NCBI GenBank assembly: GCA_013239625.1
Contig: MU056000.1
Coordinates: 1,984,001 to 2,048,000 of the forward strand
Reading direction: 5' to 3'
DNA length: 64,000 bases
From: Lama guanicoe
Taxonomy: Eukaryota
The stretch's first letter is position 1, and each line of letters opens with the position of its first letter. Of the stretch, positions 1 to 64,000 are shown piece after piece. The notes under the pieces were generated by a model. That model was not told the origin of the DNA and did not search any database. It saw only the letters and a list, made by a program, of their open reading frames with translations. The position numbers and the translations under genes were made by a program.

Positions 1-642
1 TAGTGTCTTGATTTGAATAAAGCGAGGAGTGATGGGGCTAATGTGATGGCATCTTGAATTGCTAAGTGGCTCGAGGCTGAAAGCCCAGCGTGGCCGCTCA
101 GGGGCACAGGAGACGCGCACAGCGAAAAGCAGAAGGAGACGGGGAGGAGTCCAGGGACAGACCCCGGACACTCCCCAGCGACGGCAGGAGAGGGGAGGCC
201 GGGGTGGGGTCCCGCCGCACGGCCGTCCACACAGGGCTCCGGCTGGGACTCCGCCTTGCACAGCCCTCCTTAGCACCCAATTAACTGACTCGGGTTTGGG
301 CAGATTCCTTCTTTCTGAGAGAGGCTACGGCAGACTGCAGCTTTAATTACAGAAAATGCTCAACGCGGATTAAAATTAGAAACCTGGAATTACTGTTTTA
401 TCATCCTTGATCAAACATGGAATCCAGAGAAAGAAAGTTCGCGTGGTGGGCATGAACATCGGGACCTGGATTTTGCATTATTATCTCCTGCCTAACTAGG
501 CACTTTCCGGGGCACCCGAGCTCTTCGCCTTTTAACTGAGCTTGCAGTTGCTATAGTGATGGTATAATTTCGTAATGGTCTAAAAATGACACCGGCATAG
601 ATACTGACAGATAGGAATTAATTCACTAACAAGTAATTATGT

Positions 643-719
643 CGCGAAATGTTGACTGCCATCCAGAAGTTGCGCGGTGACACATTTTCTGTTTTTCTGG
701 GATGGCAGCAACATTAGCG
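643..719. other. Imperfect inverted repeat / hairpin (about 20-bp stem, about 24-nt loop)
   Basis: AATGTTGaCTGCCATCCAGAA (648-668) pairs with TTCTgGGATGGCAGCAACATT (695-715): 20 Watson-Crick pairs with two 1-nt bulges. Outer CGC/GCG can also pair. Confidence 0.8.
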
Positions 720-738
720 TTGGTCATTAGTGGTAGAC

Positions 739-966
739 NNNNNNNNNNNNNNNNNNNNNNNNNNNNNNNNNNNNNNNNNNNNNNNNNNNNNNNNNNNNNN
801 NNNNNNNNNNNNNNNNNNNNNNNNNNNNNNNNNNNNNNNNNNNNNNNNNNNNNNNNNNNNNNNNNNNNNNNNNNNNNNNNNNNNNNNNNNNNNNNNNNNN
901 NNNNNNNNNNNNNNNNNNNNNNNNNNNNNNNNNNNNNNNNNNNNNNNNNNNNNNNNNNNNNNNNNN
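739..966. other. N-run, 228 bp
   Basis: Seen directly; flanks are unique, non-repeat sequence. Confidence 0.98.
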
Positions 967-1066
967 ATAAGATGACTCAGAATTTGCATTGTTCATTCTA
1001 ATAGATTTGCTTCCCCTCCATTGCATGGCAGGACCCATCAGATAAAGTCTCCCGGACTGTCATCAA

Positions 1067-1214
1067 NNNNNNNNNNNNNNNNNNNNNNNNNNNNNNNNNN
1101 NNNNNNNNNNNNNNNNNNNNNNNNNNNNNNNNNNNNNNNNNNNNNNNNNNNNNNNNNNNNNNNNNNNNNNNNNNNNNNNNNNNNNNNNNNNNNNNNNNNN
1201 NNNNNNNNNNNNNN
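1067..1214. other. N-run, 148 bp
   Basis: Seen directly. Confidence 0.98.
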
Positions 1215-4200
1215 GAAGTGTCATTAATGCTGTCTAACTAGAGGAGCCTCAGCTGGGAGAGTGAGCGCCTCTAAAAAAGTAATCACGGCGAGGTGCGGGA
1301 GATGGGAACCAGCGCCCGGACGCCGCGCGAGTCCTATTAGCAAACAGTTGCATTTCTCATCTGCGGTTCTTCGCAATAAAATATGGGAGCGCAAACCTCA
1401 GAAGAAGTAGTGGGACTGATATAATTTCTGTCACACACTCACCGGCGGGTCCTAAGCTAGTCCTGCTTAACGTGTTACTACCGGGGGCACCTGATATTTA
1501 ATTTGCAGATTTAAAGCTCATCTCACCGTTGGAGCCACACGGTGCAACATTCAGCGGGTACGCAAAGGTGACCGGTGCTGCACTCCCCCAGCCAAGTGGT
1601 GGGTTGAAGACGTGGAATTAAGACTGCCATTCTGCCCTTAGAGCCCTCTGCTAGTGAGATCATGCTGCCATTAATCATCACTTGGCAACCAAAACCCTCA
1701 AACAAAAAATATGCGTAAAAAGATGCAAGCAGGATGCGAACCATGCAGGCAGCCTTCCGCGCAGGACCGGTTTGCTAGGCAGTTGCCGAGCCCACGCCCA
1801 GGACGCTAAGCAGAGCTTTTGTTAATTTGAGCGGCGGGGTAGGAGGCCATCGCGCTATTTTGCAGCTAAATCGGAGAGGAACAGATGCATGGGGGAGAAA
1901 GGACAATTTTATCACATGACAGGCAGTTTCATTTGGAAACGGATGCGCCCGGGTTTTAGCTGTGCCCCAATGCCCGGGTCGCGCGCCGACTGGTGTGTTG
2001 CGCAATGGCACTTTGGCGGTGGCCTCGCTGCGTCATCGTGGTGTGCAGGACGCTGCGTCTGTGCAGAAAGTGCCCCCAGCAGATTCCACATCATAGGCAC
2101 CGGCTCTTTCCCATCTTGCTGTCGAAATAATACACTCACGTGAGATCTATCTTCACTCAATTACTGACATCATTTTGTGTCTGTAGAACAAGTAAATTAT
2201 TGTTCGGCCACTCAAGAGAGAGTAATGAAGACGGCATTCTGTAGTTTCACAGTTCACAACTTGTCACAGGTACGGCTGAGCTAATTGTCAAGCGGTTAAA
2301 CATTTATCCAGGGAGGATGATCAGGCAAGCACCCTGCGTGTGAGGGAAGCCCAGCCCAGCGCACACAAGCTTCAGCAAGCGTGAAAAGTTTGATTTGCCG
2401 CTCTGGAGATCAGACTTCACGAAGGCAGAGATGTTATTTTATCTTTCAAAAGCCAGCGCACGAATGAAACGAGGCTGGAAGCCGGTGGAAGCTGCAGACA
2501 TTTGAGGGCCACTCATTCCCGACGTCCCGAGTCCTGAGAAAGATGAAAACGCAACGACAACCACTTTGACAAGGCGGACTTTCAAAGCTTTTTCTAATTT
2601 AGTCTTTGTCCCTAAAATTCATCCATGGAAGGTACTCTTACTAATTTCCCTGAGGGAAGCCCTTCATGTGGGCGGCGTCGGGGCACTTTCATTCCTCCTG
2701 CCTTAAGGAAGAGCTCTGCTGGGCTTTCAAAGACTCAGCTAGTGTGGGGCAGATTTTGAAAATTCTAGGAATTAACTGCACAGAAGAACAACATTTTCTT
2801 TCTAATATCCTGGGATCTTCCTTCAGGTCGTTACAGGTGGAGCCGTCCTTAATGAATGCCAAGGGGACAGCTTAAAAAAGCCTTTTTGTCAGTTCCAGTA
2901 CCCCGGTCCGGGAGGGTGGAGACAGAGCAAACGCTGGAGACATTCTAACAATCACCTTCTTGGGGACCAGCTGGAGAGCAATTGGAGGGAAAACCCTCCT
3001 CATTAATCACTGAGAGGAGGTGAAAAATTAAGATGTCGATTTTGCACTGTCCACGTTTCCCCTGGACCTTTCCACTCGCCAGAGCAGACAGAGACCGGGC
3101 TCTCCAAAGACCCACGCAGGTTACAGGCGGGAAGCGCCACCCTGCCCCATGCAGTTTGCGAAGTTGCTGTAACTTGTGGGAGGTCTCAGAGGCTCACACT
3201 CAGCTCCTGCTGCAGGCGTGCTCGCTCACGGGGAGCTGGGGAGCCTGCCCCCCATTAGTCGGGGTGTCCTGCTAACGCCACCAGCGGCCAGCTTCTGTCC
3301 AGATTCGCCCCTGGATGGAGTGTACAGGCAAACACAGCCCCTCCTAGGTACCTTTGGTAATTGCTCCAAATCAGAAAGTCTTGCTCGAGTGTGAAGAGGA
3401 AACTCTGATCTCATCCCCCGTGCCACCGCCCGGGACTGGCGAGGGGACCAGGTGGAGATGGGGAGGCCCAGGCCTCACTGCCGTGCTGTCCCGAGGAGGC
3501 CCGGGCGTGTCACCAGCCGGGGACACAGGCTGTCCACCTAGGCAGCCACTGGGGATGCCGCAGGCAGCGGGCAGTGGAGCGCCTGCCCGGAGACCTTCGC
3601 CGCCTTTCCCCAGCTACTGCCTGCTGGATGCAAACAGCTGTTTCAGGCACTTCCAAGAAGACAAATGTCTTTTCAGGGTCTTTTGAGAAAATAAATCACC
3701 ATCATTTGGATAAGGCACATTTTATTAGTGACAAAAACCCATGGGTGAATTTGTTTTCTGTTTCATTAGATGCAATGTAGCCATTCAGCTGGTCACATGT
3801 AAAGTTTGAAAATAGGATTTCTAGCCCTCTGTGTTTACCTACATACGTATTTGCCGTTTCACTCCCACGTCTCAAACGAGCTTCTCCGGGGTGTTAGAAG
3901 GATCAATTACTCCTTCATTTAGGGAGACGGCGCAGCCTTTTCTTTTTCTGGCAGAAGAGAAAAAGGCTAGAAAATTGGTCAAGATCATTTGCTGCTTCAG
4001 AGGCAGCATAAACCAGCGTCTTTCTCTCGAGTGAAGGTATTTTGAACGTGCACAAAGCAGGATTCTTGCAGGCAGAGCCTGCAGAACCATCAGGACGCGA
4101 GAAGGAAGCCCAGATGCTCCTGGTCCCCAGATTTGCAGGTTCCGGGACGTAGTGTATATTTTATGAAATGATTAATGCGGACAAGGAGCTCACATTTTTT

Positions 4201-4248
4201 ACATTAACATATTTAAACATACGTAATAAATTGGGAATTCTTACAAAC

Positions 4249-4548
4249 NNNNNNNNNNNNNNNNNNNNNNNNNNNNNNNNNNNNNNNNNNNNNNNNNNNN
4301 NNNNNNNNNNNNNNNNNNNNNNNNNNNNNNNNNNNNNNNNNNNNNNNNNNNNNNNNNNNNNNNNNNNNNNNNNNNNNNNNNNNNNNNNNNNNNNNNNNNN
4401 NNNNNNNNNNNNNNNNNNNNNNNNNNNNNNNNNNNNNNNNNNNNNNNNNNNNNNNNNNNNNNNNNNNNNNNNNNNNNNNNNNNNNNNNNNNNNNNNNNNN
4501 NNNNNNNNNNNNNNNNNNNNNNNNNNNNNNNNNNNNNNNNNNNNNNNN
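4249..4548. other. N-run, 300 bp
   Basis: Seen directly. Confidence 0.98.
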
Positions 4549-4732
4549 TTTTTTTAAACTCCATATTCATGAAAAGCGGACTTGTAATTTGATAAAGGGG
4601 AGCTTGTGTTCCCGTTTCCATTCAAACGGCATCGCGGAGCAGAATTAAAGTAGGCATCTGTGTTCTCCGGCATTAATCTCCTCAAGCACATCCCAGCTGC
4701 TCTGATGTGCAGGAGGAAGATAAGTCCTGCAC

Positions 4733-4952
4733 NNNNNNNNNNNNNNNNNNNNNNNNNNNNNNNNNNNNNNNNNNNNNNNNNNNNNNNNNNNNNNNNNNNN
4801 NNNNNNNNNNNNNNNNNNNNNNNNNNNNNNNNNNNNNNNNNNNNNNNNNNNNNNNNNNNNNNNNNNNNNNNNNNNNNNNNNNNNNNNNNNNNNNNNNNNN
4901 NNNNNNNNNNNNNNNNNNNNNNNNNNNNNNNNNNNNNNNNNNNNNNNNNNNN
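4733..4952. other. N-run, 220 bp
   Basis: Seen directly. Confidence 0.98.
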
Positions 4953-5067
4953 GGAGCAGCCATCACCATTTGAATTGAGGTATTCAGTAGCACATGAATA
5001 TGAACAAATGGCAAACATAAATCTCTTGCATGAAGTACACCTTCTATCCTTTTATTATGGAACAATT

Positions 5068-5399
5068 NNNNNNNNNNNNNNNNNNNNNNNNNNNNNNNNN
5101 NNNNNNNNNNNNNNNNNNNNNNNNNNNNNNNNNNNNNNNNNNNNNNNNNNNNNNNNNNNNNNNNNNNNNNNNNNNNNNNNNNNNNNNNNNNNNNNNNNNN
5201 NNNNNNNNNNNNNNNNNNNNNNNNNNNNNNNNNNNNNNNNNNNNNNNNNNNNNNNNNNNNNNNNNNNNNNNNNNNNNNNNNNNNNNNNNNNNNNNNNNNN
5301 NNNNNNNNNNNNNNNNNNNNNNNNNNNNNNNNNNNNNNNNNNNNNNNNNNNNNNNNNNNNNNNNNNNNNNNNNNNNNNNNNNNNNNNNNNNNNNNNNNN
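5068..5399. other. N-run, 332 bp
   Basis: Seen directly. Confidence 0.98.
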
Positions 5400-6899
5400 C
5401 ATGTTTGTGTTTATTGAAATAGATTTAATGGTATTATGAGTGATGATACACTTAACCAAGGCTATATTTATAAATTCCTGTCAAACTTTTATTTTCTTCC
5501 CTCTGCTTGCGCTTAGAGGATTGATCTGAGGTTGTGCTGTCTCTCCTGTGTCCGCCACGGGCAGAGCCACGGACGGTGCGCACAGGGGCTTTGTTATTTA
5601 CGCATTGTCTACTGGGCCAGGGTAGCCCGGACCCACCCACCCAGGCCCCTGATATTCTTAAAACAAAAAATAAACAAACAGAAAATAAAAGCTTAACTTC
5701 ACTGGACGCATCAGCCTGGGCGGTAGTTTACACTGAGGACCTGTGTTCTGTAACGATCGGAGTGTTTACTCTGCTCCTTCTCCAAAATGGCCTTGACGTT
5801 GCCAACAACCACTGCACCAGAAGCAACAATGACCGGAGGGGGAGGGGCTCCTTTGCACCAGTCTTTCTGGTGCCACCTTGCAACTTCCCATGGCATCTCT
5901 GCCTGCGCCCAGCGCGCTGGGATCCTGCAGCTGGCCGCACGGGGCCACACGCGGACACATCAGAGGGGCGAGCGGAAGGTGGACACCCCCAGGCTTATCA
6001 CAGAGGATGTGAAGCAACTCGGAATCTTTTCTGAGGCTGGAAAGCCAAGTCCAACTCTAGAAAGAAAATTGTTCTTCGCAGACGAAGAGAGAAAATGCTT
6101 CCTGAAGGGCTGGGTGCTGTGAGTACCTAGCAGAGAAGACAAAGACTGTAAAAAGTTAGAAGAACAAGCCCGTCACTTTATCCTCAAGATTGTCAGGCCG
6201 TAGACAGGTCACGCATTACCCCACTTTTCTCTGTCCCCCTAATACTGAAAGTCGTGCAGTTCGAGTGTCGACAGCACACGCCGGGTCATTACCTGATACA
6301 AGCGCGTGCCACTCGTTTCAGGCTCATGAAAGAGAGACTGTCTGCACCTTCCATAAAGTCTACCAGAACGGTTTGAGCATAATAGGTGTTCAGTTAACCC
6401 TGTATAATGAACAGGCAGATAAACACGGCCCTGAGTGTCTTCATTTCTAGAGGGGTGTAGAGGGACAGTCACTCGTGTGCCCCAAAGCCTGCTGATGTTA
6501 ATTTTTTTATGCTCCAATGTGTAATTCCTGGTTTTCCAGGATTAGGGTGGCTGAGACAGTGAGGAGAAGAAACCAAACACACAAGGGAAAGATCCCTGAT
6601 CTCAGAGCAAACTACCAGAAATACATTTCCTTATTAACTTGCTCTGAATCTGTTTATTTGCCAGACATATTTTCAGTTACCTCTTTGTTATCCACCTCCC
6701 ACACACAAAAAAATCCAGTGTTTTGTGTGGACGGAGAAATGTTGCAGTTATTAGCACAATCTCTGCCTTTTTTTCTAATCACTATTATGTATATGGTCTA
6801 CAAGAACGGAGGGAGGTGGGGCCTGGTAAATCCTCCTCTAATAAGAAAAATGTCTGACTTCGTGAAACCAGATACTTAGTTCTGAGCCCCGAAACAAGC

Positions 6900-7900
6900 T
6901 GAAAGCATAGACTCTTAGGGAATACTGTTTAAAAATCACAGGTAGATTAAAATCACACGCACAGCCTTGCATATTGGGATTTTAATGTTCATTATTGCAT
7001 TCATTATATGATTTAAATGAGATTACAGAGTAAAATATGCTGTACTTTGTGATTTAACAACAATATTTAAATACTCTGTAAGTCTTTTAAATTATTCTTT
7101 GATAAAATTGCAACTTACTCATTTCAACACACAGTCTGTATTGAGTCTTAAAGCTATATAAAGCTTGTATAAATATATGGTTTTGCTTTAAGCACATCTT
7201 GACGCAAAAGGGATTCGAATCCTTTTGACTGGATTGAAAATGATGTAGGTGGCGGGGCTGAGAAAAGCCACTGGTGGCGACCAAATTAAGTGAGCTTGCC
7301 CTCCGGGGTTTTCCTGACAGACTGGCCCCACCGGGCAGGTCCCGGGGGAGACGTTCCCAGATATCTCAAAGGTACCTAGAATTTCTACTTTGAAAGAGCA
7401 ACCTTTTCTCTCTGTATCTGGGGCCTACGTAAAGCTGCCCTTGAATGTCAGGAGATGTGTCCGGTATACTTTCTTGGAATAAAAATAATTGACTTTTTTT
7501 TTAACCAAACTCAGTATTTGAAAGCATTTGATGCCACAGTAGCCCAGTTTCTTGTTTACTTTCCCTTTAAAACACACTTTTTCCCTCTATGTGCTGCTCA
7601 TCCCTGGACAGATGAAATTGATTTCAATTTATCCTAACAATTTTTTATGACTCTACTGAAATTCCGTCATCGTGCTGGCATTGGAAGAAAGAGGGTTCGA
7701 AGGTTAAGCCCGTCAGTGCAATTTCTGTGTTAGCATGTTTCCAAGATAATTATTGGACTCCTTCTATGTACAGACCCGTTCAGCGTTGGGCTGGCTGACG
7801 ACGGATTTGATTGTGACCACTGGGCAAAATTTATTAAGAGTTCCTAGTGTTTGTAAACAATCCAAATATAAGATCTTTCACTTCAAATGGCTCATTTTTT
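6900..7900. promoter_or_regulatory. AT-rich unique island, possible conserved non-coding element(s)
   Basis: Dense TAAT/ATTA/TGATTTA motifs and no repeat that I recognise. Confidence 0.35.
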
Positions 7901-8000
7901 TCCCTCCAGGGTCAAAGTAGATAGAGGGGTAGAAAGGGGAAGAGAAGAGAGAGGGGATACACTTAAACATAAGAAAGGAAATTAAGGAAACACTTAAGCA

Positions 8001-8136
8001 GGGGAGGGTATAGCTCAGTGGCGGAGTGTGCACTTAGCATGCCCGAGGTCCTGGGTTCAATCCCAGGTACCTCCACTAAAAAATAAACCTAATTACCTCT
8101 CCTCCCCCAAAAAAAGAAATAAAAAGAATAAGAAAG
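8001..8136 (+). mobile_element. tRNA-Ala-derived SINE, camelid vic-1 type
   Basis: GGGGAGGGTATAGCTCAGTGG..TTAGCATG..GGTCCTGGGTTCAATCCC..ACCTCCA is a tRNA-Ala(AGC)-like head, with A box at 8011-8021 and B box at 8054-8063. It is followed by an AAACCTAATTACCTC..CCCC body and an A-rich tail. Confidence 0.9.
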
Positions 8137-8866
8137 AATACACATACAGAAGTATATTATGTATGAGCAAGCGTGTTGAGTTTACATGCGTTAAGAAGCC
8201 ACTTAAACACCAGGAAGGAAAATCAGTTTGCTCAGGTCAGTTTTGATGACTGTTTTCATTCGATTCTGGAATTTTAGTTTTTATTTGATTTCGAAGTTGG
8301 TGAGCGTTGTTCCTTCTAAGTCTAAGGACTTTGCACCTTACAGAAAATTTGAAAGTCAAAATGGGAAACAAAAAAAACCACCAGTAGAATCGGAGACAGT
8401 GGAGGAAAAGCACAGTTCTCAGAAGAAGTGGCCTGCGTGTGTGGCCGTGCCCGCAGCTCTGCGCCCTCCACAGGCCCCCGGCACACCTCGCCCTCGAGCC
8501 CTCGGCTCCGTGCCCAGACCCCCGGACGCCAAGCCCAGTTTCCGTTCTCCTGCTGTCTCCTGCAAACTTCCAGCCGGCGCTGGGCCCGTGGTGCCACCTC
8601 GGGGGCTCAGGTGGCCCTCAGCTTATGCTCCCCCGACCGCGCCTGCATCTCTGAACAGCCCCTCGTCCGTTCTGCTCCGTGTGAGCCCTCCTGTTGTTGC
8701 TCCCCAGGCACTGACACAGATTGCACTCTTAAAATAGCATTTACTGTCCTGTTCACTGCTGGAGGAATAAGCTGCTCTCTGCAGAAAGTAATAAAACAAG
8801 GAGAAGGAAGCGAAGGAAATGAAGACCACCCGTAGTCCCCAAGTCAGGAGCAAGCCGGCTGGCGTT

Positions 8867-9004
8867 CACACGCATGCATGTGTGCTGAGGACAGCCACAT
8901 GCGTGCACAGCTCCGTATGCGTGTGCTATGACGTGCTGTGATGCAGACACACATGACACGCACGGTTCCATTAGCACGTGCGTGTGTGTGGGCGTGTCCG
9001 CATG
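8867..9004. repeat. Degenerate (CA/TG)-like alternating purine-pyrimidine tract
   Basis: CACACGCATGCATGTGTG...GCACGTGCGTGTGTGTG. Confidence 0.65.
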
Positions 9005-9014
9005 GCTTTAGTTC

Positions 9015-9123
9015 TGGACGGGGGAGGAAGCGTCCCTTGTCCTGATCTGTATCTCACGTAGCACCAGGCACAGTGACGTGTGCTCATGGCGTCCTCTCCA
9101 CAGATAGCTGTTGAGTAAATGAA
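9015..9123 (+). mobile_element. LINE-2 3' end fragment
   Basis: TGTATCTC..GCACCAGGCACAGTG..TGTTGAGTAAATGAA resembles the L2 3' terminus. Confidence 0.55.
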
Positions 9124-11143
9124 AAAATAAAAGCAGATTTTAAATTTTCCTTTGTTTTTTTTTCTCACGCAGTGACTTAGCAAGTGCCTGAAAATAAAAA
9201 GTGCAGTCACTTGGTGCGCGCAATGCCGAGTGACTGATCTGATTAGTGTTCCCAGGGAACGTACCCACCTCCTGACTGAGTGCGCTGGCTTCCCTTTGCA
9301 AGCTCCCCTCGCGGCTGCGTGAGCCCGTGTGCAGGCCTGGGAAGGACGGAGCCCCCTCTGTCTGCGTCCGCAACAGAAGGTTTCATTCCTTCCGCGGCTC
9401 ATCACAGGCGAAACTGCTCCCAAGGTTTTAAATATGACGCCACGACTGCAAACAACGGTGTGGAAGATTATATTTGGTTAATTTTCTAACCAGCCCTTGA
9501 CCCCATCAGTAGCTGTTCTCTCGTACCCGGATGAGGACAGCAGGGTGCGCTGGCCTTTAAAACGTGCGCACCCAGTGTCGCCAGGCCCCCGCACAGGCTC
9601 CTGCGGAATGTGTTTTCATTACTTAAAATGAAGGAAGACTCGCCTTAGCAAAATTGTCACTGGCACAGCCGTCACGTGAGTGTCCCTTCTGGTTTTACTG
9701 GTGGGCGCCGTGGCCAGTGCAATTCACCGCAGCAATCAGGGGCTCGGGGCTGGGAGGCGGGGCGGCCTGGCCTTGTCCGTGCCAGGGTCCTCCTCCCGCG
9801 GGGGAGAGGGTGCGGGGCCCTGCTTCCGTTACTGTCTTAGGTACTGATGAGATGTTAGAAACAGGGCTGAAATAATTGGATGTGACCTTTGTGGTTTTCT
9901 CCACCCGGGAGCAAACTTGGAGGGAAGCTGGGAGGGTGACTGACATGGGCGGCCGCTCCCGGACAGCTCGGGCCTCGGGCAAGCGGCTGCCTCCCTAAAA
10001 TAAAAGCGTGCTTTCTGCTCATTAGGAAGGAAATTCAGCCGCACGCACGCTGCGCCTAGCTGCGCCTCCAGACCACCCTCACTGGGCTCCACACCCCGCC
10101 CCGGCGGGCCCCCAGAGTGAGCGCTTCGCTGCAAGGTGAGAGAGCAGAAGTCTCGGCTCGTATGTGACTTTGAGCTGCGGGACAGTGCCGTTTCCTTCAA
10201 CTGCAGAAACGTTTCTTGTAGACGTAAGAAGGAGGAGAATTTTTAAAGTTGGTTTAGTTTAGTCACATCGTTCCGAGAGCAATCTCTTTCCCACCGCTGG
10301 GTGGGGGTGGGGGGCGTCGAGTGCGACTTTGCTTCGCTTCCAGCAGGACAGACCTCGACCCGAGCCTGTCTACTTAGAGGGGACTTAGAACCGAGGGAGG
10401 ACAGTGCCTTTTCCAGAAATAACGGTGCATTTATGCTGATGCTGGTAATTCTTGACCAGAGCTTTTCTGCAGTGAAAGCCAGGTTACTAATGGGCTGAAA
10501 GTACACTTCATTAAGCTTCACTGAAGATGGCAGAAGGGAGCAGAGTCTGGGAGGAGAGCCTGGCCTGGGCCGTCTCCGGTCCTGGTGGCTCTGGGCTTTC
10601 TTCCTGAGGCTGTGGGGCTGCCGGGGACCTTCCACCGTCCCGTCCTCCTCTGCCCTCGTTCCCAGAGGCAAGCAGCAAGGGGAGCCGGCTCAGCGGACTC
10701 CACGCCCGGGGGAAGCCTTCCTGGAGGACCAGTGATACCACGATTCATTCCCAGAAACTCCTGAGGCATGGCAGGCGTGAGAACACGGTGTTAAACGTGG
10801 AAACTTTCATTTCATCTCATTAAGGGGGGCATGGACTGAGTACAGATGGCAAAAGTGAAATACAGCAAAAATGGCTGCTCCACGTGGCCTGCGTCCATCA
10901 CAAGGGCAAGTATTGAAGGAAGCGCCTTCCAGAAGTACCCTGCCATAGTGGCTGGTTTAAGTGACCCTGTGGAAACACAGGAGCCGGCTTCCAGGGGACA
11001 CGGCTGTCATTACCTGCATGCAGGGGACCTGACTACCGCCGACTTCGCAGTGCGGGTGCCAGCTCTAAGCTGGCAATTTACGTTTCCAAACAGCTGCAGT
11101 GCTCAACTCTGCAGTCCTGCAAATAGATTTGCTTTCTCTAAAA

Positions 11144-11288
11144 AGGGTAATCACTCAGTATCTTGTAATAACCTGTAATGGAAAAGACTCTGAAAAGGAA
11201 TACACGTATGTGCATGTGTATGTAGAACTGAATCACTTTGCTGTGCACCTGAAGCTAATGCAGTGCTACAAACCAACTGGACTTCAGC
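11144..11288 (+). mobile_element. L1 3' UTR end (cetartiodactyl type), 5' truncated
   Basis: CTCAGTATCTTGTAATAACCTGTAATGGAAAAGA..AACTGAATCACTTTGCTGTGCACCTGAA; the same motif recurs at 13076, 50373 and 51081. Confidence 0.85.
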
Positions 11289-11293
11289 TGGGA

Positions 11294-11470
11294 GGGGAGA
11301 GCGGAGCTCAGCAGCAGAGCGCGTGCTGAGCTCGCACAAGATCCTGGGCTCAATCCCAGGTCCCTTCACTAGAAAACAAACAGATGAGCCTAAACTTAAA
11401 CCTAAGTACCTCCCCCTAAAAATACAAAAAAGGATAATAATTTTAAAAAGTAAAGATTGAATTTAAAAAA
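11294..11470 (+). mobile_element. tRNA-Ala-derived SINE (vic-1 type), diverged, inserted at the L1 3' end
   Basis: GGGGAGAGCGGAGCTCAGCAGCAGAGCGCGTGCTGAGC..TCCTGGGCTCAATCCCAGG..AAACCTAAGTACCTCCCC aligns by eye with the 8001 copy. Confidence 0.85.
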
Positions 11471-13075
11471 TACTCCAATTTTTTAAAAAGCATAATCAAA
11501 TAAAAGTAATAAAATTGACATTTAAAGTCAATGCACGTGTGAAGCCACACCCGCAGGTGAGAGTGTGTGTCCCTGCCCCAGACCTGCAGCCCGGGTGCCT
11601 GGGGGGGGGTCCTGATCGCCAGGCTTTTCCCTACAGGCAGGGTGGTCGCTAAGGCTGTCGCTGTTGCCTTCGGGGCTCCCCCGACTCTGGTCCCAGATGC
11701 TGGCGGGGGTCCCGGGGCTCGGCCCGGGTGAATGCAGGATGGCGGGGCTGGACCAGGAGGCTCGCCCTGCGGACCCGCACAGCGCCCTCTGCCGGGCCTC
11801 CCGCCGGGGCGGCCTCCTGTCTCCGCACCAGTGTCCTGTCAGGCTTCACTGGAAACCGAAGATCAAAGCTCACTTACACTATGAGCGAACAGGTCTCTCA
11901 AGTCCAGGAGCCTCTGTTTATTATTTCAAGAAAACGGAGCTAATTTCTTGAAAGCCAGGGGGCCAGGTGCCGCCTCCCTTCCCGGGATGAGCCGTGCGGT
12001 TTTGTGCGACAGGCCGGCGCTTGTCCTTTGGAAACCGGAGTGTTGAGGGTGCAGCCACACTGATGTCTTTGTAAAGGTGATACATGCGGTCTGTCTGTCA
12101 GACAAATACCCCAACAAGTACAGTGTTTATCAAATTACCTTGAAACGCGCAGGTCGGAGGGCCCTCGCAGCCAGACGTGGGAAGACTCGCTTTGCCTCTT
12201 TCACACAGAAATCGCTTAATGATAGTTAATATCGCCCTGTAATCTCAGCAGCTCCCATTTAATTGCAACTTTTTGAAGTCTGTCTGCACCCCTGGAGGAC
12301 GGCGGATCCCTGTCTTAAGCACGATTCAGGTGGTCCCGGCTCCCAGGGAGGCAGGGACAGAGGAGCTCGGTCACCTGCGGGAGCGCTCCAGTCCATCCTG
12401 GTCCGGGGCCCTGCCCACTCTCCCCAGCGCGGGGGAGACCGCACCTTGGGGAAGGCCTCGAAAGGGGCATGGGGCTGCTGCACCCCCAGAAAGGATTTTT
12501 CTTTTTAAACCAAAATCTCAGCTTTCGGGAAAAAAAACAAAACACGAAAGTCAGCACGGGCTTGCTTGGAAATGCCAGTGCGATGCTCTGAACGCCTCCA
12601 GGCCCTGCCCTGTGGGAGGGCCGGCTGTAAGGCGAGCGCCGGCTGGCCTGTCCCGGGGGGTTCAGATGTTTCCTTTAACTAGAAGGGTCATCCTGGGAGG
12701 CAGCGAGCCCTTCTCCCCGCGCTGACCTCACCTCTGTCCCTAGGACGGAGGGGCTGGGGCCGCACCCCGACTCACCCAGGCTGGGTGTCCCTCCTGGGCT
12801 GCGGACATCAACACGTGAAGAGAAACTCCTGATTTAAGCATTATTTCAGAACGTCTTCTCTATTTGATGACACAGAAGCAGACTTAATGGCACGTAATTA
12901 TTCAAAATACATGGATAAGGGTTGAACTGAACTTTTCCAACCAAACCCATAAAACCACCTACCGATTAAGACTCACCTTTACAGCTGAGCCTTTCTCTAA
13001 ATTTCATAGATTGATTTCATATTCATTTTTCCATGTGGTTCAAATACACTGCAATGTGGGTCTATGAACATCTGT

Positions 13076-13300
13076 TGGGGTTAGCAGACACACACTACTG
13101 TACATAAAGCAGATATACAACAAGGACCCGCGGCAGAGCACAGGGAGCTACATTCAGTTTCTTATAATAACGTATCATGGAAAAGAACCTGAAAAGAAAA
13201 AGCATCTATGTATGTAGATGTATAACTGGATCACTTTGCTGTGCACCTGAGACTAACGTAAATCAACTGCACTTCAATAAAAGATAAAATTAAAAAAGAA
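13076..13300 (+). mobile_element. L1 3' UTR end (cetartiodactyl type)
   Basis: AACAAGGACC..AGCACAGGGAGCTACATTCAGT..ATCACTTTGCTGTGCACCTGA..CTTCAATAAAA followed by an A-rich tail. Confidence 0.88.
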
Positions 13301-15997
13301 AGAATACCGAAGTATTTGGGTAACGCTGGAGGCCATTTGGCCTGTGAGAGCCGTGGGAGACTGTGGACCAGAAACCGGCAGACACAGTTTTAAGCACAGA
13401 CATGAAGGCATGATGTCTGGGCTTATGACAGAAGCCTTAATGTGTTGAGTATTTTACTTGCTTTTTGAAGCAAAACGGTATGTAATTTTTTAAAGTGTGA
13501 ACATAGGTTTTCTCAGAAGACACATGGCTTAGGGGGTCCACTGTTTTGGGATTTACCTTAATTAAAATTATTTATGTGAGCTCCGTAATTTCCATTTTTT
13601 GGTCTTTTGTTTACTTCTCTTCGGCATCACGGGTGAATCCTTTCTCATGACCCCTCAGCTGGATGTAGGGAGCCACTCACACACGTCGAGTGACACTGAT
13701 TCTCATTCGCAGGCCTTGGGCCTTTCTCTTGTGCTGCCTGCCTTTAGGAGGGGCGGGATCCACCTTTTTGTTCTGCTGAGCTATCTAGCTCAGCACGTGG
13801 GACAGAACAGGAGGGCCTGGCGGGCCGTTTTAACTCTTGATCATCAGGCCTGGAGGCCGCCTCCTTCCCCCAGGCATCCTCCGCATCGGATGGGAGGAAG
13901 CATGAGCGTCTCTGGCTGTACCGTGTCGCCATCTCTCATTCCTCCACTTCTTATCACAAAATTGACACCACGCCCGGCTGGAGTATCACACCCCCGAATT
14001 CTCGGTTGCTCCGGGTAGGCGAACGGCCACCTTGCAGACATCTCAAAGGAGGAACACACACACGAACTGATTAAGTAAGCCAGTGTTTGCTGCACACGAG
14101 CAGGGCCCGCAGAGGAGGAGCGGGTGTACCTGTGAAGCCTCCCGGGGTGGAGTCGGGCGTTAATTACACCCCTGCTACGGGCTGATCTGTGTCTTGTTGC
14201 CTTTTGTCTTGGGGATGACTGCCTGGACTTCAAAGGATGCTTTAAATTTGAATCTCTGCTCCATGGCAAAAGCCAGTGTGAAAAGGCTGGGATTACAGTA
14301 AAAGTTCTGCAGTTAAATGCCTGAGCTCGTTTTCGCACAAACTTCACAACAGTCAATGCCATACATAAACCTCTCAGTGTTTTCAAGACAAACCTCTTTT
14401 AGAGCTTAGCCTGGGAAACCCACACACGTTACTTAAAGACTAGCACACCCTGGTCTTTATTCCCGCACCCTAAAAGCCTCAAGCGGCCTCGGTTCCCCTG
14501 ATCCTGACGAGGTGTCGCTTCTGAAAGACAAAGTCGGGTAGGCTGGAGTCCGCGGTGCCCGTGGACCTCCGCGGTTACTGACTGGCGTTCCGTCCAGATG
14601 CACACACCGGCCCACACCCTCCCGAATCAGGTGGGGGTGTTTACCAACTTTTGCACAGTTTTTTAGCCTCTCTGGGTGGTACGTGGCAACGAGATGGCAG
14701 CGGGTGATGAAGGTGCTGGTGACTCCTGTATTAGCACAACCTGTCCCATCAGACACAACCTGCTGGGTCCTGTCACTGCTTACCAGCCGCTGCACCCCAG
14801 CGCGCCTGCTGCCCCTGCGAGCAGCTTTGTGCGTTCAGAGGACCAGTTCCTATTTTTTCATGGTGAGGATGCTAATTCCACCCTCCCCCTTCCCCATGTC
14901 CATTCCTCTCTGACACCCACCTTCACAGTCACTTCCTAAGACAGTCCCTTTGCCGATGTCGCTAGCAGGACCCCGTCTCTTGCACAGCGTCACGTCACAG
15001 CAGGCCCCGCGGGTATTTTGTAGATTTACCAGCACCTGCTTTTCCTGACACAAGGTCTTTAGAACTGTATTTATGTTTTGTTTTGCTGCGCCGTGTGTGC
15101 GTGTGTGTGTGCACACATGCATCACCAAGGCGACCACCCTGATGTTCCCAAGGGCTTTTGTTAAATGCTTGTTACTGTGTCCACTTGGTTTCCTTAAGGA
15201 GGAAGCTAAAGAATTCCTTGTTCTTAAGCATGATTTCCTCACACTTCCTTTCTGGAGGAATCGCGGGGAGCCGGGGGGGCTGGGAGGGAAGCGTTTGCGT
15301 CCCGCTCGGCCATTGTCCTTCTGGAGAGCCGTCCTGCTGCCTCTACGATCACTCACGAGTCTCCCCGACGCGTCGCGCCTCCCCGGGCTGGCTCTCCCTC
15401 CCGTCCAGCCGCACAAAGGGCTGCTCCCCGGCCGGGGCTCCGAGACGGCCGCTCTCAGCTGCTCCTGTCCCCAGTAATTAGCCTGTGATGGCCGCGGCCT
15501 CTTGTGGCTTTGCCTGCGAGAGACATTTGACACAGCAGACATCAGAGGGGTTTTCAGGAGGCTCTTGTGGCGTCCGAATGGCTCTTAATTAACCGCTTAG
15601 GTCTCCTCCTTCAGTCCCCTGCTTGGCACTTTCCAAATGGTAGGGGTTGCACCGCGGATCTAAACTCCGGGGGAAGCGTGCTATCAAAAGATGTTGTAAA
15701 TGAAGGCTTGTGTAAATTATTTTTAATGATCCCCTCCTGGCACATCATTATGTTTGTAGCTACACACAGGCACTTCAGAGAGGGCTCTCCTTCCGCGAGG
15801 TCAGCTCCAGGACCACCGCGACTGGCTGCAGTCAGGAAATGGCTTATTAATTAGCGCCGTGATTTTACACCGCTAAGAGCTCTGATGTATGGAGCTGGAA
15901 TTGCAATTGTGTAGACTCGAAATAATAAGCCATCTCCGGGCTCCTTATGCAAATTGGCATATTATAAAATCATTACCTATCTAAACACCGAGTTTTA

Positions 15998-16129
15998 NNN
16001 NNNNNNNNNNNNNNNNNNNNNNNNNNNNNNNNNNNNNNNNNNNNNNNNNNNNNNNNNNNNNNNNNNNNNNNNNNNNNNNNNNNNNNNNNNNNNNNNNNNN
16101 NNNNNNNNNNNNNNNNNNNNNNNNNNNNN
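15998..16129. other. N-run, 132 bp
   Basis: Seen directly. Confidence 0.98.
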
Positions 16130-16510
16130 CTATTCGGTGCTTCTGGTTCAAATCAGGTTATTCTCTTTGGTCACAGGAAATAGGCCTTCTTAGCAATAGG
16201 TATGTGACATTATGGAACGCTTGTACAGAGAGATGTTTAACCATCACTTTTTTATGAGTATGATTTTGATTACAATAGAGCGTCAACCATGAGACAAGAA
16301 ATGCTAAGTTGCATTGGAAGTGGCTTCTATTATATGAGTGACACGGCGAAGAAGTAAAATCAGGGAAAAACATTACATCTTTATAAAAGCTCATGGATTT
16401 GGGGTGGGGATTGAATTTTTAAATAATTATGGTTTTGGAAGCAAAACATTTTCTAAAACCTACACGATGCAATTTAATTCTAATACATTGATTTAAAATC
16501 GCCCATATTA

Positions 16511-16547
16511 TGATTTATGTATGACGTCATACAATAAATGGCTGTCA
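16511..16547. promoter_or_regulatory. Composite site: Pbx-Hox TGATTTAT, full CRE (ATGACGTCAT), CAATAAA and Meis CTGTCA
   Basis: TGATTTATGTATGACGTCATACAATAAATGGCTGTCA, containing a 16-bp perfect palindrome at 16518-16533. Confidence 0.5.
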
Positions 16548-18179
16548 TTCTTGTCTCTAAAGCCAACCCTATCAGGCAAGAGAGGAAAAGCTTTCCTTTT
16601 ATTTGATGTGGAGCAAACCGGTGGGCGAGCGATCACTCTCCCACGTGAAGTACCGCCCACAGGAACGGCCGCACGCTTGCCACGACCCCCACGCGTGGTC
16701 TGAAGAGAATTATGGTGCCGCTTTCTTGACGAGGGGCACAGCGGGAGCGTGGAAGGAGTGTTTCCTGCCTTTATGACGTTGAATTGAGGGCACAGAAACC
16801 TGGCGTGTGCCCTAATATTAGACGGCGTGAGCTGATAAAAGGATGACTGGGTTTAAAACATAAAGTGAAGCAGTTTTTAGAAAAGCAGTGTCACATCTTT
16901 TGGGGAATGAAGGACGTGCAAGTGGATCGTGATGATTTGATGAGTTCGTTGCAGAATAAGTAGGACTATTGAAACGGCTGCTTTCCCGTTAATCCCCCGG
17001 GGACGCCGAAGGATCTGGCGGGGACTGAACTCCCCCAGTTCCGCCTCCAGCCACTGGAGCCAGACTGTGCGGGGTGACCTGGAACCTAGCCCAGGTGAGG
17101 CGGGGGGCCCTGGGGGCCCTTGGTGAGCGACGGTGACACCCACAGAGGACTCGGCGGGTGTCCAGAGCTGGGCCGGAGCGCCCCCCGCTGGGGTCCCGCT
17201 CAGCGAGGCTGGGGTTTCTCCACCGCTCCCCCCGGACCCGGCCTCCCCACCAGCCGCGGCGCAGCGTGTGGCGGGCCCATCCCCAGAGCCCTCCTCCGTG
17301 AACCGCCATGGCGCCTGCCCGAGTCGCCTGATCGATAGCTAGTCTGCACGGTCACCAGCCCAGGTGCGTTTCCCAGCTCCTCCTCCAAACAAGCATCTGC
17401 AGCAGGTGCAGGGACCCCAGACACAGGCCCCTCACTCACCACGGCTCCGCCCCCTCCACGCAGCCTGGACCAGGTGGTGCTCCCTGCCCTTGGCAACTTG
17501 GCCCACAGTCAGGTTCTGGTGTTGGGGTCCCCGCCGTGTGCACTTGCCCATCTGACTCTTCACACAGCTTCCTGGACGTCCTCAGCCTGCACACCCAACC
17601 CCACCTGCCGTTTCCCGGCACTCCGACCTTCGACCTGGCCGTGCACCAGTTTCACTGAGCCACGGTGACCCTGTCTTCGTGGGTCTGAAATTCTGTACAT
17701 TTACTTGTAACAAATCCTCAGCAAGAGGCAGCCAGCCTTCCCCTGAGAGCTCTGCCCTACGTGTTCCAGAAGCTCCTGCTGCAGGCTGGGGCTCTACGCA
17801 GGGAGACCGAGCCACGTGTGGCCGACTTCCCCTCCCTGCTCCTACTTCTTAGCTAGACGGCTTCTGAGCGCGTGGCTGGCCCTGGTGTGGGGGACTCTCT
17901 GAGCTGCTCTTCCGCACTCAGCCCTGGTTTACAGCGGGATGTCTGTGGACGGCCTGTTATGGGTCCAGAGCCAATGCTGGGGTGCAATGTCCTGAGAGGC
18001 ATATGCCCCCTCTCCTCGGCTTCCCCAGTCTCTAGTGGTTAATTTTAGAAGATAACCACTTTTAAAACAAAATCGATTAGATGTGTTCTGTGGAAGAAAT
18101 GAAGTACTTGACTAATCGTGGTGTAAGCCAAGCAGATGCCACTGTCAACAGAAGGATGGAGGCCAGGACAGCCAGCCCT

Positions 18180-18330
18180 GTCCATCTCCACCTCCATCTC
18201 CTCCTCCATCAGGACCACTCCCTGGCGTTCTCAGCACCCAGCATCGTCCACCTCCATCTCCACCTCTACCTCCACCTCCATCTCCTCCTCCATCTCCTTC
18301 ATCAGGACCACCTCAGCTCCTCATCTTCAC
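18180..18330. repeat. Degenerate (CTCCAY)n hexamer repeat with duplicated CATCAGGACCAC
   Basis: Seen directly; it produces the HLHLHL/STSIS low-complexity ORFs. Confidence 0.8.
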
Positions 18331-18383
18331 CCCTGCAGCCGAGTGTGCGCAGTGCTGGTGGACTCTCGAGCCTGTGACCCACC

Positions 18384-18805
18384 TGCATGAGTGTCCCCAG
18401 GCTGCTGTAATAAAGCACACAGACTGGGCGGCTTACCCTGTAGAAACTTATTCTCCCACAGCTCTGAGTCCAGAATCCTGAAATCAAGGTGTGGGCAGGG
18501 CCGCGCTCCCTCTGAGGACTCCAGGGAGGGTCCTTTGCCCCTTCCAGCTGCTGGCGGTTGCCGTGATCCTGGGGCTCCTGGGCTTGCGGACGCCTCACTC
18601 CAGGCTCTGTCTCCATCCTCACCTGGTGATGCCCCCTGTGTCTGCGCCCAAACACCTCTCTTACAAGGACACGGGTCATTGGATTCTGACCCATTCTCAC
18701 TCAGCTGAGCTGAGCACGTCTGCCCAGACCCTCCTTCCAAACAGGGTCACATCCCGAGCTTCCGGGTGGGCTCGAGCTTGGAGGGAACCCGTTCAACTGG
18801 CTACC
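18384..18805 (-). mobile_element. MaLR solo LTR (MLT1B/C-like)
   Basis: GGCTGCTGTAATAAAG..CTGGGCGGCTTA..AGAAACTTATTCTCCCACAGCTCTG..AAATCAAGGTGT..TTACAAGGACAC..TTCCAAACAGGGTCACAT. Confidence 0.85.
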
Positions 18806-19017
18806 CCATCCCACCCAAGGAAGCAGGAGGAGGGCGGGGCCTCCAGCCAGCCACCCCTGCCCTGTCCTTCTGGGAGGAGGACAGAGGCCTTCGCACCAGC
18901 CACCCAGCACGTCCATCCACACGGGCTTAATTTCTTTCCCTTGCTGACTGAATCAGGTTCGTGGGATGAGGTGCTCTTTGTGCAGTGTCCCCCAGACCCC
19001 AGAGGGAGACGGTGCTG

Positions 19018-19420
19018 GTGCTAGTCGGGGGCTCCCGGTAGGAGACACACATACATAAACAGGAATAAAATGTCTGTTACGTCACATTAACCTCCGACTG
19101 TGAGGGGCTGGCTGCCGTGACTGTGAAAGCTCTCACGATCTGCCACTCAGGTGCGGGCCCGGCGAGCCAGCGGTGTAGCCCCTGCGCAAAGCCGGGCAGA
19201 AGAAAAGAGTAACTTCCCTATTCTCCACCTTTTGTTCTATCCAGGCTCCCAGCGGGTCGGAAGATGCCGCCTGCTTTGGGGAGGGCCGCCCGCTTTATGC
19301 GCTCTGCCCATTCGAGTGCCGGTCTCCCCCGGAAGCACCTCCCAGACCCCCAGAATGGCATTTAGCCAAACATCGGGCCCAGGGCTCCAGCCCAGCGGGC
19401 TCGCTCACGGTCTCATTTCC
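19018..19420 (-). mobile_element. ERVL solo LTR (MLT2-like)
   Basis: CACGATCTGCC..CTCCACCTTTTGTTCTATCCAGGC..GGGGAGGGC..GCTTTA..TTTAGCCAAACATC follows the MLT2 landmarks in order. Confidence 0.7.
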
Positions 19421-19439
19421 CCCTCCACGCCCCTGGCAC

Positions 19440-19850
19440 GCACCGCGGTCCACGCTGGCCCGTCTCTCACCTGGGCGACGGCCCAGGCCTGCAGGCCCTC
19501 CACCCTCCACGAGGGCCCCGTCTGCAGTCATGCGACCAGCACGTTGAGCCAAGCCACCCCGAAACACTTTCCATAAAGAGCCGACGCCTCGGTGAGTGGC
19601 CTCCCGAGGCCCTGGCTGGACCCGCACCTTCCCCGGCAGCCTGTGGTTCAAGGTTCTTCAGTGATGCTGTTTACTGTTTCTGTATCCTCCACCTGGGAGG
19701 CTGTGTCCTCCACGTCCACCCTCTCCTCCTCTGCTCCCTCTCCAGATCCCAGCTACGCTGTTGTTCCTCTGTCGCAAAGCCGCCCCCCCATTTCCCAGAC
19801 CCCGACCCCTCCTTAGTAAACACTTTGATCACAGCTGCAATTCACAGCCA
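19440..19850 (+). mobile_element. LINE-2 fragment, GC-eroded
   Basis: TCTCTCACCTGG..; CCTCCACCTGGGAGGCTG..CAGATCCCAGCT resemble the L2 3' region. Confidence 0.45.
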
Positions 19851-21020
19851 CATGTGCCTCTCAAAGTCACGCAGGGGCACGGAGGCTGCCTTCAGCAGCT
19901 CCGACGCTCCCAGAGGCAGAAGCCATGTTTCACCCCCTCATCACGGTGGCCTTGGTTCTCAGTTCAACTCGCGGGTCACGGTAATTCCTTATCTGGTGAA
20001 CAAACAGACGCCAGTACACCCTGAAAATGCTTCTCCTGGGATTCAGCCACCTCGAAACACGAGCTGCCCCGTCACGCCTCCTCTCTTTGCCTGCCTTCAC
20101 AGCCCTGTCTGCTTTCCAAGGAGAGTGACGTTGAGCTGTGAGGTGTCGTTGATACCTTTTCACGCACGTTGCGTATTATATTTTTATTTCAGGAAGGGCC
20201 AGCCACCAGATTATTTTGACAAGTGTCACTTGGGGGAGGAAGGACAGAGCATGGCTATTCTTTACAAACGCAGACAGGTAACTTTCTTCCTCCTGGTCTA
20301 GAGCTGACCTTTGGCAAGGGAGTCCTGCTACACCAAAACCAGATCATCGACGTCATCTTTTTTCAGATATTTTGCGCCTTTACGTCCATCCCACAGGCAT
20401 CTCGTGACGGCCTCCCGGGCACTGTCGGCACCTTGCTCTGCTCACCCCGTGTTCTGGGTTTGCGTGAGGCGCGTCCGAGACGCCAGCCCCGTCAGCCAAG
20501 TCCCAGCCACTCGAGGATACCAGCGCACAGCAGCCTGCTGCTCTCCTGGGGCGGCTGGAGCCAGACCCAGGACCCACAGGCCGACATCTCCCGCCATGCG
20601 TCGTCTGCTCAACCCTCGGGGTGCTGTGGTGCGCAGAGAAAACCTCTGTGTAAGTCCTCGGCCGGCTGCCCACGTGCCCCACTGAAGAGGTCACCTGGCT
20701 TCTTCTGGCTTTTCCTGCGGCCCCGGCCGCCCCAGCCAAGCATAGCACGAGCTGGCGTCCCCGAAGCATCCCCGCTCCTCCCCGTTCTAGCAGGTGCGGG
20801 TCCGAGACCATCCCGGCCGCGGCAACTGTGAGAGAGCCCGAGCTCGCCGTGTCTCCGCTGAAGGGGGCTGCTAAGTTCTGTGTCACGAGGGGGAGCCCCG
20901 CGGGGATGCTTTCTGCCTGGCAGCACACCCTGCGTGGTCCAGGGCACACGCGGCGGCGGCCCGGGCTCCACCCGACATCACACTTTCCTCAGGGACGTGC
21001 ACCGAGACGACTGTGAGAGT

Positions 21021-21213
21021 TTTCTTTTTTTTTTTTTCATTAAAAACTTTCCGTTGTGTTTTCCTGAGGCGCGGTCAGTCACGGCATTGTGCCAGCTTCC
21101 GGTGCACAGCGTCGTGGCTCGGTCATCCACGTGCACACGTGGATTTCTCTCCATGTTCTCTTCCTTGTAAGTCACCACAAGACATTGAATATAGCTCCCT
21201 GTGCTACACAGTA
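21021..21213 (-). mobile_element. L1 3' UTR end, antisense, strongly GC-shifted
   Basis: A poly-T tract, then GGTGCACAGC..ACAAGACATTGAATATAGCTCCCTGTGCTACACAGTA, the reverse complement of the L1 motif at 51081. Confidence 0.85.
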
Positions 21214-24200
21214 TTGCAAGCAATTTTTGAGTTCACTATTTTTAGTCCCAGAATTAATTTTTAAATGAAGATCCCCCAAAATTGAAAAACCCTGGCACAT
21301 TGGCATGGGGGGGCACTCATCAGCGAGGACTCAGGCTCAGAGTTTCTGTCCCTCCGGGCAGAGCCCTCCTCCCTCCAAGCACCCTGAGCGAGTGGCCCCG
21401 GGGCCAAGGCGGCCCACCTGGCAGCGACTGTGCAGGTGGAAGGCACACGCCCTGTGACCCTGGGCTGGGCCAGCACCGGCGCGTGGAGGGCATGGGGCTC
21501 CTCCAGCTTCGGTGTGGACCCCTGGCCGAGGCCAGGCTCACCTCCAGCTGCATCCTGGGTGGTGCCCCTCAGGGCAGCGGCCGCCTGTTCCTCAAGCCGT
21601 CTCCTCCCTCCTCCCCTCACGAGCGGTTCAGGACTAAGTGACGAGGGGGGAGGGCAAGCTTGAGGCCCACCAGCCAGGCTCACTGACTTTCTACGTCTGC
21701 TTCCATCTGGCCCATCCCCTGGTCCCAACTCACTGGTACTGGGGCATCTCCCGGGGCAGGGGGTCCCTGCCTTGGTTCTCTGCCCTCTCGGGAGCTCGGC
21801 ATCCAGCAAAGGAATTCTTCTCCGAGGCACAAGGAGCAGAGGGGCCACCAGGTGTCCGAGGCCTCCTTGACCTCCTTGCCTGGGGGTCCAGAAGCCACAG
21901 GAAGGCAGCACTCCTTGTGTCCTGCCTCTGGCCTCTCCTGGCACCACCGAGGGTCTGTGCTTTTCTGTGAGACCCTCCCCTGCACGTCCGCACAGCCAGC
22001 CCTTTCTCTTTCTCCACCTCCTTGATGTCCCAGCCACCGGAGGAGCCACAGGGGTCCCCGATGACTGACCACCAGGCCTCTAGGCGGCCATAGTGCCCCA
22101 CCAAGGATGCAGCCTCCTGAGGAATCCACAGCTGTCCACCCGCATTCCCCTGCGGGCCGCACTCGCCCTGAAGTGTCCCTCCCCAGTTTGTGCCCAGGTC
22201 CCTGGGAGCCAGAGCAGCCCTCCCTCAGCCCTGCTGGCCCTCGGAGAGCAGCCCCGCCTGCCCCCGTCTCCCCGGTGCTCAGAGCGCCCAGGCAGGGCAG
22301 TGAGCGGGGCTCCTGAGTAAATGCGGCCCTGCAGACCCTCGTCCTTGCTCGCTGGCTGCACCCCAGCAGCAGAGAAACAGTGACAAATCCTGAAAGTGAT
22401 GCAGGGGACACAGGCCAGATCTCAGACCTAGCGCCCGCCATAACAAGGGCCCTGCTCGCCTCCTCTCCCGTTTGGGGGCTGTGGGTGCAGAGAGGGCCCC
22501 ACGTGGCACAAAGGACCACGGACGGCATCCTTTCCTAGAGCCGAGGCAGCCCCACTCCGAGCCACAGAGGCGGAAGGATTTGGAGTTGAGGAAAGCGGGG
22601 TGACTGAGGTCAGCGGTCAGGCACCAGAGCTGGGGGACACACTGAAGCCTGCAGCCGCTCCAGCCTGTTCTGCACGGAGGATGCCTTGTGCATGCCCGCC
22701 TCGCGCTCGGCTGGACGCCACAAGCTTCTTCTCTCCACGAGGATGGCAGGCGTGTGAGGATGCGTGCCGTCTCCACGGCTTCCCTCCCAGACACCCCCTC
22801 TCAGGCTCCCAGGGGGCTGGCTTCCAGGACTGGGTGCCAGGCTGGGAGGGGCTATCCGTGCTGCCACCTCCACGTCACACACCTGAGAACCTCGAGGGTG
22901 CAGAGGCCAGCGGGGTTCCTGACGGGTGGAGCTGGCGAGCAAGACATCGCTGCTGCGCCGCGGGGGCCCGACGGCAGAAAGCCTCCTCCAGACCCGGCCT
23001 GTGCTGCTGCCCCGCTCCGCTGCAGGAGCGCCACGACAGTGGCACGGACGGAGCCCGGCCGGAGCCCGGCCATCAGCCCAGGGAACGCGGGACGGCCTGG
23101 GGCATTCCAGAGGGAAACGGCCAATGCACCCTGGGACCCGGCACGGCTGCCAACACCGGCCACATGGCGGCCGGCTCCCGTGTTGGATCCCGGCGCAGAT
23201 CTTCACCAAAAATTCCAGTTCAAAGCGATGAGCCCTGAGACTGAGTCTTACATAAAGCGTTGTGTGTAGCTCTGTTTGATCAAACATACGTCCGAACTTT
23301 AATCTCTTTTCAAAGAAGAAAAGTACAATTTTATCATGTTTTAGATTACCGCCTCCATGCTCCAAATGAAATTTGGTGATCAGCCGGGGTAAATCAGAAA
23401 GAGGGTGAGCAAAGAATTTCACTTTACAAAAACTGAAGGGAGAAGAGAAAAGGTCTGAGTTTGATGGAAATTTTTCCAAATATTTACAAAATTTATTGAA
23501 TTTAAATAAATAAAAAATAAATTGTATGTATTGTTTAATTTACACATCAAATGACAAACTTGCTTTCAGGAAGTCTCGGGGCAGGTCACTGGAGGCACGG
23601 AGACTAAAAGTTAGGATGCCTGGTTTGCAGGGCTGCGCTCACCTCCACGCAGCAACCTTGAGTGTATGCACTTTGACGGCTGCTTTTGTTGTTAATGTTA
23701 CTTCCCACTACTTGCATATGCGGTGCTCTCCCTGTGTAACTCTTTTTTCCTGCTTACACCACGTGTTAAGGAACTCAAAAATCTTTGGGTCATTTTTGTG
23801 GAGGGATTGATCTTGCGAGAACTTTAAGATAGGAGTTTGAAATTCTGCACAGGCTCTGAAAAACTGCTCTGTATGATGCATTTTTTTTTAAACAAAAGAC
23901 TTGGAGACAGTTTTTTTCTCGGTCAGCTGGAAGATGCAAATTGTTCTCAGAGTCTGAGCGGAAGTAGAGGCTGTGGCTTTGGCTGCAGAACGACAGTGCC
24001 AGGCCCCCGGGACCCTGTGCTTTGAGCTTCTTCCCTGAGGACCCACGAGGACCACCTGTCAGAAGCTGATGACCCCGCACCTGCCAGTGGTCGCTGACGG
24101 CTTCCACCCTGTGACGTTTCTAGCACTCTTGTCCTCCGTGAGGGGGACAGAAAAGACTTCACTGGGGTTCTGGCAGAGGGTTCCAGACAGATGTCCTGCC

Positions 24201-25230
24201 GCACTTGCACCCCGAGATCCGGGAGGTCTCCTGGTTGGACGGACCCCAGCTGTGCAGCCGATCGTCCCCCAGACTCCACTCCGGGCATCGCTGGTGGTCA
24301 AGGTGTCCTCATCGTTGACACGTCATCCATCAGCATTTATCATGTGACCCGATTTTGTCATTTTAAATAAACTCTGACTCAGAAGGGCCCGGGTTAAGCC
24401 AGGTAAGTAGATGCACTCTGGGAGTGTTGGGCTGGGGGAAGAATCCGGCTGTTTGAATTTCACTTTTTTTTTTAGTTTTCCTTAGTTTTATTAGCAGGAA
24501 CACAGAGAGGAAACTGGCTCTGTTCCCCCTTCTTTTTCTGCGATGCTGTTTAGGACCCTGGGATGCTTTCTTCCAGCTATAAAACCATTTCACCCAGGTG
24601 CGCTCATCTTCAGAGTGCACCCCTGCTATCTCAGACCTCTGGAGCTCCCGCTGATTCTGCGCGGGGGCAGAGCACTGGGCTTGTGACGCTCTGAGCAGGG
24701 GAGAGGAGCAGTCAGCGTCTGACCTCCAGGGCCCTGGAACCCCGTTGGGGACAAGGAGGCAGGCGCACAGGCGTCTCTGAGGCAAAGAGGAAGGAAAGGA
24801 CCCCCGTGAGGGTCAGATGCGCAGGGTTTGCGGTCTGAGGACTCGGCAGGGTTTGCTTCTGATGGAAAGTCAAATGGGTGGAAACTGAAGGGTGAAGGCC
24901 TGGGCCTCCAGTTTGAATCTGTGTGTGGCCCACCTGGAGGGCTTCACGCACACGACTGCCCGGGAGACGCCGCCCGCCCAGCCCCGTCTCTGCTTCAGGG
25001 GGTCCGAGTGAGGCTGGAGAATTGGCCCTTTTAGTGAGTTCTAGGTGACCTGATGCTTTGAGGACCCTGGGTTAACGGGGTGTCGCTGGTGACACGGCCG
25101 TCCCAGTGCTCCTTTCTGACACTTTCAGGGCTGAGCTCGAGGGTGGTGCTGGTTCCTGCTGGGGGAGGCTGGCGGGTCTTCCTGTCCAGACGACTGGCCA
25201 CTCCTGCAGTGCCCATCTGTGGGGACCCCA

Positions 25231-25254
25231 GGGGTCGGGGCGGGGTGAGAGGGG
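25231..25254 (+). other. G-quadruplex motif
   Basis: GGGG-TC-GGGG-C-GGGG-TGAGA-GGGG. Confidence 0.55.
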
Positions 25255-25827
25255 AGGCAGGGTCTCGGCAGACGGGACCTGCTGGTGACCCGCTGATACT
25301 CGGGCCCCCCCACGTCCTCTCCCCACGCCAGCTTTAGGGGGAGCGGCAGTGAGGTGTCTGGTCCAAGCCGAGGAAGGCGGCTGGGCCCCGGTGACGCTCT
25401 CCTGAGCCTCTCGACCTGGGCTCCTGGGAACAGCTCTTCCCCAGCCCCGGCAATGGGAGGGGAAGAGCAGCAGGCTGTCCCCCACTGTGTCTTGCAGAAA
25501 ATTGGCTGGAATGGAAGCTTGGTCTCCCAGGACGCGCCTTGCAGGCTGGCCAGCAGGGTGACCGTCACAGCGTCCGGCTTGTGGTTTCACAGCTCCCTTC
25601 TCCGGGGGCCGCGGAGCTCCAAGCTCCTCACCCTTTTCTGTTTCTTTTTTGCTCCTTGATGTCACTGTGAGAGCAAAGTGGGGACCAAGTCCTACGCAGG
25701 GCTGAGAAAGACTGGTAGCCTCTGACACCCGGCCCCTCCAGCCAAGCTCCTGATGGGCGCCCAGCCCAAGCTCTCTGGCCAAGTGGGAATGTTGGAGGCC
25801 TTGAGGGGAGATACTGATCGGAGCTAC

Positions 25828-26012
25828 CATGTGTGTGCACGTATGCCCGTGGGTGTAGGGGTGCGTGCACGTGCATGTGAATGTGTATGCGCGTTCATGC
25901 ATGTAGGTGTGTGTCCTTGGGTGTGGGTGAATGTGTGCAGGGAATGTGTATGTGAGTGTGTGCACATGTGCATCCAGCTGTAGATGTGTTCAGAGAGTGT
26001 GTGTGGGTGTGC
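25828..26012. repeat. Degenerate (TG)n / RY-alternating tract
   Basis: GTGTGTGCACGTATG..GTGCGTGCACGTGCATGTG..; it explains the His/Thr-rich start of ORF 25072-25965. Confidence 0.8.
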
Positions 26013-27698
26013 AGCTAATGCTGCCATCTGGGCTCCGGAGAGCTGGGAAGGGCACTGGCCCAGGCCAAGTGGAGTGGAAGAGACAGTCTCCGGGCAGATG
26101 GCCCAGGAGGGGTCGCGGCCCAGGGCGGGGTGGGTAGAGAAGCTGCAGAAGCGTGTGTCAGGGGTCTACCGGGCACGGTGCTCCCCCAGGAGACGCTGCC
26201 GCGCCACGCCAGGCTGCTCTCAGGGCATGCTGTCATGCAGCCAGGACCCTGAAGGCCACCATGAATGGGCGTGGGGTGTGATAAACGCCGACTGCGGAGG
26301 CTGGCGTGAGGGCCTGGAAGCCCAGCGCACAGGGCCCGGGGACAGCGGAGGGACAGTGGCAAGCAGGGCAGGACGGCCCGGGGGCCCGCGAGGGCCCTGC
26401 CCCGCAGACACACAGCATGGAGCAGGGCATCCGAGAGCCCCAGCGGCACCGGCGCAGCGTCACAGTCCCTGACTCAGGTTCTCAAGCACAAGCTGATTTG
26501 AGGCCCGGAATGTGCTGCCTGAAGGAGACGCTGTGTCTCCAGAGGGGACCGTGACACCTTGTGGTGAGCGCACCCCACAGTGACTCCCCGAGGCCTTCCT
26601 GGAGGAGCCTGCAGAGCTTTGGGATGACTGCACATGGAGGGAAGGGAAACCCAGGCACCTTGGGGACTCCCGTCACAGGGCCTGAGGGGCCGCTGACAGC
26701 ATCACCATGGTCCTGTGAGAGTGGAGGCCTGGAGGGGGCCTCTCCTTAACACGGAGCCGAGTCAGGGTCAGCGCACAGACGCCGTGGGTGCCGCGGCCCT
26801 GTCCAGCGGGAGGTCCCTGGCCCCGGGGACGTAACTGGACGCGCATCCCTGGTAGCAGGTAGAACCCACACGGGCTCCTCAGTCTGTACCGTGTGCGCTC
26901 TCGGTGGGGAAGGCCACGAGGATGCCCAGACCCAGCGGGGATAGCAAATCCAAACAGCGCAGCAAACCCGGTGAGCTGGGGGCTGGCAGAGTGACTGTCC
27001 CCTTCAAAGCAGGGTATGTGGAGGTGATGGGCCCATCTTGTCCCCGGTCATTTCGAAGTCTGGCTTCCACAAAGACCAGGCGATCCCAGAGGACCCCGGG
27101 AACTCAACTGGGGGGAGCCGAGACGCCGTGGCCACAGCAGACGTGGTGTCGTTGCTAAAGCAGATTAAGGCGGATTCGGACACTGGGCATCTGGCCGCTG
27201 ACCCGCAAAGGCATTACTTTGCATCCTCACGATAAAGAAGCAGCAAGGCCGGTCGCGTCACGTGAAGGGGAACCATGGCACATTCTTGGTCTTGCCCCCA
27301 GGGTGGGGCTGCGCTCAGCGTCTGTTATGAGACAGCGACGAGGCCAGGGCCATCAGGTCGCTTTGTAGACGCGGGCCCTCTGTCAGTGACATCCCGTGAA
27401 TAAGAGAGGCCGTCACGATGGAGCGAGAACACTGAAGGCTGGGGTAGGACAGCTGGGCCTTGGAGGGCGGGAGGTCAGGCGAAGCCAGGTCAAGAGCTGG
27501 CCCCCCTCGGCAGGTGCCGCAGGGTCTGGCTGCGCGGGGCGCGCGGGGGCGTTGCCTCGGAGTGAAGACGTCAGTTCCTCCGACCTCCCGTTGTTGAGGA
27601 CGCGGCGCGGGGCCCAGTGGGCCTCCTCACCTTCGAGGTCCACACCAGGGGGGCTTTTCGGACTCACTCATGGTGCGTCTCACAGGCTGTCAGCACGA

Positions 27699-27720
27699 GG
27701 GGCTCAGGGGAGGGGAGGGG
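27699..27720 (+). other. G-quadruplex motif
   Basis: GGGG-CTCA-GGGG-A-GGGG-A-GGGG. Confidence 0.55.
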
Positions 27721-29939
27721 CCAGGCTGTAGTCTGGGCTGTGGAAGGTGCCTCTGGGGGGGTGACACCTCGGGCGCTGGTGTCTACACCCAGTAGGAGAA
27801 TCTCATCTCAGGCTCCAGGACTCTAGAACCCCCTGCCTTCTACCACAGACCCTGGAAGCAGCTTTGGGGTTTCGGGGTGCCGTTGGGCCCTGGGGCCCTG
27901 AGGCCAGAGCTGCCCGTGGGCTGTGCCCCACCAGACCCGATGGCTGACCTGTGTGGCAGGCCCGGCCGGCATCTGTGGTGAGACGGAAGTGGTGTGGGGG
28001 TGGTGGGTGCAGCCTGGGTCTTAGAACATCAGTAGGTTGCAAGGCGGGTGGCTCAGACCCCGTGTCTCCATCATTGATGCCTCAGAACCTCTCCCCAGCT
28101 CAGACCTGCCTGGCTCCCGCGGGTCCCTGAGGGAGGCTGGTGGGGAGGAGCGGCCGAGGCTGGTCCATGATGGGTTGGCTCGCACATGTGCGTGAGAGCC
28201 GGAAGGACCACAGCGGCCTGCTGCGCCCGCAGGAGTGGCCCTGGAGGCCAGGGGTGAGGGGACGTCCTCCCGATGGGCAGGGTCTCAGGAGACATACCTG
28301 GTTCTCTGGTGTGTGTGGAAACTAAGCGGCCTGGCCCTGACATGAGAACATACGTGGACCCTGGGCCGTGGCTGGTCAGCCCGGGACGGGCGGGGGAGAT
28401 ACTGGAAGAGCAGATGCAAGAGACCTGGGGCAGAAGTGCACGGATGAGCCTGCAGGACTGGGACCAAACTGGGAAGGACCCATGTTTCATGCTAAGGTCT
28501 CCCCGAGGACACCCCCCCCCCGAGGAGAGGCAGTGAGTGTTCAAATAAACGGGACTGACCTCGCTGTGGGTGCTCAGAGGAACAGAAGAGCCGTGGGGAG
28601 GGGTGGAGGCTCAGCGTGGCCCTGGGAGCCTGGCCCCAGTCAATCTCGCCCTCGCTGCCCCGGAGAAGCTTTGGGCTGCTCACAGTGGAAGACCAGCCAG
28701 CTGGGGAAAAGTGGGGGCTGCCCCAGGGGAGCTGGGAGTCACCTGTCAGCACCCAGTGGACCCCTGGGGCGCCTTTCTTAGCTCTGAGACTGAACTCGAC
28801 TCCACGTGGACCATCCTGCCATCACAGGTGGAGAAGAGCCCTGCCCCAGAAGACGAGACCTCTCGGGATGGGGCCGGCGTCTACCCACCAGGGAGGTCAC
28901 CAGGCTTGCAGCCGAGGGCTGAACAGGTGGGAGACGGAGGTGCAGGGAGCAGGTGAGCTCATGGTCCATGCCGGGGGCAGGGTCCAGGCCCAGGGACTGG
29001 GCTGGTAGCCATGGAGCCGGGCTGCCCTCCACACCTCGTGCCTGTCCAGTCTCCGCCCATCACGCCTGCAGCATCCTCGCCAGAGATGCCCATTTCAATG
29101 GAAACCTGATGCTGGAATTGCGCTCAGGAGGCCCCCGTGCTTTCATCGCCTGTGGGATGCACGAGGGGCCCTTAGCAGGCACCCCAAGGCCCTCACGGTG
29201 CCCTGGCCGCCCTCGAGCCCCCAGCTCTCCATCTCCACCTGATGTGTGACAGGTGACAGGTGACTGGTGGGCCCTACCCCTCTTGGCCAAATGCGTCTCA
29301 CCTGCTGCTCTCCTGGAACGCCCCTCCCATCACACACCTGGATGATGTGCTGCTGGACCTCTCCAGTGTGTGTGTGCGTGTGACTCCAGGTGTGCCCCAG
29401 AATCGCCTGTCTCTGAGCTGCCCGCCCCAGACTCGGGCCTCGGGCAGCCTTGCTGGCTTCTCCGCTCGGCACCTCCAGGACTGGCACGCAAGTTGCCTGA
29501 GACAGACTTGTGGACTTTAATCGAATGGCCAACAAACGGTTACAGCACAAGACAGCCCAGCGCAGGTGCCCTGCAGTGATGGAGAAGGCTCTGGAGTTCT
29601 GGGAGACAGAAGTCAAGTCTAGGACATTTGCAGCCTCGTGGGGGAGGCGGAGGAGGGCCCGTTGGCTGGAGAGGACTGTGGCCGGAGGGCCTGGGGCGAG
29701 GGAGCTTCAGAGGGAGTGGATGCCACGAGGGGAGATTTGGAGCGAATACAAGGCAGAACCAGACCTGCATCCAGGCAGGTGCCCCTCCCTGCTGGCACCC
29801 GCCCCAGACCCCCTCTGCCTCCTGGTTCCCTTGACCTCCGCGAGCACACGGGCCCCAGGAGGGCTGGAGCCGGTTTCCCAGAGGCTGGCGCTGCCGGCAC
29901 CGAGCCCGGCTGCCCCCCGAAGTCCCTTCCGGCACCAGC

Positions 29940-30112
29940 TCTCCCTGAGCAGCACTCACGGCCCTCACCATGCGGCACCTGGGACCCTCAGTGAGCTTTC
30001 TTATCCCGAAAAGGCAGCCCTCCCCACCTCCCTCAGGGACGTGAAGTCCCGAGCGGTCAGATGCTGAGTGCGCGGCTCAGACCGCGGGAAATACCGATAA
30101 ACGGCAACTACT
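29940..30112 (+). mobile_element. MIR SINE core and 3' part, GC-eroded
   Basis: CCTCAG..TTTCTTATC..AAAAGG..CCTCCCTCAGGG..GTGA..ATAAACGGCAACTACT follows the MIR consensus order. Confidence 0.5.
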
Positions 30113-33100
30113 TTCTGCTAACATTAGAAACGCTGGCTTCAAGGGCGACCTGTGACAAACTGCAACTCAGGGGCGACTGATCTGAGCAATAGACAGGCTA
30201 CCAGAACCTGCGGCCTTTCAGCTCTTGGCAACAGCAGCCTGGACAGGAAGACACAGCTGTCGGGGGACAGGGCTCCGGGAAAGTGAGCGATGGAGCCGCT
30301 CACCGCGGCTGGGGTCGACTTCTCTGGCTGGGAATCGTCTCAAGCCGCTGGCCTCGCTGGCTTTGCCCGGCCCCCAGAAGCAGGCACAGGAGCCAGGGGG
30401 CGGTCTCTGCGGGGGTCCCGCCGTCTGGAGGCAGGGGGTGCTGGCGACGGTTTGGGCAGCCCACGTGCGGGTGGCACCCAGAAGTGCCGGGGGGGCGGAC
30501 GGTGCCCGGAAGCCCCGCCTGGCGCTGGCGGCACGGGATGAGCGTGGTTTGTGGCCTGCAACCCTGTGAAGCCCTGTTCGAAGGTAGTTAGTGAAATGAA
30601 GTGCTGAAGGTTATCTGGCTGACTTGGGACGTCTAATGGCCAGTTGAGACAATTCAAACCTGTAAGGGAAATTTAGGTCCTTAATTACATTGCATCACTT
30701 TGCCTCTCAGTCCACATCATTGTCAATTCTGTTTTCCCACTGCAGGCGTGGGAGCACGGTGGCACCACAACACAGGCCAAATTTAAATAGAAGCTTTATA
30801 TTCTGAGGTTTTTTCCCCCCTGTTCTTATTTTTAGGAAAGTGAAGAGGAAAGATTCGTTTCAAAACTGGTGGCTTCACGACACCGTTTTGAGGGACTATT
30901 CCATGTCCCCAATCCCCAGAACAACTGCCATGGGAAGCACGCCCAGAATGGGCGCCCACAGCGGGGCCAGCTGGTCCGGGCTGAGGACGGTCATGGAAGG
31001 CTTCTCGGGGGAAGCGGCATCTCCACAGCAGCATAGAGAATAGGTTTTATGGACAGAAACCCACTTAGGGTAAGAGAGCTCAGTTAGAACCCCATCACCC
31101 CCGCCTCTTGTTGAAATGGAAGAGAAGGCCTTTGACAGGCGAGGACATTCTCAGGTCTCCAACTCTTTTCTTGCTTTTGAGAGCGACGGCCGTCGGTTGG
31201 GGCTTCTGGATTAGCAGGAGACATTCATGTTTCCAGCACAGGCAGGCACTCAGGAAAAGGACAGACACCCTTTACACCAAGTCCAAAGGTTTGGGGACAT
31301 GGTTCCCGAGCTTCTGAAGACAAACCTGAGATGAGCGGGGCCCCGCCTGTGGCTCGCCAGGCTCCCCGAGGGGGCAGGGGCAGGTGCACCGACAGGACCC
31401 GCCCCACGGCGCCAGGAGAAGGGCTCTCAGGGGCCGAGGGGTTGTTCGGTGAACCATTCTGCTCAGAGTCCCATCTGCCAGCCTCTGTGCTCCCCCCGAC
31501 GTGAAGCGTGGACCCTGGAGTAGCAGCGGGTGCCCGTGCGAATCTGCGTGGAGGGCGCCTGAGGCCGTGAACGTCGGGTGACTGGTTTCTCTTGTTAACT
31601 GTTGTGGGAACTTCAGGGACCACACCTGGTGACACGGGAGTCTCGGCCACACTGGCTGGGAGAGGGCGGGGCAGGTCAAGGGCCAGGAGGCTGGTGCTCT
31701 TGGGGATGCAGCCACGGATCCCTTGGCTGGAGGCACCACTCGCTTCCCCGTCTTCCTCCTTTCCCCCCAGGAGATACTGGGGTGGCACAGCCAGAGAGCT
31801 GCTGTCCTCAGCGACCTCAAAGTAAGTGGAGTGGGCAGAGACGTCTAATCAGGTCATTATGCCTAGCAAGATGCCGTGTCCAGAGAGGGACCAGCTTGCC
31901 TTCTTGCAACAAATACGCATCACACCGTGACCCGTGCCAGGAGAGGGCTGCCTGACAGCTTTCCATCCCCCATCCTCTTGCCCTCTGGCCTTGGCCCTTC
32001 TCCACGGTGTCCTCTCCTCTCCCAGATCTGTCCTCTCTCTCCCCATGCAAGGCAGGTCTTCCTTGACAATCACCGTCTCTCCACACACTGAAAGACGTGG
32101 GAGAAACCGACCTGAGTGTGCAGCTTCATGGACAAGCGCAGGATGGCTCCCTGCGCTGTCTTCCGAGCGACTGTAAGTGGATGCGGTGTCCACCTGTACT
32201 CACCGTGCACCTCTTTGCTGAGTGCAGAGAGGAGCCCTGAGCTGTCAGCCTCCCAGGCTCTCACACAGTCGCTCTTCCCACCAGGATGTACTCTGTGTAT
32301 TTTAAAACACGTCCGTGGGGGTTCTTGTACTTTTATGTGTCTGTGCTGTTCGTTGTGTCCAAACTGATGATGAAATCCAAATGATGAAAAGTACGTGATT
32401 TTCTCGACGCCAGGAGCAAGGCGGTGAGTCCAGGCTGGCAAGCCGGGCACGAGCGCCTCCGCAGTGGGAGCGGCTGGCTCTGCGGCTCGGCTAGCTGAGC
32501 GCGAGGGCAGCATGTGCCCGGAGCCGGCCCGCGTGCAGGTCTGTCCTTTTAACTCTCAAACCTTCTTGCTGGGAACACCAAGCACCGCATTGCGGCAGCT
32601 CGCACAGCCTGCAGGAGAGGGCGGTTTCAGGCTCAGCGAGCCTTTGCGTGAGTCCTGGGGGAAGCGTGTGTCCTCGCCCCAGGTTGCCGTGAGAACCAGT
32701 GAGCCGAGGCATCCGAGGCCCCGGTGCGGTGCTCGGCACGTGGCACGGCGCACGCTCAGCGAGTGGCCCAGACGGTCACGACGTAACTGACTGCCGTGGC
32801 CGGGGTACAGGGTCCTGGCCAGACCCCCTTTGCCAGCCGTCAGCCCCCCTGGAGCACATCCTAAGAGCCAGGTGCCCCTTGGATGCTGTGGATCCAAAAG
32901 TAAGCAGGGTACGCTTCTTGCTCCAACGCTCACCCTCTGGCGAGGTCCTGCCACGGAGAGATGACGGTGCGGCCCAGGGCCTTGCCGGGACGTGAGCGTC
33001 ACTTCTTCTGCAAGAAACTTCGTGAATGGCTGAGCCCCTCCTTCTGCCTGGGCGCCCCTTCCATCGCTCGCCCGAAACCCCAGTGTCAAGATCCCAGGGT

Positions 33101-33949
33101 ATGGGACCCCTCCTGTCACCCACGTCCCAGGCAGGACCACAGGGACACGGTGTCCTGGGGAGCTGCCACACTGGATTATATCCAAAGCTTTCAAAGTGTT
33201 AGTTTTTGTTGTGTTTCTCCTTGAGGGTGTCCAGGTTGGCAGGATGGAGAACAGGGATGGAACCTCTGACCAAGGAGGCTCCCGGGCACCTCTCCATCTT
33301 CAAAACCACGCAGGGCTGGGCCGGCAGCAGCAGAGTGAGGGAGGGAGCCCTGGCACCTCCTGTGTGTCCTCCCAGGAGCCCACGAGGCTCCCTGCATGCA
33401 CGTGTCTAGGAGCTGTCCTACAGCCACAGGCTACCCCCCGTGGGTTCGGGTCTTTCTCCAGGAATGGATGCACGAGTGCAGGACGGAGCCGGGCGGCAGG
33501 GGCAGGTCTCACCTTTCACAGGAGTGAGATGCTTGCACAGCTGGGGGAGCTGAGCTCAGAGCATCACCAGCTGCTTCTCTTCCCACCTCTGTCTGGGACA
33601 GAGCTTTCCCAGGGCTCAAACCTGCAGGTGGCTTCCTGACCTGACCACCTCGATTCTGGCCCATGTGGACAGCACCCGGGCTGCTCCCACGCATCCTGGC
33701 ACAGCTAGCGTCCAGAGGAAGGACACTTCCCCAGCCTCTAGAGAGTGTGAGCGTGGACAGCTCCCTGGCAGAAAGCGGGCGTCTCGCTGACCCGGGGTCT
33801 GCTGGCCGTAAGCTCTGACCTGCACGCCATGGCCAGGGGGCTTCAGCATCCGTCGGGCCCCAGCCCAGATTGGGGAGGGCTGGGACCAGTTGCAAGATGG
33901 AAGCTGATGACAGTGGTGGGCAGTTCGGGAAGACATCGCCGTGGCCTCC

Positions 33950-35500
33950 TTCACTGTCGGGTTTTCGCCTTAGAAATCCATCCACAGAAGCAGCATTGCG
34001 CGTGCAGCCAGGAGCGGAGCAGAGGAATTTCACAGTAAACATGCCTTTTCCTTTTCAAGGAGCCCGATGCATCATGACCCGCTCGGAATTCAACGCCGCC
34101 ATACTCTGCTTCAACATTAGATGACATCATCGTAGACACTTCATGCTGTTTTTGTCTGTGGTTCCGAACTACATCTGCTTAATCAATCCCATTATGCATT
34201 CGGCGTCCACGACACATCAAAGGCTGGTAACGCTTTTTTTCAAACTTCGCTTGCTTAAAATGATTTCCCTCCAGATCAAGATGCAGAGCACAAAATATTA
34301 ATCAGTTTAAATAAATATCAAGACTACCCAAATAATATGAATAATTGGCGCAGAATAGCTCCTACTGCCCAGTTCTCAACAGCTGGTCACGCTGGCGCGG
34401 GGCACCCCCTCAGCAGCCTTTTAGATAATGACTTTGGCATCTGTCGATGAGCACTTGCTACTGCCCACAGAATTTACAACTCACAAGTGGGAAGCAGGGG
34501 CTCCGATAGAACTTTTTTATGCAGGGTCTTTGAAATTTATTAATGTAATGCAAACACAAGCCTTCCAACCCATTAAATTGTTGATGTTATGCGAATCCAC
34601 CCTGGAATGGCAGGNNNNNNNNNNNNNNNNNNNNNNNNNNNNNNNNNNNNNNNNNNNNNNNNNNNNNNNNNNNNNNNNNNNNNNNNNNNNNNNNNNNNNN
34701 NNNNNNNNNNNNNNNNNNNNNNNNNNNNNNNNNNNNNNNNNNNNNNNNNNNNNNNNNNNNNNNNNNNNNNNNNNNNNNNNNNNNNNNNNNNNNNNNNNNN
34801 NNNNNNNNNNNNNNNNNNNNNNNNNNNNNNNNNNNNNNNNNNNNNNNNNNNNNNNNNNNNNNNNNNNNNNNNNNNNNNNNNNNNNNNNNNNNNNNNNNNN
34901 NNNNNNNNNNNNNNNNNNNNNNNNNNNNNNNNNNNNNNNNNNNNNNNNNNNNNNNNNNNNNNCAGAGGCCTCTGTTAGTTCTCTCCTTCATTTACAGAAT
35001 ATACTCAATGTTATTTTAATCTTCCTACAACGCTTCCATGCATAGGCAATGATGAGCCATCCCCAGCGAGTCACGGCGCGGCTCCACTTTGCACAACTGA
35101 TAAACATTTAAATAAGCCTTTTCAAAAAAGAATAGCTCGTAAAATTATTAACCCGTTGATGGAGTCCGTCGCTGCTCAGTAGTTCTTCTTTCCTGAAAAT
35201 AGGTCAGTCATAAAGTGCGTTGGACTCGGCGCCGTAGAGCCCTCTCATCCCTGAGCCCCACCATGATTAGCAGGCGTTATCCAGGATCATGAGTCCACTC
35301 GTGTGCAGCCCCGAGCCCTTAAGGTGCGTGATTAAAAACGGTGTGGGCTCTCTATGCTAAGTGCGCATGCTTTGCGAGCCAGGAGGAGAAAGGAACACTG
35401 TACACCACTGGGCCTTGTAATAAATGACGACCTCATTCCAAAGCAGCTCGCATTCCAGGGGAGCGAAAGTAAAACATTGCATTCCACTAGCCACACATTT
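33950..35500. promoter_or_regulatory. Putative conserved non-coding element cluster 4
   Basis: Unique AT-rich island with a consensus TCF/LEF site ACATCAAAGG (34214-34223), forkhead GTAAACA (34035), many TAAT cores and the longest N-run. Confidence 0.55.
34615..34962. other. N-run, 348 bp
   Basis: Seen directly; followed immediately by the 12-bp palindrome CAGAGGCCTCTG. Confidence 0.98.
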
Positions 35501-37219
35501 ATTATTTATACCGCATCAGAGAGCGTACCGAGGCGCCATGTGTAACGATGCTCCGGTAAGCGTCAGTCCCCTCAGCGGAGGGGCCCCGGACGCGCCTCCA
35601 GCATCAGTGTCCCTGGGATACAGGGTGACGCCCCTGGCTCTCCACCTCACACCTGCCTCCCCCAGAGCTGCCCCCAGGTTTTCTCCGGTTGAACACGACC
35701 TCGTGTCCCCCGAGTGACACGCTCCGTCAGCCCGCCTGGAGTAAATCATGACAGTGGTCCCATGTTTTAATAAGATGGCTGAAATCTATTGGGCGTGACA
35801 GCTCGGGGGAGTGGGTTAGCCCAAGCTCCCGCTCTGTTCTCTGCCGTTTGAAGAGCACACAGCGCCAGGTTGTAGTCCATTTGTCAAATGACTTCAAGTC
35901 ACGTGCTGCCTCCCGGTTCACGGAAGGGTCGAGAAGAGGGATTGGGCCCTGGTGTGTGCGGAAGTTCAGGGCCTGGGCAGGGTGAGGGTCTCCGGGTACA
36001 AACTGGGCGTCTCAGCCCATGTTTCCCAAGTGTCCTGGAGAAGGGGGACCCCCGGGACAATAAGCTTTGTTTGTTTGTCTGTTGTGAGCAGCAGTCAGGA
36101 TATAGCTTTTCATTAGCTAGTTTTTATGGGGGGGGTGGAGAATAAATGCTATTGTTGAAAGTTTAAATAAAAGAATTTAAGACAAAAGTGAAACAGCTTC
36201 TTCTTAAGCCTTGACTAAAAGTTTTTTTCCAGAACGTTCTATGAATATGTGAGCCTGTATTGATGAAAAACAGGACTGTTACGCCTGCACTGCTGCAACA
36301 GTGCGTGCCAGGCATCTTCCAAGGTGCGCGTCGCCGCGTGTGGTTCTGGACCCAGCGGGGTTTCAGCCTGGGGCTGCATCCGCGGGGAAGGGCACCGCTG
36401 GGGCTGCTGGGGGGGGCGGTTTCCCACCAGGACAGGCTCTCAGGTTGATGAGCTACATTCAGTAAGAATATTTTAAATTTGTCATACTTCCCAGGATGTG
36501 ATATGAGAAAACCGTCCAGAAAAGACTAGAAGGTGAGCCAGTAGAAGACACGTCCTGTGATTTGACCATCGCTTTGGAGCATTGGTGCAACGTCAGTGTT
36601 CATACACATGAAGCCAGGAAAGCATCGTGCAGTTGTACAAACTGTGCACGAGGAGGTCGTGTGACGGAGGAAAGGAAGAGGAGCAGCGGCCCTCTGGGCT
36701 GCCCCGGCAGCTGCTGTCCCGGCTGACGCTGCAGTGGCTTCGGGGGCTGGAGTCCGGGCTGAGTGCAGAACCAGGCCGGCGCAGGTTGATCCCAGAGTCC
36801 GTGGCTTGACACGAAGTCTCAGGGCCGAGATGGAGTCGGGGGAGCTTTCTATGTGCTTGTCAAGTTTGGAATTACGTGCGTCTGTGAGACTGGACCTCGA
36901 GAAGCATGAAGATTAGGTCTGATCGGCTCCTTACGGAACGAGAAGCTTCTGGGGTTTCTCACCGGGGCGAGGGGACTTGCAGACTCTGGACCAGAGGCCA
37001 CGAAGTTTGGATCTATGCCCTGCGTGCTGGGATCACGGCCCGTGTCCTCTGCCTGCCTCTGTCATTGGGCCAACGGAGGCTTTCTTCCAAATACTTGCTG
37101 GGGAATGTTAAATTCTCTGCCCAGGAGCGGGCCCTGACCCTCACTGAGATGCTGGGGCTGTGGGCACAGGCCTTCGCGGGGTAGCCCCGCATCTTGTCCG
37201 AGGGGCTTGTTTGTACAGT

Positions 37220-37450
37220 TTTGAATTATTAATGTATATGTAAATGAGGTATATTCATACGCACTAATGTAAATATATACACACATTATGCACGCAGTGT
37301 CTATTGCTACACGTAACAGCCCACATCACACCTATTATTGAAAACATGCTATATTTACCCCAACTCACTCTGAGCAAGGTGGCTCCCTGTGTGCATCAGG
37401 GGTCCCCTCCTGCCCACCCCGTAGCCCAGGGCAACCCTCTGTCTGCGATG
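37220..37450 (-). mobile_element. Old L1 (L1MB/MC-like) 3' end fragment
   Basis: GTAACAGCCCAC..AAAACAT..GCTCCCTGTGTGC..GCCCAGGGCAACCCTCTGTCTG resembles the antisense L1M 3' end. Confidence 0.45.
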
Positions 37451-37714
37451 CCTGCCTTGCAGCCCCCCCAGAGTGTATCCCCACCCTGAGGATTGCCCAG
37501 AGAGCCTTCACCATCACAGAAACCAGGGTCTGGCCAGTAGGGACTCCACTCAGCTGGCCTGGATGGGGACCTGGGCACTGCGGCTTTGCCCGCAGCAGCC
37601 TTAGCAAAACCTGTCCAGCTCTGAGAGCTCAGCGCAGAGTCACCAGCCAGCTGGCACTGCCTGCGCTCCCTGTACCACGGCCCACTTCTCAGGGCCCCCT
37701 CCCCCGGACTGGCC

Positions 37715-37832
37715 TCCCCCGCTGTCTCCCAGCCAGACGGGAGGGACAGGGGCTGCTGCCTGCTGGGTCACCTGTGCACGCCCAGCACAAGCCATGAGCC
37801 CAGCTGTGGTGGGCACTCGAGGACGTCGCTGT
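37715..37832 (+). mobile_element. LINE-2 3' end fragment, GC-eroded
   Basis: CCAGAC..GAGGGACAGGGGCTG..GTCAC..CCCAGCAC..GTGGGCACTCGA. Confidence 0.4.
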
Positions 37833-39349
37833 CAAGAGCCCTGAGCGCACGTGACCTTCCGGCTACTGGACTAAGTTAAGATGTATCTTATACACACTTC
37901 TCTTCACATTTCCCAGCGTTGACTTGGATGCTCTCTGCAAAGCCCATGGTAAACCCCACAAGGGCATGAGCATGCATTTGGTAGATGTGGCTGGTCCAAG
38001 AGCAGTGTCATGTTGACCTGAGGTCACAATCTGCCCTGCCCCCCGCCCCAGTCTGGTCCTTCCTCGCCATCCCACCCACGAGACCCTGCTGCTATCCAGC
38101 TGCTTTCAAATCAGTTGCATTGAGAATTGAGATCCACAGAGAATTGAGAATTTTTATAAATTTTCTGTTTCAACATTTAAAATCAGACACACACACACGT
38201 ATGTAATGAATGTATGCGTATAACCTGTGATGTTTATGTATATTTCATACATTTTTTGAAAAAAAGAAGAATTCTAATACTTCCTGAAAAGGAAAGGTGG
38301 CCATCGTGGTCACGGTCCCAGGGTGACCTGATACGTCTGTACTTCTTAGGGCCATACAGCTTCACTGCTGTGTTTGTGAGCCCCCGTGTCTGCTCTGGGC
38401 ATGCGTGTAGCTAGACCACGTGTGTCCCTACGTTCCCTTCAGACAAAGATGCCCACCTGTCAAGTTCCTTTCTTCACCTCCTCCTGAGACCCAGGGCCTA
38501 GGGCGTGCTGAGGATGCAGTGACCGTGGCCCAGCCCCTCAGTGTATGCTGCTCACCTGCTTGCTGGTGTCTGAGGCTGAGCAGTTAAGACACACCTTGGA
38601 GGAACGGCCCTTCACGCATGTGTCCAGACGAGCTGGTGGGTGTGCCTCAGAAAAGAACCCACAGCCCTGTCCCGTCGGTATGTGACATCTGAACAGCCGC
38701 CCAGGTAGGGTGCGACCGGCCCTGCAGAGAGCCTTTAGCAGGCGCGTGTCTCCGAGGACAGCACAGGCAGAAGGAAGATGAAATGGGCAACAATACGGGA
38801 CTGACTTTCAATTACCAAAGTATTTTCCGCTTTGTCAAGATGCCTTATACTTGCAGTGTCTCAGCTGTTTATCTGCTCCTTCTCCCATTCCCTGACCCCT
38901 TCAGCAAGTACAGCGCTCTGGGCGTTAGGAATCGGGACCTGGGGGCCAGACAAACCCCTGTGTCCTCAGGCAGTTGTCTGGGGGGCGGCGTTGTGAGACG
39001 GGAGCCTCCTCAAGAGTTCGCATCTGCGGTCTTCTGGCCCCTGGTCTTAGGCAGGTGGAGGCACTGGGACAAAGCCTTGGACAACGTGTCCACACGTGGC
39101 CTGAGTCCCGGGCACCCTGAGTCCAGCTAGGAGGTTTCCCTGCAAGGAAAGAGCAGACTCGCTCCGCTGTCCTTACGTGTACCCTCTGAACTCTCCAAGC
39201 CTCCGCTCAGTTCTGTTTGAAAGCCCACCTTCCGTGAAGCACCCTGCGTTTTGGCTGTAGATGCGCCGTTCTGAGACGGATTCTGCTCAAATGCCCCTTA
39301 CGGTGGGCACTCTCAGGTGAGAGTGACATTTGCACTTGGCGTCTCAGCT

Positions 39350-40560
39350 TACAGCCTCTTTAATTATGCCAGGTCTCCAAAGCACTTACCCGGGGCTCTT
39401 AAATAGAGCTGGCCCTTTTTATTTAATTTCATTTGCCTGTTAGTGCTTGGAGAGGATCCAGCAAAGCACTTGGGTAAATTCAATAAAGTTCATCCCACAA
39501 TTAATACAGGGCCCGATGACAACGGCGGCCGGTCCTTTAAAAGGAGCCTCGAGATTCGACTGGAGGCACCGACGTTCCAGGGAGTTAGGTAACAGGAGTT
39601 GGAGCGAATAGATGAAATCACATATTACACAGTGTGTAATTAGTCAGCTTGAAAGGTGGACTAGTCTACTATGAAACCCAATCAGAGTCTTGGGGAGATT
39701 TGCACAACTGAATTTGCACTGGGAAGCTGTGGATTGCCTTGGGATAAATTACTGGTTTCCCCAGTTCCATCACACAAGTTGAGACAGCGTGGAGCTTTAT
39801 TTTAGGTTTTGTTTCACTCTCCCGTTTTTGGCCGTGCTGTAATTTGGAGCTAGCTACGGATGGAATGAGGAGCATTATGTGGGCTCTTCCTATTCCCCTT
39901 GTGAGTTTATTTAAAAAAAAATCATTATTAGTTATAGACTATGTGGTTTCAGGGACCCCTGATTTATGATCATCAGGGTTTACCAAGTTAAGCAAAGCTG
40001 AAAGATAATCAAACAGAGTGGTAGCCACAATTCCAAGGAAAAATAATCCCTCCGTATCCACTGTGGACACATTCGAAGCATGCACGACATGTACATGTTT
40101 CCACAGGGTCCTCAGCCAGGACCATCCGTCTCAAGAAGCTATAAGCAGAAAGTGCGGATCTATGTTCCGAGCAGGAAAATAAACTCTGCACACTCAGCTG
40201 CATCCAAGACACTGCTGACGCTGTTATTTCATTAATAACGCATTTCCGGTTGTCAAAAGCAATCGGCGTAGTAGTTCTCTCCTCGGTCCTGTTTATTATA
40301 AATCACTTTGAAACCATACTCTATTTTGCAGAGGATGAAAAGCAAAACCATTCTGTCAGCTGGAATTAAGTGCCGGGAGGCTATAGTCTTTCAGAAAGGT
40401 AAACAGGTAAATTAGCACATGGAAATCTGCTCCAAACATCAACCCACGCCTGTCGACATAGGAAAATGAAATATGTGTATTCAGGCGCAGAGATTAAAGT
40501 TACTTGAAGCATTTCCTAATTGTTCTCGCTGGTTAATAAGAAAGTCCTGTTGGAGTACTG
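39350..40560. promoter_or_regulatory. Putative conserved non-coding element cluster 5 (unmasked)
   Basis: TTAATTA, CAATTAAT, TAATTAG, Pbx-Hox TGATTTAT (39960-39967) and TTTATTAT in unique sequence. Confidence 0.45.
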
Positions 40561-41974
40561 TCAAGTTGTTGTTTTTTTTTTTAAATCTCAGTTGGGACTT
40601 GTACTACATATAAAACAGGTATTTCAGGAGGAATCCTCGCAAGAACGCAAAACTGGTTAAATCGGAACAGAACGATGTAACAGTATGCTAATCCTAGTTT
40701 CAGACCTTTTAAAATCCTCTGGTCTACAGTTATAATAAAATTTTGATTTATGTGTGTTTACTTCTGTCCAAGGGAGCGAGACATCTCGCGACGGAGGTCC
40801 CAGGTGAGCACAGGGGCCGGGGCCCTGCTGGGGGCGGGGTTCTGTGGGTGGGCGGGGCCATACTGCTTCCAAGCAGGGGGCGAGCTGTGATCCAGCCTTC
40901 TCTGTGGTCGCGGGTCGGGCTAGAAGATCCCTCTTCTGCTGGATGAACAGGGTGAGACTATGCTCCCTCCTGAGCGCCTTGGTTTCTCACCAAGGGGGCG
41001 TGTCCCCAGTCGGGGGCGTCCTTCCGCCCCCGCGGCCTGCAGAAGCCAGCAGGCCTGTCCATTGGGGTCCAGTTTGCTCAGTGGATTCACATTTGCCTAA
41101 AGGAGAATGTTGAGTGGAGCGTCAGAACTTGTCTGGAGGGATCCTGGTCCCAGCGTCAGAGCCGAGACACGGGCCAGAGTGTTCCGGGTGCAGCGACACT
41201 GGGCCCTTCTCTCTGAGACACGGAAGCCAGCCCTCCAGTCACCTACACTGCCGTTTGTACAAATAATAAAGTAGTCAACCCAGCGACACATTTGCTCTCA
41301 CACACGGAGAGCGTGGGCTGTGGTGTCAAAAGAATCCGTTTTCAGAGCACCTGCAGACTCGCGGGGAGGCTGGCAGAGCCAGGCAAGGTCAGGACGGGGA
41401 GGCAGGCACCTCTCTCTAGCACCGGCGATCCTAAGGCTGCTGGGTTTACCGTTCAGTTCAGATGGTCATCCTCACCGGGGAGAGGAAGCGGGAGGGAAGG
41501 TTAGAAACAGCTAAGATACTGTCCCCGCACATGTTAGAAGCCCTCGCTGGGAACGAGCCGGGGGCGGGGACACTGTGCTGCCGGCGGAAGGGGTCCTCCC
41601 TGCTGGTGGCCTCTGTGTCCGGCAGCCCAGTGCACCAGTGACCCTGCCCTTAGTTCAGGTAAGTTTGAGCTGCAGGTAGATTCACAAGTCGGAGAGGCTA
41701 CATCGGAACAAAGCGGGGCCCATGGGCAACACTCTGGAAGGTTAGCTCCAGTCACTGCTGGTAACAGGTTCAAACTAAAAACATCTGAGGCGGGGCAGCG
41801 TTGGCCGGCAGAGCCACACCACTGGAACGAGGATGCCTTAGCCAGTCACGGTGCCCACTGGGTAAGCCTCCCGAGGGGAAATGGGAGACCTTCCGAGGAA
41901 AATGACCCTGCGAGACAGGAAGGCCTGCGGCGTCCCCACCACGGCAGCAGAGCGGGCCGGTGCCGACGGCTCTG

Positions 41975-42235
41975 TCACTCCTGGGTCATCTCTGACTCCA
42001 CAGCATATCCCCAGGCTTGGCCCGTGCTCCCACCAGCCAAGGCAGCATCCGAGGGCGCTGGCCCCGGGGACCTTCTCACCTGGAGAACTCCAGCAGCTCG
42101 CCGGCCAGCCCTGCATCTGACACAGGTCATACCTGTTTGTGCCCAAGTGGCTGGCAGGTCCAGCCCACGGAGGGGACAGTCCACATTCATGAACCCACTG
42201 CTGGCACGCAAGGCCTGAGCCCCTGCCGTCCCCAC
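41975..42235 (+). mobile_element. LINE-2 fragment
   Basis: GGGTCATCTCTGACTCC..TTCTCACCTGGA..AGTCCA..GGCACGCAAGGCC..GCCCCTGCC in L2 order. Confidence 0.5.
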
Positions 42236-43449
42236 CCACGTCGGGGCACCCAGTGCCCTGTGCCCTGGGGTCCCTGGGCTGCACCCGCATGGTCTCGGCC
42301 TAAGGAGGTGAGTGGGGAGCACCCAGGCTCAGCCCCCTGGGAAGCCCCACTCTGTGCTGTGTCCACACCAGGAGCACAGTTGTGGGCGGGCAGGGGGCCG
42401 CAGGTCTGCCTGGGAGTGGCCTCCTCTGTGACCAGCAGTCTCTTGTCCCCCCGCCCAGCCCCGTGCTCCCCTGGGTAGCGGCTGCATTCGCTCCTCTGAA
42501 ACTGTGTCTGGCAGGTACCTGCTTTGGAGAAGGCGCGCATGGACTTTCAGACGTAAAGCCGCTTTTTCTCCACCAGCAGTCCCAGATCCAGACCGGACAG
42601 AACTTTCAAACAGGGTTCCAGAGTTTTCCAGGGGCAACCCACCAGCCCCTCCCTCCAGCTGTGGACCTGCCCTCCTCCTCTTGCTCTGGCTTGGATGCAG
42701 CTGGAGACTTCCTGGGTCCCTCTCCAGTATGGCCGAACACCTGCAGGCTGATTCGGGGACCCCTTGTTCAGATGGACAGGGTCCCCTGGATCTTTGCCTC
42801 TGAACCCCCACATCTGAGATGTTGTGTTATCAACAGCCTCAGTCCCGGGATTCCCAGAAAGGGACTTTGGTTCTGAAAAATCCATACCTGGGGTGTTACT
42901 GGAATCAGACAGAGTGGCCTGTGCAGAGCTGAAAATCTACTTAGAATACTCTGTAAAATCTCAGATGCTATTTGTAAACAGAAATAACTTCACAGGCCAC
43001 ATCAGGCAAGTTCAGAGGAGACAAGACGCAGAGGCTTTGAAAATGGAACGACTCAAAAGCAGCATCTATGCATTTCTGCATGTACAAGTACGTACATTTC
43101 TGTACGTATACACACGGCAAACAGGCTGGAAGACAGATGACAGGTTACTACTTCTGAGATCTCATTCAAATATAAAATTAGCAAATGAGTAGAAACAAAG
43201 TCCCAGCATTACAGTAAAAGGGATGGAAACCTCCATGAGAGCGTCTGGGAATTCCAGGGAAACTTGGCTCTTTACACTGTTAGGACTTTAGCTTAACACC
43301 ATCATGATTTGACATCTCCTTGCTTTAAAAGTAATTCTAAAAGAGCAAACAGCCTGCATTACGGAATTCACAAGTTGAGTGTAGAAAGTGTGAATTTCTT
43401 GTAAATATAAATATACTAAACAACACATAATAACACGATAGAATTTTCA

Positions 43450-44640
43450 GCAAAAAAAGGAATTAGCACATAAAAATGGCATCATTTAGACTCAGTCGCA
43501 GGTAAAATTTTATTGCATCTCGTTCCTTTATTTCGCATGTTCTTTTGTTTCTAATCTTTTAAATAAGGTAATAATCTGGTAAGTACGTTTTTATATCTTG
43601 TTTTTTTCCCTTAAACGTTAGCAGATGTAATTATGTGCACATATTAACCGTCTTACTGAATAGTGTAAATAGTTAGGGTAGTACGTTTTCTTCTCTGTAT
43701 GGCTTCAGTTACATTCTGTAAGTTTGGGGTGAAATTTTCTGGTTTTTGTTCGTTTCTACGTCATTTAAAGTCTCAGATTTCAGTCCAGTTTGGTCCTAGA
43801 GGTATTTAGAGGAGATGCCTCCCCTGTCCTGGTCTCGTTTTCACTGCTTCCAGGTTTTCTGCATGTGATGAAAGAGTGCAGTCTAGCATCTCCAGACTCA
43901 AGGCCATGTAAATGCTGGAGGGGGACGGGCTGGGGACGTGGGTACGACTCTTAGCCCTGAGAACAGGAAACATTTAGGATGCTTCATATGATCACTGTTT
44001 GGTTGTAAGTAAAATGAAATACAGGCCCTACGGAGTGCAGACTTCCCCTGTGAATGTCAGTCTCTGTCAGAGTCCGTCCGATGCTCTTCAAAATTAAACG
44101 TGTGTGTGTGTTGCTGTGATTACTGCCGAATTATTTGTCAAAACTCCAAAGAGATGTTACAGTTTCCCCGTATGATGGCAGTTTTTCACCTGCTCCTTAG
44201 ATGACGTTTAAGAGATCTTGCCTTTTGTGTCTCTCTGCCGTGTTGCTGAATGCCTGAAATCCGTGATTAAATCGCTCACAGATCCGAGTTATGGCCATGA
44301 AACGCCACCTCCCCAGCCCCAGGAGTTTGCAAAGTCCACTCTGTGATGCTCCCCCGGAGCTACCTTTACCTATTTTGAACGCACAGGTTTACGCGTATTT
44401 TTTCTCGAGCTAAAGTTTATACCCACGTCCCCAGCCTTTCTCTCCTCCAGGATTTCAGAATTTTTTTACCCCGACTTTCTCCTTTTCTTCCCGGTTTGAA
44501 TTGATGTAGATCAGAATGCTCTTCCACATAATTTTTATTGTAGCATTTTCATCCATTTCTAGTGTGATTTCTCAGCCACTGCATTGCAGTTCATAACTAC
44601 GTTGTCACCACGCGGTCACAATCGACAAGCCATGTGTGTT
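43450..44640 (-). mobile_element. Probable highly decayed ancient L1 (L1ME-like) fragments
   Basis: T-rich sequence with partial L1M landmarks (AAACATTTAGGATGCTTC, TACTGCCGAATT); weak. Confidence 0.3.
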
Positions 44641-44694
44641 TCACGACAAGGACATACATTTATTGAGTTAATTTTTATTGGAGTTAAGAATTTT

Positions 44695-44749
44695 ACCCCA
44701 GAAGTTGACACAGCATTGTAAACTGATTATACTTCAATTGAAAAAAAAC
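44695..44749 (+). mobile_element. Very short L1 3' terminus
   Basis: CCAGAAGTTGACACAGCATTGTAAACTGATTATACTTCAATT followed by an A tail. Confidence 0.75.
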
Positions 44750-44952
44750 TATCTTACGTGACTTTTTTCCCTAAAGTTTACGCAGGTTTCTGAAACCACA
44801 TGCCACACGATATCCTCTCTTGCTCTACTGTGAGTAGTGAGCAGGATGATATGGAATCCCATGGTCGCTGCCACCTTTTCTAGATTCCCGTTTTGCAGAT
44901 TAGAAGTCTAGACTCCCACGGCACCGTGGTGTGAGGTGAAGTCGAGGTTATG

Positions 44953-46620
44953 GCCACACCATTTGTTGAGAAAATTACCTTCCCAGTGAAATGTCCTTGT
45001 GCCTTTGTCAAAAATAGCTGACCATACATATGTGAATCTATTTCTGGATTCTCTGTTATGTTCCACTTACTCATATGTTTACCTTTATGCAAATTCAGCA
45101 CTATTTTGATTATGGTTTATAATAAATTTTGAATTAAGATAGCATGTCTTCCAACTTTGTTCTTTTACGAAATTCCTTTGGCTATTTTAGATCTTTTGCA
45201 TTTCCGTATAAATTTAGAATTAATTTGTCAAATTCTATGTAAAAACATGTTGGGATTTTGGCTGGATTTGTGCTGATACAATGACTGATTTTGGAGGAAC
45301 TGACATCTTAACATTCTCAAGTCTCTGATCCGCGAGCATGGTGTCTCTCTCCATTTATTTAGGTCTGCAGTTTTCCCCAGCAATGTTTTCTGGTTTTTAC
45401 ATGTCTAACATAACTTTTGTCAAGTTGATCTCTTTTTCATTTTCATGCTTTCAATGCTACAGTAAATCTTCAATTTCTGATTTTTCTGTGGCTCCCTGAA
45501 TTTTGCAATCTTGCTAAACCCAGTTAAAGTCCTAACACCTTTCTGTACATTTCTCAGAACTTTCTGCATAAATGATACTTGTAAGTAAAAAGAATGTTGC
45601 TTTCTTCTTCCCCCTTATGCTTTTATTTCTTTTTTTTTCTGAATTCACTGCGAAGACGTCTGTAATAATGTTGAACCCAAGACGTGAGAGTGGAATCCTT
45701 GCCCTCTCCTGATCTTATGTAGAAAATAGTCATTTCTCCACCATTAGCAATGAAGTTGGCCGTAGGTTTTTAAAATTCCCATTTCTAGGTTGAGGAATTT
45801 TTTTTTCCTGTTTCTTATTTTGCTGAAAGTTTTACAAAGAAAACATATTGAGTTTTTCAAATGCTTTTTCTGCATCTATTGAGACAATTATGTATTTTGA
45901 AATGTTTATTAACCACACAGACTTGTTTTTCAAATAAAAACCAAACTTGCATTCCTACTTAGTCATGATCTTTTAACATTTTTATATTTTTTTACTTGAT
46001 TTAATAAAATTTTGGTAAAAATATTTGCATCTAATTTCTTGAAAGGTATGGAACTATAGTTTTATTTTTTCTGGCATTTTGTCTGATTATAGTATCAGAA
46101 TGAAGCCGGCTTCATCCTGGATGAGTTTGTATAGAGCAGGCATTATTTCTTCCTTTAACATTTTTTAGAATTTACCAGTGAAGCCATGTGGACCTGGAGC
46201 TTCCTTTGTGGGAAGATTTTTAAGTACAGGTTCAATTTCTGTAAAAGACACAGGGCTGTTTAGGTTATGCTTCTTATGTGAGCTTTGCTATCTTGTATCT
46301 TTCAATATTTTATATTTTTCAAGAAATATGTTCAAATAATCTAAGTCATCAAATTCACTGCTACAGAGTCATTCATAATATTCCATTATATCTTTTTGTT
46401 GTTTGTTGGGTCAGTAGTAATGCCCCCTTTGTCATTCGTGATGTTGCTAACTTGTATCTTTCCTCTTTTTCCTGAGCAGTGTTGCTAGAGATTTACCAGT
46501 TTCATGGATCTTCTCAAGAAACCAGCCTTTGGTTTAATTGATTTTCTTTATTGATTTCCTGTTTTTTGTTTCATTAATTTTTGCTCATATGCTTATTATT
46601 TCCTTTTTCTGTTCTACTTT
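44953..46620 (-). mobile_element. Old L1 (L1M) ORF2 fragment, antisense, frameshifted
   Basis: The minus-strand translation KWNITENPEIDSHMYGQL matches the L1 ORF2p motif QWNRIENPEI..YGQLIFDK. DNA landmarks: CCAACTTTGTTCTT, CCAGTGAAGCCAT, TTCTCAAGAAACCAGC. Confidence 0.9.
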
Positions 46621-47384
46621 GGTGTTAGAATTACTTCCTTTGTTACACACGAATGAAACCAGACACCAGCACCTGATTTCAGGACCCCTCTTTCTCCACA
46701 CTCCTGCACCTCTGGGAGGCCTGCCTCCCCCCACCCCCACCGCTTCCCTCATCATTCGTGTTGTCACTTTGCTGTTCTTGGTGACCTGTCTCCTTTGATG
46801 TGGGGCTTGTGTCCTTGAACTGTCTGCTTTTCTGTGCCTGATGGACACAGCGGCCCAGGTGGGTGGGACAGAGACACAGGTAAGACAGTTCAGAGCTGAT
46901 GCCCATAGCAATATTTATTTTTGAGAATTATTACTTGATAAAAGGACATGAATCCCACATTGTGAAGACCTGAGGGAACCTGAGGAGAAGTGCAAAGTGA
47001 CAACTGCTTTAAATAAGAAGAAATACTTAAAAAATGAATGGCTAAGTCAAGTCCCACGTGTGGCGGATCCCTGATCGTAAATGCCAAGCCTGTAGATGAC
47101 TCCAGTGCACGTCCTTTAATACCGAGCCTTCTGGGGACTTGGGAGAAAGGAGACGGAGACACCTTCCCCTGTCATCAGAGAGGGGCCATCGCCTCCCCTG
47201 GGAGCCTCCACACCCCACCTTCTGGAGACCTGCAGGCTTTCTCTCCTGGGGCCGTCGTGTTCTGATGCAGGCAGACCCTCTTGGGGCAGTGAGAGCCACT
47301 CCACCAGGGTGTGAAAAGTGCTGGCCTGAACATCAAGTTCAGAGAGAAGATGGTGGAAGAAAGAATGAAGAACTTAGAGAACTA

Positions 47385-47545
47385 GCAACGGAAATTATGA
47401 AACTGAAATGGCACAAGACCACTTACAACAGCATCAAAAATGCAACGTTTTGGGATAAATGTAACACTGGTTGTAAGCTCTATAGCGGAAACCACGGAAC
47501 ATAGCGGAGAGAAATGTTGAAGGGGCTAAGGGTGCACTGTATTCT
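47385..47545 (+). mobile_element. Old L1 ORF2 fragment, sense
   Basis: ACCACTTACAACAGCATCAAAAA..GGGATAAATGTAACA..GAAACCAC..GAGAGAAAT resembles the IPFTIASK..LGINLT region. Confidence 0.6.
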
Positions 47546-50372
47546 ATGAGGGATCTCGTGTGCTGGAAAGTGAGTGAACCTGAGAAAGCAGGTCACCAAC
47601 GCTCAGTGTCCTGGGTGCCTATTGGGAGCACTGAGGTGATGGGAGAGAGGAAACCATGCTGGCACATGAAGTACTGATGGAGACATGGGGTTTTGGTGGG
47701 CGAGTTGATGGGGTTTCCTAATCCGAGGCAGGAGGAGATGCTATGGCAGGCATTCTGGGTGGTGGTGTCTCCTCGCCGACAACTGCCGGGAAAGAAAGGT
47801 CCACAGGCTGCGCCAGCATGCCCACCTTCCATCGCCAGGGTCCCCGCACACACGAGGTGCCTGTCTGCTGTTCCTCCCCCACGTCTCAGCACAGGGAGGA
47901 CAGCCTTCCTCTCCTTCGTGGACGTGGGGTAACTGAAGTAGGCTTGGAAACTGATCTTCCTCCAGCCTTGACCATCTCCCAGCAGGTGCTAAAGCAGGGA
48001 CCTTCCTTGTTCACCTGGGAGAAGCCCCACAACCTGGAAATGATGGGTGGATAATTTGCTGATTCCTATGTGTTCATGCAGCTGAGGGACCCATGGGTCC
48101 ATCCGTCTCTCCAGTATTTTATCCTCGATGCAAACACAGAGGCAGCATGGAGGGGCTTTTCTGTGAATGTTTCTATTTCGAGGAAGAGGCGAGAGAAGAG
48201 GCAACTTGAAAGAAGAAGAACACTTTCCAAATTCCAAAAACACAATTTGGTGTAGGTACAAGCCAGGATGTATTAAATTCTCAAGACTCTAAGCCTTGAT
48301 ATGAATAACCATTGAGTTCGTTCAGACTGACTTTATATAAATTGTCAACACTGCGTTGTTTGATGGGTATTAAAAACATGACTTATTTTTACCCAAATTC
48401 AGAATGGAACAAAGAGCACTCCTCACTCTGATGTGAAAGTCTCCAAACAGCTTGCAGCTTTTTGAACACCATAGTAGAGGCTAAATATCATTTAGTCGCT
48501 TTGTTGAACAATCCTGTGATTCTGGAACACCACGAAAATTCCACCTAGATTGAGGCGGTGAGAGGGCCCTGCTGGAGAGAGAGTGTGGTGCTGACATTTG
48601 TCCAGAATGACAGAAAGAAACAGACTTGGAGAGAGGATTGAGGAGCAGTCAATCGGCCCGCTCTCCACGACTTCTGACTCAAAGAGAAGAGTGAGTGTCC
48701 CAGCTGAGACTGGGCTGCCGTCAGACATACGACCCTATACAAGGTGAAGAGCTGGGTCCGGCAGCCAGGACCCTTCGCCTGGGTGTCCAGGTGCTGGGCT
48801 GAGCTGGGCTGCCCCATCAGCTGTGTCTCTCCACAAAGGCCACAGTGAGACCCCCTCACCTGGGGATGTTGGTCACTTCTCTGACCACCACGATTCACCC
48901 CCACGGAAAGCTGGACCTGAAAACATCAGACTGATTCGGGTGGTCGATCTCAGCAGTCCAGGATAAATTGGGATGAGCTTCAGACCAAGGTCTGCCGGTG
49001 GCCCCTGCAGCCCGTCCATGCGTGCTCTGATGCTGCTAGGCAGATGGATGCTTTCAAAGAAATATTCTTTCATCCTCATGAATCAGGCTTTGACCCCACA
49101 AGGACAGTGACAGTGAAGCATCCTGTCACCCCCCTGTCCACTCACCTGGAGCCCATCCTGAGGGGTGTGCCCTGGGCATGGCATGTTTGTGGCTGAAATG
49201 TCCCAGGAAGTGTGTCTGGTGATGGATGAAAATTTTTATTTTCAGTTTATGTTTGCTCGCTGTTCCCCGTCAAGAATGCATCTGGACGTGTTTCCAGCAG
49301 GTGAGGGCATCGGGGCAGATCCCTGGATGCGGCAATGTCGGCGACTTGCTCGCCTGGACCTGGACGCCCAAGGAGCCTTGGCGCGCTGTGAGCGCCGTCT
49401 GGGTCCCTGCGTCTCACCTGCCAAGTGTGGGGATCGAACCGGTGGGACTTGGGGGGCTGGAAAGAGGCAAACTTGGTAGGACAGGAGCTTTCTTGTGCAT
49501 TTCATACCTTTTGAAAATCAGACGGTGACGCAAATAATTTTCTGGCTTTATCAACCCTCCTCAGTGCATCAGCTACACAGTGAGGTTCCTCTGCTTTCTT
49601 TCTGCCCCCAAACAACCAGATTTGGGACGGGAGATTGAAGAAGAAAAGAGAAACTCACGCGACCGGACGATGGGGCTCGTGCTGGGAGGGAAGAGCGCCG
49701 GGAGCTGCAGCCCGTTCCGTCCCTGGAGGCTCAGCCCCGCCACCCACACGGGGGGTGGGGGGGACACGCGTGCCTTCAGCAGCGGCCCTCACCCGGCTGC
49801 TTCCGGAACCATTTGGTTATTCAGATAAGGACGCTCAGGCCTTCATGTTTGACTGCACTGCTGTCTACAGATCAGGTGAAGAGAGAGTCAGGGTTTGTTG
49901 CCAACAGGGTCCCTAAAGAGCCCTCAGAGAAAAACTGGGAAGCCCCATCTTCAGCCTGGCTCTGCCGCAGGCTCCCCTGGGGCCCAGAAAGCTCCTCTCA
50001 CCTGCCTTGGCCTTGGCCTGCCTGCCCACGAAGCTGAGGCAGGCGGACAAGCTGACCATCCCCACTTCACCAGCCGGAAAAGTAATACCCCTCAGCTTTG
50101 CGCCTTGGAGATGTTCCTTCTGGACAGTGTGTGTGTGTTGAGGAAACAGATCTTGCTCACGTGAAAGAGAGCAGCATACTTGCCGCTCGAAATGGTTACC
50201 TACATGATTCATAGAAACACAACGTCGATGGCGGGAAAGAAAGCTCTCCTCGTGAGAATTAATTGCAGATTTTGGAGAATAAGACTGAATGAGACGGTTT
50301 GGGCCTGTTCTACTGGCATAGAACCCAGTCTTCAAGAATTAGTTTCTGTCAAGATCATCAAAACCGTGATTA

Positions 50373-50484
50373 AAAAAGAACTTGAAAAGGAGCATATATG
50401 CAGAAATGGATCACTATGCTGCACATCAGAAATTAACACAACAGTGTCAATCGACTATACATTGATAAAAATAAATTTAAAAAA
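50373..50484 (+). mobile_element. L1 3' terminus
   Basis: GAAAAGGA..GGATCACTATGCTGCACATCAGAAATTAACACAACA..AATCGACTATAC followed by an A-rich tail. Confidence 0.8.
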
Positions 50485-51080
50485 TTTTAACAGTAGAGAT
50501 GAGGAAACATGCAGGGCTGGGTCTCTGGTAGCAGAGCAAAGCACCGCAGTCCTTCTGTCTGGGAGGCCAGACCGGAGAGCTGTTCCTTTAACAGAGATGC
50601 TGTAAGTCACGGCACCCATCTCTAATAGCTGTCACCCATCGCTCTGCTCTGAGAGAGCCACGTCTCATCTTCTGCGTGAAGGCTTTGTGGCTGCTGCCCT
50701 GGCACTGGAGATAAATCAGCACATCATATCATGAAATCAGATACCACGATGGCATACAGACAGATCGAAACCTCTTGTGGGAAAGATTCTACTAAATCCC
50801 AGTGTTCCGTGCACCAGCCCACGTGCTCTAACCCAGCTCAGCGATTTTCCTAGACTCTGTTAGATGTAGAGACAGCCTGCAAGAGGGCACACTGAATCCT
50901 AATTAAGGAGGAGAAGCCACACAAATGAGCACTTCCGGTTCTCAGGAAGTCTCACAAAACAGCTCGCCAAGGACCAGAGCCTAATAAACCAGGCAAACAG
51001 GAAAGCCAGGCCAGGTCTGATATAACTTACCAGTCTGCCTTTGAGGAAAGCACACTTCATTTTCTAAATTAAAATTTGGG

Positions 51081-51244
51081 TTGTTACTGTATAGCACGGG
51101 GAACTACATTCAGTATCCTGCAATGACCTATAATGAAAAGAATGTGAAAAGGACTGGGTATATGTGTAACTAAATCACTATGCTGTGCACCTGAAATTGG
51201 GACAACATTGTAAACCAACTATACCTCAATTAAAAAAAAAAAAA
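51081..51244 (+). mobile_element. L1 3' UTR end with poly-A and possible target-site duplication
   Basis: ACTGTATAGCACGGGGAACTACATTCAGTATC..GACAACATTGTAAACCAACTATACCTCAATT(A)13. AAATTTGG occurs on both sides (51072, 51252). Confidence 0.88.
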
Positions 51245-51329
51245 GAAGAGGAAATTTGGACTGTATCTGTCAAGAGAACACCACATAGTCCATACTGAAA
51301 GTAAGAGTTTTCATTATCACAGCCACATA

Positions 51330-52270
51330 CATGCATGGTCTTAAAATGCTCAGTTTGCTCTATGAAAGTCAAATAATTAAGTACTTTATTCTGACGGAAA
51401 AAGGTGATCGACATAAAGAAGCAATTGCCTGATATATCTCCGTGTAAATCAAATTGTGTGTTAAACAGCAGAGGAATTAAACAAGGAGATATGACTAATA
51501 CAATTATTCACAATCTTGCCCTTTCATTTTCTTTGAGGGATAAAACTCGAAGACTGTCTTGCCTCACACAACTCATGATATTTACCACACATGACTAATG
51601 GAAATTCACGTCAGATAACGTAGCGCTAAGGTCGTGGTTGCCACGTCCACAGCGCCCAGCCAGGCGCCCGGCATGGGCGGACGGTGAATGATCACCTTCC
51701 CTTTAAGGCTTTATGTATGTTGTTGTATATAATACTTTCAGAAGCCTCAAAATCTAACCACACACAGCAGGCACTTCCTGGCAGCAGAGTCCCCGTGCCG
51801 ACCTGACAGAGGTCTCAGTTCTGAGAGCAAATCACTGTGTTCCCATGGAAATTCACTTGAACACGTCTACCATCTGCAATCTATACGATTAATCGCCAGG
51901 AAGGCGCATTTACACTGAAGATGGCAAAAGTCAGTTCGTCGTGGAGATTCCGGGGGTTCCCACATTATCACACCCAATCGCATCAGGAACCGGTTTTCAA
52001 TGCGTTTCTCAAAATTCCTTGTCTGATTTCTCATGTTCGGGGAGAGTCTAATTGGATTTTTAATCCTTGGCTAATCATGACACTCCAGCTTTCAGCGGAC
52101 CCTGGAAAGTCCTTTCCACCAACCTATTGTTTCAAGGCAAGCTCGAATGTAACCCGAGTCAGTAGGAAAATAGTGCAGCAGCCCCTCCACTGCGTAGATG
52201 TTACAGGGAAACAATACACGCCTTTCTCCACCAGCAGGCCGCCCGCCTTTGAAGCAGCTCTGAAATAATG
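51330..52270. promoter_or_regulatory. AT-rich unique island, possible conserved non-coding elements
   Basis: TAATTAA, GGAATTAA, CAATTA, the CGATTAATCG palindrome (51886) and CTAATTGG. Confidence 0.35.
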
Positions 52271-53030
52271 GACGGACGCCACTGGCTGTTTTCTCCTGGT
52301 TCCTGCGTTTCAATACCAGGCTTGTCTCCTCTGTTTGTCTTCAGCTAATTGCCTCAAGATCTAATAAGTTAGTGATGATGGCTTCTGTGTCCAGAAACCC
52401 AGCCCAGGAAAGATCGCGTCGCACAGTGGTGGGGGGGCGCTCAGGGATGCCTCCTCCCTGCGGCCGCCCTTCCTGGCTCCCGCGTGGGTCAGTGCCCAGC
52501 GGCGACGGGGCTGGGACCTGCACGGGTCCACAAGGGGCCAGCTTCCCTGCGGAGAGGCAGAAGGCCTTGTCACCAGCCCGCTCCGCCGGGTTGGGAAGTC
52601 ATAACGCGGGGGCCGTCACGCCGCCCGTTTTTGAGACCCATTACAGGAAAATTCAACTTTGATGAGAACTTTAATCTGGTTGTCTTTCTTGCCGTGGAAG
52701 ACGCTTTCCTGAAGTTTTATCCAATGTTCTTCCCTCCTCGGGGCAACTGAGCCTAATGAAGGAAATCACAGGGCCGGAGCAGGAGGACGCAGTCGGGGAG
52801 CCTGGGAGGCGGCTCGCCGGCCGGCACCGGTCAGAGAGCAGCGTCTTCCCCTAAAAGGAACTCAAGGCTCTTTGTCAACACGACGGTGTTCAAACTCACG
52901 CGCACGACCTGGGGGAAAGCAGCCTTTGGACCTGAAAACCGAAGCCCCGGCTTCAAGTGAGGAGGGATGTGCGTCTCAGCCCAGGGCTGGGCGTAACCGC
53001 TGGTCTTGTCCCTCCTCAGAAACACACACC

Positions 53031-53498
53031 GCGTGTCCCAGGTCTGCGGGACAATGACCGCATCCTGGGGGGCCTACACCGCAGAAAGGTGCCGTCTCAG
53101 TCTGGAGGCCAGAGGTCTCAGATCAAGGTGTGGCCGGGCCAAGCTCCCACCAAAGGCTCCAGTGGAGGGTCCTTCCTGCCTCTTCCAGCTGCCAGGGCCC
53201 CAGGTGCTCTCGGCTTCTGGCTGCATCTCCCCATCCTCTGCCTCCTCCCCCTCCATGTGGCCTCCTCCCCCGTGTCTTCATCGTCACGCGGTGTTCTCCT
53301 CTCTGTGTTTCTGTGTCCAAATTTCCCCATCTTACACAGCAGCAGTCACTGGGTCAGGCTCCACTAATCCAGTCTGAACCTGAATGTGATTACTTACACA
53401 AAGTCCCTCTTTCTAAATAAGGTCACCTTCACAGGTACAGGGATGGGGCGGTCAGGGCATTAGTGTGCCCCCTGGGGGACACAGCTCACCCCCAGGCA
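53031..53498 (-). mobile_element. MaLR solo LTR (MLT1C-like)
   Basis: TCTGGAGGCCAGA..ATCAAGGTGT..GCCTCTTCCAGCT..GTGTCCAAATTTCCC..CTAATCCAGT..AAATAAGGTCAC..GGGGGACACA. Confidence 0.85.
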
Positions 53499-54529
53499 CA
53501 CGGTGGAGAAGAGCTGCTCGCTGATCCTCAGGTGACATCCCCATGGGGCCCTGGTGTAGTCACGTGGAGGGGCCACCGTCTGGGGCGTCTCTCCTGTAGC
53601 TGGTCCTCCTTGGCCTCCCGGTGGCCACGCTGGACTTCACTCTGTCCTCAGTTTACGTCCAGGGTCTGGAGGAGTGTCTGGAGGGCTGCCATGCCGACTC
53701 ATCCTCTGTTTACATCTAGTTCTGGGTTCCTGGGTGTTGGGAGCTTGTGAGCAGAGATTCAGAGCCAGCCTCACATCTGGGGGTCTGTCTGGGCCCGGCA
53801 ATTCCGAGCTGCCCTTAAAACACCACAAAACACCGATGCTTTCTCCGGGGGTGACACTGAATAGAGGGGGCACATGGTGGGAGGGGTTAAACTGTTCAAC
53901 AAGATCGAGGTTTCCAGAAACCCTTTTCTAGGAAATGCACCCCATCCCCCACCTTACACATGCTCTGCCCTCCTCCTCCCTCCCATCCCCTCGTGCGCTG
54001 GCCAGTGCAGGAGGGTGGTCGGCATCTGGACGCGTAACTTAGCCATGTCGTAGTCCATTATTGGTGCAAGAATTCGGTCTTCTGTCTAAGCCAGCTAGTT
54101 TTTCAATTGACAAGTGACCACTTTTCAGTTTCGTTACCACTTTTCTCAGTGTTTGGCAAACGCTTAGATTTAGATGCCCGAGTTTAATCTGAAAGGTTTA
54201 CTGAGCTAAATATAGACTCCACATCAAATAGTGTATTCAATCTCAGAGGTCTGGACTGGGTGTGTGCTCAGGAAACAATAATCATTTTCTTAATAAAAGA
54301 TGCTACTCAGTTTATTTTGAAAAAATGTCTCCAACTTATAATGTATTTTAAATAGTTTTTTTTTAATGAATTGGTCCATGCTTCACAGTCTTTGGTGTTA
54401 TAATAAACTCTCTCAAAAGACATCACAAATACACATGAGATGCACATGTGCTTTGAAAGCTGTGTTTGAGGAAGACTTAACCCTTTTTCTGATTGAGATC
54501 ATGTTTGCTGTTCTCTTTGTGTAAAATAT

Positions 54530-56280
54530 GTCTAAGAATTCTACTTCTCCTGCAAAAATAAATGATAAATTATTTATAGATACCAATTATTTATTATTAT
54601 TTATGCAAAGCTTGTCACATTATGCATGCATAAGAGGATTAAATCACCGTTAACCCACAGTGCCTTTAGGGCCATCAGATGACAGGCAAAAGGTGGCATG
54701 TGGGTGTCACATCAGCAAATATATGCCTTCGGAGCCGCCACAGTGTTTACGAACACGACTGCTCTGATGTACTTAATAGGAAGGGAAATACGGTATCAGA
54801 ACTGTATCAACCAATAACGCTTTTCCGCCTAATTCTAAATTTGATTATCCTGGCACTAAATAGATAACTCAAACAACGACATGCCGTGTGCATTATAATG
54901 TAGACATAAAATGCCCATTAGTTTAAGCTTGAAACTAAAAGACACAGATGAGCTCAACTTAAAAAAAAATGTGCTTTTCCCAAGGCAATGCTTTCGTCAT
55001 ATAATGACGACGTATTACAATCAAGAAACAGAGATACATCAGGAAAACGCCGAGATGCTGTGACTCGTCGGGGTGCTTCCTGATGGCACTCTGAATTTCA
55101 AGGCAAATCCAGTGAAGGTATTTTTTTTTCCAAAATACTAATGCATATAAATGAAATTATTAGCAACATTCATTTTTAATGGGAAAGCTAATGGAGGGCT
55201 TGCAAAATGATATCACGACCCTTTGATCGTGTGCAGGAAAGCTTTCCCGTTCCTCGGGCAAACATTATATCCAGTGTGATGATGCTAAAGAACCACCCAT
55301 CTTTGCTATTGACACTTTGATGATGTGGGAGATTTTAGAGTTATCCTGGAGGTCTGCGCCCGCTTCTGCTGGGTCTGCTGTGCGGTTCGGGCTTGGATGG
55401 AGGCGGGCCCTGGAGCAGAGGGGGCGTTCTGCGGGGGAGGGCCACAAAAAGCAAAAACGACCACCTGTCTATTGAAACAGTTAGCTTGCCTGTGGGGTGT
55501 TCTGGAGGGGCGAGTTATCTGATTTTTTTTCCTTGATCAGAATTGCCCCATCACTGAGTGCACATCTGTAGTTGCGTGATGTTTACTGCTCGCTGTGGTC
55601 CCATTTCGAGTCACATTGGCTTATTCTGTCCACACGGGTATCATGCAACTCTGTGATGTTACACAGCAGCATTCAAAACGCTAGAAGACGCGCTGCATCA
55701 GCTCTCGTGCTGGACAGAACCAGCGGGCATTCCCATTACGTCACAACCCTACTTCCCATTACGTCACAGCCCCGCTGTTTTCCAGCCACAAGAGTGACAT
55801 CCTGCCATCCTGCCAAGACTCACGTTAAGACTCGGTCAGCCTTCCACCGTTTTTACCCGTTTCTTGCAAACAGGGTTCGCAGCACCTCTGTTCCTGCTTG
55901 GTAATTAGTCCCTCCAGAAGCTCCCTCTCTCCGATTTACAATAGTATCATTTCTTTGCTTTCAATTTAAGCTCTCTTCGGTTCTGCCCTCAGACAATAGC
56001 CTTTGAGATGTAGCGCACTCTTTATATTCAAGGCAGATATATCCTAAGACCTTGGTGAATCCCCAAATTTACAAATTTCACTATGGAATATAATTCCCCT
56101 CATAAAAAGCAGTTAAGTGTAGCTGAAAATTTTAGACGGTGTGTTAAGGCCATCTATGAATCAACAGAGAACCAAAGGTATTTATGAGGTGATTAACATC
56201 AGTCCTCTCCTGAAGATAAACGACACTGCATCAAAACGCTGCTGGAGTCATTTCAACCGTTTGTTTTCTGTAAGTCAGCA
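54530..56280. promoter_or_regulatory. Putative conserved non-coding element cluster 6 (unmasked)
   Basis: AT-rich unique DNA with GGATTA (Otx/Pitx-type), TCF CCTTTGAT (55219), many TAAT cores and several short palindromes. Confidence 0.45.
55730..55768. repeat. Direct duplication of 16 bp TTCCCATTACGTCACA (23-bp period)
   Basis: Copies at 55730-55745 and 55753-55768. Confidence 0.85.
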
Positions 56281-57281
56281 GAACTGGGTGGGGGGGGCTT
56301 ATTCTGGGCACCACAGGAATATTCCAAGGATGAAGGCATGGGGACGTGTCCCCAGCTGACCTACGGTCGGATGCAAGTTTAGGTACCATTGGCGGGGCGG
56401 GTGCTGTGTGAGAAAACCAAACAGGGAGGCAGAACGCTGCTCGCCACGGCTGACTGTCAGGACCCCTAGGAGCTGAGATACTGATGCTGGCACCCAGCGC
56501 CGAAGGCTCAGATGCGGTTTGTCCAGGGCAGGGCTCAGGGACCGGAGTGACTTTTAACTCCACGTGAGTCTACATGCAGCCAAAGACGACCCCCAGACCC
56601 AGGAGAGACCCGTGAGAGACCCATGAGAGACGGAGGGGTTGTTTTGCTTTACTGTGAAATGTAAACAGGTTTAACGATAGATGTGTATCTCTTGCCAGCT
56701 CTATGCCACGAGCAGGTGACCGGTGACGCAGGCATGGATGGCATTGTCGCTCACACATCAGCAGAGACCCCGCCCGGCCCTCTGATGGGACGGGAGCTCA
56801 GTTCCCACCGGGGTGTGGAGACGCCGGGACCCAACACCAGCTGCCCGGTGCCAGGCGTGCAGCATCTCCCGGCCTTGCTTCCTCCTCGTAAAAGGAAGGC
56901 AACAATCACACTGACTTCTGAGGGCCGCGGGGGCTCTCCAACGACACGGACGTGCAAGTTCTTCCCAGCGGCCGAACCTCCCCCCGGGCTGTGGGCGCCT
57001 GGCCTCTTCCGGCTTCACTGCTCGGGTTCTTTGGGTCACGTGCACCAACCACCCACGTGTCCAGCAGCTCTCATCTCACAGGGACGCCGGCAGCGCACGT
57101 AGGCGCTCATCACACAGGTGTCCCCTGGATGGCGTCGGCGGTGACACGGATTAGGACAGCGGGCAGAGCGTGGCACCGAGCCTCTCCCTGTGTTTGGTAT
57201 AAACAGCTGGCGCTGTTGGCCTCAAAATCCTCCCAAGCCAAGTAGAACCTGAGTGCTGGCTCCATCTGTGGGCAGGTCCCC

Positions 57282-57382
57282 AGACACACACAGGCACAGG
57301 CACACGCTCGCGGGCACACTCATGGACACTCACACACACATCCACTCTCCCACACTCGTGGACTCACACCCACACACACACA
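57282..57382. repeat. Degenerate (CA)n tract
   Basis: ACACACACAGGCACAGGCACAC..GGACACTCACACACACA..CACACACACA. Confidence 0.7.
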
Positions 57383-59409
57383 GGGTCCTCTGGCCACACT
57401 GACCAGCTCCACGTCCCAGGATGCTCTCGTTCGTGCTTGGCTTGAAGACTCTGTCTGAAGGTCCAGAAAGATGTTTTCACCTCCTGGCCTCCCGCCGTCT
57501 GGCCCAGGACCCCACACAGACTCTGCCATCTGTGTTTGCTCCCAGACCGTCTGGGACCCCATCCCAGCGGTGGCGCCAAGGCTTCAGTCCTGGGATCCTT
57601 CAGAACAGACAGGGCAGCCGAGGGAGTGAGGCAACCTGCTCAATCTCTCAGCTTGGAGCTGACGGAGGGGATGTTTCAAGACCGGAGCTGCCCCCAGACC
57701 TGCTGTCTAAGAATGCAGAGGTGGACCCCCGAGTCAGTGCTGTTCAAATGCTGGTGGATGAGGCGTGTTTCCAGGAGATGGGGGTAGGGGCATGGAGAAG
57801 GGAGGAACCCCTTCAAGGGGTGTGCCCCCCACGCAGCAGCAGGGGCCCAGCCTGCCTGAGGGCGGACGGAGGGGCTCCCCCCCGGCGGCGCGGGGGCTGC
57901 ACATGTGAGGCTGAGAGGCTAGCTCACGTGTTTCATGTGGGAGGTTCAGGGACTTCATCTCCTGAATCAAAGCTGACATGGCTTTAAGGACCCTGGACAG
58001 TTCCTTCGCTCCTTAGGAAAAGCAGGTGGAACCTCAGTGCGGTCCGTCCAGATCCAGCCGCAGAGTCACTCACGCTCAGAGCATCCCAACCCCTCGTGCT
58101 CTCGGGGGCGTCCTCGGAAAGACACACCTGCACCGCCTCGCCGGGCTGCTTGGAGCGGAGAGGGCAGAGGGCCACCCAGTCTCACCCGTGTCCGCCACGT
58201 CTGTGTCCCCAAAGGGCTGTGTGTGCTCATGTGTGCGCATGCGTGGGGCACACGTGCGTGCGTCTGTGGGTGCAGAACGTAAAACTGTTGCAGATACAAA
58301 CAGGTCGTCACCTGTAAAGCACGATTCCCCGGACGGCCCCAGCACAGACACAGACGCGCAGGCCCGCTGCCTTCAGCCATTCACAAGGATAATTAGCGTG
58401 GGGCGTCTGCCGGGGACCCTGCGAGGGCTAGTGTCCATCTTGTTTGTCACTGTTTCTCTCCTAATCCCCTCTAATGAGGGTTTATGTTAACAAGGATAAG
58501 CCCTCGCTGCGTGCACCCACCCGGCCAGCTGCGCTGGTGGAGGACACGCTGCTCCAGTGTCACCGCCCTTGGCTCTGTGGCCACGGGACGACAAGGGCGC
58601 CCACAGGAGACGCTCCCGGGGCTCAGGCACACGGCACGGGGTGGTGGGTGGCCCCCACCTCCACTTCTGCTCTCCCTGGCGTTCTAGTTCTGTTTACTTT
58701 CTGGAGCTGGCAGCTGTCAACGACGTTCTGTCCTGAAGGAAGACACCCTGAGCCTCTGCTTTGGATCCTGGCGAAGCCCATCGGCCCCTCCCTGTAAGAC
58801 GGCCATGACAGCCGGGCCGGGCGGGGCCACTCGAGGCTGTTTGCTGGGACCCGAAGACCTTTCTGAAGTCAGAACCACGACTCGGATCTACCCAGGCTTG
58901 GCCACAAGGCTCTGATCCTCTCACCTCTCGCAGCGGTGCTGGGCCTTCCCGTCACTCTGCAGAATCCAAGGAGCATGTCCGTGGCAGAGACGTGAGGGCG
59001 GCGCTGTGTGGACGGGCAGGGCCCTCTGGGCGGGCTCGTCCTGGCTGCGTTATTTATTCAGAGCTCAGATCACAGTGGAAAAGAAGACAAAACGTGTGAA
59101 TGAGCAAAGAACATGGCTTTTGTTTGGGGTCAGACTATGGTGGCCTTAAATTAGGGGGCTGCATGAGGTGTATGCTCCCTTGGGTGGGTGTGTGAGAACC
59201 CACTCAGCCAGGAGGCCACAGACTCCGTGGGGTGAAGGGACCTGTCACAGACTCGGTCAGGGTCTCCCAGGCCCCTGGGCGCACCCTGTGTGCACACACA
59301 CCCCCAGGTCCTCCCAACACCTCTGTGTGTCCTGGGGGCTCCCTCACACCTCGGACAGGCTGCACGGCTGGAGCGACCCTGAACCCATGATGGACAGGAC
59401 TCGGCCAGG

Positions 59410-59818
59410 GTGGCAGTTCCCTGTAGAGGTGGTAACAAGAGCCAGGCACTGAGGAGGACCTCACACAACAGAGCTGTATGCCAGATGCCAGCAGCCCCAG
59501 GGGCAGCAGGGCCTGGCCTCCTCTAAGGCTCCGGGGGAGCCCTGTCTGCCCCCTCCTCACGGGGCCTCCCCTCTGTGTCTCGGCCCCCCTCCCCTCTGTG
59601 TCTCGGCCCCCCCTCCCCTCTGTGTCTCGGCTCCCCCTCCCCTCTGTGTCTCGGTCTCCTCTCCTCAGAAGGACCCAGTCCTGTGGGCTTGGGGCATGGT
59701 CTCACCTTAACTCATCATACCTGCCTAGACCCCATTTCCAAATGAAGGCATATACACAGGTATCCACTGAGGGTAGGGCTTGAATATAACTTTTGGGGGT
59801 GCAATTCAACCCACAACA
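59410..59818 (-). mobile_element. MaLR solo LTR (MLT1A/B-like) with internal minisatellite
   Basis: GTAACAA..ACAACAGA..CAGCAGGGC..AAGGAC..CCTTAACT..ATTTCCAAAT..TTTTGGGGG..AATTCAACCCACAACA. Confidence 0.75.
59565..59654. repeat. Minisatellite, 4 copies of an approximately 23-24 bp unit (CTCCCCTCTGTGTCTCGG plus C-tract)
   Basis: Seen directly; ORF 59478 reads a PLPSVSR repeat across it. Confidence 0.9.
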
Positions 59819-61232
59819 AGGGGACCTCCATCTCCACACCCCTGGGGAGCTCTGGGTGGAAACCTGTCCCAGCCCTCCTCACCCCCGGGGCTCACGTCCC
59901 ACCCTCCCCGCGCTGGGGCTCCTGGGGCAGCGTCTCTCATGTAAACCCTTGGCTCAGGGCTTGTATGGAAGCTCAAGTCCACACGGGGCCCTAGGAGCCT
60001 TGTTAGTTTATGAGTGACGTGTCTGGGGTCAGACACGTGGCCGTCTGTGGGAAAACAAGTCACTCGTAGAGCAGGAAGTGACCTGGACCTCAGCGTCTGA
60101 GGGGTGACTTCTCCCTGCGCAGGTGACCCCCACTGGCATGTCCAGCACCCAGGTGGGAGGGTGGCTCACACATCACCCACCCAGACCACCGTGCCCCGCC
60201 CAGAGCAGCTCTGGGCATCCATCCTCCCTCAGGAGCTGGGACCGAGGGCTGATCTGGGACCCACATCCTGGCTCATCGGCAGGACGGGGTGGTGGTTCCT
60301 TGTCCCGACCGGGTAAGAGCACGTAAGTTGATATTTTCAACAGCAGACGTAATCGCTGTGGGGACTCAGAGCATCAGATACACAGCACAAGGGGAAGGGC
60401 AGCTCAGGCCATCCTTGTGGACGCTCAGAGAAACCGAAGGAAGCCTGTTCACACTGTCTGGTGGCGAGAAGGCACAGGCTGCGTCCCACAGCCTGCAGGA
60501 CGCCCCACCTCTGGCCGGCTCTGGGGGTCGGCTGGGTTACAGAGAAGGAAATACGGGTCAGGACCAAAGGCTGGTTTTCATTCCTAACGGCAACTATCCT
60601 GCCATCTAGACATGAGGCTGTCAGGAGGCTCTCCCACGGGAGCAGCACCCCACATCCCTCAGGGACACGCCCCTCTGAGACTGGACGCCCGCCTGGCCCA
60701 CAGGTGGGGTGCGGCCACGAGAAAGTGCACATGCGCAGCGTGTGCCCAGGGCTGGGGCTGTCGCATCTGCTGTAAAACCGTGCAGGGGACGCATGGGTCT
60801 CCCTCCGCCACGTGGTTCGCCCGACCCATCGCCAGTTTGCTTCTGGAGAAGGAGGCAGAGGTAGAGGACTGCTTCCTCAGCTTGTTCGTCTTCATCTTCT
60901 TGGCAGTGAATCAACTTCAAGACACACTTTGCAACGTGTCATCTTCTGTCACGCGCTGGGTTGAGCTGTCCATCAGGGCAGCGGACCTGTGGCCGCAGCT
61001 TTATCCCTCCTTCCTGGGCCACTTGAGGAGGACAACAGGTGTGTGAGAGACGGTCTCGAGGCAGACTGGCCAGGCAGGAAGGACCCTGCAGCCTTGCAGC
61101 CTCTGTCCCTCCTTCTACCCACGTCCAGCAGCTCAGCGGCTTCCAAGACCGACTGGAAGGTGCTTAGGACGCTTAGGGCTGGCGAGACAGTGAAGCCGCG
61201 CCGGTCCTGATGGACCCCTTCCTCCTCCTGCT

Positions 61233-61490
61233 TAGTTGAAGCAGAGCTGATTTATGGCGTTGTGTTAGTTTCCGTGCGCAGCACAGCGATTCGGTCACGC
61301 ACACACATGGCTACTCTTTGTCATACTCTTTTCGTTATAGGTTATGACAAGCCATTGAATAGAGTTCGCCGTGCTGTACAGTGGGAGCCTGTTGTTGATC
61401 TGTTTTATAGCTAGTGGTGTGTATCTGCTCATCCCAGACTCAGTGTATCCGTCCCCCCGTGCCCCACTCCGCTAACCTCTTCGGTTTCGA
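61233..61490 (-). mobile_element. L1 3' UTR end, antisense
   Basis: TTGAAGCAGAGCTGATTTA..GTTGTGTTAGTTTC..TTATAGGTTATGACAAG..TTGAATAGAGTTC..GTGTATCTGCTCATCCCAGACTC. Confidence 0.88.
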
Positions 61491-61621
61491 GGCTTGTTTA
61501 AGCACAGTGCATCCTGAGCCCAACAGCCCCCTCCGGACCCTGAGGAGGACGTGCAGGGAGCGCCCCTGTCCTCAGCGCTTTGCCAGGAAGTCTTTGCCGC
61601 CCATCCTAGAGAATAACTGAC

Positions 61622-62045
61622 TGCAGTCAGGGTCACCTGTGTCCACAAAGACTCACAGAAGCAGCCCGAGCCTGGCACCTCGGAGCGTGGCTTTATTGGG
61701 AAACAGGGTGTTTGCAGATGGAATCGAGTTTAAATGAGGTCACTGGGGGGTCTGATCCACGTGTCCTTATGAAAAGGGGAGGTTTGCACACAGACACAGA
61801 CCGGGGGACGGCGTGAGAAGATGGACGCAGAGACCAGGTGACGCTTCTACAAACCAAGGAGGCCAAAGTTCGCCAATCAACCCCAGAAGCCGGGGAAGGG
61901 CCTGAGCAGATTCTCCCTCAGCCTCAGCAGGAACCAGCCCTGCTGACGCCTGGATCTTCTGGCTCCGGACTGGGGGGCGATGCACTCCTGCCTTTATGCC
62001 CCTCGGTTGGTGGTGTTTATTACAGCCGCCCCAACACGTAATGCA
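61622..62045 (+). mobile_element. MaLR solo LTR (MLT1B/C-like)
   Basis: TTATTGGGAAACAGGGTGTTTGCAGATG..AAATGAGGTCA..GTGTCCTTAT..CAGATTCTCCCTCAG..GGAACCAGCCCTGCTGAC..TTACAGCCGCC, with TG...CA ends. Confidence 0.88.
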
Positions 62046-64000
62046 TCTGCCCGCAGAACAACGTAAGTGCATCCTTTCCGTGAGCCAGGCACTTTCAGAC
62101 CGCATAGAAGTGTTCCACTTTGGACCAACCCGTGTGCAACGTGTCAGCCTAGAACGTGGGCAGGGTAAGATCTCAATGGACAGGAGGTGCACGTGCAGAG
62201 CGGACAGGGCAGGTGGTGAGTGTGAGGAAACATGTCAAGCGGGGGATTGGCAGACGAAATACAGGGCTCTCGGCTAAGCTTCAGCTTCAGATAAGTGACC
62301 GCTCACTTTGCACAAGCAGGCCCCGTGCAGCATTTGGGCCACACTTACTCTAAGCGTCGTTCCTGGAGTATCTGACATTCAGGTTTAACTGGGCTTCCCA
62401 GAGACCAGCCGTCTAAAGCGGGGCGGGGGCGGGGCGCCGTAAGTGCACGGTGAACTCCAACCGGTTTTAACGACTGGACAGACTCTCCAGCTCTCTCCAC
62501 CTGGGTGGACTCTGGGGTCCCCTGACTCACGTCTGACTGCCACGGGTTCCAAGTGTGGACCCCACGGCCTCCGGGCTGCACGGATACAGTGGTTCCTGAA
62601 GCTCAGGGTGGGAGCTGGCCCAGGCCTGCTGCCCAGAGCCGGGCTCAGGTGGTGAGGGGAGTGCTCTGGGCACACTCGCTGGACACGGTCCCGCCCAGTC
62701 CATCTCGTGTCAGCAGGCAGTGCACCCCACGGCCTGCGAGACTTTCTCCAGCCCAGCGCGACTTCATGCAATAAAATTACGCACTTAGTAGTCAACGCTT
62801 CTGTCAATTAAGATGGAGAAGTTCCCTTCGCCAAGTGCAGGATGATGAACATGGGGTCCCCGCAAATGCTAATCCTTACGTTCTGTGAAACCCCCTGCAT
62901 GTCACCTCCTCACAGAGAAGACGTTCATCTTCCCACGTGCTTGCCTGCCTTTGCAAGGTGACCTCTCCTGGAGAGACCAGCAGGCTACGGGGGGGCAGTG
63001 CGACTGATCTCACGGGGTTAACGCGCTGAAGGCGGAAGGCGGGGACAGGCTTAGCGGTCACCACATTCAGCCTCACCTGCCGTTGCCTCTGCGTCTCCCG
63101 AGGTCACTCCCGCCCTCCATTCTCGGGTGAGATGCATTTGCTGGGGGCGTCCTCGCCCCGCAGGTCCCACAACCCACCCCGGAACGCCTGCCCCGCCCTC
63201 GGGGGCTGGGCTGCAGCATCACGGCTGGAAGGTACTTGCTCTGCCATGTGGCAGCCACCAAGGAGCCAGAGGCACCTGCCACGGTCCTTCAAAGCCTCTC
63301 TTTCCAGAATGATAGCAAAACACCCTTTTTACTGCTTTTGTGTGCATCACAGATTCTCACCCATCAAGTGTTTGAATTCTCTGCTGCTGGTCTATACCCT
63401 GCAATTCATCACCATCGCTCAACACAGAGAGTAAGGAATGGAATCCAAATCAAGGTCTTCAGCTCATCTCTATTCTATTTCTTCTTATTTGTTCCTGCAA
63501 ATTTCTCCTCCAAATTACACTGATTTCCATGGGCCTCTAAGGACCGTGACTCGGGTGGTGGAGGCCCCGGGTCCTGGCACAGCAACCCTGTTTTCAACAC
63601 ACCTTCCAGACCCAAGCAGACGCCGCCTCACGCAACTTGGGAAACGCCTGAAGCCACGATGCTCAGGACTGGCTCCCGGTGTCCCTGGGCGTGCGTGTGT
63701 CCCTCATCTCCATCCAGCCCGGCCCACCCAATGGAGGAGCATCGCCCAGGGCAGGGCCTGGGCCTCCTCCTGCACCGCACCCCTGCCCGCCTGGGAGGGG
63801 GCAGCGCTCAGGGACGCTGCTGGTACGAATGTGCGAGCACAGGGGAACGCACCCGCCCACCCCACAAACGCGGTGATTCCACCCTGGTCCACGTCCTGTG
63901 TGTCTGTCTTGCTTTTCTAAGTCCATCGACACGAGAAGCAGCTCTCGCCCTCGCTGCAGCCCCGACGATGTGATCTTACTGTCACCTCTGTTCCAACACA

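Follow-up and report, generated by a model that had tools for sequence, protein, structure and literature searches.

An IrxA-type cluster around the window

The window, i.e. the whole stretch of 64,000 bases (64 kb) that was analysed, corresponds to positions 1,984,001-2,048,000 of contig C6652 and has a GC content of 53.7%. A search of the genome for the TALE homeobox family PF05920 returned 27 matches, the best seven of which include three on this contig and three on contig C2129. The homeoboxes of C6652 are located at 1.057 Mb (-), 1.705 Mb (-) and 2.271 Mb (+), the first two sharing a strand and the last being divergent from them, and the translations of these three exons are Iroquois-type homeodomains. 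FTO_NTD was matched three times, always on C2129, while zf-CHCC displayed a single match, at 0.993 Mb on C6652, beside the 1.057-Mb homeobox. We take NDUFS6 to be the neighbour of IRX4 and FTO to be that of IRX3. Because of this gene order, of the zf-CHCC match near the first homeobox and of the restriction of FTO to C2129, C6652 was recognized as the contig that holds the IrxA-type cluster (IRX4-IRX2-IRX1), and not the FTO-linked IrxB.

As for individual genes, an Atlas search with the 1.705-Mb exon gave as best cluster one named IRX-2 (score 0.95), with an IRX6-named cluster at 0.94. A PDB sequence search retrieved TALE homeodomains, with no IRX entry among its 24 matches. The homeoboxes on either side of the 1.705-Mb exon are presumably those of IRX1 and IRX4, as judged from the order of the cluster and from general knowledge of it. 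The window occupies 49-61% of the 566-kb interval between two of these Iroquois homeoboxes:

1..64000, no strand: whole window, apparently non-coding middle of the stretch between the IRX2-like and IRX1-like homeoboxes

The runs of N described below (N-runs) are thus likely situated in a desert between IRX2 and IRX1. An EBF-type desert was also considered as the locus and was rejected, none of 20 COE1_DBD matches being on the contig of the window. A hidden coding gene was discarded as well: none of the 14 longest N-free frames displayed a Pfam match (frames of at least 200 codons; 14 out of 203, the remaining 189, including those spanning N, being left out). The only Rfam match reaching the gathering score was tRNA-like and was found at positions 8004-8075, 2.6 kb from the nearest N-run; it belongs to a multi-copy SINE, of which it forms the tRNA-like head, and an RNA gene in the window was rejected.

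Seven N-runs and their surroundings

The window contains a total of 1,708 N, distributed over seven runs in four clusters:

739..966, no strand: N-run of 228 bases, cluster 1
1067..1214, no strand: N-run of 148 bases, cluster 1
4249..4548, no strand: N-run of 300 bases, cluster 2
4733..4952, no strand: N-run of 220 bases, cluster 2
5068..5399, no strand: N-run of 332 bases, cluster 2
15998..16129, no strand: N-run of 132 bases, cluster 3
34615..34962, no strand: N-run of 348 bases, cluster 4

Each of the seven lengths given in the original prediction was recovered exactly upon recounting. One pattern had been missed there: all seven are of the form 8n+4, that is, odd multiples of 4. The chance that seven lengths fall in the same residue class modulo 8 is (1/8)^6, or ~4e-6, for a pattern that was spotted post hoc. 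Inside clusters 1 and 2, neighbouring N-runs are separated by spacers of 100, 184 and 115 bases.

The DNA flanking the N-runs had been described as AT-rich, and this is confirmed here beyond chance. Flanks of 100 bases displayed a GC fraction of 0.393, against 0.540 +/- 0.038 under random placement, and values as low were reached in 2 out of 10,000 placements. When flanks were counted as four clusters, the corresponding fractions were 0.384 and 0.541 (as low in 8 out of 10,000). GC rises with distance from the clusters, from 0.38 within 100 bases to 0.45-0.48 up to 500 bases and 0.55-0.59 further out. The motifs TAAT/ATTA were encountered 34 times in the eight outer 200-base flanks, versus 15.7 +/- 5.0 in GC-matched tiles, where 67 out of 20,000 draws reached 34. 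The placement of the N-runs is therefore non-random relative to the visible flanks, and because of this the rule by which they were placed likely depends on sequence content; a filter for human likeness would fit such a rule, which is a guess.

These AT-rich, TAAT-enriched surroundings with GC rising outwards resemble conserved non-coding elements, in agreement with what had been proposed for the visible sequence. Four islands were delimited around the clusters:

251..1300 (approximate), no strand: AT-/TAAT-rich island of cluster 1, candidate conserved non-coding element (composition and locus only); the part called by rule is 251-1050
4001..5600 (approximate), no strand: AT-/TAAT-rich island of cluster 2, putative conserved non-coding element; called parts are 4001-4950 and 5251-5600
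15651..16800, no strand: AT-/TAAT-rich island of cluster 3, putative conserved non-coding element
33951..35150, no strand: AT-/TAAT-rich island of cluster 4, putative conserved non-coding element

Judged from their composition and the locus together, these islands likely belong to the enhancer-type conserved elements of the desert between IRX2 and IRX1.

The original prediction had also stressed that no N-run falls in a repeat. This holds true for the visible flanks: the nearest of 47 tandem-repeat rows was found 262 bases from an N-run, and the nearest multi-copy stretches lie 2.35-13.4 kb away. It is nevertheless uninformative. Only 968 bases of the window were multi-copy when compared by blastn with 215 kb of neighbouring DNA; a random stretch of 250 bases touches such DNA 3.8% of the time, and no contact for any of seven runs is expected 76% of the time. 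Since these repeats are so sparse in the window, their avoidance carries no weight and was discarded as evidence on the N-runs. For each cluster, a single visible flank was used as query against its own genome, and all four returned the self match only, which by itself is no proof of rarity. In this loose first look, a weak one, none of the four flanks displayed a paralogous IrxB copy.

Origin of the N-runs

According to the description of the data, N had been substituted for parts of the window, one N per letter, by the time of the first reading; these parts are not listed there. An N that stems from this preparation does not represent an assembly gap and is uninformative about the letters it covers; inside the window, native gaps are indistinguishable from it. 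A background was obtained from 20 neighbouring loci of 10 kb, covering 100 kb on either side of the window. These 200 kb contained a single N-run, against seven in the 64-kb window (binomial 3e-4 by runs, 0.014 by clusters). By a single island rule, N was present in four of the 14 AT/TAAT islands of the window and in none of 40 in the neighbouring 200 kb (Fisher p 0.003). Examples of N-free islands in the window are those at 6.3-7.35, 39.4-40.8 and 54.0-55.4 kb. Both comparisons yield p values that are too low, because the window was picked for its N-runs and the thresholds for islands were set after the flanks had been seen. Islands were moreover defined by composition, which includes AT-rich repeat tails, and the neighbouring ones may be less conserved than those of the middle of the desert, a counterpoint to the contrast between 0/40 and 4/14.

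Taken together, the statement on data preparation, the 8n+4 lengths, the excess of N in the window and the N-free neighbouring islands argue that the seven N-runs are very probably masks written while the window was prepared, and not features of the genome, sited in likely enhancer-type islands of the IRX2-IRX1 desert. Window preparation would have replaced these stretches by N, letter for letter, ahead of the first reading; all seven would go back to a single machine origin, with a placement rule that would depend on sequence content. A minority of them, one or two, could nevertheless be true assembly gaps.

That all of them are true gaps of estimated size, fallen in AT-rich islands by accident, is highly improbable. 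The assembly is fragmented, with 55,231 contigs, and further N-runs do occur on the same contig, as such an origin would have it. Two were found in 215 kb outside the window, of 13 N and 196 N. The shorter is located within a tract of 73-81% GC and the longer inside a GC-rich tandem array with a period of 20 bases; both look like ordinary gaps, their setting being GC-extreme or tandem-repeat DNA in two cases out of two, versus none out of seven in the window. Estimated gap sizes, besides, would not all be 8n+4. Among the outside runs, this form is also displayed by that of 196 bases (chance 1 in 8) and not by that of 13 bases; the former may be a mask instead of a gap, or the native gap sizes of this assembly may share 8n+4, the background for gap lengths being as small as these two N-runs. 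The spacers inside clusters 1 and 2 speak against gaps as well, since spacers of only 100-184 bases are unusual between scaffold gaps.

The original prediction held that the N-runs were hard-masked and not real gaps, and ascribed the masking to the deposited assembly, from which a human-contamination filter would have taken those enhancer cores that are most conserved. Of this, the first part probably stands; the second very probably does not, as the description of the data places the masking in window preparation. A filter of this kind would agree with the enrichment of the flanks in AT and TAAT, which exceeds chance, and with their position in a desert where conserved elements are known, and the available portion of PMC5017631 indicates that ultraconserved sequence can pass for human contamination and supplies BED files for masking. 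The same portion, however, states that likeness alone is insufficient to call contamination and presents a method designed to spare true conservation. The replaced stretches are, in addition, ascribed to window preparation, none of the 40 comparable islands across 200 kb of the same desert carries N, and the three homeobox exons of contig C6652 are all free of N. An assembly-level filter is therefore extremely improbable, and the accompanying claim, that conserved cores had been removed from the public assembly and would cause false calls of lost elements, found no support. A literature search on contamination filters that delete conserved elements from assemblies returned no report and was too thin to claim that there is none. 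Masks of window preparation that mark conserved enhancer cores, of an already catalogued kind, are far likelier than the assembly-level filter and were given about an even chance or better.

The N-runs as such hold no new biology, and the surrounding desert is already described as enhancer-rich. Had the assembly been filtered as proposed, this would be a systematic blind spot of comparative genomics, faking losses of ultraconserved elements. For windows prepared like this one, the lesson is a practical one: inserted N-runs can be taken for findings by first-stage readers and, in regulatory deserts of vertebrates, masks can land on the very islands most worth reading. Since they can both cover the most interesting islands and mislead readers, calls of a lost element or of a gap should therefore not rest on N in a prepared window.

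Comparison with known systems

Hard-masking as a step of data preparation, for instance by bedtools maskfasta with BED files of human likeness (as in the available portion of PMC5017631), shares with the present N-runs the letter-for-letter use of N, the preserved coordinates and a placement that likely depends on content. It differs in being applied to public assemblies, whereas masking would have been carried out here on a prepared window and under an undisclosed rule.

Conserved non-coding elements of vertebrates are described, in the part of PMC5728398 consulted, as AT-rich and enriched in TAATTA, with an AT content that drops at their borders. The islands of the window are likewise AT-rich and TAAT-enriched, with higher GC outside, and are clustered near a gene for a developmental transcription factor. 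Such elements are defined by identity across species, whereas the islands of the window are known from composition and position.

Iroquois deserts have reportedly been the subject of a functional survey by de la Calle-Mustienes et al. in 2005. In excerpts of PMC13696352 and PMC4889666, the IRX1-IRX2 interval is presented as a gene desert in which enhancers and conserved elements abound. Its length amounts, in the former, to about 497 kb for chicken, 665 kb for mouse and 844 kb for human. The latter reports numerous conserved elements in the surroundings of IRX1, IRX2 and IRX4. The stretch considered here resembles this desert in lying between two Iroquois homeoboxes of a three-gene cluster, 566 kb apart, and in that a protein-coding signal was not found. 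It differs in that its islands are unmatched to any named enhancer and are recognized here by their composition and position. Going by published work on this locus in human, mouse and chicken, AT-rich islands rich in homeodomain motifs and scattered in a GC-rich background, such as these, would act on the flanking IRX genes as long-range enhancers.

N-runs beyond the window

The 200 kb beside the window (20 loci of 10 kb, 100 kb on each side) contained a single N-run, located in locus L006, and its length also fitted the 8n+4 pattern common to the seven N-runs of the window. Another, much shorter run was found near the IRX2-like homeobox and is probably a native gap.

L006:3564-4089, GC-rich array of tandem 20-base repeats, broken by the 196-base N-run
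L002 (G000:C6652:1702501-1707500), run of 13 N, surrounded by sequence with 73-81% GC

AT-rich islands and repeats

Three AT- and TAAT-rich islands of the window, recognized by composition, were devoid of N and readable over their full length; they constitute candidate conserved elements. None had multi-copy matches in the neighbouring loci.

6301-7350, island without N
39351-40800, island without N
54001-55400, island without N; over 54.0-55.35 kb, GC was 0.38 and TAAT/ATTA reached 20 per kb, a density as high as in the N-run flanks

The 10 kb immediately upstream of the window (L013) displayed the highest AT- and TAAT-richness of the 20 neighbouring loci (GC 0.395; TAAT/ATTA 15.7 per kb) and contained no N.

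Repeats in the window included tRNA-derived SINE copies and related AT-rich repeat tails, probably of the camelid SINE and LINE-1 3' end types, as well as two short tandem arrays.

8000-8138 (with an Rfam tRNA match at 8004-8075), 11152-11381, 13075-13301, 50372-50475 and 51085-51247, SINE copies and related tails
18181-18297, degenerate CT-rich short tandem array (6/12-base repeat)
59565-59654, 24-base minisatellite (3.8 copies)

Known elements of the desert

Known elements were placed by linear interpolation between the two flanking homeoboxes, a very rough projection of position only. The chicken rumplessness enhancer EnhRp (described in PMC13696352) would thereby fall near locus L004, upstream of the window by very roughly 97 kb. 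The conserved region in mid-desert that harbours human variant rs117273909 (according to PMC4889666) would, equally roughly, lie near 10 kb of the window, i.e. within its first 10-20 kb.
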